Shown here: one piece after another, positions 1 through 64,000 of the stretch
Layout: each line of letters starts with the position of its first letter
Position numbering within the stretch: position 1 is the stretch's first letter
IMG/VR virus record: IMGVR_UViG_3300011832_000025
Reading direction: 5' to 3' (one strand)
Origin: a virus
Lineage: Duplodnaviria > Caudoviricetes
DNA length: 64,000 nt
Notes under the pieces: generated by a model
What the model saw: the letters and a program-made list of their open reading frames with translations, nothing else
The model's database searches: none
Told to the model about the DNA's origin: nothing
Translations under genes and position numbers: made by a program

Positions 1-375
1 CAACATAATCCCGTTATCCAGCAAATCCGGCGCATGCCCAAAACAGTCACCAATTTTTTTGGGGATTTTATCGCCCAAGAAGAACATGCGTATTTTCAGA
101 CGTTTCCGGAGCGTTTGGCGTATATGTCCGAACAGGCCAGCCTGTTGTTGGGTTTTTTTGAAAGCAATGTCTTAACACAGGGAAGCCCACAAAACCGCAC
201 GGATGCGGCTGAGCTTCTTGCCCAGTTTTTTCAACTGCCGCAAGTAGCAAAGCCGTTGGCTCTTGCCCACAGGAACTACACCAAAGATGTGTTAAAAAAG
301 GGCGTCTCCCAACGCCGCCACAAAACTCGGGTGGAACGGTTTACTTCCACGCCCAGCGTCCAACCACTGGTTTGA
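1..375 (+). CDS. hypothetical protein, 5'-truncated by the window edge
   Basis: Frame is open from position 1 through the ORF 34..375 and is followed by a hairpin terminator. Confidence 0.6.
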   Translation, partial: QHNPVIQQIRRMPKTVTNFFGDFIAQEEHAYFQTFPERLAYMSEQASLLLGFFESNVLTQGSPQNRTDAAELLAQFFQLPQVAKPLALAHRNYTKDVLKKGVSQRRHKTRVERFTSTPSVQPLV

Positions 376-383
376 AAAGAGAT

Positions 384-413
384 AAAAAAACACCTCCACT
401 GTGTGGAGGTGTT
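384..413. terminator. bidirectional intrinsic terminator
   Basis: AACACCTCCAC-tgt-GTGGAGGTGTT hairpin between two convergent genes. Confidence 0.75.
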
Positions 414-417
414 GATG

Positions 418-2604
418 TTATTGTTTTTTACGGCTGGCTTTTTTCTGACTCGGAGGTTTTGCGCTGTCCCGTATTTGCGCATAAATGGGATGGCGTTTTT
501 TGGGGATGGCTTCGATTAAATAAGATGCTATGTTTGTAATATAACTTCCATAGGCGTACTGTGCTAATTCTTTAGTATTAACAGCTTGTTTTGAGTTGGA
601 TTGGCCCACATTTAAAATGATATTTCTCTTGGATAAAAATTCGTAATCATCAAAGTCGTCACCTTTAAATAAAGGTTGAAGAGGCTTCATGATGTTGACC
701 CACATGCCGTGGTGATTGTTAAGGCAATAACTTAAACCGCTGGAAAGACTATCTGCATTTAAATAGCCGCACAATGGATCATACGCTTCATCTCTGCTAT
801 GTTTTTCCAAGCTGTCAATGATATTATCTAATGATTGGGGCGGGGCTCCAAAGATTTCACTATCACGTATTGCTGCTAAAAAGGAGAAATCATTTCGTTC
901 AAGAGCTCTTGCTAGATTTTTTGCAATATTTAACAAAAGATCTTGTTTATCACTAAAGGTCAACGTGGATTGAATATCATATTTTTCAATTAGTCGCTTT
1001 TCTTCAGCTTTATCGTATTGATAAACACGTTTTTGTGAGGGCAAACTTTCGATACTGTCTTGGATATTTTCCAAGTTTTTGATGGTCAGGTATGCAGTGT
1101 GAAATTCCTTAGTAATGTTTGAACCTTCAAAGGTTTGCTCATGAATTTTAATTTTTTGAGTCAAAATTTTGCAACTGTTTGCAAGGTTTAACAGCCCTTG
1201 GATATGTGCATCACTGTATTCATTATTTTCACCAACCAGATGGGGAGGGAAATTGTACATGTAGTTTGAAATAGCGTTTGAGAGGGCTTTCAAATACGAT
1301 GTGAGTTTAACCTTGCCATCTCCATGGATGGAAATACACACCTGTTCATCGGCCAAGAAATCCACCATTGTTGTCAAATTTTGAAGAATATCCAAAGAGA
1401 ATTCTTTGAGCGGGTGGGTTGCGTTTTTTAGTTCTTCTTTGCGTTGATAAAAACCCAATGTGTCACACCCTAATGACGCCAAATTTGAGTGCAGAAGTGT
1501 TTCTGCTACATACGATGAAGGGTTTTGTTCACTCAAATAAAAAATTATGGGGTACAAGGAAAAAGCCTCAACTGCTTTTTGTTTTTGCATGTCATCCCAT
1601 TTGTCCCATCCCAATGTTTGGATTAAAGCTTTGCCATCAAATTTGCTTTTGTTTTGATTTTCAAGCAAATTCGTAATAGGGAAAAAACCTCCATGGAGAA
1701 TGTGGCTTTTAACACTGTAGGCGTGATATTCAGTTTGATATTCGGTTTGCTTCAAAGTTAATTCCAAAGCGTGGCATATTTTGGCCAATGTGCTGAGCTG
1801 AGATTTATTGGATATGTCGGTGTTTAAAGAAGCCGCACAAATATATATTTCCTTTGTCTGGCTGTTGATGTAACACGAATCGGATCGATAAGATCCGGCA
1901 ATTGTACCGTGTGCCATGGATTGAGAAGAGCGTGAATCAATAACTGCCGCTACAGTTCCGGTTGTTTCATCCAGTCGATAAATTACGGTTTTTTTGCGGG
2001 CTGAAAGTTGTTCCACAAGATAGTGGCCTAACGTTCCATACATCTCTTTAAACTGTTTGTTTTTGGAGCGAACGTGATACTCTTTAATATCTTCCAAATG
2101 ATTTTTTGATGCTACATACATCCACAAGTCCGCCAGTTGCTCCAATCGCACAGAAGCCATACACTCATCAATGATATCGACCCCTAAAACTCCTCCAAAG
2201 ATAGAGCGAATATATTCTTTATCTTTTTGATTTAAGTCGCTGTATTTGCTTTGATGAATATTGCGATACCCTTCGTTTTTAAAAAACTCTTGCAAAAAAA
2301 CATGAGCATCAAATTGTGCCTGATCATGGCGCGCAACAATTCCTTTTAAAACAGATTTATAAGATGCCGTTTTATGTTCAAAACCAAGTTCTAGATAGTG
2401 GAACAATGAAAGGTCTTCTTCACTGAGTTCATTTTGTAAAGATGAACTGTCAAAAAATTGGTATTTATTTTTAAGTTTTATGTATTCTGACTTTAATTTT
2501 GCGAATTCTGTTTCGGAAATATCCCCACTGTTTGCAGAGAGAACCGTTTTCTGGACTTTGAGGGCAAGCACTTGTAAATCATGTGATATATTCGATTTTG
2601 ACAT
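418..2604 (-). CDS. AT-rich hypothetical protein, 728 aa
   Basis: Long ORF with lower GC than its surroundings; no family recognised; basic C-terminus KKASRKKQ. Confidence 0.85.
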   Translation of the reverse strand: MSKSNISHDLQVLALKVQKTVLSANSGDISETEFAKLKSEYIKLKNKYQFFDSSSLQNELSEEDLSLFHYLELGFEHKTASYKSVLKGIVARHDQAQFDAHVFLQEFFKNEGYRNIHQSKYSDLNQKDKEYIRSIFGGVLGVDIIDECMASVRLEQLADLWMYVASKNHLEDIKEYHVRSKNKQFKEMYGTLGHYLVEQLSARKKTVIYRLDETTGTVAAVIDSRSSQSMAHGTIAGSYRSDSCYINSQTKEIYICAASLNTDISNKSQLSTLAKICHALELTLKQTEYQTEYHAYSVKSHILHGGFFPITNLLENQNKSKFDGKALIQTLGWDKWDDMQKQKAVEAFSLYPIIFYLSEQNPSSYVAETLLHSNLASLGCDTLGFYQRKEELKNATHPLKEFSLDILQNLTTMVDFLADEQVCISIHGDGKVKLTSYLKALSNAISNYMYNFPPHLVGENNEYSDAHIQGLLNLANSCKILTQKIKIHEQTFEGSNITKEFHTAYLTIKNLENIQDSIESLPSQKRVYQYDKAEEKRLIEKYDIQSTLTFSDKQDLLLNIAKNLARALERNDFSFLAAIRDSEIFGAPPQSLDNIIDSLEKHSRDEAYDPLCGYLNADSLSSGLSYCLNNHHGMWVNIMKPLQPLFKGDDFDDYEFLSKRNIILNVGQSNSKQAVNTKELAQYAYGSYITNIASYLIEAIPKKRHPIYAQIRDSAKPPSQKKASRKKQ

Positions 2605-2792
2605 GTTGTAGTTCTGAGTTTAGGTTCATAAATTTTATCATGGAAGAAAATATTAACAATATTTAGTATCGATCGGTGGTCAGTACTCTCCATATCCGTG
2701 ACCCACCTCACAGTTTTTCAGTGATCCCACCAACCCCCACGCCAATACCCATCAACGTTCCCCATAGCCCACCGTCACCCCAAAAGAATTCA

Positions 2793-2821
2793 TTGACACA
2801 CCACCCCATCCTCTGTAAACT
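2793..2821 (+). promoter_or_regulatory. sigma70-type promoter for a noncoding transcript
   Basis: TTGACA-N17-TAAACT; no credible protein-coding gene follows before the terminator at 3589. Confidence 0.7.
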
Positions 2822-2827
2822 CATCGT

Positions 2828-3612
2828 GCAAAGAAAATAAAGGACTGTACTCACCCTTTATGGAATTTGCATTGTACAGTACATGGATATGCTGGACCTA
2901 AAAGAAACAGATGGGTTGTATCCAGGCGTTTCTGTTGTTTTCAAAAATGATTGAAGTTAAGTTATCGATGTTGTTATGGCTTATGCCGTGACATAAGTCA
3001 CGATAACGCTAACAACATACTATTTTTGAAAACAAATAACACCGCGCGTTTTTGATGAAAGTGTATTGATATAAAATTTTACTTGACTTTTTTTCAATCA
3101 AGTTTATATTTTTTATGTTGAATAAATTCAACATAAAAAACCTTTGGCGGAGAGCGTCAACGGAATACCGATAATTGTATTATCTGTATAAAATAGCGCA
3201 TGAGGATTCAGTGTTGCACATAAACGGTTGACCCAATTAAAGCAACAATTGAAACCATTGAGGGTAAAGCAAAATACCGCTGAAATTCTCTAAAGAATTG
3301 AAAAAGCAACCGGCTTTTTCATGTCATGCGTAACAACGCGTTATCCCGGATTTGTTTTATAGATCCTGGTAAAAAAAGTAAGGATTATGAAATAGTTTGT
3401 ATTGTTTTTTAAATTATTTCCTATTTTTATCAATGCGGTTTACAAACATGAATTTTGATGGATAAAATGAGTGCTTGTACATGAAAAACTCTAGGAGGCG
3501 ACCAACCGGATGAAAGCGAGCGTCTCCCAGCTGCCCACGCAGTCTGTGCCCACGGCACGTGAAAATGGTTTTCCGGATCTGAGTACACAAGGCGCCTCTG
3601 GCGCCTTTTTCT
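2828..3612 (+). ncRNA. candidate large structured RNA (~780 nt) containing an ORF-less copy of the TnpB-element scaffold
   Basis: Bounded by a promoter and terminator; closing stem TGTACTCA (2846-2853)/TGAGTACA (3580-3587); many hairpins whose G-U pairs work only on the + strand. Confidence 0.6.
2870..3490 (+). mobile_element. non-autonomous, ORF-less relative of the TnpB element at 22158-24061
   Basis: 2866-2936 matches the reverse complement of 23996-24065 at 62/71 nt; same order of helices; right boundary inferred by analogy. Confidence 0.6.
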
Positions 3613-3616
3613 TTTT
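3589..3616 (+). terminator. intrinsic terminator
   Basis: AAGGCGCC-tct-GGCGCCTT followed by a T tract. Confidence 0.85.
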
Positions 3617-3680
3617 GTTGCCCTCCCACTCCCCTCCCAATTCGTGCTACACTAACGGCATCTTCCCCAAAGATCTCTGT

Positions 3681-4142
3681 ATGGACGCCGTCTTTTATTT
3701 TCACTTTTACGCCCAGAACAATGATTTTACACCTACGCGTTCGTTGGCGTTTTACGCCACCAATATTACAACACCGTGGGACGAATTGGATTGGAAAATG
3801 GGCTACTCCGAAGGCGACATTGAAGCCCAGTACGGCGAGCACTGTGGATTGGTGGGGCTGACGATTGAATCAAGCGGAACCAAACTCATTGGGTACAGCA
3901 CTTCAAAAATCCATGAACAACAACGCGGGCCGCTGATGAACGTGTGGCGCGCCACGTTTTTGGAGATTGACCCCGGCTGTGTGGTCGGTGAGGTGTATGA
4001 TGTCACAGATATGGTTGGCACCGTGGATATCTATCGATACGTGAAAGACGCTTACGAACACCAGCAAGCCCAACAATTGCGTGGCACGTTAAACGCACAC
4101 ATCACAACCTGTGCCTCACCCACCGCCACGAAGAAAATGTAG
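3681..4142 (+). CDS. tandem paralog family A, copy 1 (C-terminal KKM tail)
   Basis: MDAVFYFHFY start shared with the neighbours; extended -10 GTGCTACACT at 3644. Confidence 0.85.
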   Translation: MDAVFYFHFYAQNNDFTPTRSLAFYATNITTPWDELDWKMGYSEGDIEAQYGEHCGLVGLTIESSGTKLIGYSTSKIHEQQRGPLMNVWRATFLEIDPGCVVGEVYDVTDMVGTVDIYRYVKDAYEHQQAQQLRGTLNAHITTCASPTATKKM

Positions 4143-4150
4143 GAGAATCC

Positions 4151-4651
4151 ATGGACGCCGTGTTTTTCATTTCATTTTATAAGCCCAACAAAAAGGATGG
4201 AGAGGATCCAATCTCGCACCACCTGGGCTTTTGCATCGGCAATCTGACACAACCATGGAATGAGATCAGAAAGACTGTTTATGAGTGCGAAGAGCAACTG
4301 GAACGCAAATATGGCCCAACCAGTTGGATGGGCGGCGGGCCGTCCAAACGCGTCAATGTCGTTTGGTACCGGTCGTACGAATTGAACGATTGCCATCATG
4401 GTGAACTGATGGAACAGTGGCGTCAGGCCTTTTTGCGCATCAGTCCCGGCTGCACGGTCAGCGATGTGTTAACCTTGAACCTCAACACACTGGCGTCGGT
4501 AACGGATATAAGTGAAGACGCACAGACATTTTCACGCGTCAAACAGGAGTACGAACACCAAGAAGCCGAGCAATTGCGCCAGAAACTCACCGGACTTGTG
4601 TTGAACACCCATGTGCCCACCAAGCGCTCCACTGCGGTTAAGAAAATCTAA
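4151..4651 (+). CDS. tandem paralog family A, copy 2
   Basis: AGGAG RBS; MDAVFF...WRQAF...PGCTVS...EQLR...KKI. Confidence 0.85.
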   Translation: MDAVFFISFYKPNKKDGEDPISHHLGFCIGNLTQPWNEIRKTVYECEEQLERKYGPTSWMGGGPSKRVNVVWYRSYELNDCHHGELMEQWRQAFLRISPGCTVSDVLTLNLNTLASVTDISEDAQTFSRVKQEYEHQEAEQLRQKLTGLVLNTHVPTKRSTAVKKI

Positions 4652-4659
4652 GAGAATGT

Positions 4660-5109
4660 ATGGACGTGATCCTTTATTTGCAATTTATCCATCCGCGCCA
4701 AGAGGTCTCAACGCGCGCGTTGTCGCTGTACGTCACCAATAGTGGCACAATGTGGGGACAATTGAACGCAGATGTTTTATCGTCCACCACCAATGTCAGC
4801 GCTCAATACGGTGAGATTCGTCCAATAATGTCCTCATCGAGAATGAGCATCATCAGTTGTATGTCTTTGGAAATTCACGATGTCCAAACCCAAGACCAAT
4901 GCATGCAAATGTGGCGGGAAACAGTGATGCAAAAAATTCCGGGCTGTGTGATCAGTGATGTGGTGGATGTGACCGATGCCTGCGGTTTCGCTGAAATTTG
5001 CGAACACACCCACCGCACGCACGAACAACAGCAAGCCGAATGTTTGCGCACGACCCTCACCACTCATGTCACAGCACCCGCCAGTGTGGCACCGTCCAAA
5101 AAACTCTAG
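4660..5109 (+). CDS. tandem paralog family A, copy 3
   Basis: MDVILY...WRE...PGCVIS...EQQQAECLR...KKL. Confidence 0.85.
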   Translation: MDVILYLQFIHPRQEVSTRALSLYVTNSGTMWGQLNADVLSSTTNVSAQYGEIRPIMSSSRMSIISCMSLEIHDVQTQDQCMQMWRETVMQKIPGCVISDVVDVTDACGFAEICEHTHRTHEQQQAECLRTTLTTHVTAPASVAPSKKL

Positions 5110-5117
5110 GAGACATC

Positions 5118-5564
5118 ATGAACGCCGTGTTTCATTTTCACTTTTACGACCCCAGCGATGATTTTACGCCCGTGCGCTCGTTGGCCTTTTACGCCACCAA
5201 TATGACCACAACCTGGGAACAATTGGATGAGACAATTGCCGTTTGCGCCGAAGACATGGACGCCAAATACGGCGAACACTGCGCGTTGATTGGACGTTCT
5301 GATCTTAACACCATCGGGTACGCCTCTTCGCACTTTGAAGGAACCCGCCAAGACCAAGTGATGGAGGCCTGGCGCAATGTTTTTGTGCAGAGAATTCGTG
5401 GTTGTGTGGTGGGGGATGTGTGCGATATCACCAGTGTGGACAATCTCAATGAAATCTTTCAACGCGTCCAAGACGCTTATGAACAACAGCAAGCTCAACT
5501 GTTGCGCGACCGATTGAATGAGCATGTCACAACACCCCAGACCGCCCCCCTCAAAAAAATGTAA
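5118..5564 (+). CDS. tandem paralog family A, copy 4
   Basis: AGGAG RBS; closest to copy 1 (DFTP.RSLAFYATN); ends KKM. Confidence 0.85.
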   Translation: MNAVFHFHFYDPSDDFTPVRSLAFYATNMTTTWEQLDETIAVCAEDMDAKYGEHCALIGRSDLNTIGYASSHFEGTRQDQVMEAWRNVFVQRIRGCVVGDVCDITSVDNLNEIFQRVQDAYEQQQAQLLRDRLNEHVTTPQTAPLKKM

Positions 5565-5574
5565 GGAGCACCCT

Positions 5575-6039
5575 ATGGACGCTGTATTTTATTTTTCGTT
5601 TTACATTGACACCTCTGACGACGATGATGAATACAACACTCTCACTGTGGGGTTTTACGTCAGCAACATTCGCAAACCGTGGAGCCAATTGGAAGAGGAT
5701 CTCGCTGATGTGGCCTCTGAGTTGGAGATGGAGTACGGTGTGCACGACTGGGGAACCTTGTCGGGCGCGAACGCTATTGGGTACCACTCCTCTGAGGTGA
5801 AAGAGGAGCACTGCGACGAATTGATGGAGCGGTGGCGCCAAGCGTTTATGGAGCGCGACCCAGGTTGTGTTGTCAGCGCGGTGTTTGAAGTCCCCAATAT
5901 GGGGGACATGAACGACGACGCCGACATTTTGCAATACATAAAAAACGCCCAGGAACAACAGCAGGCCCAACAGTTGCGCGACACCTTAAATCAACATGTG
6001 GCGAACAGGGGTTCTGTCGTCGCGCCCAAAAAGATGTGA
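5575..6039 (+). CDS. tandem paralog family A, copy 5
   Basis: AAGGAG RBS; MDAVFYFSFY...PGCVVS...KKM. Confidence 0.85.
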   Translation: MDAVFYFSFYIDTSDDDDEYNTLTVGFYVSNIRKPWSQLEEDLADVASELEMEYGVHDWGTLSGANAIGYHSSEVKEEHCDELMERWRQAFMERDPGCVVSAVFEVPNMGDMNDDADILQYIKNAQEQQQAQQLRDTLNQHVANRGSVVAPKKM

Positions 6040-6067
6040 AATTGTATTGCAACCATTGAGGTTTTTT

Positions 6068-6493
6068 ATGTCCAGCGTTTTTTATATAAATTTTAGACCG
6101 CACCATCATCATGTGACATATGTTGGGTTTTATATTGACCATGCAACACCCTGGAATGAGCTTGCAGATGATCTGATGGCATGTATGTATGAACTGGAAA
6201 AAACCTATGGGGTTTTTGATTGGACAATCAGTGAAACACATGGGAACATTTTTGGGTGCGTTTCCCATTTGGCCCCCTCAAAGCATGAAGACGTGGTGCG
6301 CGCCATCCGTCAAACCCTTCACAATTGCACACTGGGTCCGGTGTGCACAACAAACGCTTATACAATGCAGACGCAAGAAATTCTGCGCACCACCGCCCAA
6401 GCGTACGAAGAACAAAAGATCGAGCAGTTGCGCGCTCAGTTGCACGCACATATTGGCACGGTTGCGTCTATTGGACAACCCAAAAAGATGTAA
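6068..6493 (+). CDS. tandem paralog family A, copy 6 (divergent)
   Basis: MSSVFYINF...TPWNEL...YG...EQLR..L..HI...KKM. Confidence 0.8.
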   Translation: MSSVFYINFRPHHHHVTYVGFYIDHATPWNELADDLMACMYELEKTYGVFDWTISETHGNIFGCVSHLAPSKHEDVVRAIRQTLHNCTLGPVCTTNAYTMQTQEILRTTAQAYEEQKIEQLRAQLHAHIGTVASIGQPKKM

Positions 6494-6659
6494 TAGTGCA
6501 TCACGTAAAGAAAATTCTTCCAAAAGCAACGAAATTCCGTTGCTTTGGCAAAAGCAACACAATTGTGTTGCTTCAAGCAAAGAAAGATGTTTTCCCACAG
6601 TGTTGTTGCGTTTTATGCGTAAGGCTTTACACTCGCCCCAAACCTTCCAAGGATGACCC

Positions 6660-7106
6660 ATGCTCAAATCTCTGGCGCTAACGTTAACACTGCTCCCTCT
6701 CACCGCTGCAGCCTCTCCCCAGTGGTTGTTGGTCAAGCAAGACAGCCAATCCACCTTGGCGGTGTTGCCACAACCCCAACCCGACGACCCACCCCATGTG
6801 ACATCTGCTGTGCTGTTGGAAATGCTGCCGCAAACCGCGACCACAAAGGGCAAAGCGATCGATTACTTTTATTTTTTCATGCGCTTTGATTGTTCGGTGG
6901 AAAACCGCGCGCAACTCAAAGCCATCAACGCATTCAATCTGCGCGAAAGCGAACCGGTTGTTGCATTGGAGGTCGATGGCCCCATGATCGATGAGTTCGG
7001 CCAAGCCAACGAATGGAGTATCGCGTGCAAAAACACACCCGGCACTGTATTGGGAAACGAAGAGGATGTGCGCAAAATGATTCAACAATATCGCGCGCCC
7101 CGATAA
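6660..7106 (+). CDS. exported protein, possibly surface-adhesin-E-like; paralog of 43174..43618
   Basis: Signal peptide; W...DY....FDC...W..AC pattern. Confidence 0.7.
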   Translation: MLKSLALTLTLLPLTAAASPQWLLVKQDSQSTLAVLPQPQPDDPPHVTSAVLLEMLPQTATTKGKAIDYFYFFMRFDCSVENRAQLKAINAFNLRESEPVVALEVDGPMIDEFGQANEWSIACKNTPGTVLGNEEDVRKMIQQYRAPR

Positions 7107-7208
7107 GACAAGGTGTAATAATCAATAAAGATTGGTGTTGTGGTTTTTGGGTTGAATGGAGTTGGGCAATGAAATGGACGGTGGTGTATTATATGATATA
7201 ATACAAAA

Positions 7209-10200
7209 ATGTATTTCAATAAGACAAATACCATGAATGTGGAAACCATTGTAAAAAATCACTTTACCCCTCAAGAAACTGAAGTCGTGGGGGGTAAACT
7301 CCCCGCATTCCAACGCTTTTCTCAAACATCCAAAGCGGCGTGGGCGAGAACCTCGGAAGGCGATTTTGTTTCGATACTGGCACGCGAATTGGCGGTTCTT
7401 AAAATTTTCAATGGCGTGACACAAATTGTTGTTCAGCGCATGCAAAATGCACAGTTGCTGGGGTCAGACGTTTCTGTCGGGGCAACGATAATGGAAAGCG
7501 AATTTCATAAAATGACCCAAACCGTGTTGTTCGAAATTCTCAAGCATTTGCGAACCGTAAATTTTGTCGCGGATCATAAAATTGCCAATACGTTTATGGA
7601 AGAGGTTGCTGAAGTTGCCCAAAAGCATGCAAAACCAATGTCGAATTTTGCGCCGGCTCCCGGAATAAAAATGGTTCCCGTTGCGGATTTTGCGTCCCCG
7701 CTGGATTTAATGAACGCAAACAATAATCCGTTTTTCAACCAAATACTCACCGAAAGCCTGGCAACATTTTGCAAGCAAGCCTCGGAAGAAAAAATAATAT
7801 CCGCTTGGAATTTTCTCAGCGACACACTTCCCCGTACAATTCAACGCTATGAAATATGTTTGGCGGAATGTGCGTCCAACAACTTATTGGATGTGGTGAA
7901 GAATAATATCGATTATGTTGGAAAGGCGTTGAATTTTAACGAACACGATCATGCGGTTTTTTTATTCTTGCGCCGCATGTCTGCTTCCCGCCCTGAATTT
8001 GAAATAGCGTTTAAGAGTTTTCAAGAAATTTTGTTGTCGGCCGTGGACAACGCAAGCGAAGTTCCCAGCGGCACCACTCAAAATCTTGTACGTGCAGAGA
8101 GCAAACTCTCCACATTGGGGCTGTTGGAACCCGCAAAAAAGATGGAGTCATCTCGAGTGTGGGGTTTAATGTCGCAGCAGTTTATTCAAGCGACCGAAAA
8201 ACAGTACGACACTCCTTCTGAATTGTTCTTCCAGTTGTCGGAAAAAACATTGCAGATTGTGCCCCGTAGCTCCGATTTGGACGTTCAACATTTCAAACAC
8301 ATGTCCAACGATTTTAACAATTTGGCCATTGCATTAGCCTCCCACACACCATTAAAAATTTTGCTGTGTGGCAAACAAGGTTCGGGCAAGACTGCTGCAT
8401 TGCACACAGCCTTACCGACACAGCGTGCATTTGCTGTTCTTGAATCATCTGAGGTGGCAAACGCCAAAAATGGATCGTTGAAAAAGATGCGAACCTACGC
8501 GCCACTGTGTGGAAATCCTGTATTGCTCATTGATCAAGCTGATGAAATTATTGCGAAGGAAAAAGACGGAACAACATCCTTAATCAAAGAACAAACAGAT
8601 ATCCCGACCACCGAAGTGTGGGTGGTGAGTGATCTTAAAAAAGTCCCCGCTGAAGCCATGAGCGCGTTTGATTTGGTGGTGACCATTCCTCAAATGCCGT
8701 TGGACCAACGTCTGCAATTGTCCAAGCAGTTGTTCGAAGACACCTACGTTGCCGAACAAGTGGCCAAAACCTGCGTCACCCCCAATGAAATTCAACGCCT
8801 GCACCATTGGTCACAAATCAGTGGGCAAACACAATGGAAAGAATTGTCAATTAAAGCCAGTGGGTTGCAACAAGCGTTGGTGAAAGCGGGAACCAGCAAT
8901 CAAGAATTGCCCTTGACCGTTGTCTCCCCCAATGAAAACACCGCGGGGTTTGAAAACGTGGTGGGTTGCGACGGGATTGTGCAACAAGCTCGCGCCGCCA
9001 TTTCCTGTTTCCGCAACCCGGAAAAATTCAAAAAATTGGGCGGCAAAGTGCCCAAGGGGTTATTGCTCACCGGCGCACCCGGAACCGGGAAAACCCATCT
9101 GGCCCGGGCCATGGCCCACGAGGCGGGGGTGCCGTTGGTGTGCGCGTCGTCCTCGGCCTTGGCCCGCAACCCCGAACTGATTGGGGTGGCGTTTGAAGAA
9201 GCCAAACGCCAAGCGCCGTGTATTTTATTCTTGGACGAAGTGGACGCCATTGGCGCCACCGCCGAACAAAGAAACGGCGCGTCGGCCGATCCCCAGCGCC
9301 AAGCCATTCTCAACCGTTTTCTGGTGGAACTGAGTGGTTTTGATGATCTGTCGCAAGTGTTGGTGATCGGCGCCACCCACCGCCCCCATGTGTTGGACGA
9401 TGCTTTGAAGCGGTCGGGGCGTTTGGGCTGGAATATTGACTTTGAGCAACCGCGACGCGACGCCCGCGAGCAGTTGTGGAGGCATTACGGTCAAGACATG
9501 CAAACCTCCAACATCGATTGGCCGCGGGTGGCGCGGATCTCGGTGGGGATGTCGCCCGCGGACATTGCCGAAGCGGTCAACCGTTCCGCGCTCAACGCCG
9601 CCATGGACAACGCCGATTGCGTGGAAACCAAACACCTCATTCGCGCCGTGGACCAAGTGGCCTGGGGCATTGAGGGCACCCGCAATTGCACCGACGCGCA
9701 AATTTACAACACCGCCGTGCACGAGGCGGGGCACGCGTTGTTGGTGTGGGCCCACAACATCACCGTCATGGACCAAATTTCGGTGAAACCCTCCAACGGC
9801 CATTTGGGATTTGTCCGCCATTTCCGCGACGAAGACACGATTGGAACGACCCACGCAGAGATGTCCCACCGCGTGGAAATAGCTTTTGGCGGGTTGGTGG
9901 CCGAGGAAGTGGTGTTGGGGCAACGCTCCGCCGGCGCGGTCGCGGATTTGAAACAGATCCGACGCACAATTGCGCAAATGTTCCGCGACGAAGGAATGGG
10001 GTCAGCCGTGATGGGCGCCGACTGGATCACTGCATCCCCGGATACGCAAAAAATGATCGAAGACGAAGAGTTGGCGTTTGCCAAAAAGCGCAAAGACAAT
10101 GTGATCAAATTGTTTGAACACAACAAAGCGTTGATTAAAATGGTGGCCAATCAATTGGTGACTCACCGAGAAATGTCTGGGGAAGAATTTGAAGCGTTTT

Positions 10201-10322
10201 TGGCCGAAAAAGGGATCACCCGCGCGGCGTTTGCCAACCCACCCGCCGTGGCCGTGGCCAATGATGTTGCTCCAGTGGAAAACCACGAAGAGCAAAAATC
10301 CAAGGTGTCACACAAGATGTAA
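7209..10322 (+). CDS. soluble FtsH-like tandem AAA+ / peptidase M41 protein
   Basis: Walker A motifs GKQGSGKT and GAPGTGKT; Walker B LFLDEVD; SRH RSGRL; HEAGH zinc motif; no transmembrane segments seen. Confidence 0.9.
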   Translation: MYFNKTNTMNVETIVKNHFTPQETEVVGGKLPAFQRFSQTSKAAWARTSEGDFVSILARELAVLKIFNGVTQIVVQRMQNAQLLGSDVSVGATIMESEFHKMTQTVLFEILKHLRTVNFVADHKIANTFMEEVAEVAQKHAKPMSNFAPAPGIKMVPVADFASPLDLMNANNNPFFNQILTESLATFCKQASEEKIISAWNFLSDTLPRTIQRYEICLAECASNNLLDVVKNNIDYVGKALNFNEHDHAVFLFLRRMSASRPEFEIAFKSFQEILLSAVDNASEVPSGTTQNLVRAESKLSTLGLLEPAKKMESSRVWGLMSQQFIQATEKQYDTPSELFFQLSEKTLQIVPRSSDLDVQHFKHMSNDFNNLAIALASHTPLKILLCGKQGSGKTAALHTALPTQRAFAVLESSEVANAKNGSLKKMRTYAPLCGNPVLLIDQADEIIAKEKDGTTSLIKEQTDIPTTEVWVVSDLKKVPAEAMSAFDLVVTIPQMPLDQRLQLSKQLFEDTYVAEQVAKTCVTPNEIQRLHHWSQISGQTQWKELSIKASGLQQALVKAGTSNQELPLTVVSPNENTAGFENVVGCDGIVQQARAAISCFRNPEKFKKLGGKVPKGLLLTGAPGTGKTHLARAMAHEAGVPLVCASSSALARNPELIGVAFEEAKRQAPCILFLDEVDAIGATAEQRNGASADPQRQAILNRFLVELSGFDDLSQVLVIGATHRPHVLDDALKRSGRLGWNIDFEQPRRDAREQLWRHYGQDMQTSNIDWPRVARISVGMSPADIAEAVNRSALNAAMDNADCVETKHLIRAVDQVAWGIEGTRNCTDAQIYNTAVHEAGHALLVWAHNITVMDQISVKPSNGHLGFVRHFRDEDTIGTTHAEMSHRVEIAFGGLVAEEVVLGQRSAGAVADLKQIRRTIAQMFRDEGMGSAVMGADWITASPDTQKMIEDEELAFAKKRKDNVIKLFEHNKALIKMVANQLVTHREMSGEEFEAFLAEKGITRAAFANPPAVAVANDVAPVENHEEQKSKVSHKM

Positions 10323-10327
10323 GGCGC

Positions 10328-10356
10328 AAAAAAGTCCAGCAGAGCTGGACTTTTTG
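10328..10356 (+). terminator. intrinsic terminator
   Basis: AAAAAGTCCAGC-aga-GCTGGACTTTTT. Confidence 0.8.
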
Positions 10357-10730
10357 TTGTGTGATTGTTGGCCTTAGGGGAGTGGGGGTTACAGTTTGCT
10401 TTTGGACTTGCTTGGGTTTTCAGTTTCCCTGTTGCGCCGATTTTGGGTCACCAACGCTTTGGTTAAAACACTGTTGGCCTTATCGTCCATGCGCATCACA
10501 GGAAAACTGTGTTCATTCAATGGCGCATGGTGTGGGATGTGGATTTGTCCCCACTCCTGTGGGCGTCCAAGAAGAAAAGCCCTGGGTAAAGCAACCCACA
10601 GAAGCCTTGCGGTTGCTGCTGTAATAGGGCCTGATGGAGGGGTGCTAAACAACTGGCGTGAGGACCGCGCCCCAACTTGCACTGAGCTAAAAACTGTTCT
10701 ATACTCCCCGCGGTTTTCTGGAGAGCTCCC

Positions 10731-11399
10731 ATGACTGATATTGAAAAACTGTCCGATTTGATGTCCAAAGTGGAGGGGGCGTGCGTTTTTGCCCGCTCCA
10801 AATCCATGAAGGGTTTGCTGAAAAGTCTGGAACATCCCGGTGGCACCCCACAAGCGATCTTTCTTATGACAGTGCTTGCCATAGGGGGGTTTATGCTTGG
10901 GGCCTTTTCTGATATTTATGAATGGTTGCCAGCATATATTGCGGGTATTATAGCCACATCCTCTGTATTTGGTGTCCCAATCGCGTATCTAACAATAAAG
11001 ATGTTGCAAGCGGAACGCTACAATAAGCAAGCCACAGCCGCCGGCGTGTGGGCAATGAAGGACGCCGATCAACCCGCCACAGCGGTCACCAAAATGCGCA
11101 TTATTGACGCGTATGAAGCTTTAAAGATTCCTTCAAAACAGCTTGCCTTGTTAAAGTCTCTGGCCCAACGGAACGATATTCCCGCGGGGTGGTGGGAAAG
11201 CGCCGCGCAACTCCTTGAGCAACATAAAGAGGAGCAGTTGGAAAGCGCTCGTCAGCAACAGGCCAATGAAGAGGTGCGCGCCGCCGAACAACGTTTGGCT
11301 GCACTGTCCAATGTCTCGGTTGAACCCGGCTATGTAAATATTCTAGAACAACAATCCGTGGCTAAACCCCCTGAAGGCCACAGGCGGTTTTTGCTGTAA
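10731..11399 (+). CDS. family B membrane protein (2 TM, PxxWW motif)
   Basis: Two hydrophobic helices; DIPAGWWES; ends RRFLL. Confidence 0.8.
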   Translation: MTDIEKLSDLMSKVEGACVFARSKSMKGLLKSLEHPGGTPQAIFLMTVLAIGGFMLGAFSDIYEWLPAYIAGIIATSSVFGVPIAYLTIKMLQAERYNKQATAAGVWAMKDADQPATAVTKMRIIDAYEALKIPSKQLALLKSLAQRNDIPAGWWESAAQLLEQHKEEQLESARQQQANEEVRAAEQRLAALSNVSVEPGYVNILEQQSVAKPPEGHRRFLL

Positions 11400-11413
11400 T
11401 AGCCTTGTGAGGC

Positions 11414-11983
11414 GTGCAATGTTTCAAACGGGTAACGGGGTGGTATGTGGAAACATCAACTGATACGATTGTTGAAAAACGAGCAAGCCTGAACAATTAC
11501 CAATTGTTGGTTGCAGCGGCATCGGAAGGAAACGCGCAAGAGTTGCAACGCTTATTGGTCGACACCGAAGCCCACCAAAATTCCAGTGAAGCGCTGCGCA
11601 TGGCCGCCCGCAAAGGGCACCATGAGTGTGTCAAACTGTTGATCCCCGTTTCTGAGCCTCGGCGTTTGGACAACCAAGCCTTGTGCTACGCCGCCGCCGG
11701 TGGCCATTTTAAATGTATCCAATTGCTATTGCCGGTCTCCAACCCCAAAGCAAACGCATCACTGGCCTTGCAGTACGCTGTGGAATTTGGTCATCTGGAA
11801 ATTGCCGAACTTTTGTATCCTGTTAGCAAACCCGACAGTGCACTGCGCAACCTCAAATACAATTTTCCGCACGAGTATAAAATGTGGGGCTGGTTGCAAC
11901 GAAAAATCACAGACGAGCGATTGGCCGTCCGCTTAGCCAAAAAATTAAAGGATCGGGGAACCTCCCAACAACGAAAAATGTAA
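11414..11983 (+). CDS. ankyrin-repeat protein (RKM tail)
   Basis: Repeats ALRMAARKGHHECVKLLIP, ALCYAAAGGHFKCIQLLLP and ALQYAVEFGHLEIAELLYP; exact start uncertain. Confidence 0.85.
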   Translation: MQCFKRVTGWYVETSTDTIVEKRASLNNYQLLVAAASEGNAQELQRLLVDTEAHQNSSEALRMAARKGHHECVKLLIPVSEPRRLDNQALCYAAAGGHFKCIQLLLPVSNPKANASLALQYAVEFGHLEIAELLYPVSKPDSALRNLKYNFPHEYKMWGWLQRKITDERLAVRLAKKLKDRGTSQQRKM

Positions 11984-12126
11984 ATGTGTTTTGTAATTTT
12001 TTCGACACACTCAAATTTCGCGCTACAACGCGCTTACACCACGTTTGTTGGGGGCAATCTTACTCGTTGAAGCCTGTTTGATTTCGTGCTACACTGCGTC
12101 CCCCTTAATATTTAAGCGGAGTGGCC

Positions 12127-12669
12127 ATGCAAGCATTTGTACAGCAAGTGGAGCGCAGTGTAAGAATGTTGGAACAGGCCAAAAATTTTGCCCAAAGTCC
12201 GGAAACACAACGCGCCCGCCGTGTGAACCAATTTTATTGGGGGTGCGATGCCCTTCCCATTGCTCTGGGCTGTGTTTTGGTATTATTTGCTCTGGGGATG
12301 ATTGCAACTCTTATTGCTATGGTGAGTGGACTGTCTGTGGCTTTGTGGTTTGTTGGGCCTGTGCTGCTGTTGGCGTGTGTCTTCGCGTTGCGCGGGACGG
12401 CCTACGCGTCACATATTTTGAAAAAGTGGTCGGTGAAAGCAAGCGCATTACGCTTGGATGGATATTACAGCCTTAACAAATTTTATGATGTGGAAACCCC
12501 CATGCCGTTTATTGGCAAAGAAAATGTGATTGAAGCGTGCCACAAGGCTGGAGCGACGACAGATCAAATACAGCAGTTGTGGGCATTAACAAAAGATGTG
12601 AATATTCCCAAAGCGTGGTGGGAAACATTGGGGTCGGATGCAAGGCGCGTTAATAATATTCTTCCGTAA
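12127..12669 (+). CDS. family B membrane protein (short form lacking the tail)
   Basis: MQAFVQQVE...AKNFAQS; 2 TM; AGATTDQIQQL; NIPKAWWETL. Confidence 0.8.
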   Translation: MQAFVQQVERSVRMLEQAKNFAQSPETQRARRVNQFYWGCDALPIALGCVLVLFALGMIATLIAMVSGLSVALWFVGPVLLLACVFALRGTAYASHILKKWSVKASALRLDGYYSLNKFYDVETPMPFIGKENVIEACHKAGATTDQIQQLWALTKDVNIPKAWWETLGSDARRVNNILP

Positions 12670-12906
12670 CACGAAAAATGGCGCCATACATAAAAAGTGG
12701 AAACCATATAAAGTGGCAATTGTCAGAAACCCATATCAGGCCAGCCTCTCTTTACCCCCAGAGAAAAATGCAGCAGCGCTTTCCCGCCAATAGGTGCATA
12801 CAGGTAGATGAACCAAAATGAACGCGCGAATGCGTTTGGTTGAAGGGCTTCTTGATTTGTTGTACAATCAGTGTACAGTAAACCCCACCAGCAATGAGAG
12901 TTGGTT

Positions 12907-13110
12907 ATGAATATCACATTGGCACACTACCCGCAATTGCAAACTTTGGTGTGGAACCGCCCCACAACCACAGAATTGACTGCCGAAGAAGCCTTTGCGT
13001 TGTACGAGCGCAACTGGAGGCATGTGGATGTGTGCGCGTTGCTGCCCCGCGAAAAAGACCTCATCCAACATTTAACAGCCACCATTGGTGGTGGTGTGAT
13101 GATGGTGTGA
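12907..13110 (+). CDS. small putative antitoxin partner of the AbiEii-family toxin
   Basis: YPQL..L.W...EAFALYERNWRHVD; stop codon 1 nt before the toxin start. Confidence 0.7.
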   Translation: MNITLAHYPQLQTLVWNRPTTTELTAEEAFALYERNWRHVDVCALLPREKDLIQHLTATIGGGVMMV

Positions 13111-13111
13111 A

Positions 13112-13828
13112 ATGACACATTTCCAGCGTCCCCATCATCAACGCATTGAGCGGGTTCTTAAAAGTTTGAATTCGGAAATATTAGAACAAACCCAGTGTTT
13201 TTTCGCAGGAGGGACAGCCATTTCCTTGCAATTAAACGAATACCGCGAATCGGTCGATATCGATTTTTTGTGCGCCTCGGTGGCAGGGTACCGTTTATTG
13301 CGAAATATTGGTGTTTACGACCAAAATTTGGGAGAATTGTTTACCACGCCTATAACCTATATGAGAGAAGTCCGTCGCGACCAGTATGGTATTCGGACCG
13401 TTTTGGCTGTGGAAGGTGTGCCCATCAAATTTGAAATTGTCAGCGAGGGGCGTATTGCTATTGACGGGAAGCATCATCCCCAACTGGGGGTGCCCACTTT
13501 AAACACCGAAAGTCTGTTTGCCGAAAAATTATTGGCCAACGCCGACCGTTGGGCCGACGCTTCTGTGCTCAGCCGCGATATGATTGATATTGGGTTTATG
13601 CTGAGAAATTGGGGCGGTATTCCTCAATCCGCGTGGGATAAAGCCTTGAGTGTGTATGGGCAATCGGTGCTGGACAGTTGGAGCGCTGCGCTTAAAAAAA
13701 TGCACAATCCCGAGTATTTCATGAAGTGCCTCAAAGGGATGGATATTGACCAAACAGAAGGCAACCAGGTTTTACAGGCTCTGGATGATCAATCTTTACC
13801 CACTCCCCAACCGCGCGCAAAATTGTAA
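13112..13828 (+). CDS. nucleotidyltransferase AbiEii/AbiGii-family toxin
   Basis: FAGGTAI...YRESVDIDF motif; EKLLA...RD..D. Confidence 0.85.
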   Translation: MTHFQRPHHQRIERVLKSLNSEILEQTQCFFAGGTAISLQLNEYRESVDIDFLCASVAGYRLLRNIGVYDQNLGELFTTPITYMREVRRDQYGIRTVLAVEGVPIKFEIVSEGRIAIDGKHHPQLGVPTLNTESLFAEKLLANADRWADASVLSRDMIDIGFMLRNWGGIPQSAWDKALSVYGQSVLDSWSAALKKMHNPEYFMKCLKGMDIDQTEGNQVLQALDDQSLPTPQPRAKL

Positions 13829-13845
13829 GGCGGAGCAAACACGGT

Positions 13846-14463
13846 TCACAATCGTAAAAAAGGCGCCTGGTTTGTTTGCCCTTGGGGTGAAGGGACTGGC
13901 ACACACACATCCACACAGGAACCGCGCTGAGTCATCAAATAAGCTATCGCGTCGTCTTTGGAGACGCGCAAACGTTCTTTAAGAGTGTGGGCGATTGCCG
14001 CGGATTGTTGAGGGGTCAACCCCTTGGCTTGCAACCGCCCCAATTGTTCCACAAAGGGCTGAGCCAATTCAGGAAAACGTTGTTGAAACACCGCCATCAT
14101 CGCTTCCAACACTTGCGGTTCGCATGTCCCCTGTTTCCAAGACCACCGCGCTTGTGCTCCCGTCAAGCGTGTTTTCTCAAGCGGCAAAACAGTCAAAAAA
14201 GGCATGGCTCCCAATAACACCCCCATTAAATTTGACGCTGTGTGGAACGAGAACGGTTCCACAACAAAGGCCATCGCCATCCACACCCCCACCACCGCGC
14301 CCATCACCGGCTCAGAATTCCAGCGGGACAGAAAATACCGTTTAAGCCATTGTTTCCACCCGGTTTGCGGCGTGTGAAGCCAGGTGAGCTCACGTTCAAA
14401 CACATCAAATTGACGTTGCAACGCAACGCAACCTCTCAAAGCGTCAATGTGTTTGAATGTCAT
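13846..14463 (-). CDS. 2-TM membrane protein, family-B-like (ends FLRL)
   Basis: Two hydrophobic helices; VDV...LRL tail. Confidence 0.7.
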   Translation of the reverse strand: MTFKHIDALRGCVALQRQFDVFERELTWLHTPQTGWKQWLKRYFLSRWNSEPVMGAVVGVWMAMAFVVEPFSFHTASNLMGVLLGAMPFLTVLPLEKTRLTGAQARWSWKQGTCEPQVLEAMMAVFQQRFPELAQPFVEQLGRLQAKGLTPQQSAAIAHTLKERLRVSKDDAIAYLMTQRGSCVDVCVPVPSPQGQTNQAPFLRL

Positions 14464-14637
14464 TACACGCACCTGTAACAAGATGTTTCTAAACTACACA
14501 AACTTTTGACAAACACAAGCTAATCTCCAATAAACCAGAAGCCGGAGGAGTTTGCTCCCTGTGTGTTACTCCATAAGGTTGAAATGGCCCCCAGGTGTGT
14601 GCTAGACTTCGGCTCCGTATTCCTGGGACGTGTTTGT

Positions 14638-15339
14638 ATGACCACTTTTATCCAAAACCTGGACCATACCTTAAAAAATATTGAAGACACCAAAAAATTT
14701 CTCAAAAGCCCTGAAACCCACCGCGCCATTGCTCTTAAAAATAAAAAATGGCATTGGGAAATTCCGGAAGAGGCGTGGCTGTTTCTAATGATTGTGACCC
14801 TGATTCCCACCCCACAACTTCTGTGGAAATTCAGTCCGTCCCTATTGACGACCACTTTGGTGTTGGGTGGGTTGTGCGCGGTTTTTATGTATTTGAGCGC
14901 GGTGTCCAGCGGCGTGGACCTGTTGCTGAGAAAATGGAAGAAAAACGCGGCTCTGCTCGGATTAGGGAAAAATATTGTAACGAAAGATGATTTTAACCGT
15001 TTGAATAAAACCCCCACCTTGTCTGAACGGGTTGAAACCATTGAGATATGCCAACTCGCCGGCGCCACGGCCAATCAAATCACCCAGTTGTACGCTTTAT
15101 CTTCCGACAATCTTCCATCCGCTTGGTGGGACACCTTGCGCGCAAAGGCTCACACAGAAATGCAACGGCTAACGGCTGAAAAGGTCAAGCAAAATAAAAT
15201 GCATGAGCAAGAGGAACGCGACCGTCTTGCTCACGAAAAAATTCAGGCGCACTTAAACCCCACTGTTGAAGTGGAGCAAATGCCAGACTTAAAGAGGGAA
15301 AGCACGAAAAACGAATTCTGCTCTGGGATTAAACTGTAA
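14638..15339 (+). CDS. family B membrane protein
   Basis: MTTFIQNLD...TKKFLKS; AGATANQITQL; NLPSAWWDTL; VEVE...IKL. Confidence 0.8.
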   Translation: MTTFIQNLDHTLKNIEDTKKFLKSPETHRAIALKNKKWHWEIPEEAWLFLMIVTLIPTPQLLWKFSPSLLTTTLVLGGLCAVFMYLSAVSSGVDLLLRKWKKNAALLGLGKNIVTKDDFNRLNKTPTLSERVETIEICQLAGATANQITQLYALSSDNLPSAWWDTLRAKAHTEMQRLTAEKVKQNKMHEQEERDRLAHEKIQAHLNPTVEVEQMPDLKRESTKNEFCSGIKL

Positions 15340-15399
15340 AGAATTTTCGTCGGTAACACGGAATTATGAAAAACGGTTTTCAACTTTATCAAGGTGTTT

Positions 15400-16107
15400 A
15401 TGAATTTCTCACAACAACTCGCGCAAAAATTGGACAACGTGGAGCAAGCCAAAGAGTTTGCCCAAAGTTTGTACACCCAACGGATCCACAAAATTATGCC
15501 TTTTAAAGGGGCTCAAGACTCTGATGCTGTATTGCCCTTTATGGGCAGTGTCATGGTTGTATGTATCATTGCCCCCTTGGTTCATTATCTTTTTGGCAAT
15601 TCTGGGGTAATGTATTTTGCGGGGTCTGTGTTGGGTTTAAGCCTGATGTTCACGGCCTTTTGCTCTGGTGTTGTGCCGTATTTTGTGAATAAATGGAAAG
15701 GCAAAGCGCAAAAGTTGGGGTTGGAAACACCGTACGGCGCCGAGCGTTCGTTGAGGGGGTTTACCGCGCCCATGCACGCAACCTCTCAACTGGAGGTCAT
15801 CAAACACTGCGAAGAGGCGGGCGCTACGCCCCAACAGGTTCAAACCTTGTATCAATTGGCGTTGGAAGATCTTCCCTATGCCTGGTGGAGTGATTTGCTC
15901 TCATCGGCCATCGATTATTGTGCAGAGAACAGGCGCAATAAAGACCAAAAAGATAAACTCCAGGCCGCTGAACACGCCGAACAATTGGCCAATGAAGAGA
16001 TTAGACGCAACGCCAAAAAATTTGTGTTGTGTGAATTGACCACAAAAAATACAGATCCACAAAGTGAGAGGGACCATCTGAGATCTTCTCGTTCCATTTC
16101 CCTGTAG
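15400..16107 (+). CDS. family B membrane protein
   Basis: AKEFAQS; AGATPQQVQTL; DLPYAWWSDL. Confidence 0.8.
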   Translation: MNFSQQLAQKLDNVEQAKEFAQSLYTQRIHKIMPFKGAQDSDAVLPFMGSVMVVCIIAPLVHYLFGNSGVMYFAGSVLGLSLMFTAFCSGVVPYFVNKWKGKAQKLGLETPYGAERSLRGFTAPMHATSQLEVIKHCEEAGATPQQVQTLYQLALEDLPYAWWSDLLSSAIDYCAENRRNKDQKDKLQAAEHAEQLANEEIRRNAKKFVLCELTTKNTDPQSERDHLRSSRSISL

Positions 16108-16257
16108 TGTTCACAAAAAGCCACTTTTTAGTGGCTTTTTGTTTTTTTTGGGTGTTGTCTGGGTGGGGTCGTGGATGGAATATACACTTCTCATTGCTGT
16201 CCTCCAGTATTGCGGGTCTAAGAACAACGCCCAGGAATTCCTGGGCGTTGTGGTGTT

Positions 16258-16854
16258 TTACATGTTTGCGTGAGGGCCAGTGGGCGTTTGGCCCTCTTCG
16301 GGTTTGGCCACCAACAGAGTGCCTTCCCGTTGCTGTTCAACTCGGGCTTTGCTCAAAGGTGGGGGCGCCATCTCATCGTTGAACACCACCGCCACTTTAC
16401 CGGTGATTTGGTCAATCCATTGCGCATCCCGCACCACCACGATCACATTGGTGGTGGACAAATCCGTTGATCCAAATTTACGGGTGTTGAGTAAGTCAAT
16501 AACATGATCCAAATCCTGTTGCGGCGCATTGGTGGCGTCAATCATTACAATCGTGTGGCGCGCCGCGTTGGCCGCAACCAAGCGGTCTTCCACAGGGATA
16601 TAGGGAGAGTAAGCCGCTTGAGGGGGAACCAATTGGTTGGGAAGAATATCCAAGAACGCCAACGTCTCCTGCGTGTACCCGTCGTGCCCTGGCGCCATTT
16701 TTACGCGCGTGCCTAAAGTGTTGTTAATCCCTTCAATGGCGTTGTGCACCTGCGCCACCGCGCCCAGACCAGGGTCGGAAACCACCACCACCGCAGGACT
16801 TTGCCCACCAATGGTTTCTTCCAAAATTTGTTGAACTTCTGTTGCAATTTCCAT
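16258..16854 (-). CDS. degenerate (probably inactive) AAA+/MoxR-like domain protein
   Basis: PAVVVVSDPGLGAV resembles a Walker A lacking KT; IVMIDAT resembles Walker B. Confidence 0.5.
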   Translation of the reverse strand: MEIATEVQQILEETIGGQSPAVVVVSDPGLGAVAQVHNAIEGINNTLGTRVKMAPGHDGYTQETLAFLDILPNQLVPPQAAYSPYIPVEDRLVAANAARHTIVMIDATNAPQQDLDHVIDLLNTRKFGSTDLSTTNVIVVVRDAQWIDQITGKVAVVFNDEMAPPPLSKARVEQQREGTLLVAKPEEGQTPTGPHANM

Positions 16855-16960
16855 ACCGCGTCCTTAGAACAATAAGTTTCGATTGTAAAGAGAGGGACAC
16901 TTTTCACAAGGTCCCCCAATAAAAAATTGCTCTTTGAGCCAAAAAATGTAAACTGAAATA

Positions 16961-17755
16961 ATGAGCACCAACCTAAATTTTACAAACCCGTTATCTCCAG
17001 ATCTTTTTCGCGCATTGGAAGCCGGGGACTTGAGTGGCGCCACGGAAATAATCCGTGCCGCGCGCGCGTCCGACCCCAAATTAAAGGATTTGGCGGAAGA
17101 TCTCATAAGGTCGTACTGGGTTTTACGATATGATCCCGAACCGCCCCCATCCGCACCCTTTAAAGACAACTTGAGCGACCTCCGATTAAGCCGCCAACTA
17201 ACCGTATTGTCCTGGTTTGAGTTGGAAGAGCAATTGCGCATTGTTAACTGTTGCGTGGAAACAGACGATATGTGTTTGCCCATTATCGAATGTTTCAAGT
17301 GGGGAAAATCGGTTTCCCCCAGCAGCCAAAAAGCTCTTTCTTTTTTAATTGCGCGGTGTTTGGCGCGCCAACAGTTTAACCAGGCCGACGCTTTGTTTCA
17401 ACGCAGCGGTTGGTCGTTGCGTTCTCTTTGCGAATATCCGGCCATGGCGTACAAACAGCCATATGCCGAAGGGTGGTTTTGTGTTCAAAACATGAAAGAC
17501 GTGCCTTTTTATTGCGCTGTATTGCTCAATTACACTCCGGAATTTTTAACGTATGTGCTTGAGCGGGGGGTCACCCCAGCTGAAGTCTCCGCGCTGTTGC
17601 CACTGATCGATAATTTAACCACAGAGCGCCACAACCAAGACGTCATCACAGAATATCTCCAAAAAACCTTTCCTTTGCTTCAATCGCAATTGGAAAAAAT
17701 AGCTCTTTCCGTGGCGGTGTGTTCCCAAGGCACAACCTCCAAAAAGAAAATGTAG
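16961..17755 (+). CDS. hypothetical protein (KKKM tail)
   Basis: 264-aa ORF ending LQSQLEKIALSVAV...SKKKM. Confidence 0.8.
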   Translation: MSTNLNFTNPLSPDLFRALEAGDLSGATEIIRAARASDPKLKDLAEDLIRSYWVLRYDPEPPPSAPFKDNLSDLRLSRQLTVLSWFELEEQLRIVNCCVETDDMCLPIIECFKWGKSVSPSSQKALSFLIARCLARQQFNQADALFQRSGWSLRSLCEYPAMAYKQPYAEGWFCVQNMKDVPFYCAVLLNYTPEFLTYVLERGVTPAEVSALLPLIDNLTTERHNQDVITEYLQKTFPLLQSQLEKIALSVAVCSQGTTSKKKM

Positions 17756-17879
17756 AAAAACCCCGGGGCCTTGCGTATAAGTTTTAATGATACCCATTCG
17801 CGCTCGAAGTTAGCTTCTATTCAGGCAACCATTTTTCATCTCTGGTATGATCGCAAGTGACCAATTCACCGAGAATGTT

Positions 17880-18497
17880 ATGACCCATTTTATTGAGGCA
17901 CTGGAAACCGCATTAAATTCCGTGGAACGAGCTAAGGCGCACGCCGCCAGTCGTTGGTATAAATTCCAAAACCTGTTTGCCTGCCCCTCTAAATCGGCGT
18001 GGGTAACTATATGTTCGACTGCGGTATTGTTTGTTGCGTCGCCTATTGCGAGCCTTTCTCTCCATATGCCTATTGTGTTTTTAGGGGGGATGGGTGCTGG
18101 AGTATTGTGTTTCTTTTTGGGGTTGCACCTCACTGAACGGGCAAGGTGTTTTAAAGACACCAAAAATTCCACCGTGTTTACGGTAGATAACGAAACCTCG
18201 GTCACCCAACGCGTGGAAATTTTAGAGCAATGTGTTGCGGCGGGGGCCACAACCAGACAAATTCAAGCTTTGCAAACGATTGCCAAATGCAACGATGTGC
18301 CTTCGGCGTGGTGGAGATTTGTGAAGCATGTGGCCCAAGAGGAATTGCGCCGACAACAAGACGAGCAAGACCAACACACACAAAGAGAACAAGAGCGCTT
18401 AGCGCATCAAAAACTCCACACTCCACTTTTCGTGGACGTGGTGGCGGAAATGCCCGTACCACAAGAAGCGAGTTCAGACGGACGGTTAAAGTTGTAA
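17880..18497 (+). CDS. family B membrane protein
   Basis: MTHFIEALE..VERAK; AGATTRQIQAL; DVPSAWWRF; VDV...LKL. Confidence 0.8.
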   Translation: MTHFIEALETALNSVERAKAHAASRWYKFQNLFACPSKSAWVTICSTAVLFVASPIASLSLHMPIVFLGGMGAGVLCFFLGLHLTERARCFKDTKNSTVFTVDNETSVTQRVEILEQCVAAGATTRQIQALQTIAKCNDVPSAWWRFVKHVAQEELRRQQDEQDQHTQREQERLAHQKLHTPLFVDVVAEMPVPQEASSDGRLKL

Positions 18498-18616
18498 TCA
18501 CCGTTTGAATGGCTTTAGTTCGCGGCGCAAAATTCCAAGCTGAGCTCTTGCTGAACACCCCAATCAGAATGGATCGCCAACGGTATTTGAACGATTTTCT
18601 GTGCTACAATCAGCGC

Positions 18617-19162
18617 ATGAAAACAATTAAATCTTCTGTTGAAAACTTCCTGAGCTTCGATGTGGAAGCCGATGGCCCTTGCGCGGGGTTGTATTCCATG
18701 GTGAGCATTGGAATGGTCTGTGTTGCCGACCCCCGCCAAACATTTTACGCCACCTTTCGCCCCGTGTCCGACCAGTACATTCCCAGCGCCTTGGCTGTCT
18801 CGGGGTTTTCCCGAGAAGACACCCTGGCGTTCCCTTCCGCGCAACAGGGCGTTGAAGATCTTGCAGCTTGGCTCAAAACTCTGAATTTGCCCGGACGTCC
18901 AATTGCTTGGTCCGACAACCCCGCGTTTGATTGGCAGTTTTTGAATTACTATTGCCAGTTGTATTTGGGGCACAACCCCTTTGGGCACTCCTGCCGCCGG
19001 ATTGGGGATTTCTTCTCCGGGCTGCAACACGATCCTAGAGCCACCAGTCAATGGAAGCGTTTGCGCCGCACCAAACACACCCACAACGCCAAAGACGACG
19101 CACTGGGGAACGCGGAGGCGTTGCGCGCCATGTTTGGTCAACCCAGCGTGTTGGCGAAATAA
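18617..19162 (+). CDS. DEDDh 3'-5' exonuclease (Rv2179c-like)
   Basis: SFDVEADG, DNPAFDW and HTHNAKDDA motifs. Confidence 0.85.
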   Translation: MKTIKSSVENFLSFDVEADGPCAGLYSMVSIGMVCVADPRQTFYATFRPVSDQYIPSALAVSGFSREDTLAFPSAQQGVEDLAAWLKTLNLPGRPIAWSDNPAFDWQFLNYYCQLYLGHNPFGHSCRRIGDFFSGLQHDPRATSQWKRLRRTKHTHNAKDDALGNAEALRAMFGQPSVLAK

Positions 19163-19163
19163 A

Positions 19164-19865
19164 TTACATGGCGTATTTTTTGCGCGCAGCTTGAGGCAGG
19201 TGGGTAATCTGCAAACGGTGGCCTTCTTGCTCAACCACCAAACGGTCACCAACATTTCCCCGCTGCTCACTGGCTTTACGCACTTGATTGAACATTGCTA
19301 AAAAGCGTTGCGGGTCGGGATAGTTTTCTTGCGCCCAGCGGTACCCCGCCGCCATCTTTGAGGCAGCTTTGTTAATTTGGGGGCGCGAAACCAAGCGTTG
19401 CCACAGATCATAGTCACCATAAGCATAGAAATCGAGTTTGAGCTCATCAATGCTGTCGGTGTATATTTTTTTAAATTGCTCTTCAAACTCTGTCAATTCA
19501 AGTTGAGGGTGCTTGTCGGACAACAAAATCCCCTCCAAACCTTTGGTGCCCATATCAATGGTGAGCGCCATCACACTAAACCAGGCGCTTTGCAGGTCTG
19601 AGCGTTGCTCCGCAAACGACTTTTCGGCGCTTTCCATATACAGTTCCGCGCCAAAGGTAAACACCTCATCAGCGTAGGTTCCTCGATCACTGGGGTGGTG
19701 GTGAAACACATCGTGTGCGACCAAATAACTGTCTTGGGCCGGGGTTTGGTGCGGCCGGCTGAGAATTCGCCATCCTTCCAGTACCTCTGTGCTAAACGCA
19801 TCGCGACTGGGTTCTTTGACCCATTCGAACGTCCATGTGTGATGATATGTATTTTCTGTGTTCAT
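19164..19865 (-). CDS. hypothetical protein with possible metal-binding HDxxH..E motif
   Basis: VAHDVFHH...DEV..FGAE. Confidence 0.75.
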   Translation of the reverse strand: MNTENTYHHTWTFEWVKEPSRDAFSTEVLEGWRILSRPHQTPAQDSYLVAHDVFHHHPSDRGTYADEVFTFGAELYMESAEKSFAEQRSDLQSAWFSVMALTIDMGTKGLEGILLSDKHPQLELTEFEEQFKKIYTDSIDELKLDFYAYGDYDLWQRLVSRPQINKAASKMAAGYRWAQENYPDPQRFLAMFNQVRKASEQRGNVGDRLVVEQEGHRLQITHLPQAARKKYAM

Positions 19866-19897
19866 GTGTTTAATTTCTTAACCCAATAAATGTTGTA

Positions 19898-20794
19898 TTA
19901 TATTTTGTGCCGGCGCAATGGGACAGATGTTGATAGATCTGAAAGGTTCTGGTGCAAACTGCGTTTTTCAATCAAAGCTTGTAAACGAGGATAGGATTGC
20001 GCCAACCTCCGCACCCGCTGACCGGATTTTGGGAACCACTGCTCCAGTTGTTCATCAGTAACCATGGCGTTCAAATTTTTCAGTACAGATGCGTGGCGGC
20101 ATGCGATTGATTTTTTAACAACAGCATACCCATCAAGTTTAGGTAAAATGTCAGAGTACAATTTCAAACCATCATCATACAACAGACCTTGTACGGTTTG
20201 ATATAAAACATCTTTAGCCATTTTTCGGTTTGTGGCCGCGCTTTTGCTCAATTCCTCCAATCCCTGCAGAAACGCCATAACAGAAACAATGGGTTGATCC
20301 TGGTGTCCATTGTGGCGCATTTCCTCTTCCATTTCCATAAAAACGTAATACATGCGTTCAATTTCGTGAGGGGGCCAATGCTCTTTGGGGCCTTTCAATA
20401 AATTGCAAATCAAACGACACCGGGCTGTATTGGGTTGTGAAGCATGGAGAAAATATTGCACCAAATCGGTTACGTGACGGGCTTCAATCAATGTGGGGGG
20501 TAAAGCGGTGTACAAAGCTAAGGCCGCCCCCATAATGTCTTGATCATGCTTCCACAAATCCCATCGCGAAAAAGTATCGTGATGACACAGCATTGAAAAC
20601 ATATCATAAGCGGTGTCGTTCTGGGAATCATCCAGAGGGTATCGAAGCGCTGAAATAATCTCACCGCATAGTGCGACAATGTTTTCTTTTTTGAGTGCCA
20701 AATCATTTTTGGAATGAGAAGCGTTCATCATTTGCTTTATGAGTTGAGCACGCAGCGAAGAAAGCGCAGTGTTGGGCACGGATGGAGTAGACAT
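19898..20794 (-). CDS. hypothetical protein (RRHKI tail)
   Basis: 298-aa ORF. Confidence 0.8.
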   Translation of the reverse strand: MSTPSVPNTALSSLRAQLIKQMMNASHSKNDLALKKENIVALCGEIISALRYPLDDSQNDTAYDMFSMLCHHDTFSRWDLWKHDQDIMGAALALYTALPPTLIEARHVTDLVQYFLHASQPNTARCRLICNLLKGPKEHWPPHEIERMYYVFMEMEEEMRHNGHQDQPIVSVMAFLQGLEELSKSAATNRKMAKDVLYQTVQGLLYDDGLKLYSDILPKLDGYAVVKKSIACRHASVLKNLNAMVTDEQLEQWFPKSGQRVRRLAQSYPRLQALIEKRSLHQNLSDLSTSVPLRRHKI

Positions 20795-20795
20795 G

Positions 20796-20830
20796 GCTCT
20801 TTCAGCTCTTTCAGCTCTTTCAGCTCTTTC
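20796..20830. repeat. 9-bp tandem repeat (GCTCTTTCA x~4) over the RBS region of the 20794 gene
   Basis: Directly visible in the sequence. Confidence 0.9.
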
Positions 20831-20911
20831 GAATAGATTTTAATCAGTATACCACGTCAAGGGAAATGTTAAACACACAAGTAATAGGTGTTTTTTTCCA
20901 CCAAAAAGACC

Positions 20912-20941
20912 TTGACAATCACGGGATGAATAACGTATTCT
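20912..20941 (+). promoter_or_regulatory. sigma70-type promoter
   Basis: TTGACA-N18-TATTCT; the ATG at 20948 sits at the predicted start site. Confidence 0.6.
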
Positions 20942-20947
20942 TTTGAT

Positions 20948-21050
20948 ATGAATACTCTCCCCGCCACGCATCGAGTTCACCACCAACGCCATCGGCGTTA
21001 ATCGTGCGTGCCTGTATTTTGTATTTTTCAGGCCGCCACGCGGCCTTTTT
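20948..21050 (+). promoter_or_regulatory. His-type transcription attenuator: leader peptide MNTLPATHRVHHQRHRR (20948-21001) plus terminator
   Basis: 4 His and 4 Arg codons; CACGCA/TGCGTG, GCCTG/CAGGC and AGGCCGC/GCGGCCT-TTTT alternative hairpins; upstream of the alkB-like gene and hisS. Confidence 0.7.
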
Positions 21051-21082
21051 GCTGTCTGGCGGTCCCCTCTAAGGATCTCATC

Positions 21083-21664
21083 ATGACCTTTTTTAAACGT
21101 GACAACGCCGTCAACACCGCCTTGCCTATTGCGTTGTACCCCAGCAATTTGGACGCGAAAACCGTTGCGGAAATGGCCAACAGCGCGTGGACGGATTTTC
21201 CTTGGGAACGCCGCGAGGCGCCCCGTCGCGAGTGCTTCTATTCAACCTTGGGGAAATCGTACACCTACGGTTCGGGGCGCGGGGAACGCACCTACAATCC
21301 AGTTCCGTATTCTCCCATGGTGGAATATTGGACCAAAGAAGTGGAAGCGTTTTTAAACACCTCCTTCGAGTTGTGTTTTGCCAACGGGTACGAGAGCGAA
21401 AAAGAACACTTGGGGTGGCACGCCGACGACAGTCCGGAAGTGGACGACGCCCGCCCCATCGCCGTGTTGAGTTTGGGCGCGGAACGTGAAATTTGGGTGC
21501 GCCCCCGCGGTGGAGATTTCTCCACGGTTGAAAAGTTTGTATTGCCCAGCGGATCACTGTTCATCATGAACGCCGGCATGCAAGACACCCACGACCACAG
21601 GATCCCCAAAGCGGATCGCGTTTGTGGTTACAGGGTGAGTTTGACCTGGAGAGGGGCGGCGTGA
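21083..21664 (+). CDS. AlkB-family 2OG-Fe(II) dioxygenase
   Basis: N.Y...GWHADD...SLGA.R...H.IPK...RVSLTWR motifs. Confidence 0.9.
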   Translation: MTFFKRDNAVNTALPIALYPSNLDAKTVAEMANSAWTDFPWERREAPRRECFYSTLGKSYTYGSGRGERTYNPVPYSPMVEYWTKEVEAFLNTSFELCFANGYESEKEHLGWHADDSPEVDDARPIAVLSLGAEREIWVRPRGGDFSTVEKFVLPSGSLFIMNAGMQDTHDHRIPKADRVCGYRVSLTWRGAA

Positions 21665-22210
21665 GCTGCTCCAATCCGAAATTTATAATTCAATCAATAT
21701 AGGAGAACTGTTATGCTTCGTGGAACCCGTATGCTGTTGGGCACTGACGCCACCCGTTTAAACGATTTGTCAATCTCGTTGCGGAGCTCACTTCATCAAT
21801 GAAGGGCTGCAAGAATTGATTGTTCCCGCTATTTGGGAAAGCCAAACCTTTCTCAATAAGTTAGGCAAAGAAAAAGAAAATCAAATGTGGACCTTCACCG
21901 ATAAGGGCAACCGTGCGTGTTGTTTGGTTCCAGAAATTACAGGCATTGTGCAAGAAACCTGGCGCAACGAATGGTCCAAACAAATGAAAGGGTTATCGTT
22001 GTTTTACATCGCCCGGTGTTACCGCTACGACCGCCCTCAAGCCGGGCGTTACCGCGAATTCACCCAAGTTGGGGTGGAACTGTTGGGTAATCAGGCTAAT
22101 CCTATTCGCGCCTTGGAGATGCTTGAAACGGTGGTTCAACAATATTGCCCTCATTGGTCATTTCCATTCGTTCTCAATTGAGTGATCCATTCACACAATC
22201 CAGAACGTTT

Positions 22211-23872
22211 TTAACCACTTTGAACAAGTGGAGAGATGGTTTTATGTAAAGACTTGGGTGTTGTTGTACGTTTTTTCGGTTTAATGGGGTTTGCCGAAAA
22301 TACAACGCCCTGCCTTCCTCTCACGACCGACCCGGCCGCCAGACAATCGCTGTTGTTCTGTTGGAAGAAATCGCTGTTGTTCTGTTGGAAGAATTCTTCC
22401 AACAGCCGCCAGCCCTCCTGCCAGAGGTTAAAAGCTGCAGTATTGTCGCGAACATGGCTTGTATTGCAGGCGGTGCACACCCACGCGCGATCTTTGAGCA
22501 ATAAATGTTTGTTTTTTTCATGGCAAGCGGTGTTGGAACACCGCTTGCTCGAGGGAAACCATTTGTCCACGAAAATCAACGAACGGTTGTACCACGCGCA
22601 TTTGTATTTCAACTGTTCAATAATTTTGCCCATGCAAGATTCGTGCATTCTGCGCCGGAAACCCCGGCTGAGCGCTTTGGCCATGCCGTACAGCATCAAT
22701 GTTTCCACAACAATGGTGTGGTTTTCCTGCACCAGTTTGGTGGTGAACTTGTGAATGGCGTCGGTTTTGCGGAACAGTTCGTGCAAATCCAACACCGCGA
22801 TATGGTCTTGCAGTTTTTCCATGTTGCGGGTGTTTTTCTTTACGCCTTTCTTACTTAAGAGAGCCGTGGCGTTTTTCGGCCAGGCGCCATTGGCGTCGCG
22901 CACAATTCCATTGGATATGTAAAGTTGTTCTTGTTTACGAGAATACGCGCGTTGGTATTTGGTTTTGCGTTGCTCATGGTGTTCGTTGGAACGCAAAACC
23001 TCTTGGTTGAACAACGAGAAGGTTGTTACACCATCGCTTGTGGCCACCGCCCCGGACACCACCGACAAATCCAAAGCACCCACGCCCTTTCTCTCGGAAT
23101 TAAGAATGGTGTCCGTAGGGTCATCGGGGTACTCGATGAACTTGTGCGCTTTACGCTTGATCAAAGAGTGTTCCACATTGATCACGGACAACGAAATCAA
23201 CCACACGTTTCCTTTGCGTTTCACGGTCATGGAGGAGAGATCCCCAACCACCTCTTCGGTCAGAACAACCTTAACCGGACCCAATCCTGGAATGGATACC
23301 GTTTGGTTGTTCGCATCAATCGGGTGTTTGTGGCGGGGATCCACTTGAAAGGTGGCCCGTTCGTTTTTGCCCAAACGTTTGCGAAACACCGGTTGTCCCG
23401 GATCGTCGGAGCGTTTGCCCGCAACCCCGTCGTAAAAATTGGACCAGGCGGTTCCCAAGTGACGTAAGGAATTGGTTAAAACCGTGCGTGGGCACTTCTT
23501 CAGAAACGCCATATTGGTTTGATCAGCATGGACTTCAAAACCGTCCTGAGAATGCTGTTTGATCACTTGGGTGAGAGTGTTGGACAACACGTTGACCGTT
23601 AATGTTTTGGGGGAAGAGATTTCTTTACCCAAAACATCTTGATCTACAGTCTCAGGCTTTTCGTTGTCTGAAGGAGCAACATTACCTGTGCTATTTTTCC
23701 GTGATATTTCGTAGTGGTTTTGCTGAGACAACGCCCAATTCCAGACAAACCGCCCACACCCAATCCATTGCCGTAACAAAGCAGCTTGCTCCACCGTGGG
23801 ACACAGTCGAAACTGCTGTCCTTTGCACAGCAGTTCTTTGTTGCGTCGTTGGGATTTGCTTATGGTTGTCAT
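22211..23872 (-). CDS. tnpB: RNA-guided endonuclease TnpB (553 aa)
   Basis: HTH_OrfB-like FRLCPT..Q...RFVWN; RuvC-I ALDLS; RuvC-II VVETL; zinc finger CSNTAC...CTAC; RuvC-III RDNTAAFNL. Confidence 0.92.
   Translation of the reverse strand: MTTISKSQRRNKELLCKGQQFRLCPTVEQAALLRQWIGCGRFVWNWALSQQNHYEISRKNSTGNVAPSDNEKPETVDQDVLGKEISSPKTLTVNVLSNTLTQVIKQHSQDGFEVHADQTNMAFLKKCPRTVLTNSLRHLGTAWSNFYDGVAGKRSDDPGQPVFRKRLGKNERATFQVDPRHKHPIDANNQTVSIPGLGPVKVVLTEEVVGDLSSMTVKRKGNVWLISLSVINVEHSLIKRKAHKFIEYPDDPTDTILNSERKGVGALDLSVVSGAVATSDGVTTFSLFNQEVLRSNEHHEQRKTKYQRAYSRKQEQLYISNGIVRDANGAWPKNATALLSKKGVKKNTRNMEKLQDHIAVLDLHELFRKTDAIHKFTTKLVQENHTIVVETLMLYGMAKALSRGFRRRMHESCMGKIIEQLKYKCAWYNRSLIFVDKWFPSSKRCSNTACHEKNKHLLLKDRAWVCTACNTSHVRDNTAAFNLWQEGWRLLEEFFQQNNSDFFQQNNSDCLAAGSVVRGRQGVVFSANPIKPKKRTTTPKSLHKTISPLVQSG
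22345..22392. repeat. 24-bp in-frame tandem duplication in the tnpB 3' end (FFQQNNSD x2)
   Basis: AATCGCTGTTGTTCTGTTGGAAGA occurs twice in tandem. Confidence 0.95.
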
Positions 23873-24313
23873 GCACAGATATTACGCAAAAATGCATCAA
23901 ACATCAAGAATTTCTGTTCACAAAGTGGTTAAAAACCGTGGAAATGGAGCTTTGTTTGCATTTCATAAAAAAATGGATCAAAAATTTTTTATGAAAACGG
24001 AAACGCCTGGATAAAACCCATCTGTTTCCTTGGGCCCAGCACGTCCATGTGCTGTACAATGCAAACCAAAGCCAATGTCCAACGTGGGTTAAGTTATTAT
24101 GTGGAGAACGGGTTTGAGGTGGAAGCCTCCTGGTTGGGGGCGCAAAAACAAGTGGCCGGCGGTGGGGCTTACGCCGAAGGGGTCGGCTGGGCCATTGGCT
24201 TGGATCGGTTGGATTTGGCCCGGCAAACCCAAAAAACATGTTGAGGTTGGATCCCCAAACCCTTGTGTTTCCGCTAAACCTCGTTAGTATTAACATTTAT
24301 CCTAGGAATACCC

Positions 24314-24733
24314 ATGATTATTTTGGCCGGAATTGTAGCGGCATTGTTGGTTTGTTGTGGTATAGGATATAAGTTAAAAACATCATATGATTTAAAACAT
24401 GCTCTGAAACGATCGGGGGCTTGTGATTTACCTATTGTTAAGACCAGTCGTTACCAATCAAGTCTTTTTAGGCTGGCCGGCGGAAAATGTTTTGATGGCG
24501 TACATGTGCGGACGGTGGCTCAGTTGATTTTCGAAACGCACAATAGCGATGATAAGGCGGTTCGTGTAGAAATACAGGGTCACACTGTGGGGTATTTATC
24601 TGCACTCAATGCCCAACTGTTTCGAGTTAAACACCGAAAAGGGGGGTCATGTCCAGCCTTGATCATGGGGGGTTGGCAAAGAGATCGAGAACAAGGGGAC
24701 TTTACTGTATATCTGGATTTTGATCTTCACTAA
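24314..24733 (+). CDS. membrane-anchored HIRAN-like domain protein
   Basis: N-terminal TM; DDKAVRVEIQGHTVGYLS...CPALIMGG. Confidence 0.65.
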   Translation: MIILAGIVAALLVCCGIGYKLKTSYDLKHALKRSGACDLPIVKTSRYQSSLFRLAGGKCFDGVHVRTVAQLIFETHNSDDKAVRVEIQGHTVGYLSALNAQLFRVKHRKGGSCPALIMGGWQRDREQGDFTVYLDFDLH

Positions 24734-24840
24734 AGACAAGAGAAACCGCCTGAAAAAAAACTGAATGAATACCAAAACGGGGATTGTTAAAAACTCAGTA
24801 TTATGGAATTTTTAATTTTTTATGTTAAAAGGTGATCGAC

Positions 24841-25263
24841 ATGAAGTCTTTTGTATCTTCTGCTGTTGTATGGGGGTTGGCAATAATCGGGGGAGGATGG
24901 ATTATTGCTAATGGAGTTGAATGGGGTGTTTCTTCTGCCCACGCTACGGAAAAAATCACATCGTGCCCAACGTCTTATTCCAAAGGATCGTGTGCGCTGA
25001 TTGAAGCAAACAACGCGATGCACCAAAATATGGCGATTTCTTGGAGCGGCGATGTGGATGTGGACTTTATGCGCTCGATGATCCCCCACCACCAAGGAGC
25101 GGTGGATATGGCCAATGTGGTGTTGCAACACGGCAAAGATCCCCAAGTGCGGGCGTTAGCTCAAGAGGTGATCCGGGCCCAAACCACAGAAATTGCGCAA
25201 ATGGAAGCTTGGTTGGCTCAACACCCAGCGCCTCAACTCCAACCGGCGCACGCGCACCATTAA
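24841..25263 (+). CDS. DUF305 / CopM-like metal-binding exported protein
   Basis: [22 protein letters not shown]...AQ..EIAQM. Confidence 0.9.
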
Positions 25264-25339
25264 GGCCCCCGTTCACATTGGTTTTTAATAGGGTTGTGGG
25301 AAGAATATAAAAAAACGGGAGGTTTTCCTCCCGTTTGTC

Positions 25340-25819
25340 TTATTTGAGTTTGTGTTTGCGTTGAGGCATTGGGAAAGCTGCTTGGAACGTGTTGAAGATG
25401 TCTTCCCGCCCCAAGTTCTCCAGTTCAGGGATAATGGAAAGAATTTTGGTTTTAAAATCCGCCACGCTCAACTCTTTGCTCATGTAAAAATGATCCGTCG
25501 AAGAACTGGAAGTTTTGAGCGAAACGCTCACCCGCTGGTTTTCGGCTTCCCGATCGATATACCAGAAGTGCAAACCAATCGAATACTTGGCGTGTTTGGT
25601 CTTGCCTTGAAACAGTTTTAGGAAATCACTGCTCACTTCTTTTTTAACAATTGTATATCCGGCTGCTTCTTCCGGGAAAGTATTATGATACTCATCGTCC
25701 ACGATTTGAACAAATTTAACGCGGGGTTTGGCTTTGTTCAAATTGCTTTCTTTGAAATGCGCCGCCATTACGTCTGACAATTGGTCCAGCTGAGGTTTAA
25801 GATGGGTCATGGGTGTCAT
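25340..25819 (-). CDS. hypothetical protein
   Basis: ORF ends PQRKHKLK; terminator hairpin at 25311-25336. Confidence 0.7.
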   Translation of the reverse strand: MTPMTHLKPQLDQLSDVMAAHFKESNLNKAKPRVKFVQIVDDEYHNTFPEEAAGYTIVKKEVSSDFLKLFQGKTKHAKYSIGLHFWYIDREAENQRVSVSLKTSSSSTDHFYMSKELSVADFKTKILSIIPELENLGREDIFNTFQAAFPMPQRKHKLK

Positions 25820-25951
25820 TGGAGGGTTTCCAAAAAAGAAAGGACTTCGCTCATGATATACTATTTGCAAACAACCGCAAAAAGGGTTGTCTGGGGGAAG
25901 TTAACCCCCGCCCAGTTTTGTGGAGAGGAGAGGAAATAAGGCGGATTGATC

Positions 25952-25980
25952 TTGACGGGTTAAGGTGGGGGCTGTATAGT
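25952..25980 (+). promoter_or_regulatory. strong sigma70 promoter
   Basis: TTGACG-N17-TATAGT. Confidence 0.75.
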
Positions 25981-25986
25981 GTGGCT

Positions 25987-26078
25987 GTTGAGGTGGTCCT
26001 TCCGTAAGGCGGACAGACTGGGGAAACCGGTGATATCACACCTCAATGTTTTTAGAGCGTTTCGGCGCTCTTATTTTT
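25987..26078 (+). ncRNA. candidate small RNA with its own terminator
   Basis: Closing stem GTTGAGGTG/CACCTCAAT with two internal hairpins, then AGAGCG-tttcgg-CGCTCT-TATTTTT. Confidence 0.6.
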
Positions 26079-26106
26079 GAGCAAAACCGCGCGCAAGCGC
26101 ATGTAT

Positions 26107-26216
26107 TATTGTCTGGCTCAGTTAAGCCTCATTGCAAGCTCAAAACATATGGTCTGTTTGGGTTGTCTTTAACAGATTGTGCGCAATGGTCGGTGCAACC
26201 CCGACGGGAATAACCA
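26107..26216 (+). ncRNA. tRNA-like RNA with an enlarged anticodon arm
   Basis: Acceptor TATTGTC/GGGAATA (6/7 pairs), TG-GCTCAG D-arm start, T-arm GTCGG-TGCAACC-CCGAC, discriminator A and encoded CCA. Confidence 0.55.
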
Positions 26217-26286
26217 ACGAACCACCGCCGCGCAGTACACCAAAAACCAATCTGTGTGGATTGGTGGTTTTGATAGGAGTTGTGTT

Positions 26287-26538
26287 ATGAAAAGCGTCAA
26301 AGAACTTGTGGCCAACAACAAAATGGTGAACTTCCAGTTTTATCGGAAAGGAGAACTGTGGTACGCAACCGATTGCGGGTTCGAGTTTCCTGTGCCGGTG
26401 GAGGACACGGGGGATGGGGTGTTCAACGCTTCGGACCGCGCCATGCTGTTTATGCGCTACATCCGCAAGCAGCTGCAAGCCATTGAAGAGGGGCGGCAAG
26501 AAAGCGCCGCCATGAGCGCTGGGGTGAAATCTCCCTGA
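26287..26538 (+). CDS. small hypothetical protein of a phage-like type
   Basis: AGGAG RBS; FYRKGELWY...FEFPVPVEDTGDG.F....A..FMRYIRK. Confidence 0.8.
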   Translation: MKSVKELVANNKMVNFQFYRKGELWYATDCGFEFPVPVEDTGDGVFNASDRAMLFMRYIRKQLQAIEEGRQESAAMSAGVKSP

Positions 26539-26542
26539 ACAC

Positions 26543-26567
26543 AAACCCCGCTTCGGCGGGGTTTTTT
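26543..26567 (+). terminator. intrinsic terminator
   Basis: AAACCCCGC-ttcg-GCGGGGTTTTTT. Confidence 0.9.
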
Positions 26568-26774
26568 CATTTTCGCTTGCATTGGTCTTCCGTTTTAATT
26601 AAACTGGTCTCGTGGCCCTTTGGTCACACGCCTTGGGTCGTTCCAGACCCCCTTCTTCCCCACTCTCCTTTACCCCCGCAAGAAGCGGGCGTTTGCACGG
26701 GCTTGCCGTTTTGGGAACACACAACGGCCGCAAACACGGTAATGCGCATCAGAATGCCGCCCCAGGAGGTGTCA

Positions 26775-27287
26775 ATGAATACGATCAATCACATGCCCTT
26801 TGAACTGTGTTTGGGCCACACACAATCCAGCCGCCACCCCTCTGTCAAACCCTATTTGCTGCCCAATCATTACCCTGTCGATGTGTTTAATCCTTCGGTG
26901 GTGAACGCCAGCGTGCACCACGCAAAAGAATGTATTGCGCAAAACTCAGGTCCGATTTGGTGGGTGGGAGAGCGCAAATGGGAGAAAATCCTGCAAGAGT
27001 TTCACACCCACACCGGAGAGTTTGTGGTGGCAGATCGTTGGCCCGCGGGAATGCTGACCAATTTTGCTGTGCACAACGCCACCCGCAACCTTCAATTTCC
27101 ATCGCTTTTGGTTGTGCTGTCCGTTCACCGAAGCGAAAACCTGGTGAAAGAGGCAAAAAAGGTTGGGGTTCCAGTGGTGGGAATTGTGGACACCAACGCC
27201 AATGTTAACAGTGTGGATGTTTGTGTGTTTGCCAACGACGATGGGTTGGCCACGACCCAATGGTTGCTTCAAAACTTGCGCTCGTAA
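26775..27287 (+). CDS. rpsB: divergent short ribosomal protein uS2 paralog
   Basis: GH....HPSVKPY, RWPAGMLTNF and EAKKVGVPVVGIVDTN...VD....ANDD; lacks the helical hairpin insert; AGGAGG RBS. Confidence 0.8.
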   Translation: MNTINHMPFELCLGHTQSSRHPSVKPYLLPNHYPVDVFNPSVVNASVHHAKECIAQNSGPIWWVGERKWEKILQEFHTHTGEFVVADRWPAGMLTNFAVHNATRNLQFPSLLVVLSVHRSENLVKEAKKVGVPVVGIVDTNANVNSVDVCVFANDDGLATTQWLLQNLRS

Positions 27288-27377
27288 AAACAAAAGCCCG
27301 GGAACACGCAATTCCCGGGCTTTTAGGCAAATGCACGCGGTTGTGATACAATGATGTAAATTTTGGCGGTTTTTCTT

Positions 27378-28214
27378 ATGAATCGATACAAACGCACCCC
27401 TATAATTCCACAGGATTTGCTGACAGCTCAACGTTTGTTCTCTGAAGGCAATTTCTCTGAGCTTACAACGTTTGCTTCGAAAAATGTAAACCTCTTGCAT
27501 CTTTTGGCGCTAAACAAGCGACACGCTATAATTAAAGCGGTTGAAGATGTGTATATTGCCAACGCTCACACCCTGGATGTGAATATTTTTGAACGGCTGT
27601 ATTTTAGTGACCAACCGCACAAAGAGATTATTAAAGCTGTTGCGCCCCATAACCCCGAGGTGGCCTTTAAAATTTTTGCGCGTTTGCTTTTTCCCAATAA
27701 ATTTCCCTGCGGCTATTTTGAAAGTGTTTCAAACACCCCCGACCCCGACCCACAGATGGAAGAATTTTTGCGGCCCTATCTTGTGGACCGCTTGCCGTTC
27801 TTAATTGAAGGGTGTGGCGGGGCGGTCTGCGGGGTCGTCCCATTGCACCAAGACTGGAATGAGGATATGTGGGACACAATACGGGAACTCGATTTGCAAG
27901 CTGCTCAGAAGGCTGTCACGTTATGCCCTTATACGACTCAATCGTACAATTTTGAATTGGGGTTGCAAAAGGCCGTGCTGTACGCAGATTATGTGTCGAT
28001 AAACATATTGTTTTCAGTATCAACCCACAGTTTTTTGACCCAATCTTTTGAAGAATGGGTCAACAAAATTGGCCATGTTCGGTGGGATGATGATTTTTTC
28101 AATCCGACCCAAGATGTGAAAGACGCGTGGGTGTACGCGCAATCCCTGTGTCAGAAAAACCGTATTGGGGCGGAAGTGGGGAAAACATTCAACGAAAAAA
28201 GGCGAAAATTATAA
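27378..28214 (+). CDS. hypothetical protein (RRKL tail)
   Basis: Ends QKNRIGAEV...KRRKL; extended -10 at 27343. Confidence 0.8.
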   Translation: MNRYKRTPIIPQDLLTAQRLFSEGNFSELTTFASKNVNLLHLLALNKRHAIIKAVEDVYIANAHTLDVNIFERLYFSDQPHKEIIKAVAPHNPEVAFKIFARLLFPNKFPCGYFESVSNTPDPDPQMEEFLRPYLVDRLPFLIEGCGGAVCGVVPLHQDWNEDMWDTIRELDLQAAQKAVTLCPYTTQSYNFELGLQKAVLYADYVSINILFSVSTHSFLTQSFEEWVNKIGHVRWDDDFFNPTQDVKDAWVYAQSLCQKNRIGAEVGKTFNEKRRKL

Positions 28215-28448
28215 TACTCATTGTCAGAGTGTATATTGGCTCTTTCGTTCACGCTCATTTGCGTCAAACAATCTTCTCTGGAAACCTAGGCCACAAATCT
28301 CTGCGGTGGGGAGTTTTTCAGGTGCTTGGGTCTATAAAGGTTTTTTTGCAATAAAGGGAAACTGTTATAGCCATGTTCATTCGACTGTGGTACAATTGTC
28401 TCATGCACACGAAAGTGTGTAAATTCGAAAAAAGGTGGTACCCAATCA

Positions 28449-29054
28449 ATGGATTATTATTTGGTTTCTGTGTTTGAAAATCAAGGCCTCACTGCAGTAG
28501 AAAAGATGTGCGAACAAGGCAAACAAAAACTCGCACTACGCAACGACACCCTCCGCTGGGCAATCCAGCAACATGAAAATGAACTGGTCAATCTTCTAAT
28601 AAAATACACAGATGTGCATCACGATGGTGCGATGCCCACGCGTTTGGCTGCATTGGTAAACAATGAAACCGCGCTGGAAAAAATTTTGGCGGTTTCTGAT
28701 GTTGGTGGTTCAGCTATTGACCGTTTTAAGGTGTATGTGGATTTGGTTCATAGCCCGACCATTTCTTCGTATGTGTTGAAAATGATCGGAAAAAGTTTTT
28801 CTGATGATGTTTTTGATCAGGTGCACAACAAAATGACTAAGCGGGTTCAGTGGTATATGGAGATCGCGCAATGGGATTTTGAACGGCACCAAAAATTCCA
28901 TGAAAACAAAGCCTCAGATTTTGAAAAGGGTGTTCTAAATATCTCCAAACCAAATCTTGTTGACAATGAATATTATCAGCAAGCCGTTCAGTTGCAAAAA
29001 AGTTTGGACACGGTTCGTCAGTTGCGAACACCGTCCAAAAAACAAAAGATGTAG
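28449..29054 (+). CDS. ankyrin-like repeat protein (KQKM tail)
   Basis: LRWAIQQHENELVNLLIKYTDVH and RLAALVNN repeats. Confidence 0.7.
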   Translation: MDYYLVSVFENQGLTAVEKMCEQGKQKLALRNDTLRWAIQQHENELVNLLIKYTDVHHDGAMPTRLAALVNNETALEKILAVSDVGGSAIDRFKVYVDLVHSPTISSYVLKMIGKSFSDDVFDQVHNKMTKRVQWYMEIAQWDFERHQKFHENKASDFEKGVLNISKPNLVDNEYYQQAVQLQKSLDTVRQLRTPSKKQKM

Positions 29055-29060
29055 AACCAA

Positions 29061-29090
29061 AAACAAAGGACGCGAAAGCGTCCTTTGTTT
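29061..29090. terminator. bidirectional terminator
   Basis: AAACAAAGGACGC-gaaa-GCGTCCTTTGTTT. Confidence 0.85.
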
Positions 29091-29184
29091 TATTTGGTGT
29101 TTCAATTGGATGGAAAGTGCGATGCCATAATTTCATCCAAGTGGGTTGAAATTTGGCATGCCTATCATAGGGAAGGTGGTGGGG

Positions 29185-30681
29185 TTACATTTTTTTCTTG
29201 TTTTTGTGAGCGGTTTCGTTCTCACCCAAGGCCTTTTCCAAGCGCATTTTGGACAAAAGCGCCTGCCATTTTGGGTCTTCCAAAAGAGCCGGAAAATTGC
29301 TTTCTTGAAGATCAATATGGTGTTTTTGATAGAGTTTTAGAATTTTTTTTGACGTGTCGCACTGCATTTCATGTGTAAGATCAGAGTAACTGGAATGCAC
29401 ACTGTTTTGGAAGTCCGTCAATTTATCAAACTCTTCAATTGTTACGTCCGCCGCACACTTTCCATCGTTGTTGCGGACCTGCGATAATTGAGGGTTGTTC
29501 TCCAATAAATATTGTACGGCGGGCAGTAAACCGCTTTTGACTGCGGCGTGCAATAGCGTGTCCCCCTGTGCGTTTTGATAATTTAATGATGTGTTGTCGA
29601 GCAATGCGACAAACATCTCCATTTTGCGTTGCCGCATTTTTTTATAAACACTGGGGGTGGAGTTGCCAACCCCATGCGAAAGAGCATCAAAAATAATGTC
29701 GGATTTTTTAGCCAAAATTGTGGGGTCTTTCAAGGATTGAGCAAGAAGGGTTGTGTCGAATTTTTTTATGGCGTCCCCCAACAGTTCTTGGGGGGTTTTG
29801 GTGGTGGTGCCGCCCAGCATATTTTGAATGGAGGCGATATGCTCAACCCGACTTGTTGTTTTGCGGATCAAATCAAGCGGATATTTGCCCTTGTTGTCTT
29901 GGGGTGATTTGTCTGCTCCCAGTTGCAATAAAAATTCAACCATCTCGGGAATTAGGTTGGCTGTTGCGTGATGCAAAGGTGTTCGCCCCAGACCGTTTGC
30001 GTGATTCATCACCGCTTTAAGACGTTCGGGAGGAATTTGTTTAAGCAATGCCACCCCTTTGCTGTGGCACACCCACGAAAATATTGTATCGTCTTCGCGC
30101 GCCGTTGGGTTATGAACAGGCTTAAACCCCTGCGTGGTAGGCCAAATTTGGTGATCAATTAACCATTGGGCGCCGGCTACAGCCTCTTTGTTTGCGCATT
30201 GGTGCAGCAACAAATTCCAGGTGTTGTTGCAATCAGCGCTGTCGCTGTGGAGCACCGCGCCGGTTTTTTTCAGCCATTCAAAATATTCCGGAATTAACGA
30301 TTTGTGGCGCAACTCCCACAAATAGAGGCTGTAGGGATACCCTGAAGGAACCAAGTTGTTTTTATTAAGCAACACCCCGATTTGATCCCAGGATTTTAGC
30401 TCAAGCTGTATTTGTGCGCGCTGCTCTGCTTTGGTCGGGTTCCACGAATAGGTGTATGGGGTCACCGCTCTACACATTCCCACCAGTTCATTAGCCAAAT
30501 CTGTGCGTTGTTGGGGATTTAAGGTGGGCAATATGCGAGGCACATACAAGTCCAAAAAAGCCACCCCCAATGAGTGTTCATTGTGAGAGGAAAAACCTTC
30601 GGTGGGAGCTCCCACCGCTTGAAGCAAAGGTATGAGGTTTGGTTTATCCAAATAATTACAATCGGGAAGAATGGTGGTCAT
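29185..30681 (-). CDS. ankyrin-repeat protein (KKKM tail)
   Basis: GRTPLHHA...LLQLGAD...GKYPLDL and GDTLLHAAV repeats. Confidence 0.85.
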   Translation of the reverse strand: MTTILPDCNYLDKPNLIPLLQAVGAPTEGFSSHNEHSLGVAFLDLYVPRILPTLNPQQRTDLANELVGMCRAVTPYTYSWNPTKAEQRAQIQLELKSWDQIGVLLNKNNLVPSGYPYSLYLWELRHKSLIPEYFEWLKKTGAVLHSDSADCNNTWNLLLHQCANKEAVAGAQWLIDHQIWPTTQGFKPVHNPTAREDDTIFSWVCHSKGVALLKQIPPERLKAVMNHANGLGRTPLHHATANLIPEMVEFLLQLGADKSPQDNKGKYPLDLIRKTTSRVEHIASIQNMLGGTTTKTPQELLGDAIKKFDTTLLAQSLKDPTILAKKSDIIFDALSHGVGNSTPSVYKKMRQRKMEMFVALLDNTSLNYQNAQGDTLLHAAVKSGLLPAVQYLLENNPQLSQVRNNDGKCAADVTIEEFDKLTDFQNSVHSSYSDLTHEMQCDTSKKILKLYQKHHIDLQESNFPALLEDPKWQALLSKMRLEKALGENETAHKNKKKM

Positions 30682-30814
30682 GGGATTTAACCTTAATAAT
30701 GGGAGGCAATGCAATAATTATGTCATATTGTATCAAAAATTTTGTGGTAAAAGAATATGTTGTCACACTTAAGATTTGTGCTACAGTCAGGTTTTTTTAT
30801 AGGATGGGCTGCAT

Positions 30815-31699
30815 ATGAGCTACGTGTATTACACCGACGAAAAAAACAATAAGCTTATCCCGCAATGGGTCGCTGTAGCTCATGAAGAGTGTCTTCAGAA
30901 ATACGACCAAATCTATTCAGAGCGTGAAGATGTCCGTCGTGCGACTGCGTTAATCAGAAGCCTGCCCGTATACGAGGCAAAAAATTCAAATTATAAAATT
31001 GGTGCGTATACCCGGAACTGGAAAATGCAATACGGCAAGGACGCGTATATTGTGTTGAACACGGCCCGCCCTAGTGTGTATTTGCATTTGGTGGACTTAA
31101 ATATTACCCAGGGGGATCTGGACAAAGGCCTGCCGACAGAAGAGTTCATTGCCGCCATTGAATTGCTGGTGTCGTTGAATAAAAAAGGAGTGGGTGCGGA
31201 TCTGTCCAACTGGAAGAAGTTGCGAAAAAACATTGACAGTCAAACATATACACTGCATGAATTTTCACCCATTGATGCGTTTTCCCGTAGTTCTTCCTAC
31301 GCGTTGTTCTGCCGGAAAGAAGACGGTTCGGAGGGCTATCTCACGGAAAACGGCCTGGGGCCGTTATCGCGCGCCATCACTTACGACAGTTTGGAAGAGA
31401 TGGAAGCGGCCTTCAACCGACAAGCCCGCTTCACATATCATGAGCATTTGCAAATTGTCAAAATAAAGTCTGAAGTGGAGAGTCTGGGGGATCTGAAAAG
31501 AATGCCCCGCTATTCGTCTCACAGTTGGGGCCCAAAAACCGATTTAAATGGCTCGGTTATTTATCAAATTGCAACCGATGTGCAGCGCAATAATATTGAA
31601 AAAGCATTAAAGCAGGCATCGGAGCAACAAATCATTGACGCGTACAACGCCTTGAAAAAAGAACCCAATGAGGACGAACAAAAGAAGCGAAGAATGTAA
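30815..31699 (+). CDS. hypothetical protein (KKRRM tail)
   Basis: 294-aa ORF; extended -10 at 30778. Confidence 0.8.
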   Translation: MSYVYYTDEKNNKLIPQWVAVAHEECLQKYDQIYSEREDVRRATALIRSLPVYEAKNSNYKIGAYTRNWKMQYGKDAYIVLNTARPSVYLHLVDLNITQGDLDKGLPTEEFIAAIELLVSLNKKGVGADLSNWKKLRKNIDSQTYTLHEFSPIDAFSRSSSYALFCRKEDGSEGYLTENGLGPLSRAITYDSLEEMEAAFNRQARFTYHEHLQIVKIKSEVESLGDLKRMPRYSSHSWGPKTDLNGSVIYQIATDVQRNNIEKALKQASEQQIIDAYNALKKEPNEDEQKKRRM

Positions 31700-31750
31700 T
31701 TTCTGTTATACTGAAATTATACTAAAGTTGCCTGTGGAAAGGAGAAGGTG

Positions 31751-32281
31751 ATGGACCTTGACCTCAAAAAAGAGTTTATCAATGATGTTCATGAACATTT
31801 TGGTGAACGTTTGGTGTTTGCGAGCCCTCGTCGCAAATCGGGGTTCAACAACAACCGCATGTATTTTACGTTTAGCGCGACCGACACCCATGTCAAAATG
31901 TTTGATCGGACAATCACCAAAACGGAATTTATAACGTTGTGCCAACAGTGGGTCAAGCAATGGGGATCTGAAGAAGATTTAACCTACGAATTAAAGCCCG
32001 TTGGCCGCCAAATGGGATCCACAAAGTGCCGCTGTTGTGGCAAAAATTTAGGGAATGGTGGGGGATGGTGTTCTTCTGAATACGGCGGACAAAGGTCGTT
32101 GTTCAGTCTGTCGGGCGGAGCGGATCACTATATCGAACATGGCTTGGGGTTGAGTGTGGTTACCTATTACGCGCCCCATGTGAAGGTGCACCTGCAATTT
32201 ATTGGCGGTCAACAAGACATCAATTGGATCAACAATTGGAGTCCCACCCCCAAGCCTGCACCCAAAGGCCTAAAAATCTAA
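31751..32281 (+). CDS. hypothetical protein with CRCC...HY..H possible zinc site
   Basis: GGAG RBS; ends GLKI. Confidence 0.75.
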   Translation: MDLDLKKEFINDVHEHFGERLVFASPRRKSGFNNNRMYFTFSATDTHVKMFDRTITKTEFITLCQQWVKQWGSEEDLTYELKPVGRQMGSTKCRCCGKNLGNGGGWCSSEYGGQRSLFSLSGGADHYIEHGLGLSVVTYYAPHVKVHLQFIGGQQDINWINNWSPTPKPAPKGLKI

Positions 32282-32338
32282 CCCTTGTATTGCGCAAACC
32301 TGTTGTGGTACACTTCCGGCATAAACCCCGGAGGTTAT

Positions 32339-32941
32339 ATGAGCATATCGCAATCATTGCAGGATATTGAGCTGCTGGTCAATCAAATCGAAATGGCCAA
32401 TGAGTGGCAAAAAAACCTTAAGAAAACAAAATTCGATAAAGTGATATACCCCATTGGGGCCTTCTCGGTTGTGGCCGCCTGTTTGTATGGTGTGTGGCAG
32501 GGAATTTCAATAGAATTTTCACTAGAGATAATGGCGATCAAATTATGGCTGAGTTTGATGTCGGTTCCATTGTGTGGGTGGGTAACCTACTTGAGTATAA
32601 GCGCTTTTATGAAAAAGAAATACAAAGATAATCGGTGGGATATGTGGATGGAATTCATTGAAAACACGCGCACCCAACAAGCAAAAGAATATCGAAAACA
32701 TTTTGTGCAAATGCTCAAAGATCAAAATATAAGCCCCGATGATCCAGTCATCCAACGCCTGCAGAGTTTGGATAAAGACATTCCCTTGTCAAAAAAATTT
32801 TGGAGAAAGTGCATGCATATTGTGAAGGAAAAAGAGTTGGAAAAGCCTTGGGGGCCCATAGTTGAAGGGAAAGTTTCCGTATCTGTGGACACCTATTCTG
32901 CACAATCCTCTGAATCTGTGCCCCAAAATTTTAAACTGTAA
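32339..32941 (+). CDS. family B-like 2-TM protein
   Basis: LQDIE..VNQIE.A; 2 TM; DIPLSKKFW; VSV...FKL. Confidence 0.75.
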   Translation: MSISQSLQDIELLVNQIEMANEWQKNLKKTKFDKVIYPIGAFSVVAACLYGVWQGISIEFSLEIMAIKLWLSLMSVPLCGWVTYLSISAFMKKKYKDNRWDMWMEFIENTRTQQAKEYRKHFVQMLKDQNISPDDPVIQRLQSLDKDIPLSKKFWRKCMHIVKEKELEKPWGPIVEGKVSVSVDTYSAQSSESVPQNFKL

Positions 32942-32976
32942 TCCGACAATATTTTTAAACCTCGGCGAGACAAACG

Positions 32977-33600
32977 ATGAACAAAAAAATTAAAAATTTG
33001 GAAGCTTTTATAACCCAATGTGAAGAGGCTTTTCAATGGAGCAAAACAGCAAAATTAGTAACCCATCATGGAAAATTGGTGTGTTTAAGTGTCACGGCTA
33101 TCACCACGGCCTGTGTGGCTGGATTTCTATGGTTGTCTTGTGTCCAATATCCTGAAACGTCTCTCCTGGCAAAAATATTTGGAACGTTTATGTTGTCGTT
33201 CGGCGGATGGATGTTTGCTGTTCCAGCAACATCTTTGGCCTTTCTCTTGGGGGCGAAATGGTGGGTAAAAGGGGAGCACTATAGCGTCTGGATCAATTGC
33301 ATGCGTGAAAAAGGACACAATCTGGGCAATGACCTCAAAAAAGTTCAAAAGCAGCGCCGCACATTTATGAATATGTTAAAGGACCACAATGTGGAGGGAT
33401 CGTCCGAGTTGGTCCAACGCTTAAAAGACTTAGAAGGGGAAGTCGATCTCACCGACTTTTTCTGGGAAAATTGCCAGAATGCTTTGAGGGAAGAATTGCA
33501 AATCACTGAAGTGGATTTGCAACAAGAATGGGGAGATTTTGTTGAAGTGTTTACGGCCCAACCCCTCAATCACCCCGCCAATAAAAAATTAAAGTTGTAA
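32977..33600 (+). CDS. family B-like 2-TM protein (tandem paralog of 32339)
   Basis: F..MLKD.N....LVQRL..L...FFW..C; VEV...KLKL. Confidence 0.75.
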   Translation: MNKKIKNLEAFITQCEEAFQWSKTAKLVTHHGKLVCLSVTAITTACVAGFLWLSCVQYPETSLLAKIFGTFMLSFGGWMFAVPATSLAFLLGAKWWVKGEHYSVWINCMREKGHNLGNDLKKVQKQRRTFMNMLKDHNVEGSSELVQRLKDLEGEVDLTDFFWENCQNALREELQITEVDLQQEWGDFVEVFTAQPLNHPANKKLKL

Positions 33601-33601
33601 C

Positions 33602-33629
33602 AAAAAAAGAGCGCATTGCGCTCTTTTTT
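33602..33629. terminator. bidirectional terminator
   Basis: AAAAAAAGAGCGCA-TTGCGCTCTTTTTT. Confidence 0.8.
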
Positions 33630-33636
33630 GTGTGCC

Positions 33637-36600
33637 TTATCCACTAGCGGCGTCCAACCGCACCGTGCGGGCAAAACGCGAAATTTTAACCGGTTCCACA
33701 ATAGGCTCGGGTTCAACCACGGCGCGAACAGTTTTGCGCTCCACCAACAAAACATCGCGTTGTTCACTTTCTTGGTAAGGGGTTACACCCAATTCCTCAA
33801 GTCTTGTGAGAATTTTGTGCAGCGTCTGTTGGGGCTCCAAATACCACGCCGCGGCCGTCACCCGCAGGAATGTCCATCCCGCGCGCTCCAAAATCCGTTG
33901 ATTGGTGACCGCGCTCTGCCAGCTTTCGTGCCACGCGCCCCCCATCAAGCGGTTGGCGGGAATATCCCCGTCGCATTCAATTGCCAACCGTCGACCCCAT
34001 TTGTCTTCCACCACCAAATCAATTTGAGCGTGCTTCGGACCAATATGCGCTTGCACATAATAGCCTTGATCGTTCAGAGCTTGGAAAATGTCGCGTTCCA
34101 AATCCGATTTGCAATACTCCAGTCCGCTGCGGTTTTGAGCGCTGTGCTCATCGTGGAAATGGTGCACCACTTTAGACAGCAATGTGCCGCTGCGCAACGC
34201 CGCGTCGGGAATGGAACGCACCAAAATCATACGGTCGCGCGCACGGGACATCGCCACGTTGAACCGTTGGTGGAATTCAGGTCGGTCGCTTGCGCCCCCA
34301 CTGTTTCCATCCCAAGTCATGGCCACAAACATAATGTCGCGTTCGGAACCTTGGAAGCGGGCGGGCGGACCCACCAAAATTTTATGGTTGATGTACGCCG
34401 CTTGAGAAATGGCCTGGTCAATCGCGTCGCGAATTTTATTGGATTGCGCGTCTTTTGACGGAAGCGTCACCACTCCAATGCTTTTGTGCGCCATCTGAGG
34501 GTCCGCCACAATTTGTTGAATTTCCCGCGCAATCACAGTGGCTTCGGCTTCGTTGACATCGTCCTCCATTTTGCCGTCTTCCACAAAAACATCAATTAAC
34601 GGAGGATCCAACCGCTCGGCTCCCGAAGGAATACGCAAAGGAACCATTTTATTGTGGTAGTAGTTTTTGTTGGACCAGGAAATAATGGGGGCCACGCAGC
34701 GGAAGTGTTCGCGCAACATAATAGACGAATTGGGCAACACACCACTGAACAAATCGTAGATCGACCGATCCGGTGCCATCAACGGGGCAAAGGGTTGGTT
34801 GGCCAACAACGTGCGGCGCTGCTGCAAAATAAGATCTTCTTGCACAAAATTGCTGGGGGAAACCTGTTTGTCGTCCCCCACAATCAAGATTTTTTTGCCT
34901 CGGATCAGCGCCGGCAACGCCGCCAAATCCGACTGAGAAGCTTCGTCCACAATCACCAAGTCAAACAGTTCCAATTCGCTGGGCATCACTTCCGAAACCT
35001 TAGCGGTGGGCATAATCCAGCAGGGAACCGCCGAGAACGCTTCGGCCATCGCAAAGCGCGCGTCTTGTTGGTGGCGCGCGCTGCGTTTGCCTGTTCCACT
35101 TCCCACCGCGCGAACCGCTGACAAATACGCCCCCAACGCTTGCCGTTGTTGCGGGGTGACGCCCAAGGCCAATTTGGCCCACGATTTTTCCGCCGCCAAT
35201 TCGCTCAAGTGAGTGGACAACGATTGAACCACGGTGCGTCGGGTGTTGAAATACGCCATCAATGTTTGCTGTTCATTCAAGGTGCTCAAGAAAGCTTGAA
35301 TTTGAGCTTGCTGCACCAAGTCTTTCCAGTTTTCAGGCAACAACGGGTCATCAGGCAACGCCGCCGCCACACGTTTGGGGTTGGGAAGATTGTCCAAGGG
35401 GTTCTTAATCAACGCGTGCACCCAGTCCCCAAACCCTGCTTGAGCCAACACATGCAACGCGTGTTCCGCGGGCTTCGCCGCCAATGAAATTACGCCATAC
35501 ATCCGTTCCGCGCTGATCAACAAAGAGCGCCATTGCGACACACGGGTGTCCCCCGGATCACTGTCAATCGATCGCGACGACGACCGCCGCCCAAAATCGG
35601 TTTCTTTAGCAGCCCACATATCCACTTCCAAGAACTGCCGCACTTTGTCCATGAAGGTGGTCACGGGAGCGGCCACCGTTTGGCGGGTTTTTGGGGGGAT
35701 GGGCAAAGGGGGGAGATCAGGGAGAACCGCGTGCACTTTGGACTTGGTCAACAACTGTTGAATGTTGTCTTTAAACATCGTCAAATAGCGTTGTTCTTCA
35801 TCAATGCTTTGCCACAAGTTTAAACTGCGCTCGGCCACGTTCAAGGCGGCTTCCCGCTCCATTTCGGTCTTTTGGTCCCATTGCGCCCAGGGCGACGTAA
35901 TGCGCAACGGTTCGTGTTGCTCTTCCGACCGACCGGGTTTGGCGCGCAAATGAATAGAGGGCGCTTGCTCGGAGGTTGAGCGAGTCCATTTGCTTTTCAC
36001 TGGCGCGCTGACTTCATGCGCAATCGGATCCACAAAGATTTTGGCCAACGCGTTTTCGATAGCGGGCGCAATTTTTTTGCGCCACTCCGAACGCGTAATT
36101 TGGAATTCCGCGGTTTTGGCAATATGGTCAATGTGTTTGAACAAATCCTGAGAATTGGACGAACTCACCACCAATGATTTGTTGTTTTCCACCCCTTCGT
36201 GGGGGGAATCCCATGTCCACCCAAACGCATTGGCGTACAGCCCCCAGGATGAGGGAATTTCTTCCGCGCGCTTGAGTAAACGCAAGTGCTCCTCCACCCT
36301 TTTCCAGGTTTCAGGTGTGGTGGGGCGCTGACCATCCACTTTCACTTCGTCAATCCACCCTTTCACGGATTTATTGGCGGTCATGCGTTGGAAGAAGCCC
36401 CCCACGGGAGCCCCCGTGGCCGCGCCCCGTTCAACGGCTTGACGGAATTCGTCGTGGCGAACAGCTTCAGCAGGGATCTGGAACACCCCCAATTCATTGC
36501 GCAGTTGATTGCGCAGAGAAATGATGTTGCGGCAGAAATCGGCGGGGGCTTGCGCTCCTGTTGACTCGTCCCCCAAAATAGCTTCATCAGCGCGGGCGGG

Positions 36601-38718
36601 GCGCCGCACCAACCCCTCCAACGCCTCTGCTTGCGCTTGACTGCGTTGCAGTTCGGCAATCGCCTCGGTCAAGGTGTCCACGTCCCCAGTTAAGGCCCAA
36701 ACAGCCGTGTCGTCCAAGGGGGAGGACTTGGCTTTGTTCAACCCATCGTTCAATTGCTTTTGAAGTTTGTTCAACCGCTGTTGAGCAGAAATGGCGCTGC
36801 GCACTTCTTTGTCTTGCGGCCACGTGGAAGGATCGGAAATCGGCTCAAACAGCGCCGGGAACATCGCCCCCGCGTCCAGTCGGGCTTGGCGAATGGACTG
36901 AATAAGTTTTTCATCAATCTGTTCGGGCACACTGGGGAAGATGTACCCCTGTTCCGAACCTTGGGGGTTGGGGGCGGCGTCCGGAACCCGCCCCATCCAA
37001 GACGGAGCGGCGGGGTGTTGCGCATAAAAGCGCGCCAAATCCATCAGCGTGACGGTTTCGCCCTTCAACACATGAGTGGTGTGGTGCACCCCCATATGTT
37101 CCACAATTTGCAAATCCAACGTTTCCAATTGTTTGTACAAGCCATTAACCGCGTGCATCAAATCGTCAATCACCCGTTGAGACACATTGCGGTTGAAGGT
37201 GGCCAGGCGGTCGGCGATTTCCCGAACCGACTTTTCAAAGTCCGCCAAGCTTTCCGTTTCCGAGGTCAACAACGCCACGCTCAAATCACGGATTGAATCA
37301 GGGATTTTTTCCCGCACCGCGGCCAAAGCTGCAGCCGAATGCGAGGTCACCAGCACACGCTGTCCATTAGCCAGATAATGGCTGACAATATTGGCAATTG
37401 TGTGCGATTTGCCGGTGCCGGGCGGTCCTTGCACCACCACACCCGCGGACACTTCCAAGCGTTGCACGACTTGAATTTGTTCTTCGTTGTACGCCAAGGG
37501 GAAGTACAAATCTTGCGCCGCGTCAGTGGTCTGGTGCAGGGTAAACGATTCAACCCCTCGGAACGCCGGCAGTTTGTCGGGGAGACGGTGGACACTGTCG
37601 CGGTCCACCAAGTTGATCAAAATTTCTGGCAACGCCACCGCGTTGGAAACGGCGTCTTCCAGTCGCTTCAAGTCCGCCAGCAAATTGTTGTGCGATCGTT
37701 TTTTCTGGAAAAAGCTAAACCATGGGTAGGCTGTCAGCCGTTCGGTGGGTTCCGGCAAGACCTCACCCACTTGTTGCAGCGAGCCAGACGCGTCCAAACG
37801 CGCCACCAGTCCCGCCACCATAGGGGAGAACGACTGGGGAAGGAAAGGTGAAAACGGCTCATCGTCTTTGCCCGGAGATTTGGCTTTCCAAAACTGCTCA
37901 GCAGCCTCTTTGGTCGCCCCGTCACCCAATCGACCCAAATGCAAAGTGGGGTGTTGTCCTACCGGCCACAACTCCAACGCGTAGTCTTCATTTTCCGCCA
38001 AACGCACCTCACACCGTTGCAAAATCAACGGATAACTGTAAGGCACCACTTTTCCACTTTCCGGATCACGAATGTTCCACAACACGTGCCCCATTCCGCA
38101 CACCACTTCAGTAACCTCAGAAGGCCCTTCCGCGGACACATCGCGGAACAATTGGTACAAATGTTGGTACACTTGTGCAGCTTCGCGCACCAAGCGCTCT
38201 TTCTCCGCCCAAGCGTTCCATGTTTCCATCCACGTCGCATACGCTTGTTCAATCTCGGGGTTGTTGCGCAAGAAAATGTAAGCGCCCCCTGCGTCCTGTT
38301 CGGCCAAATCCCCTTCGTCCTCCGAATTTGGCTCAAGATCTGCTTTGAGTCCTTCCGCTTTTTTGCTTTTGGTGGTTTTGGCTTTGACGGGACGGCTGGG
38401 GTTGTCAATCCGTTTGCGCAATTTTGGTTCCACCGGCGGCTTGACCGGATTGTCTTCCACCACCACCCACATCAACAGTTCCTCTGGTACAGAGGGAGGT
38501 GAACTGGGCTGCACCCGCGCCACCCGGACCCAAGCTTCGGCGTCGTCGTGTTGCACCGGGAAACTGATGCCCGGCAACCGCGCGGCCTGCCCTGCGTCCA
38601 ACAGACGATCTTTTTGCGGTATGCTGTCGTGATGGGATTCTTGAGGCTGTAAAGCGGCAATGTACCGCAACAATTCGATAATACGTGTGGTGTGTGTGGA
38701 TAAGGTCGTCTGTTTCAT
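33637..38718 (-). CDS. large SF1 (UPF1/DNA2-like) helicase with a C-terminal MTES_1575/Vsr-like nuclease
   Basis: GPPGTGKS, DEASQ, GDDKQ, EHFRC, FQGSERD and RFNVAMSRAR motifs; C-terminal IDLVV...LAIECDG...QRILERAGW. Confidence 0.9.
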   Translation of the reverse strand: MKQTTLSTHTTRIIELLRYIAALQPQESHHDSIPQKDRLLDAGQAARLPGISFPVQHDDAEAWVRVARVQPSSPPSVPEELLMWVVVEDNPVKPPVEPKLRKRIDNPSRPVKAKTTKSKKAEGLKADLEPNSEDEGDLAEQDAGGAYIFLRNNPEIEQAYATWMETWNAWAEKERLVREAAQVYQHLYQLFRDVSAEGPSEVTEVVCGMGHVLWNIRDPESGKVVPYSYPLILQRCEVRLAENEDYALELWPVGQHPTLHLGRLGDGATKEAAEQFWKAKSPGKDDEPFSPFLPQSFSPMVAGLVARLDASGSLQQVGEVLPEPTERLTAYPWFSFFQKKRSHNNLLADLKRLEDAVSNAVALPEILINLVDRDSVHRLPDKLPAFRGVESFTLHQTTDAAQDLYFPLAYNEEQIQVVQRLEVSAGVVVQGPPGTGKSHTIANIVSHYLANGQRVLVTSHSAAALAAVREKIPDSIRDLSVALLTSETESLADFEKSVREIADRLATFNRNVSQRVIDDLMHAVNGLYKQLETLDLQIVEHMGVHHTTHVLKGETVTLMDLARFYAQHPAAPSWMGRVPDAAPNPQGSEQGYIFPSVPEQIDEKLIQSIRQARLDAGAMFPALFEPISDPSTWPQDKEVRSAISAQQRLNKLQKQLNDGLNKAKSSPLDDTAVWALTGDVDTLTEAIAELQRSQAQAEALEGLVRRPARADEAILGDESTGAQAPADFCRNIISLRNQLRNELGVFQIPAEAVRHDEFRQAVERGAATGAPVGGFFQRMTANKSVKGWIDEVKVDGQRPTTPETWKRVEEHLRLLKRAEEIPSSWGLYANAFGWTWDSPHEGVENNKSLVVSSSNSQDLFKHIDHIAKTAEFQITRSEWRKKIAPAIENALAKIFVDPIAHEVSAPVKSKWTRSTSEQAPSIHLRAKPGRSEEQHEPLRITSPWAQWDQKTEMEREAALNVAERSLNLWQSIDEEQRYLTMFKDNIQQLLTKSKVHAVLPDLPPLPIPPKTRQTVAAPVTTFMDKVRQFLEVDMWAAKETDFGRRSSSRSIDSDPGDTRVSQWRSLLISAERMYGVISLAAKPAEHALHVLAQAGFGDWVHALIKNPLDNLPNPKRVAAALPDDPLLPENWKDLVQQAQIQAFLSTLNEQQTLMAYFNTRRTVVQSLSTHLSELAAEKSWAKLALGVTPQQRQALGAYLSAVRAVGSGTGKRSARHQQDARFAMAEAFSAVPCWIMPTAKVSEVMPSELELFDLVIVDEASQSDLAALPALIRGKKILIVGDDKQVSPSNFVQEDLILQQRRTLLANQPFAPLMAPDRSIYDLFSGVLPNSSIMLREHFRCVAPIISWSNKNYYHNKMVPLRIPSGAERLDPPLIDVFVEDGKMEDDVNEAEATVIAREIQQIVADPQMAHKSIGVVTLPSKDAQSNKIRDAIDQAISQAAYINHKILVGPPARFQGSERDIMFVAMTWDGNSGGASDRPEFHQRFNVAMSRARDRMILVRSIPDAALRSGTLLSKVVHHFHDEHSAQNRSGLEYCKSDLERDIFQALNDQGYYVQAHIGPKHAQIDLVVEDKWGRRLAIECDGDIPANRLMGGAWHESWQSAVTNQRILERAGWTFLRVTAAAWYLEPQQTLHKILTRLEELGVTPYQESEQRDVLLVERKTVRAVVEPEPIVEPVKISRFARTVRLDAASG

Positions 38719-38875
38719 AAATTTGAGGAAGACTTTAGGGAAAAATAGAAATGAAGTGTACACTATTTTTTTATATTTGTCTCTATTTCCACTCGTAAAG
38801 ATTTAAACCAAATAGGCTGTTGTTTTTATTGATTTTTTTGAAAAAGTGTTGCAGGCAAATACCCCAGCATTTTAC

Positions 38876-39202
38876 TCACGGATGGGGTGTTTTCTGCGCC
38901 AATTGTATCGTTTGCAAATACCGTTGCGCCGGGAAACGATCGCGTTCCGCCAAGGTGGAAATAAGTGTTGTAAGCTGCTCCAGGGATAATTCAGTTAATC
39001 CGCTTTCTGTTCCCCGAAAAACTGTGTAGCGGTTTCCCGCTTTGCACAAATTCAGTGTGTCAATTTTAGCCGGCGGCCCACCCGCGCGAACAAAACGCTG
39101 ATTGACAACAACCTGTTCAATCACCTCATACTTAAGGTGTTCAATTTGCGACTGGATTTTCTTTAACGCAAAATGCGCCGACAAACGGGTGGAAATAGCC
39201 AT
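38876..39202 (-). CDS. hypothetical protein
   Basis: ORF of about 108 aa with an AGGA RBS. Confidence 0.55.
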   Translation of the reverse strand: MAISTRLSAHFALKKIQSQIEHLKYEVIEQVVVNQRFVRAGGPPAKIDTLNLCKAGNRYTVFRGTESGLTELSLEQLTTLISTLAERDRFPAQRYLQTIQLAQKTPHP

Positions 39203-39330
39203 ACCCAATCCTCTTGCAAAGGGGAGGGGAGTATAAACCAAAGACCCCACCCACACAAGCCACGCAATCTTGCGTTTTTGCCCTCAAGTGCGGTAAGATC
39301 CCCTTATGGGTCCAAACAAGCGGAAAAATT

Positions 39331-39867
39331 ATGAGTAATTTCGAGAAAAGCCCCTCCCAGGAGCCACCACCAACCTTGGAAAGTATTGTGGCGCGGGTCA
39401 CGCAATTAAATGCGTCCAAAGAGGATGAGACGTGTTTTGACGCCGCTTTGCAAGATCATATGGCTCGCCTTCCCCACGTGCTTGTGTTGTTGCCCGACTT
39501 TTTAAACGGGCGCCCCAACTCCCAGAGAGAATTGGAACAACATTGGGAGTGGATGACTTCCAATTACGGCTGGGCGCTGTCCCAAAAAGCCGTAGCTCCT
39601 TTAGCGCAGCCGGCCCCCACCGCTTTAAAAAACGAAGTGTGGCAAAAACTCAAAAGCGTGGTGAGAGACCCTTTGCGTCTTGACATGATGGACCGTCTCA
39701 CACAACGGGAAGATATTCCCACATTGTGGTGGGAGAATTTGAGATTGGAGACGTCTCATTACATAAAATACTGCAAACAGTACGGAAGACTTTTGCCCGT
39801 TGACACCTCCCCTTTCCAACACGATTTGGAGAAAACCACCCTCAGCGATCGCCGTTTGTTGCTCTAA
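39331..39867 (+). CDS. family B-related protein lacking TM helices
   Basis: REDIPTLWWENL; ends RRLLL. Confidence 0.7.
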   Translation: MSNFEKSPSQEPPPTLESIVARVTQLNASKEDETCFDAALQDHMARLPHVLVLLPDFLNGRPNSQRELEQHWEWMTSNYGWALSQKAVAPLAQPAPTALKNEVWQKLKSVVRDPLRLDMMDRLTQREDIPTLWWENLRLETSHYIKYCKQYGRLLPVDTSPFQHDLEKTTLSDRRLLL

Positions 39868-39980
39868 TCAGTCCACCCTAAGATGAACCGCTTAAAGCTA
39901 GTGGGAATACGCAAAAAATAATGGTTGAAAATTATCATATTTGATGTATTATATGGGTTATCTAATCAAATATGATAAAT

Positions 39981-40304
39981 ATGAGCAACGAAAGTCATAC
40001 TCATTCGCCTCTGGTCATTGAATGGGCGGAAAATATGGGGCACACCATTAAAAACGCCCGCCGCCGCCGCAACCTCACCCAGCGGCAACTGGCCCAACAA
40101 AGCAATATCAGTCTTCCCACTTTAGTGCGCTTGGAAAAGGGGGACGCCGGGGTGGCTTTGGGGAAAATTTTGGAAGTGATGAGTGTATTGGATCCGGAAT
40201 GGGTTACCCAATTGCTGGACAACATGACGTCAGACGCGCTGGGCACACAATTGACCAACGCCAGCTTGCCCCAACGCGTGAGGACCACCAAAAATGACTT
40301 CTAA
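39981..40304 (+). CDS. XRE-family HTH antitoxin (HipB-like)
   Basis: IKNARRRRNLTQRQLA...TLVRLEKG; overlaps the hipA start. Confidence 0.85.
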   Translation: MSNESHTHSPLVIEWAENMGHTIKNARRRRNLTQRQLAQQSNISLPTLVRLEKGDAGVALGKILEVMSVLDPEWVTQLLDNMTSDALGTQLTNASLPQRVRTTKNDF

Positions 40305-41541
40305 AACCACCCCAATTCTTGACCCCCAACGGTTGTATGTGTTTGCTCCCACCCCCAACGGCCCTCAGTTGGCTGGGCGTTTTGAGTGGCACAATGGCGT
40401 GGGTGTGTTTGAATACGCCCCCAGCTGGTTGGAAAACACCCCCCAGCGCTACGCATTGGATCCCCTCAATTTGCCTTTAACCGCGGGACCCAAAACAACA
40501 CGGGTGAACAACGGCGTGCATGGGGTGTTGGCCGACGCCGGCCCTGATTCATGGGGGCGGCATTTGATGGAAATGGCGGGCCGTTCTGCCCACAACCCGG
40601 TAGAAATGCTGCGTTTAAGCAACGGCAGTGGAACCGGGGGATTGATGTTTTCCCAAGCTCGCAGTCAACCCAATCCCGTGCGCAGCGTATTGCCCTACAC
40701 CCAACTGGAGCGCTTGGAGCACACCATGGAAGAGTTGGACTTGGGTCATCAGGTGACCAACGAAGAACTCAAACAATTGTTTGAAGCGGGCTCGTACTCG
40801 TTGGGCGGCGCGCGCCCCAAGGCCTTGGTTGCTCATCAAGACCACACCTGGATTGCCAAGTTTGAACGCAATCAAGACCACTTGTCCATGCCTCAGGTGG
40901 AATACGCCTGTTTGCAATTGGCGCAAGCCTGCGGATTGCCTGTTCCCGAACACCAACTGCTCAAAGTCGGCCGTCGGTCGGTGTTGTTGGTGAAACGTTT
41001 TGACCGCGCCAATGGAGAACGTCTGCACTATTTGAGTTTGCACGCGTTGTTGTCGTTGGAAAAAATGGCCGCCACCGATGTCGTGGGACCCACGGGGCGG
41101 GTGACGTACGGCAACTGCGCGGCGTTAACCCGGAAGATTGGGGTGGAGAACACAGGTCCAGCGTTTTTTGACCGCATGGTCTTCAATGTGCTGATTGGCA
41201 ACACCGACGATCACTTGCGCAACCAAGGGTTGTTGTTCAATCATCACACACGTCAGTGGGATCTGGCGCCTTGTTTTGACCTCACGGCCGTGGGTGGGAC
41301 CTTGCACGCCATTGGATTGGGTGTTTCAGGACGCGAGCGCTCTTGGGAGAACGCGCTGTCGGACGCCCCCCGTTTCAATTTAAAGGGGGCCGCCGCGCGC
41401 GAGCGAATGGAAAACATGAGTTCACTGGCCCAACAACATGTGGAAAGTTGTCTGCAACATATCGAAAACCCCCAACATCGCCACACAGTGATGAACCGGT
41501 TGATGTTTTCCCAACGCCTTCAGACAAAATTAAAAATGTGA
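40294..41541 (+). CDS. hipA: HipA-family kinase toxin
   Basis: PDSWGR, SLGGARPK, LLVKRFDR, GNTDDHLRN and LAPCFD motifs. Confidence 0.92.
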   Translation: MTSKTTPILDPQRLYVFAPTPNGPQLAGRFEWHNGVGVFEYAPSWLENTPQRYALDPLNLPLTAGPKTTRVNNGVHGVLADAGPDSWGRHLMEMAGRSAHNPVEMLRLSNGSGTGGLMFSQARSQPNPVRSVLPYTQLERLEHTMEELDLGHQVTNEELKQLFEAGSYSLGGARPKALVAHQDHTWIAKFERNQDHLSMPQVEYACLQLAQACGLPVPEHQLLKVGRRSVLLVKRFDRANGERLHYLSLHALLSLEKMAATDVVGPTGRVTYGNCAALTRKIGVENTGPAFFDRMVFNVLIGNTDDHLRNQGLLFNHHTRQWDLAPCFDLTAVGGTLHAIGLGVSGRERSWENALSDAPRFNLKGAAARERMENMSSLAQQHVESCLQHIENPQHRHTVMNRLMFSQRLQTKLKM

Positions 41542-41613
41542 CCTACAAGACTTGGCGGAAAACGAAGGTTGTAAGGTCGTTAAAGTTTGATACGATGGAT
41601 CAAACGAGACAAA

Positions 41614-43104
41614 ATGATGAACATCACCAACGCCAAGCTTTTCCCGATGGGACCACGCAAACTCAACCAACGCGCCGCCGTGCACTGGTTGTGTAAGACC
41701 GCGTTTGTGGGTTTGACCATCATGGCGGGGACCGCGGGGGCTCATGAAGAACCTGCGGTGATGTCAGTAAAGCCTCAGCCTGTTGCTCAAAATATCATCC
41801 CCGCCCAATTTGCCCCCACGGTGTTTGAACGGAAATTGTCCGAAGGGGCATTGGATTGGGCAAAAGGCGGAGCCGTGCAAGTGGAATCCCTGCTCAATCA
41901 ATGGGAAACAAATGGAGTCACCCCCACTCAAGCAATTGAATTGCTCAACGTGTTGATTTTGACCCAAAGCCCCATGGTTGTGACCACTCAACAGTCCCTA
42001 GATATAGCTGTGAGCCAGTCCAACGCCGCCCAAAGTGTTCTGGAAATCAAAACAGCCCGCAACGCCGAATTTTTCTTACGGTCGCATGACACAGCGGGTC
42101 TCACTGATCGAAATGTGTTGGCGCAAGCCCAAATTTTTGCTTTACCCCTTATTCAAGAAGCCGATTGGCGCACGGTCCGCGCGCATTGGAATCGATTTGC
42201 CTCCGAGCGGCAAGGGGAAGTCTCTGCGCCCAACCCCACCCAAGGTGAGGATTTTGCGACCGCTCGTCAACATTTGGTGGCCGCGGTGCAGACCGCGGGC
42301 GTAAGTGGATTGCGCGTGCCTCTGCCAATGTGGAATTCCCCACAGCGAATTGAGGTGTTGGCCCAACGCATTGAACAAGCAAACACGCAGTTGCAACAGT
42401 TAACCGGATGGAGTGGAAAGGTGTTGGGCGTCAACAACACTCTGGAAATCAGCATTATGAAACCCGGCGACAACTGTGTAACATACCAAACCCCTCAAGG
42501 ACAAATTGCCATCAGTTCTTCCTGGGAAGATTTGGCGCATGAGTGGTTGCACGGAATGCAAGCTGCGGTTGCACAACAGCAAACGGGGAAAGAGGGATTA
42601 ACAAAAACGTTTGACATCAGCGGTGAACAGCAAACCCATTTGCAAAACACATGGGCGCCGGTTCTAACACACTTAAACGATCCCACCAGCGTCTGGCAAA
42701 AAAATTTAAACAAGTATTTAAACGGTGATGCTTCTATAAAGCCCGCCCATAATGTTCAGTGGGATGATCTGCGCGCTGCGCGCGCGTATTACACCAGCCC
42801 CTCTGAAACCATGGCCTACGCGTGGGGGTCTTATGTGCAAAGTCAGTTGCCCGCCACCAGCGTTCTTGCGCCGCAATCCCTTGAGCACAACACAGCCGAT
42901 GGGGTAATTGCCCCCACGCCTCAGCAAGCGGCCACGCAAAAAAACCTATGGGTGTCAGCTTTTGCTTCATTAAATTCCTGGTGGGAGGGGCAACAAAATT
43001 CCATCAATTTCACGACCAATCTATTCAAACGACGCACTGAGAATCAAACAGCCCTTGGTGTTCCTCCAGTGGCGCTTAAACATGACCATATAAATTATAA
43101 ATAA
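41614..43104 (+). CDS. exported zincin-like protein (LPD1-like HExxH domain)
   Basis: Signal-like N-terminus; LAHEWLHG...YYTSPSETMAYAW..YV. Confidence 0.65.
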   Translation: MMNITNAKLFPMGPRKLNQRAAVHWLCKTAFVGLTIMAGTAGAHEEPAVMSVKPQPVAQNIIPAQFAPTVFERKLSEGALDWAKGGAVQVESLLNQWETNGVTPTQAIELLNVLILTQSPMVVTTQQSLDIAVSQSNAAQSVLEIKTARNAEFFLRSHDTAGLTDRNVLAQAQIFALPLIQEADWRTVRAHWNRFASERQGEVSAPNPTQGEDFATARQHLVAAVQTAGVSGLRVPLPMWNSPQRIEVLAQRIEQANTQLQQLTGWSGKVLGVNNTLEISIMKPGDNCVTYQTPQGQIAISSSWEDLAHEWLHGMQAAVAQQQTGKEGLTKTFDISGEQQTHLQNTWAPVLTHLNDPTSVWQKNLNKYLNGDASIKPAHNVQWDDLRAARAYYTSPSETMAYAWGSYVQSQLPATSVLAPQSLEHNTADGVIAPTPQQAATQKNLWVSAFASLNSWWEGQQNSINFTTNLFKRRTENQTALGVPPVALKHDHINYK

Positions 43105-43173
43105 AATGCTTGTGTTGCCCGTTGCCCCTATATTTGATAGGGTTGAGTGGTGTTCAACAGTTGCGGGGGTTGT

Positions 43174-43618
43174 GTGAAATTTATAATGGCGCTCGTTTTG
43201 ATTGCAAGCCCTTTGTTGGCCAATGCTCAAAATATGTGGAAAGTGGTGGAAACAGACCCCGCAGCGGTGTTAGCTTTTCAAATGATCAACAACACCAGCC
43301 CCCGCCAAGCCACTGTGGGGTATTTTTTCACAACCCCCACCGACACCAACGCCAACGGAGACACAGCGGATTACACTCTGGTGGGGATGGAGTTTGATTG
43401 TTACACCCCCCGCACCCGCGCGTTGGCACAGAAAAACTACCGGTTAAACCAAACACCCCCCCCTTTTGGTCGGCGAAAATTTGGGCCGATGGGAACCCAT
43501 TGTCCACCCCTCGCAGCAAAAGGTCTGGGAAAGCGTATGTGGGGCCAAAGACCACGCCATGGCGCGCTTTGACACCATCCCTCAACTGATGAGGTGGTTG
43601 CGCGCTTCTGGAAAATAA
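43174..43618 (+). pseudogene. exported protein (paralog of 6660..7106) frameshifted at a C8 tract
   Basis: Removing one C at 43456-43463 gives ...TPPLLVGENLGRWEPIVHPSQQKVWESVC...GK*. Confidence 0.65.
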
Positions 43619-43667
43619 ATAGTATTGTGCTCAAACGTTTTTTTTGTACAGTGAATAAAAACAGGAG

Positions 43668-44378
43668 ATGCGCATGAAGTTTGAAATTGTTGGACAAGGA
43701 GACCCGTTCTTGCACGTAAACTTGCAAAAGGGAGAGAAAATTTATTGCGAGTCTGATGCAATGGTGTCAATGGAACCCACGTTGGAACTTTCGGGCAAAA
43801 TGCAAGGCGGATTGTTTTCAGCGTTGGCGCGAAAAATGGCCAACGACGAATCATTTTTCAATCAGTATATTGAAGCTGTCCACGGATCGGGAGATGTGTT
43901 GCTGTCCCCAGAAATTCCGGGAGACTTACAAATTTTAAATTGTTCAAGCGACCAACAATATTTTCTTAACGATGGGGTGTTTGTGGCCGCCGCGTCCACG
44001 GTGGAGTTGAACGTCAAACGTCAAGGAATAGGTCAGGCCTTGTTTGCCGGAAGCGGAGGGTTTTTCGTAACCCAAACCGCGGGCCACGGTCAAGTGGCGG
44101 TCGCCGGATTTGGGACCGTCATGGAATTGGACATTACCCCCCAAACCCCCCAGATCATTGATAATCATCACGTGGTCGCCTGGGATTCACGCCTGCGGTA
44201 CAGTTTGTCCGCTTCCACCAAAAAAAGCAGTGGGTTGGTGGGAAACTTGATTAACAGCGTGACCAGTGGGGAAGGGGTTGTTCTGAAATTTGAGGGCACC
44301 GGGAAGGTGTATGTGTGTTCGCGCAACCGCAACGCGTTTTTGGGCTGGCTGTCTTCCAAGCTCACCCCCAATCGATAA
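43668..44378 (+). CDS. TIGR00266 / AIM24-family protein
   Basis: CESDAMVSM...ANDESFF...IDNHHVVAW...SGEGVVLKFEGTGKV...SRN. Confidence 0.88.
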   Translation: MRMKFEIVGQGDPFLHVNLQKGEKIYCESDAMVSMEPTLELSGKMQGGLFSALARKMANDESFFNQYIEAVHGSGDVLLSPEIPGDLQILNCSSDQQYFLNDGVFVAAASTVELNVKRQGIGQALFAGSGGFFVTQTAGHGQVAVAGFGTVMELDITPQTPQIIDNHHVVAWDSRLRYSLSASTKKSSGLVGNLINSVTSGEGVVLKFEGTGKVYVCSRNRNAFLGWLSSKLTPNR

Positions 44379-44450
44379 GTTGCTTAACCCCAGGCCAAGA
44401 GAACTGAGGTCCCCCTGGTCAATTGATCGGGGGAGTGGTAAACTCCCTGT

Positions 44451-45401
44451 ATGAACAATTTACTCGCCACTCTTCAAGAAATCCATCGCGCACAGTCAGA
44501 TACAGGTGATTTTGCGCCGTTAGGCGATATTCCGACCGGCGACTGGAGCGCTCTGTCGCCCGCGGAGGCCAAGGCCATCAGCCAATGGGTTGTGCAAACG
44601 CCTTGGCCTATTTCGCTGGAAATGATGTACGATTGCATGTCGTGGTTGCATTGCCCAGGAAATACAGTTTTAAACCATTTGTGTGAAGCGGGTCACGCCC
44701 AGATCGTGTTGGATTCCTATGCTCCCACTCTTTCCCCTCAAAACTGTGTAATGTTGGCCCACACACTGCAAGTGGCCCGCAATCAACATTTATTGGACGA
44801 CACTGCTGTGCCAGTCCTCAAAGAGTGCTTTGACAAGGGCGACCCGCAACTGTTGTTGGACAACATCATTATTTGGACCAACGATATGAGTTTGGTTCCC
44901 CACGTGGTGTGGTTGGGCCAAAGCAAGGGGGCCGATTTGACCGAATTGATTGTCAATTTGGGCGATCTTGTGCGCCATTCCGTGGAGAGCCAACACAACT
45001 CACCCTACGACAAACAAATGAGGGAATTCGGGGCGTCTTTATTGAACGACCCCCAATTTGCGCCCATTGTGGTGGATTTGTTGTACAGTTTGGAGTATCA
45101 GGGGAAACACAAAGCCATACAGTGTCCAGATGTGTATTATATGCATCTCCAAAACGTGTTGGAAAATTGCAGTTGGGACACGGCGGTCAAGGCCTTAAAC
45201 TACACCCATTCGGGTTTTCCCAATATTGCTGAGCGCGCCGACGAACTTCTTCCGTTTTTTCCGGAACGGCTGCGGTACGATCTAGCTCGGTTGCCAATTT
45301 TCGCCGCCGGCAAAAACGCCGCCCAAATTCGCCTGAATAAAACCTTGTATCAAGTGGTTAAAGAGATTCCCGCCCCCGCCCCCGCGGTGCGCAAGATGTA
45401 A
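44451..45401 (+). CDS. hypothetical protein (VRKM tail)
   Basis: 316-aa ORF. Confidence 0.8.
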   Translation: MNNLLATLQEIHRAQSDTGDFAPLGDIPTGDWSALSPAEAKAISQWVVQTPWPISLEMMYDCMSWLHCPGNTVLNHLCEAGHAQIVLDSYAPTLSPQNCVMLAHTLQVARNQHLLDDTAVPVLKECFDKGDPQLLLDNIIIWTNDMSLVPHVVWLGQSKGADLTELIVNLGDLVRHSVESQHNSPYDKQMREFGASLLNDPQFAPIVVDLLYSLEYQGKHKAIQCPDVYYMHLQNVLENCSWDTAVKALNYTHSGFPNIAERADELLPFFPERLRYDLARLPIFAAGKNAAQIRLNKTLYQVVKEIPAPAPAVRKM

Positions 45402-45466
45402 ACACCCCATCTTGCGCCAAACCATTTTTATGACATTATTTGCAAACCTTGGTCTGAGGATTGCGT

Positions 45467-45934
45467 ATGCATCGTTATTTGCTTGTGTCTCTGTTGGCCG
45501 GTGTAGCTTTGTCCGCGTCGGCCTCGTCTCCACCCCAGTCTGAACAACAGGCTGTTGCGGCGTACCAAGCGGCGTACAAGAATCTCCCTTCCGAGGGCTG
45601 CCAAGCTTCTGAAGATGGGTTTGATACGTTCTTGGAATACTTTGTTCGCAACCCCAAATTGGCCGCGCGTTACACAGCGTCAAATGTTTCCCAACCGTTG
45701 TATTTGCAACTGCAGGACAATATTTGGATTTACGCCCGCGCAAACAGTTCCGACACATTAGACGCGCCCGGCGCCTCCTTAAAATACGAATTTAAAAAAG
45801 GTCCTCCTGTTCGTGTTGGTCTGACAGTGCAACAAGGTCAATACGACCGCCAATACAATATGGAACAAACTTACGGCCCAGTGCATTCGTATGAATTCAC
45901 CCACACCAACGGCTGCTGGACCCGCACCAAATAA
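45467..45934 (+). CDS. exported hypothetical protein
   Basis: Signal peptide; F..F...F and Y.F...NGCW patterns. Confidence 0.75.
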   Translation: MHRYLLVSLLAGVALSASASSPPQSEQQAVAAYQAAYKNLPSEGCQASEDGFDTFLEYFVRNPKLAARYTASNVSQPLYLQLQDNIWIYARANSSDTLDAPGASLKYEFKKGPPVRVGLTVQQGQYDRQYNMEQTYGPVHSYEFTHTNGCWTRTK

Positions 45935-45964
45935 CCCCCAACAATTGTTTGCAAGGAGATTCTT

Positions 45965-46381
45965 ATGAGTATTCCCCGCACATCCCCCGCCTTTGTGGCC
46001 GCGTCTTGGCTTGCTATGGGGCTGGGAGGACTGTCTTACATCATTGGGTTGTGGAACGCCGAAATGATGCTTAATGAAAAAGGCTATTATTTCACCGTTC
46101 TTATTTTGGGGCTGTTCTCGGCGATTTCTTTGCAAAAAAGTGTGCGCGACCGATTGGAGGGTGTTCCCGTCACCAATATTTATTATGGGTTGTGCTGGTT
46201 GGCGCTGATGCTCGCCTTGCTTTTGCTGTTTGTTGGGTTGTTCAACGCGTCGTTGCTGTTAAGTGAAAAGGGGTTTTACGCTATGTCTTTTGCGTTGGCG
46301 TTGTTTGGCGCTGTAGCGGTGCAAAAAAACACGCGCGATTTGTTAGCCGCCGACAAAGATCGTCTTCCTCCGCTGGAGTAA
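45965..46381 (+). CDS. yiaA: inner-membrane YiaA/YiaB two-helix-repeat protein
   Basis: AFVAASW...[13 protein letters not shown]...QKSVRD...SEKGFY...QKNTRD. Confidence 0.88.
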
Positions 46382-46488
46382 CAACGTTAAAAAAGACGCA
46401 AAATATGCGTCTTTTTTTTGAGTCTATCTTGAAACACGCCACCATTGTGATAAAGTTCACCTCTGTTTTAATGGAGAGCAACAGTTCT

Positions 46489-46752
46489 ATGATGTTTTAC
46501 GATTCACTTAACAACACTTACCCCCATGCTTATCTCTGTGGAGAGATTTTGTCTCCTGATCTTAAAGGCGTAAAAGTGGAACTTTCCTACACACGTTCGG
46601 GAAAGTTGTTGGCGTCTTTTCAGACCAAAGATTTTCCGCAAGTGTCGCGCTTGGATATGCGCACGTTGCTCGCCCAAGCGATTGAACGCGCCACCGACCC
46701 CAATGTTCAACTCACGTGCGAAGACGGAACGGTGGTTCTTCACCGACGATAG
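46489..46752 (+). CDS. small hypothetical protein
   Basis: ORF with a GGAG RBS. Confidence 0.55.
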   Translation: MMFYDSLNNTYPHAYLCGEILSPDLKGVKVELSYTRSGKLLASFQTKDFPQVSRLDMRTLLAQAIERATDPNVQLTCEDGTVVLHRR

Positions 46753-46829
46753 CTCCCAACGCTGTTTTTGTGGGGTTGATTTTGTCTCCAATTGATCCAC
46801 AATACATACAAATCCACCAGGAGAACTCT

Positions 46830-47276
46830 ATGCGTTCCCTATTAAAGTGTCTTTGTGTTCTGGGCGCCTTGGTTGCATCGCCGGCGATGGCTTCTCCTTT
46901 TTCCATTGGGAAATCGGGTCCTTACGAAAAAATGCAATGCGATGGAGGCTCATGCAATTGGTTTGAATGGGAGCAACAATCCATTCACAATGAAGGGGAA
47001 GATGTGATTGTGAAAGGGCGGGGGAAAATAGCGTTGTCGGAATTTGAGGAACGCCGCAAAGGCGGCGAACGTTTTGTTGATCAAAAAGAAGTCCGTGTCG
47101 TGGTGCGCTGTTCTTTAACCACCCCCAGCGTGGAATTCAATGGCGAGCAGAAATCCGTCGATCTTACTCCCCTCGTCACACCCGTTAGCAGTGTGTACTT
47201 CCGTGTGTGCCATGGAATTGCTCCCGCTTCGGCTAAAAAATTCCAGTCCATTATCGACAAAAATTACGCCGATTAA
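46830..47276 (+). CDS. exported hypothetical protein
   Basis: AGGAG RBS; signal peptide; paired cysteines. Confidence 0.75.
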   Translation: MRSLLKCLCVLGALVASPAMASPFSIGKSGPYEKMQCDGGSCNWFEWEQQSIHNEGEDVIVKGRGKIALSEFEERRKGGERFVDQKEVRVVVRCSLTTPSVEFNGEQKSVDLTPLVTPVSSVYFRVCHGIAPASAKKFQSIIDKNYAD

Positions 47277-47887
47277 AGTTTGCGCACCGTTTTGCGCGTG
47301 CGGGAGGGGAGCTCAGTGGCAATCGCTTTGCGTTGAACTTTGGCTTCGTACGTGTTCAAAGTTTCCCAGTGCTGTGGATGGCTGTTGTCCAAGCCCAATC
47401 GCCGCAACTCATTTTGAACCGCAGGAATATTCGCATGGGGGAGAAGTCGTTTGATGGCTTGAGGATTATTGTGCCGCACCGCCGTTACCAGCGCTAAAGT
47501 GGCGGCCTCGCTCCGCTCTGCATTGTCACACAGGGGGAGAATTTTGTTTATAAATTCAAGGTGCCCCCAAAGCACACAGTTCTGCAGCAGTTGAATGGGC
47601 TCGGCCACCGGACGCGCCATATGCTCCAACACAATAAGAGCGTTGCTCTTGCGATTGTTTTGCAGGGCGATGGCAAAGGGCCGCCACGCTACAATGGGAA
47701 TTTTCATATTGGTGAGCAATTTTAAAAAGCTGGTCGTGGATTGTTCGGCCGCAAAAGTTAAATACAATTCGTAAAATTTGTGGCCGAATTTAGGATCGCG
47801 AAACATCTGAGCCACAACCTCAACCTCGTTGTTGTCCATTGCCTTTTCCAAGGTGTCTTGAAACGCGTTAAATTCTTCAATGCTCAT
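47273..47887 (-). CDS. ankyrin-like repeat protein (VRKL tail)
   Basis: CVLWGHLEFINKILP and ALVTAVRHNNPQAIKRLLP repeats. Confidence 0.75.
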   Translation of the reverse strand: MSIEEFNAFQDTLEKAMDNNEVEVVAQMFRDPKFGHKFYELYLTFAAEQSTTSFLKLLTNMKIPIVAWRPFAIALQNNRKSNALIVLEHMARPVAEPIQLLQNCVLWGHLEFINKILPLCDNAERSEAATLALVTAVRHNNPQAIKRLLPHANIPAVQNELRRLGLDNSHPQHWETLNTYEAKVQRKAIATELPSRTRKTVRKL

Positions 47888-47994
47888 AGTAACTCCTGGT
47901 GTGTTCTTATATTAGCATAAATTGGCCGAACACTGAAACAGGTGTGTTGACACTGTTCCCCCTCGTGTTAAAACAATACAAAAAGTGGAGGCGT

Positions 47995-48336
47995 ATGAAT
48001 TTTCGTCGCAGTGTTCAAACAGCGGGCATGGTTTTCGGAACGACTTGGGCCGCGTTGTCGTTCGCCACACCCCATTCTTCTGAGGGCAAAGAGATTCCTT
48101 CGTCTCCTCTTGTCAAAACCACGAACACATCGCTTCCCGCTGCCGTTAAAAAAATCGACAATAAAATCGACAAAGTGAAATGCCCTGTAGGGTATATGTT
48201 GGTGTCCGGAACATACCGCGTGGTAAAGGGACAAGGCGTGCCCGTGGCTTACGCCCAAGGAAACACGCTCATTGTGGAGAGTTCGCCTCACGCCACATTT
48301 CAGGGCATAGCGGTGTGCGCGCGTTTGCCGTTATAA
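47995..48336 (+). CDS. exported hypothetical protein
   Basis: GGAGG RBS; signal peptide; CPVGYMLVSG...AVCA. Confidence 0.7.
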   Translation: MNFRRSVQTAGMVFGTTWAALSFATPHSSEGKEIPSSPLVKTTNTSLPAAVKKIDNKIDKVKCPVGYMLVSGTYRVVKGQGVPVAYAQGNTLIVESSPHATFQGIAVCARLPL

Positions 48337-48442
48337 CCGGTGTTGAACGGATGTTCAATAATGTGAACAAATCCACGTTTTGCGGAGTTGCTTTTTGCTT
48401 CCCCCTTGATAGAAACAAAAGAAGCCTCTTTTAAGGACTCGT

Positions 48443-49114
48443 ATGCTGCCCTCTTCCAGCACGATTGCCCACATCAATCAAGATTGGTTGGCCTTTGCCA
48501 AACGCGCCGATAACGACGCCCTTGCCGCGTCCAAAATGAATGAGTTGTTGGTGCACATTGATCCTTACGACAACAAATACATGCTGCCACGCTGTTGCGC
48601 CCAATTTGGATATATTGAAGGACTTAAAGCTTTACTCTTAAACAGCACAAATATTGATTGGGATCGGGTCATGGCCGCGGCGGTAATGGGCGGGCAAAAA
48701 ATGTGCGTAGAACTTATGCTGTCTCAGATTGACCCCAGTCTTTCTGGGCAGGACAAAGCGGGAACCTGGATACCCAATCAAGCTTTGCGCTTAGCTATGG
48801 AAAGCGGTCAAAACGAAGTGCTGCGGCTGTTGATTGCGGTGGTTCCCTATGACCAGCGCTCTTTGGTGTTGTTGTGGTGCTTGGAAGAATACAACCACGC
48901 TGTTCGCACCCAAGCCCCCACCGACAAGTGGGAGGGCGCGGTGAAAGTGCTGTACCCCACCGCCGCCGCAAATAAGTTGTTGGATAAAAACAGTGATCTT
49001 CCTATGTCCAGCCCTGGTCGTTTGTTGTTAGCCGATTTGCTTAGTGAAAGCGCCGCGCTGGTGGGCGAAATGAGTTTAAACACGGCGTTGCGCAAGGCGC
49101 AGTGCTTGTTCTAG
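48443..49114 (+). CDS. ankyrin-like repeat protein
   Basis: CAQFGYIEGLKALL, AAVMGGQKMCVELML and ALRLAMESGQNEVLRLLI repeats. Confidence 0.75.
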   Translation: MLPSSSTIAHINQDWLAFAKRADNDALAASKMNELLVHIDPYDNKYMLPRCCAQFGYIEGLKALLLNSTNIDWDRVMAAAVMGGQKMCVELMLSQIDPSLSGQDKAGTWIPNQALRLAMESGQNEVLRLLIAVVPYDQRSLVLLWCLEEYNHAVRTQAPTDKWEGAVKVLYPTAAANKLLDKNSDLPMSSPGRLLLADLLSESAALVGEMSLNTALRKAQCLF

Positions 49115-49212
49115 TTTTCCTCCCTCCCAACCTTGCTTCACCCATTTTGCCAATAATCCCGATACAAAAGATAAAAAAACAGGGCCTTGCGGCCCTGTTC
49201 TAATACTGCCCC

Positions 49213-49701
49213 TCAGGCTTTCAGTTTCCGCGCGGCGGGCTTCCAGCCGTTGACAATATCCAGTCCCGCCTGCGACTGCTCACTCACGTCCACCGCTGCT
49301 TGAGCAACCGCCCGCAAAAACAGCTTTTTCTTGCTAGGCAATTTGGAATTGCGCGAAACACCCTTCAGCGCGTCAAAGTTGTTGCCTTCCAAATTTTGCG
49401 CCACCAAGGATTTTCGCACCGCCGCCGCCCATTCGTTGTGACCAAACAAATCCATAGTGGAGCGCAACATTTGCACGCGGGTGCTCAAAGAATGCTCGTT
49501 ATCAGCTTTCAAATACTCGTAAAACGTGCGGCCCGTGCTTTGCACCACTTCCGCGGCGGTCAAGTTTGGCGCGGTGTGGGATTTGGAATCGGCAGCGGTC
49601 TGCGCGCCCGGCAATTGATTGAACCAATGGGAGAAGGTCTTCCACAATTCAATACTCAAAACAATGGCGTTGTCACGGGATTGGATGTCGTCAAGAGACA
49701 T
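49213..49701 (-). CDS. hypothetical protein
   Basis: ORF with a GAGG RBS; terminator at 49175-49199. Confidence 0.7.
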   Translation of the reverse strand: MSLDDIQSRDNAIVLSIELWKTFSHWFNQLPGAQTAADSKSHTAPNLTAAEVVQSTGRTFYEYLKADNEHSLSTRVQMLRSTMDLFGHNEWAAAVRKSLVAQNLEGNNFDALKGVSRNSKLPSKKKLFLRAVAQAAVDVSEQSQAGLDIVNGWKPAARKLKA

Positions 49702-49839
49702 AAGCACCTCGGGTGTGGGAATAGTCCTATTATACGGTGTTCCCCCACCACGGGCAAGCTTTTTTAGTCGGAGTATCCGAATAAAAGGTGTTTAAAATCA
49801 AAGACTTATGGTTGTGTTGTTGGCCGTTCAGGCAGCCAT

Positions 49840-50160
49840 TTAGCCGGGGCGGGTTTCGTCGGCGATGGTTTCTGGGCTGTGAAAAGAGGCTTTTGCGGGA
49901 CGGACCATCCAGTGGAACACATGGGGAAACGCGAAAGTAAAAGTTAACCCCGCCCACAACGACTGGGCCACACTGGTGTGTGTGGCCAATACAAAGCCCA
50001 ACACCGCCAGCAGCGTTAAGCACGCGCTGCCGTGCAACACTTTAGAAGAAAAGATAACGCGATCAAAAAACCCTCTAAAGGAGGTTTTGTACGCCACCAG
50101 ACTGCTCAAATACAACCCGACCACACTTAAAACGACAATTGTGTAAAAAATAGGAGACAT
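49840..50160 (-). CDS. small membrane protein
   Basis: Three hydrophobic segments. Confidence 0.6.
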   Translation of the reverse strand: MSPIFYTIVVLSVVGLYLSSLVAYKTSFRGFFDRVIFSSKVLHGSACLTLLAVLGFVLATHTSVAQSLWAGLTFTFAFPHVFHWMVRPAKASFHSPETIADETRPG

Positions 50161-50326
50161 GCCCTTTTCCAACCATATGCTGTCTTTAGATCATAAGTTT
50201 TTCCGTTCCCTTGTCACCCTTCAAGAGTCAAAACTGTGAAGTGTTTCACAAAATCTTCAATAAAGGGTTTGCTTGCAAACAAAAATTCATAATGGTATGC
50301 TGCCGCTTTCGGGTTGGGGTGGTCCT

Positions 50327-51121
50327 ATGTCTTTAGTTGATGAATTGAACGCAATTGACCCCAATTATTTGCGCGCCCAACCGCTTCCCAATGAAATTGA
50401 GGGGAACGATCACTTGCAAAACACATTGGCTTCGGCGGTGCGCCACGCCAGCGCAAGCCATCCTTCTGAAATCCGTTGGCTGTTGCGGGACAAAGTTCCC
50501 TTCGTTTTTCTGGTCGAATTTTTAGGGGCTTCGGAAACCACCAGCCCCACGCGAGGGGACATAGCTAAACGTTGGCTGGAGCCCGGCCATCGCCCCCATT
50601 ATCGCTCCGCGGCAATGGATCGTGTGTTTTATATTTTTGGTTGCTTGTTTGTGGCGGGAATTGTCGCCGGGGTGGGGGCTACTGTCATGGGCGTGCGTGT
50701 GTTTAACGCCGCCAGTGTGATTGGATTGCTGACCATAGCCCTGTTTGCCCTTTTGGCCGACGCCTCTTCTTGGTGGAAACAAAAAAACACCCCACCCATC
50801 CTTGCTCCATGGGACAACACTTCCATCAACAGTTTGTCCCACACTGTGTTAAGCGCACTTTTTGCCGATCCAAACAGCCAGCCGGTGGTTTCCCCTTCAA
50901 CGGCGCAATTGTTCACTCATCTGTCGTCGTATGAGCTGCGATTGGTGTGTTTAACCACGCCACGCCAGCGGGTCCAATGGATGAAACAATGTCCGCCAAC
51001 ATTTCGCCAGATGCAACACACCGCGGCGTGGAGGCGCTCGTATATTGGATACGTGGCGCAGTCCTGTGTATGGCTGCGTCCCTATGCGTGGAAGCGTTTG
51101 GTTGAAAATTTAAACTATTAA
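50327..51121 (+). CDS. 2-TM hypothetical protein
   Basis: Central hydrophobic hairpin. Confidence 0.7.
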   Translation: MSLVDELNAIDPNYLRAQPLPNEIEGNDHLQNTLASAVRHASASHPSEIRWLLRDKVPFVFLVEFLGASETTSPTRGDIAKRWLEPGHRPHYRSAAMDRVFYIFGCLFVAGIVAGVGATVMGVRVFNAASVIGLLTIALFALLADASSWWKQKNTPPILAPWDNTSINSLSHTVLSALFADPNSQPVVSPSTAQLFTHLSSYELRLVCLTTPRQRVQWMKQCPPTFRQMQHTAAWRRSYIGYVAQSCVWLRPYAWKRLVENLNY

Positions 51122-51132
51122 GGGAGAGGCGT

Positions 51133-52290
51133 GTGGACTGTTTACTAAAAATCCATCCTTTTGAAGAAAACCTTCACGGATTCACAGCTGTGCGTAACGC
51201 ATTAAATGAGTACATGGGGTTGCCATGTCTGGCCAATGAGTCCACCCGAAACTGGTTAAAAGCGTTCAACCACACCGATGACATTCCGTTGCAGGCTTTT
51301 CACACCTTAATTACCCACAACGCTGCGTTTTTGCAGGAGTTGGGGGCTCAAAAGTACACTGATTTCATGGATAAAAACGCACTATGGGGGTGTATTGCTG
51401 AAAAAATGCAATTGGATGTTATTTATAATATGGATCAGTGGGTCCTAGAAAAACTTGTGTCCGATCTTCGTTTTTTTGTCACCACGGCTTTACTGTCTTC
51501 CTCGGCTCTCACGCAGCACAAAGGATGGAAAGAGTGTTTGGAAAAGGTTTCCGTGGAGGAGTTTTCAGACATTGTGGGCAACATTTTGAAATCATTCGAA
51601 ACCCTTTTTGCCACCAACACCTGTACCGTAGAGGGTAAGGTGTTCAATCGGGACGATGTTTTGATGGAAATGGCCCAACGGGTCATGGAAAACCTGTCTC
51701 GCGTATGCGTCCCCCACGATGTGGCCAAAATCTGGTGGACGGTTTTGCAAACAGACTTCAATTTAACTGACTCTCTGGGGAGGCAGCACTGGTGGAAAAA
51801 CATCGGGAAGGTGTACAGCACTTTATTGTTGGCTTATCCGCCCGAGGACGTGGACGGTGAGTTGCTGTTGGATCTGCTTAAGACAGACTTTCCGCTGTCG
51901 GAACAAACAATCCACTGGTCGGCTTTAAAAGTGTTATGGTCAAACATGTTTGTGGTTAAAGACCCCCCATACCCAGAAAGTGTGCTCAAGGCAATGAGCA
52001 TTGTTTCAAGCATGCCCACCACCACCCGCGCCCAAATGATTGAACAGGGCAACTTTGAGTGGTCGCGCATAAAACCGCTTCTGTCCGGAATGTGGTCCAA
52101 AGACACTTTGCGTTTTTTCAATCGCTATGCGGATATGTTTACCGACCAAGAACTCACAAAATGGATTGGCGAGCAAACCCTGGACTCCAGTTTGTCGCAA
52201 CTGTGCGATTGGCAAACCAAACAAAAACTTCAAAAAGAAGTCGGTCAGACTCGTAAAAAATCCGCTGGCAAAAAAACAAAAAAAATGTAG
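51133..52290 (+). CDS. hypothetical protein (TKKM tail)
   Basis: 385 aa; GGAG RBS. Confidence 0.8.
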   Translation: MDCLLKIHPFEENLHGFTAVRNALNEYMGLPCLANESTRNWLKAFNHTDDIPLQAFHTLITHNAAFLQELGAQKYTDFMDKNALWGCIAEKMQLDVIYNMDQWVLEKLVSDLRFFVTTALLSSSALTQHKGWKECLEKVSVEEFSDIVGNILKSFETLFATNTCTVEGKVFNRDDVLMEMAQRVMENLSRVCVPHDVAKIWWTVLQTDFNLTDSLGRQHWWKNIGKVYSTLLLAYPPEDVDGELLLDLLKTDFPLSEQTIHWSALKVLWSNMFVVKDPPYPESVLKAMSIVSSMPTTTRAQMIEQGNFEWSRIKPLLSGMWSKDTLRFFNRYADMFTDQELTKWIGEQTLDSSLSQLCDWQTKQKLQKEVGQTRKKSAGKKTKKM

Positions 52291-52298
52291 GAGGGGGT

Positions 52299-52655
52299 GT
52301 GAAGAATTTCCATCAAGAAAGTTTTCGGTTGGCCGCGCAAACAGTAAACGCGTTTCTCTTGCTGAAAGAAAAGTACCCCTGTATAAAAAAAGAATTGGGG
52401 GGTCAATGGCAAACCATAGGCCAGCAGCATCTGTATGCGTATTTTAGAAAATTCACCAATTCTCTCTTAGCGCAAAATGAAGTGGAATCGCGACTGAAAA
52501 TCCTACAGACCAATCTCGATCTTTATATAATGAATAAAGACATTTCCCACGAAGTTCTGTTTCAATTGGCTCCCATGACTTTTGTGTATTTGTGCACAAA
52601 AAACATGGAAGTCTTGGAGCGGCAACAAAAAAAATTTGAGAGTCTTTTTCCTTAA
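52299..52655 (+). CDS. hypothetical protein
   Basis: AGGAGG RBS immediately after the upstream stop codon. Confidence 0.65.
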   Translation: MKNFHQESFRLAAQTVNAFLLLKEKYPCIKKELGGQWQTIGQQHLYAYFRKFTNSLLAQNEVESRLKILQTNLDLYIMNKDISHEVLFQLAPMTFVYLCTKNMEVLERQQKKFESLFP

Positions 52656-52662
52656 CCCATAA

Positions 52663-53061
52663 TCAATTCAAACGGTGCACCTGGGTCACCCGACAGGTTT
52701 TTCCGGGAAAACGAAAATCTTCAAAGTTTTCACGCCACACCAGAAAATCCCCCGATCGCCCACAGATCTGCCCCCCATACAATTGGGTGGCGTAAATGGG
52801 CCCAGTGCTGCGTTCAAATCCAATCAACCGCTCCGGGCCATTGGAAAAGCTTATGCGATCCGCGCGGCTGAGGTCGCAAGAGGAATCCGTGGTAATCTGA
52901 TACGACCGGGCGCCGGTGCGGAGCACCACCTCTGTGGGCGAGACCACGTTGAAGCGGGTCACCGGTTGCCGAGCGTCCAGACACTCATACGCCGACCAAG
53001 AGGGCCCACTGGCGCACCCGGCCAGTGTTAACGCCAACAATGTGGTTACCATCGCCCGCAT
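52663..53061 (-). CDS. lipoprotein
   Basis: Lipobox LAGC; several conserved-looking cysteines. Confidence 0.75.
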   Translation of the reverse strand: MRAMVTTLLALTLAGCASGPSWSAYECLDARQPVTRFNVVSPTEVVLRTGARSYQITTDSSCDLSRADRISFSNGPERLIGFERSTGPIYATQLYGGQICGRSGDFLVWRENFEDFRFPGKTCRVTQVHRLN

Positions 53062-53276
53062 ACATTTCTCCTGAGATCTTTTGTCCACCATACACAAATT
53101 GTGATGCAAATCTATTGTTTTGGTTCAGGAAGTGTTATGTTAATTTTTTGTGAAACAGAACACACTTTCCCCCGCTTTGCCGTCTGGGTCCGCAGTTTTG
53201 ACTTTTTCCTTTCCCCTCAATCTTGTTCGTGGAGGGGGTTGTGGTACGGTCAATAACCATCCCTATCGAGGTTGGC

Positions 53277-53702
53277 ATGAACGTCTTGTCAGCAGAATAT
53301 CTTCAAACTTTGTCCTTGGCCGCGGGGTTAAACCCCCGTTTTCCTGATGGCCATGTAGCTCTGTTTCTGGCTCTGCGGGACGAAGACGCTGCTTTGGAAC
53401 TGCACCAATACACCTTGCGATTGGACAACGCGTCCACCACCGACACAACCTACAGTTTTGCGCTCAGAAGCGGGGATCTGGTGTGGTCGCTGGGAAATTT
53501 GAGGGGGTGGGAGGCCATTGAACAACACGAAACCCAATGGGGAACCCATGTGTTTGAAGAATGGGCCGGAGGGCCCGCCACATCCATGGTGTTTTTAAAA
53601 GAAAAAGTCCAAGCACACTGTTTGCCCACCAGCCCATACATCCAACAAAAAACCCAAGTGTTGCGGGAATGCATAGAAGATTTGCGCGCCGCCCATTTGT
53701 AA
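53277..53702 (+). CDS. hypothetical protein
   Basis: GAGG RBS; ORF of 141 aa. Confidence 0.65.
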   Translation: MNVLSAEYLQTLSLAAGLNPRFPDGHVALFLALRDEDAALELHQYTLRLDNASTTDTTYSFALRSGDLVWSLGNLRGWEAIEQHETQWGTHVFEEWAGGPATSMVFLKEKVQAHCLPTSPYIQQKTQVLRECIEDLRAAHL

Positions 53703-53730
53703 GACCCATTTGTAAGACCCATTTGTAAGA
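53692..53730. repeat. 13-bp tandem repeat CCCATTTGTAAGA x3 spanning the stop codon
   Basis: Directly visible in the sequence. Confidence 0.95.
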
Positions 53731-53817
53731 AAATGAATCCTCCTTTGCGGGTCAAAGGCGTGACGGAAACACGCTCGCGTGATACACTAACCACACAACA
53801 CATCCTTGAGCGTTTTT

Positions 53818-54249
53818 ATGCAAATTGAGTACGACTCTTTAGATTGCATCGCCAAAAATGTTGCCAAACAAGCAACCCAACTGGTGGGCACAACCGCCCG
53901 CCAAAAAAAATTGGCGTGTGAACAGGGGTGGAAAACTTTTGACTCAAGTTTATGGGATTCCTGGTGCCAAACCCAGGTAAAAAAACTCTTGTTGTGGGAT
54001 GTCTCCGTTTCCAGTGCGCAACGAGCCTGTGACTTTTTAGACGAATTTAAAAAGGCGTCTTGCCCCACCTGGGGAAACGTTCACCGCGCGCTCTTAAACC
54101 GCTGGAAAAACTCTGGTGTAGACATTTCCGCCTGCCCCCGCCCCCAAATTATTCTCTCCACCTCCGAGGTGGCAAAGTTTGGAGGGGGTAAAAAAAGCAC
54201 CAATCACTCGGATTTTTCCAAAATCATATTAGCCCCCCGAAAAAGATAA
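53818..54249 (+). CDS. hypothetical protein
   Basis: Extended -10 at 53779; ends PRKR. Confidence 0.6.
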   Translation: MQIEYDSLDCIAKNVAKQATQLVGTTARQKKLACEQGWKTFDSSLWDSWCQTQVKKLLLWDVSVSSAQRACDFLDEFKKASCPTWGNVHRALLNRWKNSGVDISACPRPQIILSTSEVAKFGGGKKSTNHSDFSKIILAPRKR

Positions 54250-54256
54250 GGATCTT

Positions 54257-55420
54257 ATGGACGCGTTGAATCGTTTAACCGTATTGGGCAACGCTCTCAC
54301 TCAGTCGTCTCTCAATCCATTAACCCAAGAGCCCTTTTTGTGGGCGAATGTGTGGAACGCCTGCAAAAGGACGCTGTTGATGGATCCCGTCTGCCCTCCC
54401 GAGCGCTTGGCTTTGATGTTGTCCACGCCCGTGTGCGTGACCTCGGAGATCGCCGTTCCCCGTTGGGATCAAATAACCTTATGGATCCCCCAGCAAGAAT
54501 TTGCCACCACCCATCCCTTGCAATGGTGTGAGATGGTGGGGGATATATACACCCACACCCTCAGCGGTCAATATACCCTACCCACTGAATTGGAACAGTC
54601 ACTGCTGAGCGCCCCCCAATATAATGTTTGGCGCGATGGGGGATTGGGGTCCGCCTATTTGAATAACTGGAAATCCTGGGTTAACGCCTCGTGCCGTCAT
54701 GAGCCGGTGGGGCCATGGGGTGAAGCCTTACCCACCGCCAGTCGTTTTCGCCCCACCTTGTTCAACAGCTTGGTGGAAGGGAGCAAAGTGTTGCGCCATT
54801 TGCAAGTGGGCGGCAATTTAAACGAGGTCCTGGAACAAATGGTGGGCCGCGATCTCAATGCAGAAGAAATGTTTGTTGTTAAAACCTTGTGCGATATCTG
54901 TTTGCCGTCTTCAACACTCGAACGGGAAGAGGTTCTCAAACAGTTAACAGTAGAGTGGGCGGATCGTTACAACGACGGCCCAGAAGTGGACCAGATGATC
55001 AATTTGGTCACCAGCGTTTTTCGCCCCTCCCAATGGCAAGAGGATTTCGATGTGAAGTGGGCGCGGGTTGTTCGGGGTTGGGAAAGTCAATCCCACCCTT
55101 TGGAAACCTCCCAGGTGTTGGATTTGTTGGCCTCATGTTATTCTGCCGCGTCCTCCCCCATTGGTAAATGGGTGGAAGCGTATATTCACGCTCATGGCGC
55201 CACCCAAACCCCCTTAAGTGATTGTGCGGCAACCCATGTGTGGTTGGCCCGTCCCGATTTGCTGGAAGCGGCCTTCCCCTGCTTGTCCTCCACGCAAAAG
55301 ACCAATCTGCGCGCGGCCGCGCATACAGGGCTGTTCCCTCAATTGGAGGAGGCTTTTAACAGTCTGCACGGACCCAATGTGGTCACCTTCCCCAGCAAAG
55401 GGGTGTTTAGCGGGTTGTGA
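54257..55420 (+). CDS. hypothetical protein, 387 aa
   Basis: Long ORF with an AAGGA RBS. Confidence 0.8.
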   Translation: MDALNRLTVLGNALTQSSLNPLTQEPFLWANVWNACKRTLLMDPVCPPERLALMLSTPVCVTSEIAVPRWDQITLWIPQQEFATTHPLQWCEMVGDIYTHTLSGQYTLPTELEQSLLSAPQYNVWRDGGLGSAYLNNWKSWVNASCRHEPVGPWGEALPTASRFRPTLFNSLVEGSKVLRHLQVGGNLNEVLEQMVGRDLNAEEMFVVKTLCDICLPSSTLEREEVLKQLTVEWADRYNDGPEVDQMINLVTSVFRPSQWQEDFDVKWARVVRGWESQSHPLETSQVLDLLASCYSAASSPIGKWVEAYIHAHGATQTPLSDCAATHVWLARPDLLEAAFPCLSSTQKTNLRAAAHTGLFPQLEEAFNSLHGPNVVTFPSKGVFSGL

Positions 55421-55481
55421 ACGGTCTTGAACTGCAAGGAGCAAACGTGATAGACTGCGCCTCCCTTTTTGGAGAGCCAAT

Positions 55482-55883
55482 ATGTTTACTTTTATGAACA
55501 ATGTGGTGCGCTCCACCACGCGCCTGAATGGCGAGACAACATTCAAAGGGAACACAAAAATTGCCGGCACGGTGGAGGGCGTTGTATTGATGGATGCTTC
55601 CGCCACCTTACTCATTGCGTCGGGAGGATTTGTGCGTTGCGAAAGTCTGACCGCCAAAACCATTGTGGTCAGTGGCGAACTGCACGCCACCCATATTACC
55701 GCCGAACGAATTGTGCTGCGCAAAGGCGCTCAGGTCCATGGAAAAATCACCGCCCAGACGGTTGAGATCCAAGCTTCCGCGCAGTACGATGGCCAAATCA
55801 GTATTGTAACACCCAAAACGGCCCCCCAAAACACCAGCGCCCATCAAGCAAAACAGCGCTTGGAGGCTGTGACGGGTGCGTAA
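55482..55883 (+). CDS. bactofilin (polymer-forming cytoskeletal protein)
   Basis: Beta-helix repeats: I.GTVEG, IVVSGEL, A.RIVL..GAQVHGKI.A..VEI...A.YDG. Confidence 0.85.
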   Translation: MFTFMNNVVRSTTRLNGETTFKGNTKIAGTVEGVVLMDASATLLIASGGFVRCESLTAKTIVVSGELHATHITAERIVLRKGAQVHGKITAQTVEIQASAQYDGQISIVTPKTAPQNTSAHQAKQRLEAVTGA

Positions 55884-55928
55884 TGAGCACCATATGCTAT
55901 ACTGAAAAAAAACAATGACGGTTTCCGT

Positions 55929-56915
55929 ATGAATCAAAATATGCTATCGACCCAAAGCGAATGGGAAGACCATTTGTCTTCCGTTTTGCTGCAAGACCCC
56001 TTAAAGACGTCGTGGAAAGAACGTCCCTTTCACGCCTGTGTCAGCGAAGAACAAGCGCGTTGTGTTGTAGCGGCCTCTCAATCGCTCGGAAATTTAAACA
56101 TCACCTATTTGTCGGCGCTGAAAAAATGGTATGAACTGTTGTACCGCGCAATAAGTTTGTGCCCCTCAGCAACGGCGGAGGCTTGCGCAATCGCTCAGAA
56201 GATGTCGCGGCGGGTGGGCCACAAGATAGAAATGAGTTGGCGCACGCGTTTAACTTGGGACAACGTGTCCAGCAAATGGCTCGCCGACGCTATTTCGGAA
56301 CAGCGCTATGAGGTGGTGCGCGCCTTGTTGCAGGCCCACCATTTCAACGGAAATCTGAAAGAATTCGCGGGCAAAGCTATAGCCCGCGACGATGTGAAAA
56401 TGCTGGAAATATTTTTGGAACACATTGACCCCCGTATCAACAAAAATGAGCTTCTCAAAGCATCTGTCTGGGCGCGCGCCATCCAATGTTTTGATCGGCT
56501 GTGGGTTCCATCCACCTTTGCCAACAAAACCCGTGTCCTGCGCACGGCTTTGTCTCAAAAAGAATGGGAAACCCGCCACAGTGGAAGGGTCAAATCGTTT
56601 TATACGTCCAGGGCCGACAAAGAAAAAGACATTCAAGAACATGAAAAGCAGATCAGGATTTTGGAGGAGATGATCCAGCGTCTGATTTGTGAATCAAATG
56701 TTGGTGAGATATTCTTTGATCAAAAAGTGACCCCTCAAAGCGCTTGGATGATTGAACATCTCTCCCCTCAAGCCATGCGGCGGTTGAAGTCGCCCCCCTG
56801 GTACGACAAAGTCAAAGACTTCCCCGAATATCAACAGCGTTTACTGCGTGAAGAAATAAACCGCGCCGCGCGCAAAAGCGGGCGGGCGGAAGTGGGACGC
56901 GCCCGCAAGATGTAA
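55929..56915 (+). CDS. ankyrin-like repeat protein (ARKM tail)
   Basis: AISEQRYEVVRALL, AIARDDVKMLEIFL and HIDPRINKNELL repeats. Confidence 0.75.
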   Translation: MNQNMLSTQSEWEDHLSSVLLQDPLKTSWKERPFHACVSEEQARCVVAASQSLGNLNITYLSALKKWYELLYRAISLCPSATAEACAIAQKMSRRVGHKIEMSWRTRLTWDNVSSKWLADAISEQRYEVVRALLQAHHFNGNLKEFAGKAIARDDVKMLEIFLEHIDPRINKNELLKASVWARAIQCFDRLWVPSTFANKTRVLRTALSQKEWETRHSGRVKSFYTSRADKEKDIQEHEKQIRILEEMIQRLICESNVGEIFFDQKVTPQSAWMIEHLSPQAMRRLKSPPWYDKVKDFPEYQQRLLREEINRAARKSGRAEVGRARKM

Positions 56916-57458
56916 TTACAGTTTAAGTTGTTTTGGCGTAACAGTGGGCTCCTTGAGCTCGAACAGCCGTTGCTCCAGGGGCGCTTCCACCTCAACCACC
57001 GCGCTGTGTTCTTGAATGCGCGCCTCCAAAGCGTAACGCAGGCTTTGCCACCAAAACGCATGCCACTGGTTGGGATTTTCCAGAAGGGTGGCAATGTTGC
57101 GCACCAGAGTTTGATCGTTTTCAGTGCCCACTTTTTGCAGGTTCTCCAAAAGCGTGAGAATACGGCCTTTGGAGGTTTCGCCCATCTCACTGACCCGTTC
57201 GCTGTACACATACTGCACAACAGAAACCGCCAGCACGAGCGCCATGATGCTCCAAAACATGGGCAACACCCCCGGAGCAGAAATGAACCCCAGCACCAAC
57301 CCCATAAAAACAAACAAAACACCAAAACCTTTCCCGGTGGTGGTCAACCACAGCACAGGAATTTTATTCACTTTCAGCGCAAAGCGCTCAAACCACCCAC
57401 CCCGAATCTGAGGCCGGGGGGTTTTCAAAAGCCGAGTTAACCGTTCTGTGGCGTTCAT
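56916..57458 (-). CDS. family B-like 2-TM protein
   Basis: 2 TM; HAFWWQSL; VEVE...QLKL. Confidence 0.75.
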   Translation of the reverse strand: MNATERLTRLLKTPRPQIRGGWFERFALKVNKIPVLWLTTTGKGFGVLFVFMGLVLGFISAPGVLPMFWSIMALVLAVSVVQYVYSERVSEMGETSKGRILTLLENLQKVGTENDQTLVRNIATLLENPNQWHAFWWQSLRYALEARIQEHSAVVEVEAPLEQRLFELKEPTVTPKQLKL

Positions 57459-57561
57459 GGTGTTCTCCTGATGAGAGAACCACTTTAGCACAAGCGGCAC
57501 CACTGGTTCAATTCCTCCCACTGTTTATTAAAATACCAGTGGGAGGAGATTCATAAATCAC

Positions 57562-59736
57562 TTAAAATTCTTGCCAATTGTTGTCCGAGACAATCACCGG
57601 TCTGCGCCCCACCACCCGCGAACTCTGGACCGTGTGGGTCCGTCCGGTGGTCTTGAACACCCCCACACTGCGCAGCAATCCTTGAGACTGCTCCTCCAAC
57701 GACCGAGCGGGGGCGGCGGCTTCTTCCACCATGGCCGCGTTTTGCTGGGTGACTTCATCCATGGCCACCACCGTGGTGTTCACTTGTTCAATGCCAGAGG
57801 ACTGTTCACGCGAAGCCACAGAAATGTCGTCCATTTTTTCCCGCACGGCTGAAACCGCAGCTTGAACCTGTTCAATAGTTCCTCCCGCTTGTTGGGATTG
57901 CTGCGAGCTTTTTGCAATCAAAGTTGTGGACGAATCGATAAGACGACGAATGTCTTTAGCTGATTCCGCGGAGCTTTGCGCCAAAGAGCGAATTTCCCCC
58001 GCCACCACCGCAAAACCTTTTCCGCTTTCCCCCGCTCGCGCCGCTTCCACCGCGGCGTTCAGCGACAAGATATTGGTTTGGAACGCCAAACGGTCAATCA
58101 CCCCAACGATATCCCGCATTTGCGCCGCCGAGGCTTCAATCTCCCGCATAGAGTCCGCTACCCCCAACACCGCCTGCAATCCTTTATCGGCTATTGTTTG
58201 AGCGTTAACAGCTTGAACGTTGGCGCTGTGGGCGTTGTCCGCGTTCTGGCGCACGGTGGAGGTCAACTCTTCCATACTGGCGGCGGTTTCTTCCAGGTTC
58301 GCCGCTTGTTGTTCGGTGCGCGCCGACAGTTCATTGTTGCCCATGGAAATTTCAGCGGCCGCGGTGCCAATGGATTGGGCCGCGTCTTGAATGCCTTGAA
58401 TCATTTCCGTCAGTTGCGCCACCGTTTCATTGCCGCTGTGCTGCATTTGGGCGAACACCCCTTGGTAGGTGCCGTTCATTTGAACAGTCAAGTCGCCGCG
58501 CGCCAACGCGTTCAAAACAGTGGAAAGATCATTCAGGTTGCTTTCGGTGGTGGACATCAGCGTGTTCAAGGAAGTAATCATACCACGGAAATCGTTGTCA
58601 AAACGTTGGGCGTCCCCCCGCGCCGAGAAATCGCCCGCCGCCGCCGCCTGCACCAGTTTTTGAATTTCCCCATTGATGTCCAACAACTTCCCGCGCGCCG
58701 ACTCCATGGCGTTGGTGATGTTTGCTTGTTTGTTGGGCAATTGACGCATACGTTTGGTGAAATCCCCTTGGGCATAATGCTCCAGCACGTCAACCATCGA
58801 CATCTTAATTCCAATATGGTTGTCCACCAACGAATTGGCCGACTCCGCTAACACTTTAAAGCGGCCGGGGAACGTTTTCACGTCAATGCGGTGATCAATC
58901 AACCCGTTGCGGTGCTGTTCGTCCATTGTGTTCTGCTCGGAGATAACCCGATCAATAGATGCGGTCATTTCTTCCATGGCGTTTAATAAAGCGCCGGTTT
59001 CGTCTTTGCGTTGGCTGTGAACAACCCGATTAAATTCCCCTTGGGCAACAGCTTGCGCGGTTTCCACCGCTTGCCGCAACGAACGAACAATCCCCCGCGC
59101 AATCGTTAAGCTCAGCACCACCGACACAAGAACTATCCCCCCCAATACGCTCACAATCAACCACACATTGTTCCGATAGTTGGCGTGCGCCTGAACGCTT
59201 TGCGCGGCCAAAAGCTCTTGTTCATGATCGGTAAGGTTTTTCAAATCCGCAAACAGCGCGCGACGTTGGGCACGCGATTGTGTGTCAGAAATCTCCTGAG
59301 CCCGAGAAATGTTTTTGTCCGCCAGCGCTTTTTGCAAATCCTCGTTGCTGGAAAAATATTCAGACAGTTGGGTTTGAATTGATTGGACCACAGATTTTTC
59401 ACTGGGCGTCAAATTCAAAGAGGTGAGTGTGGTGAGTTGTGTGGCAACACTTTGGCGGACATCGCGCATCCGCTTTTGATAATCCGCCAGCGCGTCGGGT
59501 TCATTAAAACGGGCCAGCAAGGCCAATTCAAATGTGCGAAATTCCCCCAACTGCGCGCGAATTTCTGAAACCGCTTGAACAGCGGGCATGGATCGTTGTT
59601 GAAATTGTGTTGTTTCTTTATTGGCTGTGCTCAACCGTTCAATGGCAAACACCCCCAGCAACACCGTAAAAACACCCACCAGTAAAAAAGCGCCCAACAA
59701 TTTTCGAGAAATGGATAAATTTTCGAACCAAGCCAT
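57562..59736 (-). CDS. methyl-accepting chemotaxis protein (4HB sensor, multiple HAMP domains)
   Basis: IDRLAFQTNILSLNAAVEAARAGESGKGFAVVAGEIRSLAQ; C-terminal NWQEF pentapeptide. Confidence 0.95.
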   Translation of the reverse strand: MAWFENLSISRKLLGAFLLVGVFTVLLGVFAIERLSTANKETTQFQQRSMPAVQAVSEIRAQLGEFRTFELALLARFNEPDALADYQKRMRDVRQSVATQLTTLTSLNLTPSEKSVVQSIQTQLSEYFSSNEDLQKALADKNISRAQEISDTQSRAQRRALFADLKNLTDHEQELLAAQSVQAHANYRNNVWLIVSVLGGIVLVSVVLSLTIARGIVRSLRQAVETAQAVAQGEFNRVVHSQRKDETGALLNAMEEMTASIDRVISEQNTMDEQHRNGLIDHRIDVKTFPGRFKVLAESANSLVDNHIGIKMSMVDVLEHYAQGDFTKRMRQLPNKQANITNAMESARGKLLDINGEIQKLVQAAAAGDFSARGDAQRFDNDFRGMITSLNTLMSTTESNLNDLSTVLNALARGDLTVQMNGTYQGVFAQMQHSGNETVAQLTEMIQGIQDAAQSIGTAAAEISMGNNELSARTEQQAANLEETAASMEELTSTVRQNADNAHSANVQAVNAQTIADKGLQAVLGVADSMREIEASAAQMRDIVGVIDRLAFQTNILSLNAAVEAARAGESGKGFAVVAGEIRSLAQSSAESAKDIRRLIDSSTTLIAKSSQQSQQAGGTIEQVQAAVSAVREKMDDISVASREQSSGIEQVNTTVVAMDEVTQQNAAMVEEAAAPARSLEEQSQGLLRSVGVFKTTGRTHTVQSSRVVGRRPVIVSDNNWQEF

Positions 59737-59911
59737 ACACTGTCCTCATAAAGTGAAAGAGTGAACGACTACAGCGCTAAAAAAAAACACCGAGGCCCGG
59801 TGTCTTAAAGCTCCCCCTGCAGACCGGCGAAGTCTACTAAAGATGAATGGGGTGTGTAAAGGGTGTGAAGAGGGGCTCAGGGTTTGCTCCTTAACCCCCA
59901 TTCAGCTTTGT

Positions 59912-60349
59912 TTAAATTTTACGTTTGGCGGGCGTTTCCTCCTTTCCACTCAACGCCGCCGCTGTGAGAGCGTCTTCCAATCGTTGACGCTGATCTTGGG
60001 AAATGGCGGTGAGCAAGGCCTGTTTTTGTTGAGTGGTCCACTCGTGCATAGCTGTCACCACCCACCCCACGTCCCAATGCCGCGCCAACGCACGGATCGT
60101 TTCACAACTGCTGTGGTAATTCGTTTCGTTCCCCAAATGCTCCCACAGCCATCTGTTGTTATGGGTCAGATCCGAAACCGGCGCTAAAATTTCCACCACA
60201 TTGTGCTGTTCGTAAAAAATCGCCAACGCCAGACCCCAACTGTTGTTAGCTCGCGGATCGCATAAGGGAAGCAATCGAATAAGATTGGAACAATCTCCTT
60301 GTTTGCAGGCTTCGTAAAAATTGTTTTGAAGAACACCATCCGCGGACAT
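59912..60349 (-). CDS. ankyrin-like repeat protein (KRKI tail)
   Basis: LLPLCDPRANNSWGLALAI...VVEILAPVSD, same type as 11414. Confidence 0.8.
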   Translation of the reverse strand: MSADGVLQNNFYEACKQGDCSNLIRLLPLCDPRANNSWGLALAIFYEQHNVVEILAPVSDLTHNNRWLWEHLGNETNYHSSCETIRALARHWDVGWVVTAMHEWTTQQKQALLTAISQDQRQRLEDALTAAALSGKEETPAKRKI

Positions 60350-60603
60350 AACTACCTATACAAAGGGCCTTTTCGCCAATCATATCAATATTTGGCAATT
60401 TTTGCAAAATGGGTTAGAATTTTTTTAATGTGAGATCTTTTGGAAAACCTCGAAAAACCAAAAAAACACACATGACTTTAAATATTTTTGGAAATTAGCT
60501 CGAAAATGATAAGGTTGGTTGCGCGTTGATACCCCGCAGATAAAAATGTAACGGGGATAGGGCGGACAAATAAGAATTGTGCCTCATAAAACAGGAATGT
60601 ACT

Positions 60604-61323
60604 ATGTTGTTGGTGGTGATTGATAAAAACGGGTGTACGGGCCGATCCATGCCCCACTGGATAGCAGAAAGCCCCTCCTCCTGGGAAATGTGGGAAGACC
60701 CATTCGCCCCCACCAACAAATTTTGGAACGTCTGGAACAAAGCCTCCGAAAGTTGGGACCCCACTGAGGGGGTTATACTTGTAGACCGGTGCAATCAATG
60801 GTTGGGAAGCGTACAAAATCGGTGCTCCGTATTGCAGTTTCACGCGTTGGATTTTCACCCCCTTGAAAATTCTCTTATTTGTTTTTCTTTGAAGAAATTG
60901 TGGAAAATGAAACGCTTTACCCAATACAACAATTGCGACGGGTTAGACCGGGACGAAATTTTTAAATTGCGCATGAATTTTAATCACAATCTTCAACCTT
61001 TGCCCTTGTGGGTGCAAAACGAAGAAGACTTTCTTCGACACTTGGAAAAAGAAAGCTTATATCCAGGGGCTCCTTTATTGTTACCATTGGATCCTCCCGT
61101 TGGATGGAAATTTGAAGAGTGGAATAAAAATCCAGTGGGGTACGCCGAAATTTTAGAGCGGATCCTCTCTCAAACCGATTTGCCGACAAAGGCCATTGAC
61201 CTGTGGACACACGTCTTTCCTGGCGCCCAAGAAGCAGCATTGCGTGTTAAGCAAAAAAAAATATTAACAAAAGAAGTCTCTATGGTGGAAAACCCACTTG
61301 CCTATAAAACCAAGAAATTGTGA
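60604..61323 (+). CDS. hypothetical protein, paralog of 61854 (TKKL tail)
   Basis: V.ID..G..G, FW..W..A, VD...QW.GS.Q and PPVGW shared with 61854. Confidence 0.75.
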   Translation: MLLVVIDKNGCTGRSMPHWIAESPSSWEMWEDPFAPTNKFWNVWNKASESWDPTEGVILVDRCNQWLGSVQNRCSVLQFHALDFHPLENSLICFSLKKLWKMKRFTQYNNCDGLDRDEIFKLRMNFNHNLQPLPLWVQNEEDFLRHLEKESLYPGAPLLLPLDPPVGWKFEEWNKNPVGYAEILERILSQTDLPTKAIDLWTHVFPGAQEAALRVKQKKILTKEVSMVENPLAYKTKKL

Positions 61324-61329
61324 GGAAAA

Positions 61330-61812
61330 ATGAATATTGATATCGATGTTGTAACCACCCGAATCGCTCAAAATATTAAAATTTTACAAGAAGCGTTTTC
61401 TGATCAGGAGTTTGGGGCCTCTGTCCAAGAGGGTGATGAAACCATTTGGATAATGGGGGCGACCAGCGCCATCGAGGAATTTGTGAAAACAATGGTGCCC
61501 GTTTTGTTGTCCGATGATGAAGACACAGGGCTAAATGTTGAAATGAAATTGAATGCATTGGATTGCGCTTGCTCTATGTTGGCGATTTGCATTGCCGACG
61601 AGAATCAAGATTTACCCGCCAAAATTGTGGTTTCCAACGCAAGCAAAATGAGTGGGGAAGACGAAGGGGATGAGCCGCTGGTCATTGATGCCCAGGGGTT
61701 TGCCGCTTATATTTTGAGAAACTACCAAGAGCAGCTCAAAATTTTAAAAATGGTGTCGTACAGTGTAGACGCGGCGATATCCTCGCCGAGGAAAAAGAAA
61801 CACAAAATGTAA
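61330..61812 (+). CDS. acidic hypothetical protein (KHKM tail)
   Basis: GAGG RBS; 160 aa. Confidence 0.75.
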   Translation: MNIDIDVVTTRIAQNIKILQEAFSDQEFGASVQEGDETIWIMGATSAIEEFVKTMVPVLLSDDEDTGLNVEMKLNALDCACSMLAICIADENQDLPAKIVVSNASKMSGEDEGDEPLVIDAQGFAAYILRNYQEQLKILKMVSYSVDAAISSPRKKKHKM

Positions 61813-61853
61813 GCACAGGGCTTTAAAAAGAAGAACACCAAAAGGTGGTTAAA

Positions 61854-62588
61854 ATGGTAATTGTATTGATTGATGACCAGGGCGCGCGCGGCAAGTTGAT
61901 GGATTTGTCCGATGGAGGTTTTGTGGGAGCCCCTTACAGTGTTCCCAACTTTGCGCATCCGTTTTGGATAAAATGGGAAAACGCCCCAGATGTTGCCCTT
62001 GCCCCTTTGCTGCGGACCAGTGGCGCGGCGGATGTGCAAATGGTTGTGGTGGACACCCTCCAGCAATGGATTGGGTCTTGCCAGTCGTATTCGGCCGCCA
62101 ATGTGTATTTTCCGTCCACCCACCAAATGTACTTAGACTACCCCAGCCAAACCCTCAAAGAAATCGAAGACCTGTTTGTCCAAAATCGGTTTTCCCATTA
62201 TCTGGTGGATCCGCAAGGCGAGGTGGTGGAAGAGAATATACAATCTTACACTACCCAAGAGTTGTCTTGTTTTGAAAATCTGCGTTGCGCAATTAAAGAG
62301 CGCCGGGGCGGGGAAGATTACGAAGGCATGCCCATTCGCTTGTTGGTTAATCCCCCTGTTGGGTGGAACCACTTCTCCCTTTCGGGTGGGACTGGGTTTG
62401 CAACCCTTCTGCGCCATCTGTTCCCTGTCCATGATTTCACCGCCCAAGAAGAAGACGCATGGGTGAGGGCCGACCCCCGCCTTCAAGAGGTTTTTGATGA
62501 CCACCGCGCGGGCGTGCAGCGCGCTGTGTTGCAGAATGCTCTTGTAGCTGTTCCACCTTTACCGCCGCTCTCCAAACGCAAGATATAA
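61854..62588 (+). CDS. hypothetical protein, paralog of 60604 (KRKI tail)
   Basis: Shared motifs including PPVGW. Confidence 0.75.
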   Translation: MVIVLIDDQGARGKLMDLSDGGFVGAPYSVPNFAHPFWIKWENAPDVALAPLLRTSGAADVQMVVVDTLQQWIGSCQSYSAANVYFPSTHQMYLDYPSQTLKEIEDLFVQNRFSHYLVDPQGEVVEENIQSYTTQELSCFENLRCAIKERRGGEDYEGMPIRLLVNPPVGWNHFSLSGGTGFATLLRHLFPVHDFTAQEEDAWVRADPRLQEVFDDHRAGVQRAVLQNALVAVPPLPPLSKRKI

Positions 62589-62758
62589 GACAAGCTTGTC
62601 AAAAGTAGCTTGTGAAATCTTCTTACCGCAAAATGTGACACGGTTCACAACTTGATGGATGCCGCATTTAAAAAACGATTGACAGAAAAACCTCCCATTC
62701 AGTATCATTTGTCAATCAGCAGCCCACTTAGGGGCTGCTTTTTTTAGGGGAGAATTAA

Positions 62759-64000
62759 ATGCCGCACCACCGTTCCGCAAGCCGCTTCAATTTGGGACGC
62801 AGCACCCTGGCGTTGGCCTTGGGGTTGATCTTGTTTGCCCCTCACGCCCGCAGCCAAACCCTGACGTTAAACGCCCCAGGCGACAACACCGCCAGCTCTG
62901 AAGATTATCTCAACTACAGTGACTTGGTGGTTCAAAACGGTGTCTGGCATTTGCACGGCCCATTGGTAAGCGGAAGCGCCACGTTGCGCGGCGGAACCAC
63001 TGTGTGGTTGAACGACGGCACCAACTTGGGCAGCGGTTTAACCACATTTGAAGGAGCAACCATCCAAGCGCAGGCCTCTCAAATTGCTCTCGATCAACAG
63101 ATTCGTTTGCAAGTGGGCGGCATGGTGGTCGACGGACCCAACAAGCTCATCTTTAACAACACCATTTCCGGGGGTGGTGGGTTAAACAAAATCGGGAGTG
63201 GAGAAACGGTGTTGCGCGCAACCAACACATACACCGCCTACACCATGATTGGGAACGGTGTGTTGAATGTCCAAGCCAACGGCGCCACCAGCACCGGCGT
63301 GTTGACCTTCAATGGCAGCGGCAATGGCGTGTTGCGCAGCAGTGGTCAAAATATTGGGTTGAACAACTTTTTTGTCAACATGGCCACCGCAGGAACCATT
63401 GACGCGCAAACCGATTTGACCTTCAGCGGACGCATTGGCGGCAGCGGAACCCTGACCAAAACCGGAGCGGGGCGTTTGCGTTTTAATGGGCCGTGGATCA
63501 ACTTTGGCAACGTGGTGTTGCAAGACGGAACAATTGATATGGCCTCCAACCCAGAATTGGGCGGCGGGAGCCTAATTGTGTACAAGGGCTCGCTGGACAG
63601 CGATGTGGATCAAATGTTTTACAACCCCGTGGTGTTGAACGGGGCCTTGACCATGTCCAGTCTAAAAAATTGGAATTTTGCCGGCGGTATGTCCGGCGCC
63701 GGGGACTTGGTGTTGACCGCCCCAAGCACCACAACTCTCAGCGGAGTGAACACCTCCAGTGGCAATGTTGTGGTGCGCAACGGGGTGCTGGCGCTGGCTT
63801 CGGCTCAATCCATGGGCGTGTCGGGCGCGCTTGTGTTGGACGGTGGGGTTCTCACCAACACCACCAGTTTGAACAACACCTTCCGATTGCTGGACATCCA
63901 ACGCAACTCCACAATCACCGCGGCCCACGACTGGTCCCTGACCGCTGCGCTCAGCGGAGCGGACACGGTTCGGAAAGACGGCAGCGGCACGCTCACCTTG
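62759..64000 (+). CDS. autotransporter/adhesin with passenger-associated (PATR) repeats, 3'-truncated by the window edge
   Basis: Signal peptide MPHHRS...LALALGLILFAPHARS; repeats GGLNKIGSGETVLRATNTY, GTLTKTGAGRL and VRKDGSGTLTL; not in the ORF track because there is no stop in the window. Confidence 0.85.
   Translation, partial: MPHHRSASRFNLGRSTLALALGLILFAPHARSQTLTLNAPGDNTASSEDYLNYSDLVVQNGVWHLHGPLVSGSATLRGGTTVWLNDGTNLGSGLTTFEGATIQAQASQIALDQQIRLQVGGMVVDGPNKLIFNNTISGGGGLNKIGSGETVLRATNTYTAYTMIGNGVLNVQANGATSTGVLTFNGSGNGVLRSSGQNIGLNNFFVNMATAGTIDAQTDLTFSGRIGGSGTLTKTGAGRLRFNGPWINFGNVVLQDGTIDMASNPELGGGSLIVYKGSLDSDVDQMFYNPVVLNGALTMSSLKNWNFAGGMSGAGDLVLTAPSTTTLSGVNTSSGNVVVRNGVLALASAQSMGVSGALVLDGGVLTNTTSLNNTFRLLDIQRNSTITAAHDWSLTAALSGADTVRKDGSGTLTL

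Follow-up and report, generated by a model that had tools for sequence, protein, structure and literature searches.

A segment of about 70 nt near the start of a viral DNA stretch recurs, inverted, beside a tnpB gene about 19 kb away, raising the question of whether the first locus is a mobile element without a gene of its own, a guide-RNA gene that serves the distant TnpB in trans, or a part of the host sequence around it. The window, i.e., the whole 64,000-nt stretch that was analyzed (IMG/VR record IMGVR_UViG_3300011832_000025; Duplodnaviria, Caudoviricetes), appears to be part of a very large replicon, phage or plasmid-like, with its own aminoacyl-tRNA synthetase and ankyrin-repeat genes. 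An initial annotation, made from the letters alone, had proposed the first two of these explanations for positions 2866-3490, on the basis of a 62/71-nt match between 2866-2936 and the reverse complement of 23996-24065. Pairwise alignment agrees with this match, and a search within the window returned it at 88% identity over 67 nt (2866-2932 against the reverse complement, 24065-24000; E ~1e-11), with no other significant partner in the window for 2840-3520.

The TnpB element and its empty site

The distant copy, against which the gene-less sibling has to be compared, comprises the following features:

22154..24057, minus strand: TnpB element of 1904 nt (GTACAG...GACCAA), delimited by the homology limits in contigs L001-L004 and by the empty site in L102
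22211..23872, minus strand: tnpB open reading frame of 553 aa, from Pfam matches and the family alignment
22154..22350, minus strand: omega-RNA-type scaffold, with 13 covarying pairs in the consensus fold and a score of 225.6 bits with covariance model R1

Homologs of this TnpB occur on long metagenome contigs at 83-89% protein identity, and in four of these contigs (L001-L004) the DNA similarity has the same two limits, within surroundings that are unrelated. In the window, the element lies antisense within a mini-HisRS gene, splitting it into parts at 21816-22153 and 24058-24243 that together would encode a protein of ~190 aa lacking an anticodon-binding domain; the intact orthologs (P0130-P0136) comprise 176-194 aa. 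One of them, P0130 in L102, reads ...TATTGCCCCCAAATGCAAACC... and represents the empty site, while the window reads ...TATTGCCCTCA, the element and then AATGCAAACC..., and neither junction shows bases that are duplicated or shared. Removal of 22154-24057 in silico restores ...YCPQMQTK... exactly, and the vacated site is GCATT+TGAGGGCAATATTGTTGA. An IS607-type element was rejected, as it should display one core dinucleotide common to the two junctions and the empty site, whereas the junctions CATT/GTAC and CCAA/TGAG have none in common with the empty site CATTTGAG.

The open reading frame matches HTH_OrfB_IS605 and Cas12f1-like_TNB above the Pfam cut-offs and OrfB_IS605 at 23 bits (cut-off 30.5), and D268, E390, D476 and four cysteines are invariant in the family alignment. 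Among species genomes, the only matches were cyanobacterial TnpBs at 26-30% identity, and no relative of the protein was found in the viral contigs. A crude regular-expression motif scan of the window and of the family and flank loci found no Y1 (HUH) TnpA. The tnpB gene is bracketed by a perfect inverted repeat (22207-22222/23921-23936, 16/16). One of its arms lies in the omega-RNA region and the other upstream of a promoter-like box that was read by eye ahead of tnpB; by eye, the 16-nt repeat is also kept in the other TnpB copies.

Two related loci showed peculiarities at their right ends. In L002 (4600-4630), the stem of the right-end hairpin is that of L001 and the loop is its reverse complement (TTCCATT vs AATGGAA), as if flipped. 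In L098 (5760-5860), whose contig carries bacterial housekeeping genes including secA and pilP, a TnpB relative of 52% identity is followed, directly past its right end, by ...CCATT/G and a left-end-like hairpin, GATTAT-GGGAC-ATAATC, which may mark a second element in tandem.

Ends, limits and distribution of the gene-less sibling

The sibling element occupies positions 2874-3494 on the plus strand (621 nt; GTACAG...CTCTAG) and carries no protein gene. Its left end and surroundings contain the following features:

2793..2821, plus strand: host promoter-like site, TTGACA-N17-TAAACT, of the leader that holds the insertion (consensus match only)
2866..2873, plus strand: left flank, TTTGCATT, which contains CATW, lies outside the element and is present in the empty allele of L015
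2874..2936, plus strand: left end common to the TnpB family, 63 nt, from similarity and the consensus fold
2874-2897, plus strand: left-end hairpin 1, with loop ATGGAT
2903-2933, plus strand: left-end hairpin 2, with an inner stem at 2912-2916/2920-2924
3495..3510, plus strand: right flank, GAGGCGACCAACCGGA, which begins with GAGGCGACC; AGGAGG is created at the junction, ahead of the ATG at 3510
3589..3616, plus strand: terminator-like hairpin of the host leader, ahead of the gene starting at 3681

Contigs with or without the element were reached via close variants of the neighboring 728-aa gene. One of them, the 120-kb contig containing L015, holds the empty-site allele that had been named as a check in the initial annotation: exactly 621 nt of the window are absent from it, with 97% identity to the window up to 2874 and 90% from 3495, and its junction reads ...TTTGCATT followed directly by GAGGCGACC... 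(in a fuller read, ...GGAATTTGCATTGAGGCGACC...). Apart from one ambiguous G, this junction is base-exact; the G was assigned to the element because the analogous empty site of the TnpB element in L102 is unambiguous. The first base of the sibling is the G of GTACAG, identical to the left boundary of the TnpB element. The limits proposed earlier need shifting by a few bases, as TTTGCATT belongs to the flank and the true right end lies 5 bases beyond the proposed one. The suggested TTTG(C) flank or TAM has to be replaced by CATW (here TTTGCATT), and any guide would start at GAGGCGACC (3495) rather than at CTAGGAGG.

The target motif adjoining the left end has the consensus CATW in all six independent insertions: GCATT precedes the sibling, the TnpB copy of the window and those of L001 and L004, while TCATA precedes the copy in L002 and GCATA that in L016. 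Both left-end hairpins are kept in 6/6 aligned sequences in the consensus fold. The compensatory change that had been noted between AGAAAC/GTTTCT and GGAAAC/GTTTCC is real, the closing pair of hairpin 2 being G-C in five of the six sequences and A-U in the sibling; as a single event, it is weak evidence. The further pairing claimed for GACCTA/TGGGTT is absent from the consensus fold, where TGGGT pairs with ATCCA.

For both the sibling and the TnpB copy, nothing but the element distinguishes the occupied from the empty allele, and the target site is not duplicated. No end-to-end inverted repeat was found; the sibling ends in GTACAG and CTCTAG, and the right end of the family is GACCAA. Subterminal hairpins are clear in the TnpB copies, and the sibling has both of them, with the same loop, although they are weak as DNA. 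The lack of duplication and of terminal inverted repeats, together with a short fixed target at the left end and subterminal hairpins (weak in the sibling), conforms to the pattern of IS200/IS605 elements.

Two side observations concern the target motif. A 70-kb contig (L097) encodes two distant TnpB relatives; a few hundred bases in front of both genes lies TTTGCATT followed by G (9715-9730 and 20155-20170), which suggests that a CATW-type target rule may extend to the wider TnpB family. Within the window, a tRNA-like sequence at 26107-26216 contains ~47 extra nt directly after a CATT in its anticodon stem; this extra piece includes the 8-mer TGGGTTGT, also found in left-end hairpin 2, possibly by chance.

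Occupied alleles were found in L005, L006 and L010-L012, all of them at one insertion site, the only one documented for the 621-nt element. They are identical over 2590-3540 save for a 2-nt indel in an A-run in L012, and the occupied strains equal the window from about 250 to 4000. Since they are identical, they are uninformative about selection acting on the element, and for the same reason the cargo offers no covariation. In comparisons of the window with related contigs, strain divergence is patchy throughout. In L008, the sibling-specific left end is present at the same site, with 2790-2931 96-100% identical and the adjacent gene only 74% identical at the DNA level, a mosaic suggesting that the block was exchanged as a whole through recombination. 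Two independent assemblies, L008 (1-325) and L013 (1-326), both break at the equivalent of window position 2930, where the shared left end stops; such breaks are expected behavior at a repeat. A search with the left-end pattern gave no match in the viral contigs and a single one in the metagenome contigs, which is another TnpB copy (L016), and the phage and plasmid collections contain no match to 2600-3700 or to the element alone.

The element lies in sense orientation between the host promoter-like site at 2793-2821, for which L015 has the equivalent TTGCCA-N17-TACAAT, and the terminator-like hairpin at 3589-3616. A 210-aa open reading frame called from 3510 runs through this hairpin and is lost in L012, whose gene is called from the ATG equivalent to 3681; this indicates that 3510-3680 is probably leader. 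The true start of the downstream gene is thus probably 3681, with 2828-3680 as leader. The insertion lengthens this leader by 621 nt, supplies a promoter-like site (3439-3468) that faces outward ahead of the junction, and changes TTGAGG to TAGGAGG, placing AGGAGG (a consensus match) 9 nt before the ATG at 3510.

Interior and right end of the element

Beyond the shared left end, the element contains the following features:

2935..3035, plus strand: long hairpin with a perfect 14-bp closing stem, 2935-2948/3022-3035
3058..3075, plus strand: left arm of a long-range inverted repeat with partner 3424-3441 (imperfect, 18 nt, 78%)
3083..3110, plus strand: internal promoter-like site, TTGACT-N16-TATATT, facing the right end (10/12, consensus match only)
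3109..3140, plus strand: perfect 15+15 palindrome, TTTTTTATGTTGAAT AA ATTCAACATAAAAAA, overlapping the -10 box of the internal promoter-like site
3141..3440, plus strand: AT-rich cargo forming several hairpins, for which no relative was detected
3424..3441, plus strand: right arm of the long-range inverted repeat, 14/18 matched with 3058..3075
3439..3468, plus strand: outward promoter-like site, TTTACA-N18-TAAAAT, overlapping the right-end hairpin (10/12, consensus match only)
3452..3468, plus strand: right-end hairpin, ATTTT-GATGGAT-AAAAT, 26 nt before the end

The layout that had been described as common to both copies stands in its order of parts, its long hairpin and its terminal ATGGA-loop hairpin, and fails in its closing helix. 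The long hairpin (previously placed at about 2933-3041) is predicted with a pair probability of ~1 for the stem 2935-2948/3022-3035, and the claimed long stem has a pair probability of ~0.37 at 3062-3071/3428-3437. The closing helix (3048-3057/3480-3489) has a pair probability of 0.02 and a G-G mismatch inside. The sibling's imperfect inverted repeat occupies the relative position that, in the TnpB copy, is taken by the perfect 16-nt repeat on either side of tnpB.

The terminal hairpin with an ATGGA loop was located at 3452-3468. Its loop, GATGGAT, matches the right-end loops of the family (AATGGAT, GATGGAA), and the 621 nt contain no ATGGA other than those in the loops of the two end hairpins, one in each. 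A comparable right-end hairpin arose by chance in 88/20000 shuffles. Except for this loop, the right terminus of the sibling is unlike that of the family. The hairpin is weak as DNA and longer as RNA through G-U pairs; as single-stranded DNA, the right-end stretch folds at -3.5 kcal/mol in the sibling vs -13.2 kcal/mol in the TnpB copy, and left hairpin 1 is likewise weaker in the sibling, suggesting that the element may be poorly mobile or dead.

The element has a G+C content of ~33% (read off the sequence), compared to 42-49% for the adjoining 1-kb stretches, and contains no open reading frame longer than 41 aa. A tblastn search with 129 proteins, comprising TnpB relatives and relatives of the neighboring 728-aa gene, revealed no tnpB remnant in the element and gave noise only, and a decayed tnpB was rejected. 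The cargo has no relatives in Rfam, phages, plasmids or family loci, and local alignment of the element interior with all family spacers and right ends remained at background, except for a module shared with L016 that is described at the end of the next section. The plus strand of 3141-3494 folds better than shuffled sequences (z = -3.75), compared to z = -1.49 for the minus strand, and its minimum-energy fold equals the centroid; this strand bias is a modest hint of structure at the RNA level. The palindrome at 3109-3140 could be an operator or the 5′ hairpin of a transcript.

Mobility, competing readings and known systems

The stretch at 2874-3494 is probably a non-autonomous, PATE-like element of the IS200/IS605 type, moved in trans by a predicted Y1 TnpA that would recognize the two ATGGA-loop hairpins and cut after CATW. 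The suggestion in the initial annotation that it is a non-autonomous member of the family is borne out by the empty allele in L015, the left boundary and CATW motif shared with the TnpB element, the right-end ATGGA hairpin and the absence of an open reading frame or tnpB. The element would move, or would once have moved, as single-stranded DNA by peel-and-paste, with a Y1 (HUH) TnpA supplied in trans binding the hairpins at both ends. Its interior of ~500 nt would be unrelated AT-rich cargo and no shrunken tnpB or omega RNA, perhaps captured through use of a surrogate right end. Because the element lacks the family guide scaffold, the resident TnpB would be unable to re-cut and restore the vacated site, and losses such as that in the L015 allele would stay uncorrected; the absence of TnpB-driven restoration fits the existence of a clean empty allele. 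Given its position in an operon leader, in sense and 16 nt ahead of the first ATG, the element would probably act mainly on the expression of the downstream six-gene array.

That the sibling is instead a gene for a trans-acting guide RNA, whose transcript into GAGGCGACC would be loaded by the TnpB of 22211-23872 or by another of the replicon, leading to cleavage of the vacated CATT+GAGGCGACC, appears very unlikely. This reading predicts GCATT+GAGGCGACCAACCGGATGA as the target. Its geometry does fit: the internal promoter-like site faces the right end, the plus strand of 3141-3494 folds better than shuffles and the minus strand does not, and the terminal hairpin with the family loop lies 26 nt ahead of the end. 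Moreover, PATEs encoding omega RNAs used in trans have been described (PMC10055086), where gene-less ISGst relatives in Geobacillus stearothermophilus "often encode omega RNAs". However, R1, a covariance model derived from six right ends of the family, assigns 225.6 bits to the cognate TnpB copy and does not exceed 5.7 bits anywhere in the sibling when filters are off. Two scaffold blocks that do not vary even among relatives whose proteins are 52-55% identical (GCGGCCGGGTCGGTCGT and GACCAA at the 3′ end) are absent from the sibling, its right end aligns with every family right end at background, and the window contains no second TnpB-like gene. The noise-level R1 score and the missing scaffold indicate that the sibling is not a guide-RNA cassette of this TnpB's type, and the slight chance that it retains reflects a very divergent scaffold, since R1 rests on only six sequences. 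A broader version is also improbable, namely that the ~380 nt from 3083-3110 to the right end might form a self-promoted structured RNA that reads into the flank with the geometry of a transposon guide and a scaffold unrelated to that of the resident TnpB, acting for an effector outside the window or as a regulatory cargo RNA.

The two remaining alternatives deny the element its present mobility. It may be a dead chimera, in which recombination or a one-ended event fused the left end to foreign DNA, with the L015 difference reflecting one old event and later block exchange. The weakened end hairpins, the single known site and the patchy strain divergence are compatible with such an origin, and in L008 the segment of 96-100% identity over 2790-2931 beside a gene at 74% is what block exchange would give. 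Against a chimera, the L015 allele lacks the element precisely to the base on either side, leaving no more than 1 nt of microhomology, which clean excision or insertion explains more readily than illegitimate deletion does; the loop of the right-end hairpin is also retained. We regard this origin as unlikely, while giving it some weight because L008 points to whole-block exchange. Far less credible is the proposal that the locus is an immobile host non-coding RNA or regulatory leader and that the 63-nt match represents a motif at the RNA level that also occurs in the 5′ region of the TnpB element. The sense orientation between the promoter-like site at 2793-2821 and the terminator-like hairpin at 3589-3616, as well as the better folding of the plus strand, would suit a host RNA. 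L015, however, retains promoter, leader and terminator and lacks exactly the 621-nt unit, whose left boundary coincides with a transposon boundary set independently in L102. In the TnpB copies, moreover, the motif lies upstream of the promoter-like box (by eye, in the family spacer alignment) and would not be part of the tnpB mRNA. A group I intron or IStron was also rejected: there was no Rfam match in 2700-3650 at E values up to 10, or in the whole window at the gathering score, and the end bases do not fit.

As a PATE-like element, the sibling belongs to a known kind, the gene-less IS200/IS605 elements, and is no new kind of system; it stands out solely by its size, by cargo that is unrelated and by a right terminus that is not the family's. 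Gene-less IS200/IS605 derivatives (PATEs) have been described in Haloquadratum walsbyi (PMC3119063), and such elements are mobilized in trans (PMC10055086, PMC3119063). Like PATEs, the sibling is hairpin-rich, lacks a protein gene, has one end in common with a tnpB-carrying IS of the same genome and inserts without duplication beside a short target, with movement in trans presumed. It differs from them in that only the left end (88%) and the right-end hairpin loop are shared, the right terminus being unrelated, and in that it consists mostly of cargo without relatives and has one known insertion site. With PATEs and stand-alone cassettes that encode omega RNAs, it shares an internal promoter-like site facing the right end and a structured plus strand with a final hairpin and a short tail to the transposon boundary, but it has neither the family scaffold nor the invariant blocks.

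In anatomy, the sibling also resembles the TnpB-only (IS1341-type) elements themselves (22154-24057 and those of L001-L004 and L016), with which it has in common the 63-nt left end, the first base, the CATW target and the order of parts: left end, variable palindromic spacer, repeat arm, promoter-like site, cargo, repeat arm, ATGGA hairpin and a tail of ~25 nt. The sibling differs in lacking tnpB and omega RNA, in its other right terminus and in its G+C content of ~33%. Gene-less derivatives also occur among IStrons (bioRxiv 10.1101/2023.11.20.567912), which, like the sibling, are non-coding and structured, have IS605-type ends and lie in sense within a transcription unit. An IStron should have a ribozyme core, a U preceding the 5′ splice site and a G closing the intron; here, no group I intron was matched, the flank upstream does end in T but the last base of the TnpB copies is A rather than G, and the TnpB copy of the window is antisense in its host gene.

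The locus provides a clean natural case, with base-exact occupied and empty alleles for both a gene-less element and its TnpB transposon partner. It also indicates that an end shared with a TnpB element does not imply a shared guide RNA, which calls for caution in the annotation of "orphan omega RNAs". For annotation, the gain would be a corrected start for the downstream gene and a putative TAM (CATW) for this TnpB.

A smaller unit is nested in the spacer next to the left end:

2959-3016, plus strand: 58-nt module forming the core of the long hairpin, with an inverted copy at L016:968-1025

The two inverted copies are 90% identical (z = 30 against shuffles) and differ by two compensatory double changes, GTTATCG/CGATAAC vs GTTGTCG/CGACAAC and GTGAC/GTCAC vs GTAAC/GTTAC. 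In L016, the module also lies in the left-end spacer of a TnpB copy, and both loci have the layout a-b-hairpin-hairpin-a′-b′ (L016:951-1030 vs window 2957-3016). In comparison with L002, the module of L016 corresponds to a 57-nt indel bounded by ACATTG repeats, i.e., adjoining CATT, which could stem from deletion by slippage in L002 or from a very small insertion. The module could be a tiny mobile or invertible unit in its own right.

Follow-up and report, generated by a model that had tools for sequence, protein, structure and literature searches.

Proteins of the window (the whole stretch of 64,000 nt analyzed here) end in large proportion with a tail of ~25 residues that looks like a sorting signal, seemingly of a kind undescribed so far. 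The tail is a shared and selected signal, acting at the protein level and portable across unrelated families, and it is common to several uncultured bacterial lineages and not to one replicon. As the best explanation, with a probability of roughly 0.4, we propose an export signal read in the cytoplasm, of the type present in substrates of type IV secretion systems (T4SS). The export meaning of the tag, like the identity of the machine that would read it, is something we infer.

Frequency of the terminal dipeptide

The original prediction counted at least 31 proteins with [K/R]-[M/I/L]-stop, and inspection of the stop coordinates bears it out: the dipeptide terminates 31/31 of the listed ORFs, and in 29 of them the residue at −2 is Lys. 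With ORFs called greedily, without overlap, and at a length of at least 80 aa, the tagged fraction is 31/76 (~40%), a lower bound because some of the untagged calls are probably spurious. The expected values lie between 1.8% and 3.5%. Within these proteins, 1.8% of the internal positions carry the dipeptide (binomial P = 1.5e-33); it also ends 3.5% of 877 uncalled stop-to-stop frames (a non-gene control), while 2.5% of 398 ORFs from 80 genome loci end with it in the ordinary proteobacterial background. Per locus, the tagged share ranges from 27% to 67% of ORFs. The tagged ORFs of the window, with one probably decayed case at the end, are the following.

3681..4142, +, tandem 150-aa family, copy 1; ends TKKM
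4151..4651, +, tandem 150-aa family, copy 2; ends VKKI
4660..5109, +, tandem 150-aa family, copy 3; ends SKKL; predicted helix 110–138, then floppy 11-aa tail (AlphaFold2)
5118..5564, +, tandem 150-aa family, copy 4; ends LKKM
5575..6039, +, tandem 150-aa family, copy 5; ends PKKM
6068..6493, +, tandem 150-aa family, copy 6; ends PKKM
7209..10322, +, soluble FtsH-like protein; two P-loops, HEAGH motif, no TM segment; ends SHKM (relatives end QSM, QKM, HKR, or NGY)
11414..11983, +, ankyrin-repeat protein; ends QRKM, likewise in L001 and L002 orthologues
13112..13828, +, AbiEii-type nucleotidyltransferase; 54-aa extension past the domain; ends RAKL
13846..14481, −, two-TM hairpin protein; CVDVCV motif; ends FLRL; 41%-identical orthologue keeps the tail
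14563..15339, +, two-TM hairpin family; TVEVEQ motif; ends GIKL
16961..17755, +, orphan protein; ends SKKKM
17847..18497, +, two-TM hairpin family; FVDVVA motif; ends RLKL
19898..20794, −, orphan protein; ends RRHKI
27363..28214, +, orphan protein downstream of the uS2-like gene; ends KRRKL
28449..29054, +, orphan protein; ends KKQKM
29185..30714, −, ankyrin-repeat protein, 509 aa; ends NKKKM; orthologue (35% identity) ends KSKM
30815..31699, +, orphan protein; ends KKRRM; L099 relative (25% identity) ends KRRM
31748..32281, +, orphan protein; ends KGLKI
32285..32941, +, two-TM hairpin protein; VSVSVD motif; ends NFKL
32977..33600, +, membrane protein, paralog of 32285..32941; FVEVFT motif; ends KLKL
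40294..41541, +, HipA-type kinase; 35-aa extension past the domain; ends TKLKM; untagged HTH partner upstream
44451..45401, +, orphan protein adjoining AIM24; ends VRKM; L099 relatives (24–31% identity) end TKKM, VRKL
47273..47887, −, weak ankyrin match; ends VRKL; orthologue (27% identity) ends TPKI
51133..52290, +, orphan protein, 385 aa; ends KKTKKM
55929..56915, +, orphan protein, 328 aa; ends RARKM
56916..57521, −, membrane hairpin protein; VVEVEA motif; ends KQLKL
59912..60349, −, orphan protein; ends AKRKI
60577..61323, +, orphan protein, paralog of 61845..62588; ends KTKKL
61330..61812, +, orphan protein; ends KKKHKM; identical protein on 16 contigs from many samples
61845..62588, +, orphan protein, paralog of 60577..61323; ends SKRKI
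49213..49707, −, probably a decayed tag; ends RKLKA; L099 orthologue ends KKHKM

Architecture of the tail

The soluble form may be described as four successive parts: the protein's last amphipathic helix, a linker, a basic patch, and the free C-terminal Lys-Met/Leu/Ile. The helix is amphipathic and free of Pro, the flexible linker (6–10 residues) is rich in Pro, Ser, Thr, and Ala, and the basic patch extends from −2 to −5 essentially without acidic residues (none at −1 to −3 and ~1% at −4 and −5). In 80 non-identical soluble tails, Pro is at 0–3% across −16 to −25, the hydrophobic peaks fall at −12/−13, −16, −20, and −22, and S/T/A/G/P are enriched between −4 and −11. For the tandem 150-aa family, AlphaFold2 gives a helix at 110–138 followed by an 11-residue tail at low confidence. 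The upstream helix and P/T/S-rich spacer originally proposed for the soluble members thus hold, and so does the separate form proposed for membrane members (V-[E/D/S]-V with [L/I/F]-K-L). In six two-TM hairpin proteins, V-[D/E/S]-V lies ~20–25 residues ahead of a hydrophobic-[K/R]-L end; the variant ending of the two-TM hairpin family is hydrophobic-x-Leu. The loops between the helices have 3–10 residues and the tag is at the C-terminus.

Selection on the protein and portability

The signal acts on the protein and not on the codons, since nine different codons occur at −1 among tagged ORFs and the use of Lys codons at −2 is normal (AAA in 69% vs. 78% in gene bodies). Met at −1 is over-represented threefold. 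In E. coli, termination is reportedly improved when the residue at −2 is basic and that at −1 bulky, and this is the pattern of the tag. That the terminal Lys-Met/Leu/Ile would be merely a favored termination context, with no sorting role, is nevertheless extremely improbable: codon preference is absent at −2 and −1, the base after the stop codon is unbiased, and the signal reaches 25 residues upstream through linker and helix. Further, conserved genes are untagged even within the same operons as tagged ones, and the tag holds in lineages from 28% to 48% GC.

At least 20 families mutually unrelated by BLAST carry the tag. An alignment of 17 paralogs (23–36% identity) has only eight invariant columns, two of them the terminal lysines, and in orthologues at 25–41% identity the tail is kept with a diverged linker. 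Between the window and the related locus L099, tagged orthologues have 25–33% identity and untagged neighbors 48–86% (Mann–Whitney P = 0.002). The tag marks fast-evolving accessory proteins.

Proteins with and without the tag

The tagged proteins are cytoplasmic, without signal peptides, and quickly evolving (ankyrins, HipA, AbiEii, a soluble FtsH-like protease, and orphans); the window genes are almost all orphans. An N-terminal hydrophobic signal-like segment is found in several untagged proteins and in no tagged one; the two features are mutually exclusive, in agreement with the earlier statement that signal-peptide proteins are untagged. Ankyrin proteins number three in the window; another five follow within 20 kb beyond it, of which four are tagged and the fifth ends RKV. 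In HipA and AbiEii, the tails are appended beyond the domain, and the HipB-like HTH partner of HipA (39972–40304) has no tag. The genes first called host-like (AIM24, YiaAB, and others) are indeed untagged, and their synteny and conservation in L099 (48–86% identity) make them the lineage's own conserved genes and not recent host captures. With ankyrins, HipA/AbiEii toxins, expanded paralog families, two-TM hairpins, and fast divergence, the carriers look like an effector set.

The soluble protease raises a different possibility, a degradation or unfolding tag for an AAA+ machine, either a host-type ClpXP (through a MuA-like basic C-terminal motif) or the FtsH-like protease itself (7209–10322); the accessory proteome would then be short-lived or of regulated lifetime. 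A flexible basic tail with a hydrophobic last residue resembles the ClpX C-motif 2, of which MuA, reportedly ending in RRKKAI, is an example, and AAA+ tags are in general portable and need a free C-terminus. The protease has an intact HEAGH motif and two AAA modules, and its gene directly follows the six tagged tandem genes, an order kept in L001, L002, and L093. We consider this role unlikely, as the FtsH-like protein is restricted to close relatives of the window, the sampled loci of the tagged AT-rich lineages showing normal FtsH only. In addition, the toxins HipA and AbiEii are tagged and the HTH partner is not, the inverse of toxin–antitoxin pairs, where it is the antitoxin that is unstable. 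A degron on 30–60% of the accessory proteins under strong purifying selection would also be costly.

Distribution across lineages and genomic setting

The tag is found again in syntenic relatives, as well as in AT-rich contigs (28–34% GC, one of 907 kb) with housekeeping genes, beside RNR, PurA, normal FtsH, and YidD; these contigs look like cellular chromosomes. The AT-rich lineages compared have only one tagged family in common, whereas their Ter-cluster proteins are 61–75% identical. Given the same tag on such distant contigs, its initial description as a property of the replicon is not supported.

An address to an intracellular structure or particle (a phage capsid or compartment, a shell, the pole, the membrane), with the lineage a huge phage or megaplasmid, would be in keeping with the near absence of genes other than orphans. 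A divergent uS2 paralog is present in the window, an HNH endonuclease is encoded 20 kb beyond its right end, and the contigs of two samples end at the identical base past the HNH gene. The helix–linker–anchor layout recalls encapsulin and microcompartment cargo-loading peptides. This assignment is quite unlikely, less probable than a degradation tag: PHROGs matched only the HNH protein when 60 orphans were searched, Pfam gave no capsid, portal, terminase, shell, or chimallin-like match, and no relative was found in INPHARED, IMG/VR, or PLSDB. The tag also sits on the chromosome-like contigs described above, and the tagged proteins are too numerous for virion cargo.

Export as the preferred role

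In an export role, a cytoplasmic bacterial receptor would read the free C-terminus with the basic patch and pass the tagged protein to a secretion machine bypassing Sec; the nearest functional analogue of the receptor step would be the coupling-protein step of type IV secretion. VirB/D4 substrates are said to have unstructured, positively charged extreme C-termini. The effector-like carriers and their fast divergence fit substrates of a machine with a cytoplasmically read signal, and the tagged proteins would in that case form a large and rapidly evolving repertoire of exported effectors.

Several observations count against export. The search proposed with the original prediction gave no VirB4/VirD4, Dot/Icm, capsid, or terminase gene, nor a secretion machine of any type, in the window, the 20 kb to its right, and ~100 kb of related loci. 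Of the translocation signal first suggested, the shared portable signal and the effector-like carriers stand, but the element-encoded machine is not supported. The consensus is unlike any known T4SS signal (Lys-based, no E-block, strict last dipeptide). The tagged share of 27–67% per locus is very high; the Legionella effector set amounts to ~10% of the proteome. The tagged FtsH-like protease is not an obvious effector, and the window lineage has an HNH endonuclease, typical of large mobile elements and phages. On the other hand, N-in/C-in transmembrane effectors of the Legionella T4BSS require a cytoplasmic C-terminal signal (PMC11602083), and the tagged hairpins, with short loops and a C-terminal tag, match them.

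The last residues could also act in a host after delivery, as a PTS1-like peroxisomal signal or a C-terminal nuclear-localization patch, which is compatible with export. Positions −2 and −1 fit the PTS1 rule [K/R/H]-[L/M/I] in 31/31, basic residues and Pro lie upstream as in PTS1 enhancers, AbiEii ends in a canonical AKL, and the ankyrin repeats suggest a eukaryotic host. Such a function is very unlikely, below an intracellular address: −3 is K, R, H, L, I, F, or Q in 30/31 and not S, A, or C, a eukaryotic host is known for none of these lineages, one organelle for dozens of unrelated proteins is implausible, and tagged hairpin membrane proteins are unsuited to peroxisomal matrix import.

Comparison with known systems

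Encapsulin cargo-loading and microcompartment encapsulation peptides are likewise short terminal peptides on flexible linkers with unrelated cargo, but their consensus is another one, the tag is on far more proteins, and shell genes were not found. The PTS1 ([S/A/C]-[K/R/H]-[L/M]-COOH) shares the indispensable free C-terminus, the basic −2, L/M/I at −1, and basic residues or Pro upstream; in the tag, −3 is basic or hydrophobic in 30/31, membrane proteins are tagged as well, and the genes are bacterial (SD sites, terminators). In the ClpX C-motif 2, a flexible tail similarly combines a basic cluster with a hydrophobic C-terminal residue, and its reader is an AAA+ machine of the cytoplasm; but it is known from few proteins per cell, whereas the tag is on 30–60% of accessory genes and on toxins, not antitoxins.

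The Dot/Icm (type IVB) systems of Legionella and Coxiella have a large orphan/ankyrin/kinase repertoire, a hydrophobic residue near the end, and short-loop hairpin substrates with a cytoplasmic C-terminal signal (PMC11602083); the tag differs in being basic, without acidic E-block, and dot/icm genes were not seen in the loci searched. Compared with VirB/D4 (type IVA) signals, the charge of the tag comes from Lys and not from an R-x7-R-x-R-x-R pattern, the nearly fixed K-M/L/I dipeptide comes after a helix and a linker of defined length, and VirB or VirD4 genes were not found in the loci searched. Like the tag, however, the VirB/D4 tails (Agrobacterium VirF, VirE2, and VirE3; Bartonella Bep) are uncleaved, unstructured, extreme C-terminal, and net positive, and they are portable over unrelated proteins, ankyrin-type effectors included; their carriers have no Sec signal.

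Frequency of the tag and level of selection

Many proteins of the window end in lysine or arginine at position -2 and in methionine, isoleucine or leucine at position -1, directly before the stop ([K/R]-[M/I/L]-stop). The original prediction put their number at at least 31, and translation of the 40 codons before each of its 31 stops gives this ending in every case. With a greedy, non-overlapping call of ORFs (at least 80 aa), tagged proteins account for 31 of the 76 ORFs in the window. Within the same proteins, the dipeptide occupies 1.8% of internal positions (binomial P = 1.5e-33 for the excess at the tail). As controls, [K/R]-[M/I/L] stands before the stop in 3.5% of 877 stop-to-stop frames without a gene call, and in 2.5% of 398 ORFs from 80 loci of ordinary proteobacteria. 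Against the internal, uncalled-frame and proteobacterial rates, the enrichment is real and far above chance; chance or base composition as the origin of the tag is rejected by these controls and by the tests made locus by locus.

Position -2 is Lys in 29 of the 31 tagged proteins, with AAA making up 69% of the Lys codons there, against 78% elsewhere in those genes. Nine codons are used at -1 (ATG 15, TTG 5, CTG 3, ATC 2, ATA 2, and CTC, TTA, CTT and ATT 1 each), and Met is about three times as frequent there as its share among M, I and L would predict. The tag occurs at convergent gene ends, before terminators and within operons, and it holds across 28%-48% GC. Because of the nine -1 codons, the normal use of Lys codons, the tagged convergent and terminal genes, and the range in GC, a motif at the DNA or RNA level, or an overlap with the ribosome-binding site of the next gene, is rejected. 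That the ending serves as a context for translation termination is most improbable; the base 3' of the stop codon shows no bias in the tagged genes.

Anatomy of the tail

The profile of the tail is based on 80 non-identical tagged tails pooled from the window and related loci. Next to the terminal dipeptide, K or R occupy 61% of positions -3 and 35-38% of positions -4 and -5; no acidic residue occurs at -1 to -3, and at -4 and -5 they amount to 1% at most. Between -4 and -11 extends a linker with S, T, A and G at 30-46% and Pro at 6-16%. Further upstream, Pro falls to 0-3% across -16 to -25, and hydrophobic residues are most frequent at -12/-13, -16, -20 and -22, spaced as in an amphipathic helix. 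The mean net charge of the last eight residues is +2.45 in tagged versus +0.71 in untagged proteins.

The tandem 150-aa family (window 3681-6493), with six consecutive tagged paralogs, has the same organization. In an AlphaFold2 prediction from 17 paralogs, a confident alpha/beta domain (pLDDT 91.9) closes with a helix at residues 110-138, followed by an 11-residue tail of low confidence (pLDDT 63). These 17 paralogs share 23-36% identity and eight invariant columns, two of which are the terminal lysines. Foldseek gave no match to the fold in the PDB at E <=0.001, and with VIA-align the best Z (7.2) was to generic two-layer alpha/beta folds. For the 728-aa protein and the two-TM proteins, the ESM Atlas was uninformative.

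A variant of the tag is carried by the hairpin family, membrane proteins that are 200-260 aa long and are predicted to form a two-TM hairpin. Their C-termini read, for example, FLRL, GIKL, RLKL, NFKL, KLKL or QLKL, and V-[D/E/S]-V lies about 20-25 residues ahead of them; some paralogs end in RFLL or SISL. Where two separate TM segments are called (in several of six tagged proteins), they are predicted to lie 3-10 residues apart.

Tagged and untagged proteins

The following features of the window are needed here.

7209-10322 (+), FtsH-like protein, tagged
22158-24065, TnpB element
25340-25870 (-), gene ending in RKHKLK
26577-27287, uS2-like gene
43668-44378, AIM24
49213-49707 (-), gene ending in RKLKA; its orthologue in the syntenic locus L099 ends in KKHKM
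62759-64000, autotransporter gene

Clustering by BLAST separates the carriers into at least 20 unrelated families. They include the six tandem paralogs, the soluble FtsH-like protein, AbiEii, HipA, the hairpin family and many orphans. Three tagged ankyrin proteins lie in the window; five more ankyrin proteins occur in the next 20 kb (four tagged and one ending in RKV), where 17 of 23 genes are tagged in all. The original prediction also held that the tag spares host-like genes and proteins with signal peptides. The AlkB-like oxygenase, TnpB, DUF305, uS2-like, AIM24, YiaAB, bactofilin and MCP proteins and the 1708-aa helicase-nuclease are untagged, and none of the tagged proteins begins with a hydrophobic, signal-like segment. 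Neither the autotransporter nor the HipB-like HTH protein adjoining HipA carries the tag. The two minus-strand genes in the list are possible cases of decayed tags.

The uS2-like protein is a very divergent, truncated homologue (best PDB E-value 9e-15) with a 77-aa N-terminal extension and without the coiled-coil insertion. No recognizable tsf gene lies downstream, and the 283-aa tagged gene 3' of it is not recognizable as EF-Ts. Without a recognizable tsf behind it, the gene looks like an accessory paralog rather than a ribosomal gene.

The carriers may be substrates of a one-step secretion system that reads C-terminal signals, above all of type IV, and from our analysis we give this export reading a probability of about 0.4. 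It is favored by the mutual exclusion of the tag and Sec-type N-termini, by tagged toxins with an untagged partner, by the expansion of the ankyrin and kinase families, by the short loops of the hairpins, which resemble those of Legionella transmembrane effectors (PMC11602083), and by the fast divergence of the carriers.

A degron recognized by an AAA+ protease would suit the neighboring FtsH-like protease but conflicts with toxin-antitoxin logic, and we regard it as unlikely. The FtsH-like protein has no TM segments. Its N-terminal ~370 aa are unrecognized and are followed by a first P-loop module (GKQGSGKT, with Walker B LLIDQAD), a canonical AAA module and the M41 motif HEAGH. Just seven relatives, all metagenomic and 64-93% identical, were present among 5.8 billion proteins searched. 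In the related loci L001, L002 and L093, the tandem 150-aa array plus a 148-aa gene lie ahead of it in every case.

Conservation and distribution among lineages

Two contigs with relatives of the FtsH-like protein, L001 and L002, share synteny with the window; their orthologues retain the tail at identities as low as 35-41%, with a different linker. The locus L099, located via AIM24 (83% identity), is syntenic with window 43.6-50 kb. Between the two, tagged orthologues are 25-33% identical versus 48-86% for their untagged neighbors (Mann-Whitney P = 0.002). The tagged proteins are therefore the part of the gene set that evolves fast, yet the tag itself stays constant.

The lineage of the window is represented on 16 contigs from many runs, the longest of 302,820 bp. 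Three AT-rich loci were reached through more distant AIM24 relatives.

AT-rich loci with the tag
L100: ENA ERZ27284654 k119_234604; 907,704-bp contig; 28% GC; SD motifs
L101: 68.8-kb contig; 34% GC
L102: 65.7-kb contig; 32% GC

In these three loci AIM24 lies inside a TerD/TerC/TerF biosynthetic cluster, with ribonucleotide reductase and a weak YidD match nearby in L101, and PurA and a normal FtsH nearby in L102. Ankyrins and orphans end there in, for example, ...LPxK...KYKI, KKKM, KHKI, VRKL or KRKI, and in each locus the dipeptide is significantly more frequent at the ends than inside the proteins (P = 2.5e-6 to 6.5e-4). Between the AT-rich lineages, identity among Ter proteins is 61-75%, but just one tagged family is in common. 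In L103 (GCA_049318985.1), a named MAG whose Ter/AIM24 cluster is the same and 65% identical, 0 of 16 genes are tagged. The tag had been taken as a property of one replicon; its occurrence in L100-L102 contradicts this, and it therefore characterizes a group of uncultured bacteria. Tag-bearing lineages are represented in the runs and assemblies SRR1748808, ERR9969203, ERR13656174, ERZ27284654 (contig k119_234604), ERZ28654676 (scaffold_246) and JGI 3300046665, and on the 302-kb contigs with P0012.

Named relatives of this group are distant. The closest relatives of the MCP are from Xanthomonadales (46% identity), and the closest named relatives of AIM24 are at 61-65%; no AIM24 above 53% identity was found among the ~400 Alphaproteobacteria and ~400 Gammaproteobacteria genomes sampled. 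No relative of L102's PurA exceeds 51% identity; the nearest with a name are from Pseudomonadota (SAR86, Bradyrhizobium), at ~45%.

L100 contains mostly orphan genes, along with TerD, GGDEF, Mrr and DUF4116 proteins, with the same tag; it probably covers much of the genome of an AT-rich bacterium not yet described. In L100-L103, AIM24 is within or beside Ter genes. A full stress-response cluster (TerD, ATP-grasp_Ter, PRTase_2, PELOTA_1/StiP and C-C bond lyase) is present in L101 and L103, with TerC in L101.

Nature of the replicon

Searches of INPHARED phages and PLSDB plasmids (megablast and tblastn) gave nothing beyond generic FtsH or MCP similarity. Scans of IMG/VR gave no match and that of the JGI metagenomes one weak match. 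With NCBIfam, weak CLCA_X and autotransporter-repeat matches were obtained, and with Rfam nothing in the window. PHROGs, run on 60 orphans and covering ~85 kb out of a contig no shorter than 302 kb, matched a sole HNH endonuclease, 20 kb right of the window, and no phage structural family. The lack of phage structural families in these ~85 kb speaks rather against a phage origin of the window, as do the MCP, bactofilin and autotransporter, which are present and conserved among relatives. No shell-protein family occurs among the Pfam matches of the window. That the tag directs proteins into an intracellular compartment or a virion is quite unlikely.

The 1139-aa autotransporter, located at 11430-14849 in locus L084, has PATR repeats and a C-terminal Autotransporter domain; its presence on the same replicon implies that the host cell or genome has an outer membrane. 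Some 20 kb beyond the right end of the window, the contigs SRR20718603_79 and SRR1748808_710 (loci L094 and L095), from unrelated samples, stop at the same base, ~500 bp after the HNH endonuclease gene; this shared end may mark the end of a genome or the boundary of a repeat. The SRR1748808 assembly also breaks near window position 274 and, by coordinate arithmetic, approximately at both ends of the TnpB element, which suggests that this element is repeated or polymorphic in the population.

Proposed recognition of the tag

The near-invariant last dipeptide, the acid-free basic patch and the linker of fixed length point to a receptor that would grip the free carboxy-terminus while the preceding helix remains on the folded protein. 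The export reading faces two objections: the consensus matches neither the Arg-rich pattern of VirB/D4 nor the acidic E-block of Dot/Icm, and no machine was found in the window, the next 20 kb, L001, L002 or L098-L102. The reader of the tag may, thus, be new. In its widest form the proposal is that deep-branching uncultured bacteria (GC 28-48%, without a named close relative) use a new sorting pathway with a new receptor (not VirD4, DotM, ClpX or PEX5), whose substrates would be at least one-third of the accessory proteome, all with the full tail; we consider this less likely than not, though its chance is substantial.

If the tag is an export signal, the whole effector repertoire of these uncultured bacteria would be readable from sequence through a crisp consensus, and a short transferable peptide would be available for reporter assays and as bait for the receptor. 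Even as a degron or compartment tag, one tag over 30-60% of the accessory proteins would be an unusual organization of a proteome. The tag is also a practical marker, by which "dark matter" contigs of many metagenomes, otherwise unclassifiable, can be joined into one biological group.

Comparison with known C-terminal signals

We found no prior description of the motif in the literature. Like the signals of VirB/D4 systems (T4ASS), the tail is an unstructured extreme C-terminus with net positive charge and a linker rich in P, S, T, A and G. The Arg consensus of T4ASS (R-x7-R-x-R-x-R) is, however, absent: Lys prevails at -2, and in the 31 tails it is slightly ahead of Arg at -3 (10 vs. 8) and clearly ahead at -4 and -5. 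No VirD4 or VirB genes are among the Pfam matches of the window, the next 20 kb, L001, L002 and L098-L102. The Glu-rich E-block of Dot/Icm signals (T4BSS), at about -10 to -17, is also absent, with D/E at 9-19% there, as in untagged tails. On the other hand, the tagged hairpins, with short loops in the predicted topology and a C-terminal tag, are similar to Legionella transmembrane effectors, in which a short-looped hairpin is combined with a C-terminal signal on the cytoplasmic side (PMC11602083).

A host-side signal, PTS1-like or nuclear, is very unlikely. The PTS1 consensus [S/A/C]-[K/R/H]-[L/M/I]-COOH fits at -2 and -1 in 31/31 proteins but at -3 in 1/31 (AbiEii, ending AKL). The KKXX signal for ER retrieval (Lys at -3 plus Lys at -4 or -5, with any residue at -1 and -2) differs from the tag, in which Lys is fixed at -2, the last residue is restricted and -3 is Lys in 10 of the 31 proteins. 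Type I secretion signals are acidic and Lys-poor over the last 50-60 residues, often with RTX repeats, whereas the tails are Lys-rich and basic, and Pfam gives no RTX repeats in the tagged proteins. The known consensus of encapsulin and microcompartment cargo peptides differs from the tag. With C-motif 2 of ClpX substrates there is a resemblance, and only that, in the basic cluster and hydrophobic end on a flexible C-terminus. In our comparison, the tag fails the sequence definition of each known C-terminal translocation signal tested, yet it resembles them in the way it would work.

Follow-up and report, generated by a model that had tools for sequence, protein, structure and literature searches.

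The window (the whole 64,000-nucleotide stretch of DNA that was analysed) carries a TnpB insertion element of about 1.9 kb on the minus strand, at 22154-24061, with boundaries good to 1 nt. Read on this strand, its left end begins CATTGTACAG, with the initial CATTG placed at 24061 or 24060, and its right end stops in ...GAAATGACCAA, with the final GACCAA reaching 22154; the ends originally predicted, 22158 and 24065, are corrected accordingly. Similarity to four related loci (L241, L242, L244 and L245) starts and stops exactly at 22154 and 24061, the flanks being unrelated, and a left-end start of CAT(T/A) recurs across subfamilies. When 22154-24060 was excised in silico, two HisRS-like reading frames were joined in frame. 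This mini-HisRS-like host gene lies on the plus strand and tnpB on the minus strand, so the element is antisense to the gene that it interrupts; among the family loci the orientation relative to neighbouring genes is mixed. No target-site duplication was found in the element flanks, and terminal inverted repeats at both termini are absent: the left arm of the repeat described below starts some 115 nt in from the left end, and the terminal ACCAA has no second copy. By the canonical TnpB layout (PMC10097598), the flank at 22134-22153 (minus strand), which is host HisRS-like sequence, is predicted to encode the guide. A candidate TAM, TTTG (24062-24065, minus strand), adjoins the left end and agrees with the TAM originally predicted; it precedes CAT in three of the six copies of the closest subfamily, but the others have GCTG, TATG and TCAT, and outside this subfamily the flanks mostly end in TG, so that the evidence for TTTG is weak.

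The tnpB ORF (22211-23872, minus strand) encodes a protein of 553 aa in which the RuvC triad and the zinc-finger cysteines are intact. Pfam domains PF12323 (HTH_OrfB_IS605) and PF07282 (Cas12f1-like_TNB) were found above cut-off and PF01385 weakly, and the NCBIfam guided_TnpB model (NF040570) gave 184 bits against a cut-off of 100. The IS200_TnpB model scored higher than the IS607_TnpB model (171 and 121, both under their exception cut-offs), and the nearest solved structure is ISDra2 TnpB (profile E 1e-63). The three RuvC acidic residues, reported intact in the original prediction, are present and conserved: across 47 sequences D268 and E390 are invariant and D476 is conserved in at least 90%, and the cysteines C445, C450, C466 and C469 of the CxxC...CxxC zinc finger are likewise invariant. 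Residues from about 499 to 553 are predicted to be disordered, and the AlphaFold model is modest (pLDDT 63). By its domains, its triad and its omegaRNA the protein is identified as an IS200/IS605-type RNA-guided endonuclease, predicted to cleave DNA in a TAM-dependent way. A repeat search of 21500-24700 recorded a 24-nt tandem duplication inside the tnpB ORF and no CRISPR array.

Our family comparison covers 12 loci with 34-89% protein identity. Their TnpBs are unusually large (about 520-670 aa) and known only from metagenomes, and no more than about 140-250 nt separate the left end from the ATG. No transposase family, Y1 (HUH) included, is represented in the neighbours called at the 12 loci, and the element is a stand-alone tnpB of the IS200/IS605 type without tnpA (IS1341-like). 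When IMG/VR, GTDB genomes and JGI metagenomes were scanned with the family profile, all matches were ordinary TnpBs, with 23-33% identity in full-length matches; these loci were unfit for flank comparison and were used as a negative control.

The omegaRNA region and the left-end module

The 3′ end of the ORF contains an omegaRNA body (22248-22416, minus strand) of covarying stems and a nucleotide-invariant block, comprising stem A (about 22416-22346), the invariant hairpin B (22343-22319) and stem C (22317-22308 / 22258-22248), which encloses a variable hairpin. RNAalifold, applied to nine loci, found ten pairs with compensatory changes in this body, and the invariant block is common to proteins that are just 36-50% identical. 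Further along the same strand are X1b, the 3′ arm of a 16-bp repeat (22207-22222), which contains the stop codon (22211-22213); the right-end or 'guide adapter' hairpin (22170-22206) with the loop AATGGAT; and a last segment (22154-22166) in which X2b, TGGAAATG (22166-22159), is followed by the terminus ACCAA (22158-22154). The stem of the right-end hairpin covaries, with a perfect 15 bp in L241; its loop motif A-N-GGA recurs in the family, and its sense strand is the more stable one. In all 12 loci the element terminates in GACCA(A/C), and similarity stops there. The element therefore retains a canonical omegaRNA, with its stems in the 3′ end of the ORF, the right-end hairpin, the GACCAA terminus and the flank as predicted guide. 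The original prediction had relocated the scaffold to a left-end piece and a short repeat-like piece, a view contradicted by the canonical body that still lies in the 3′ end of the ORF. No partner for X1b or X2b was found within the omegaRNA region, and the two are extra single-stranded arms around the last omegaRNA hairpin. As a partner for the terminal ACCAA we considered TTGGT, which is present in some loci only and was rejected.

The left end carries a structured module (23999-24061, minus strand) made of hairpins L1 (24054-24049 / 24042-24037) and L2 (24036-24031 / 24020-24015) and of a pseudoknot, PKb, in which the L2 loop (24029-24024) pairs with 24004-23999 (GGAAAC/GTTTCC). Across six sequences 94.7% of cells are paired, and three pairs, in L1 and PKb, show compensatory change; in L255 PKb is replaced by CAGACC/GGTCTG. 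The two hairpins and the GGAAAC/GTTTCC pairing had been predicted and are borne out by these changes in relatives, but a TGGA/TCCA pairing proposed with them (24047-24044 / 24011-24008) does not covary, and 3 of 24 cells are unpaired. The H-type pseudoknot is conserved and there are invariant G-U pairs on the sense strand; the claim that the G-U pairs work only on the tnpB strand holds for this module and for the right-end hairpin, but not for the helices across the ORF. Closer to the gene is a variable AT-rich hairpin (23961-23996, minus strand) with a 12-bp stem, whose loop includes the 9-nt 'kissing' sequence (23980-23972) that was thought to pair with a right-end hairpin loop. This pairing is present in the window (about 0.1 expected by chance, by our estimate) but is not conserved: L241 lacks the hairpin, L242 and L245 have another hairpin instead, L242 shows no complementarity and L244 only 6 nt.

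Left-end modules without tnpB were found in the window at 2868-2955 and in L248 from 3807, and the ORF-less sibling at 2868 showed no convincing right end or pair of cross-ORF helices. A covariance model of the left-end module matched its own training sequences only. The comparison with Rfam, suggested with the original prediction, gave no match in the window region at E up to 10, nor in eight loci at E up to 1, and hence no strong match to a described family, group I and II introns included; a chance-level BjrC68 match fell outside the element, and RAGATH-22 on the right end of L254 was sub-threshold (26 bits, gathering score 120). HDV-like and group I topologies for the left end were rejected in a check by eye against the helix order.

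Base-pairing between the two ends around tnpB

Upstream of tnpB, at 23921-23946 (minus strand), lies a segment that we call the splint, consisting of X2a, CATTTCCA (23946-23939), the dinucleotide CG, and X1a, GTTTTTAACCACTTTG (23936-23921). It is complementary to two right-end segments, 22207-22222 (helix X1) and 22159-22166 (helix X2). X1 is a perfect inverted repeat, 22207-22222 / 23921-23936, with the TAA stop codon within; the predicted repeat that loops out the ORF is thus confirmed, with 16 bp and not 15, and at up to two mismatches it has just two matches in 64 kb, against 0.12 expected. X2, the second predicted helix, is an 8-bp pairing of CATTTCCA (23946-23939) with TGGAAATG (22166-22159) that ends 5 nt from the right end. 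Both helices have equivalents at the same places in all 12 loci, complementary in every one, although their sequences are unrelated in at least six lineages. Compensatory substitutions separate even close relatives, for example the window from L245 and L247 from L248, so that the covariation sought for these helices is found as complementarity maintained through changed sequences. Both helices far exceed what chance would give. Next to invariant neighbouring motifs, the helices vary freely in length (5-18 bp), spacer (0-8 nt) and sequence, which argues for a constraint on pairing and against a protein site.

The splint is family-specific, 25-35 nt long, and located just upstream of the tnpB promoter. 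All 12 loci have an equivalent segment located 34-87 nt upstream of the ATG, and these segments always end 34-66 nt upstream of it, with the −35 box of the promoter in between. With defined segments, the interaction energy of a splint and its own right end is −18 to −38 kcal/mol, compared with a mean of −5.7 kcal/mol for cross-subfamily pairs and −3 to −14 kcal/mol for shuffled splints; RNAduplex on long segments did not discriminate between own and foreign pairs. Cofolding predicted the same three-way junction, formed by X1, X2 and the right-end hairpin, in all 12 loci, ending 5 nt before the predicted guide. Across the 162 ordinary tnpB loci of the control set, the regions upstream and downstream were no more complementary than chance predicts, except in two near-identical loci that have an 18-nt repeat and in a cluster at 11-12 nt. 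In our literature search no link between left and right end such as the splint was found described for TnpB elements. A further pairing, of X2b with the 3′ strand of PKb (CGTTTCCGTTTG), can form in the closest subfamily with 3-4 G-U pairs; L245 does not have it, and it was rejected as a conserved interaction. Conserved helices that covary join the two ends of the element around the ORF, as predicted, with the 3′ strands of the helices directly before the predicted guide.

The putative tnpB promoter (23873-23907, minus strand) consists of TTGATG (23907-23902), 17 nt, TAATAT (23884-23879), 6 nt and the ATG, and the layout of −35 box, 16-17 nt, −10 box, 6 nt and ATG recurs in 9 of the 12 loci; the promoter scores below the threshold of a consensus scan. 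Because there is no Shine-Dalgarno sequence, the tnpB mRNA is probably leaderless, and because the splint lies just upstream of such a promoter, it is probably absent from this mRNA. We found no conserved promoter from which a left-end RNA would be made. Neither G-U enrichment nor strand bias is seen in X1 and X2 (mean energy difference 0.08 kcal/mol, p=0.68; extension counts 19 against 27). Without a strand bias, pairing in RNA and pairing in single-stranded DNA are inseparable, and single-stranded or even double-stranded DNA accounts for X1 and X2 equally well.

Possible roles of the pairing

We tentatively prefer, at somewhat less than even odds, to read the splint as an RNA fold-back clamp that regulates the maturation or activity of the guide RNA. 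Three elements of this reading are inferred: RNA as the paired molecule, a leaderless mRNA, and the direction of the effect. Transcripts from the tnpB promoter itself would be leaderless, would lack the splint and would give free omegaRNA, and sense transcripts entering via the left end would carry the splint. Such transcripts may then loop back to pair with the guide-adapter region, or do so in trans, and hold it in a rigid duplex, which would mask this region or flag it for processing, by RNase III for instance. Consistent with such a clamp are the covariation of X1 and X2 and their complementarity in 12 of 12 loci, the own-pair energies and the cofolded junction, as well as the lack of a partner for X1b and X2b inside the omegaRNA. 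The omegaRNA body and the left-end module also covary, with conserved G-U pairs on the sense strand, the position of the splint is fixed relative to the promoter, the right-end hairpin and the right end, and the splint is peculiar to this family when set against the 162 ordinary loci. Interplay of left and right end at the RNA level is documented for IStrons (10.1101/2023.11.20.567912). Against the clamp speak the missing conserved promoter for a left-end RNA, the lack of G-U enrichment or strand bias in X1 and X2, and the fact that the IS200/IS605-type family transposes via folded single-stranded DNA ends; nor is it obvious what would be gained by silencing the omegaRNA in read-through transcripts.

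A different possibility, which we consider doubtful but serious, is synapsis in single-stranded DNA: when the top strand is single-stranded at replication, the splint would pair with the right-end arms, keep the right end next to the left-end-proximal region in a three-way junction of DNA, and so aid the excision or integration of the 1.9-kb element by a Y1 TnpA acting in trans. In its favour, ISDra2 TnpB and the IS200/IS605 model are the nearest matches to the protein, the pairs of X1 and X2 are nearly all Watson-Crick without G-U bias, as expected for DNA, and the right-end hairpin and terminus correspond to the transposase-shaped parts of omegaRNA (PMC10691335). The absent promoter for a left-end RNA fits as well, and so do left-end-like modules with other cargo, which suggest that the ends form a transposition module. 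Yet none of the 12 loci has a tnpA, the splint is more than 100 nt from the left-end cleavage site, and the invariant G-U pairs and the H-type pseudoknot of the left end are more typical of RNA. Moreover, the IS200/IS605 literature that was searched describes local subterminal hairpins only, and no pairing between left and right end (PMC9956272).

The covariation of X1 and X2 would serve equally an obligate bipartite guide, as originally proposed, in which a tracrRNA-like left-end RNA must pair with X1b and X2b to give an active TnpB ribonucleoprotein. Its order of elements, X2a-X1a ... X1b-hairpin-X2b-guide, parallels PK5′-S2a ... S2b-S4-PK3′-guide of the ISDra2 omegaRNA (PMC10097598), and in size the protein exceeds ISDra2 TnpB by about 145 aa. 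We nevertheless hold it to be unlikely, as a complete canonical omegaRNA body persists in the 3′ end of the ORF, the invariant GGUC/GACC pair could form the usual pseudoknot with no need of the splint, and the three-way junction would keep the X1 and X2 arms apart rather than together. The splint is also outside the probable tnpB transcript and without a promoter of its own; with the 5′ strands upstream of a leaderless-looking promoter and no left-end promoter, an obligate tracr-like RNA would be no more than a possibility.

That the arms act as an inverted repeat in double-stranded DNA, as sites where a transposase, recombinase or invertase binds or crosses strands over, or as a relic of the element's origin, seems very unlikely to us. 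Watson-Crick arms without strand bias would suit it, and a second, unrelated tnpB family (L060/L069) has an 18-bp repeat flanking the ORF. But the left arm is internal by about 115 nt, the terminal ACCAA is outside the repeat, a target-site duplication is absent, and sequence, length and spacing drift freely between subfamilies; in addition, the right copy is split by a hairpin of 25-40 bp and the left copy by 0-8 nt, so the two 'sites' differ in geometry. Hardly credible is the proposal that TnpB is a passenger in a structured-RNA mobile element, with left and right end forming a new intron or ribozyme core: the ends would together build a compact domain of several helices, about 250 nt in size, from which the ORF loops out, and the tnpB-less left-end modules (window 2868-2955; L248 from 3807) lend it weak support, but an intron is contradicted by the antisense position in the host gene and the lack of an Rfam match at E up to 10 to group I or II introns or known ribozymes, orientation relative to neighbours is mixed, the ends are unlike splice sites, and the omegaRNA body and invariant GACCAA terminus are in keeping with an ordinary TnpB element.

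Cas12 descends from TnpB elements, which are under development as compact genome editors, and their guide RNA is taken to derive from the ORF's 3′ end and the right end alone. Acting in RNA, the link would be a new layer of control over guide-RNA maturation or, less probably, a natural second guide-RNA subunit with a bearing on the origins of tracrRNA; if it acts in single-stranded DNA, it would be a new way to bring IS200/IS605 ends together. An obligate two-RNA TnpB (tracr-like RNA plus omegaRNA), if true, would represent a living intermediate from single-RNA transposon nucleases to dual-RNA Cas12. For reconstitution of the nuclease, the left end may matter in construct design under the RNA or the DNA reading.

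Comparison with known systems

The element shares with ISDra2 (IS200/IS605; PDB 8h1j, 8bf8; PMC10097598) the RuvC triad, the zinc finger and an omegaRNA that overlaps the 3′ end of the ORF and the right end, and in both a last hairpin is followed by a short conserved terminus (G at −6, A at −2) and then the guide, which is predicted here. A pseudoknot with an upstream loop, as in ISDra2, is plausible. The ISDra2 omegaRNA has been described as a tracr-like part naturally fused to a crRNA-like one (PMC10097598). Our element differs in having a protein longer by about 145 aa, no tnpA, a distance of about 95 nt from the S2-like stem to the terminus (compared with the 24-nt stem 4 of ISDra2), two single-stranded arms whose pairing partner lies upstream of the gene, and a conserved H-type pseudoknot at the left end. 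With IS1341-type elements it has in common tnpB as sole gene, subterminal hairpins, precise ends and no obvious target duplication, whereas in the literature searched for that type only local hairpins are described (PMC9956272) and here the left and right ends pair.

In IStrons (10.1101/2023.11.20.567912; PMC13521648) a left-end-encoded RNA acts on the right-end or omegaRNA region and two RNA fates are mutually exclusive; this is the one documented case of such an action, and in that respect resembles the pairing described here. Unlike in IStrons, a covariance-model search found no group I intron core, the left end is about 190 nt (about 580 nt in IStrons), the element is antisense to its host gene, and there are a splint and a three-way junction in place of splice-site recognition. 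As in the duplexes that tracrRNA and crRNA form in Cas12f and other type V systems, and in the 'RNA splitting' route by which these arise from TnpB, a second strand pairs just 5′ of the guide. Unlike in type V dual-RNA systems, there is no CRISPR array, the omegaRNA body is contiguous with the predicted guide, and the complementary strand lies upstream of the gene and is putative as RNA. The fold-back clamp that we favour has a counterpart in IS10 and IS50, where a sequence near the outside end pairs with an internal sequence in read-through transcripts, only if these started outside the element, and where this fold-back protects the element from external promoters by targeting the ribosome-binding site of the transposase; in the present element the fold-back would instead target, at a distance of 1.7 kb, the guide-adapter portion of the omegaRNA.

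TnpB family and boundaries of the element

The window encodes a 553-aa TnpB (22211-23872, minus strand) with Pfam matches to HTH_OrfB_IS605 and Cas12f1-like_TNB. The protein scored 184 bits against NCBIfam guided_TnpB and higher with the IS200/IS605 than with the IS607 model of NCBIfam; its nearest solved structure is ISDra2 TnpB. The RuvC acidic residues, originally predicted to be intact, are indeed kept (D268, E390, D476), as are four zinc-finger cysteines, across 47 relatives. The family comprises about 60 relatives (roughly 520-670 aa, 34-89% identity), known only from metagenome assemblies in ENA and Logan; in IMG/VR, GTDB and JGI the profile scans picked up nothing but ordinary TnpBs, with 23-33% identity in full-length matches. 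The other genes of the window look bacterial (MCP, HipA, ankyrin proteins, many ORFans). One family locus, L246, also encodes a second, larger TnpB-like protein (3984-5632, minus strand; 703 aa, Cas12f1-like_TNB), convergent with the first and about 350 nt downstream.

The boundaries were set by comparing the window with the family loci L241, L242, L244 and L245. Similarity begins directly after TTTG, at CATTGTACAG (24061 or 24060), and ends with GAAATGACCAA (22154), both flanks being unrelated; in more distant members, too, the left end starts with CAT(T/A) and the right end stops with GACCA(A/C). The element lies antisense within a short plus-strand HisRS-like gene, comprising an N-terminal part (21762-22181, tRNA-synt_His match) and a C-terminal part (23969-24244, motif-3-like sequence by reading, without a Pfam match), and excising 22154-24060 in silico joined both frames. 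The product of the interrupted gene, very short and similar to HisRS or HisZ, has the class II core in its N-terminal part and the motif-3-like sequence in its C-terminal part, and lacks the insertion and anticodon-binding domains; an AlkB-like ORF, recognized by reading its translation, lies just upstream (21002-21664). Within the closest subfamily, three copies have TTTG, the predicted TAM, before CAT, and the others have GCTG, TATG and TCAT; outside this subfamily the flanks mostly end in TG. With such mixed flanks, TTTG is a plausible rather than an established TAM.

Pairing across the tnpB gene

Two helices span the gene, each with a 5′ strand (a) upstream of tnpB and a 3′ strand (b) near the right end. 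X1, predicted as a 15-bp repeat, was recovered by repeat search as a perfect 16-bp inverted repeat (22207-22222 / 23921-23936, minus strand). X2, also anticipated by the original prediction, joins by complementarity CATTTCCA (23946-23939) with TGGAAATG (22166-22159) on the same strand and stops 5 nt short of the right end. As a right-end hairpin (22206-22170, minus strand) lies between X1b and X2b, and only CG separates X2a from X1a, the upstream segment is a splint, and X1, X2 and the hairpin make a three-way junction. The 9-nt 'kissing' match proposed between left- and right-end loops was not conserved among relatives.

Twelve family loci, retrieved by exact protein look-up, have an identical layout in unrelated sequences. 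The X2 strands (5′/3′) are CATTTTCAC/GTGAAAATG in L245, CTTTCTGTTG/CAACAGAAAG in L246, CTTATCTCCGC/GCGGAGATAAG in L247, CTCATCTCCG/CGGAGATGAG in L248, CTCTCCCC(C)/(G)GGGGAGAG in L252 and L253, CTTGTCCTT/AAGGATAAG in L254 (one G-U), and CTCACCC/GGGTGAG in L255; the close relatives L241, L242 and L244 carry single uncompensated mismatches. X1 ranges from 18 perfect pairs (L254) down to a 5-7-bp A/U helix (L247, L248), with a compensatory A-U to G-C change in L245. X2a starts 58-87 nt upstream of the ATG, X2b stops 5 nt short of the right end, and cofolding predicted the three-way junction in 12 of 12 loci. Interaction energies, computed on segments picked by eye yet at consistent positions, were -18 to -38 kcal/mol for a splint with its own right end, compared with a mean of -5.7 (minimum -14.8) for cross-subfamily pairs and -3 to -14 for shuffled splints.

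In ordinary tnpB loci (n=162) the longest upstream/downstream complement followed the control distribution, except for L060, L069 and a cluster at 11-12 nt. L060 and L069, near-identical IMG/VR loci with an ordinary-sized TnpB of a different family, carry a perfect 18-bp inverted repeat (TATTACTTAAAATTTAAT/ATTAAATTTTAAGTAATA), with the 5′ arm located ahead of the start codon and the stop codon included in the 3′ arm.

Left-end module and predicted transcripts

Hairpin L1 and PKb, the pairing of the L2 hairpin loop with downstream sequence (GGAAAC/GTTTCC), have three compensatory pairs among six sequences, and in L255 PKb is replaced at the same location by CAGACC/GGTCTG, so the left end carries a conserved H-type pseudoknot. 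TGGA/TCCA, the other loop pairing of the predicted double pseudoknot, has zero compensatory pairs in these six sequences. A variable hairpin, missing in L241, follows the pseudoknot. The left-end module matched no family of Rfam.

A second copy of the module (2868-2955, plus strand; 92 bits against the module model) has a compensatory PKb pairing (AGAAAC/GTTTCT) and again the TTTG-CATTG junction, with no tnpB downstream. GACCAA at 3500-3505 and, near 3450, a mini-hairpin with a GATGGAT loop may mark the right end of an element of about 640 nt; no X1/X2 pair was found around this copy. In L248 a left-end-like module (3807-4110, CATTGAATGATTATGGGACATAATCCGACCC...) begins 48 nt beyond the TnpB element's right end and is followed by an unrelated 386-aa ORF without family match (4111-5271); modules of this kind may thus be associated with other cargo.

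In nine of the 12 loci the start codon is preceded by the arrangement TTGAT-like / 16-17 nt / TAnnnT / 6 nt / ATG and no Shine-Dalgarno sequence, which suggests a leaderless tnpB mRNA starting downstream of the splint. A conserved promoter that could produce a left-end RNA was not found in the family loci, and a splint-bearing sense RNA would then have to arise by read-through.

The omegaRNA body and possible roles of the splint

In nine elements the terminal 265 nt fold into three stems within the 3′ end of the ORF, with compensatory changes at 10 pairs. The hairpin UCUGGCGGCCGGGUCGGUCGUGAGA is nucleotide-invariant even where proteins are only 36-50% identical, apart from one compensatory change in L254; the peptide encoded across this region is predicted by a structure model to be disordered, so the constraint acts on the nucleic acid. 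This body agrees with the ISDra2 omegaRNA plan, ordered as S1 (its loop holding the 5′ pseudoknot strand), S2a, S3, S2b, S4, 3′ pseudoknot strand and guide (PMC10097598). GACC at -6 to -3 could pair with GGUC in the invariant hairpin. X1b and X2b are additional arms flanking the S4-like hairpin, and no local partners for them were found in the omegaRNA region. In the 3′ end of the window's tnpB, a perfect 24-nt tandem duplication (22345-22392), absent from all relatives, repeats FFQQNNSD in the protein and, in the omegaRNA, doubles the 3′ strand of stem A. The right-end/omegaRNA region of L254 (3428-3563, plus strand) gave a sub-threshold match to Rfam RAGATH-22 (26 bits, gathering score 120, E 0.48).

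X1 and X2 are under a pairing constraint. Taken by itself, the right end is the more stable fold as sense strand (mean 3.2 kcal/mol, p=0.002), and invariant G-U pairs occur in the left-end module; for X1/X2 the intermolecular term has no strand bias (mean difference 0.08 kcal/mol, p=0.68; 19 G-U versus 27 A-C extensions), so RNA and single-stranded DNA are inseparable by these data. Our preferred reading, held tentatively, is that left-end-containing transcripts would fold back, the resulting RNA clamp regulating the omegaRNA. Synapsis of the ends in single-stranded DNA, equally compatible with the lack of strand bias, is a close second and possible in its own right. An obligate tracr-like RNA from the left end is unlikely; the scaffold originally proposed, made of a left-end piece and a short repeat-like one, is wrong as stated, since the ORF 3′ end still contains the canonical omegaRNA body, to which X1b and X2b are additional. 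A double-stranded DNA repeat, which the data exclude only weakly, is improbable. The interruption of one arm by a hairpin and the free drift in sequence, length and spacing speak against a repeat bound by protein. Very improbable is a new structured-RNA mobile element. A splint between the left and right ends is not described for TnpB elements in the literature searchable here, and the nearest documented case of a left-end RNA acting on the right end is that of the IStrons (10.1101/2023.11.20.567912).
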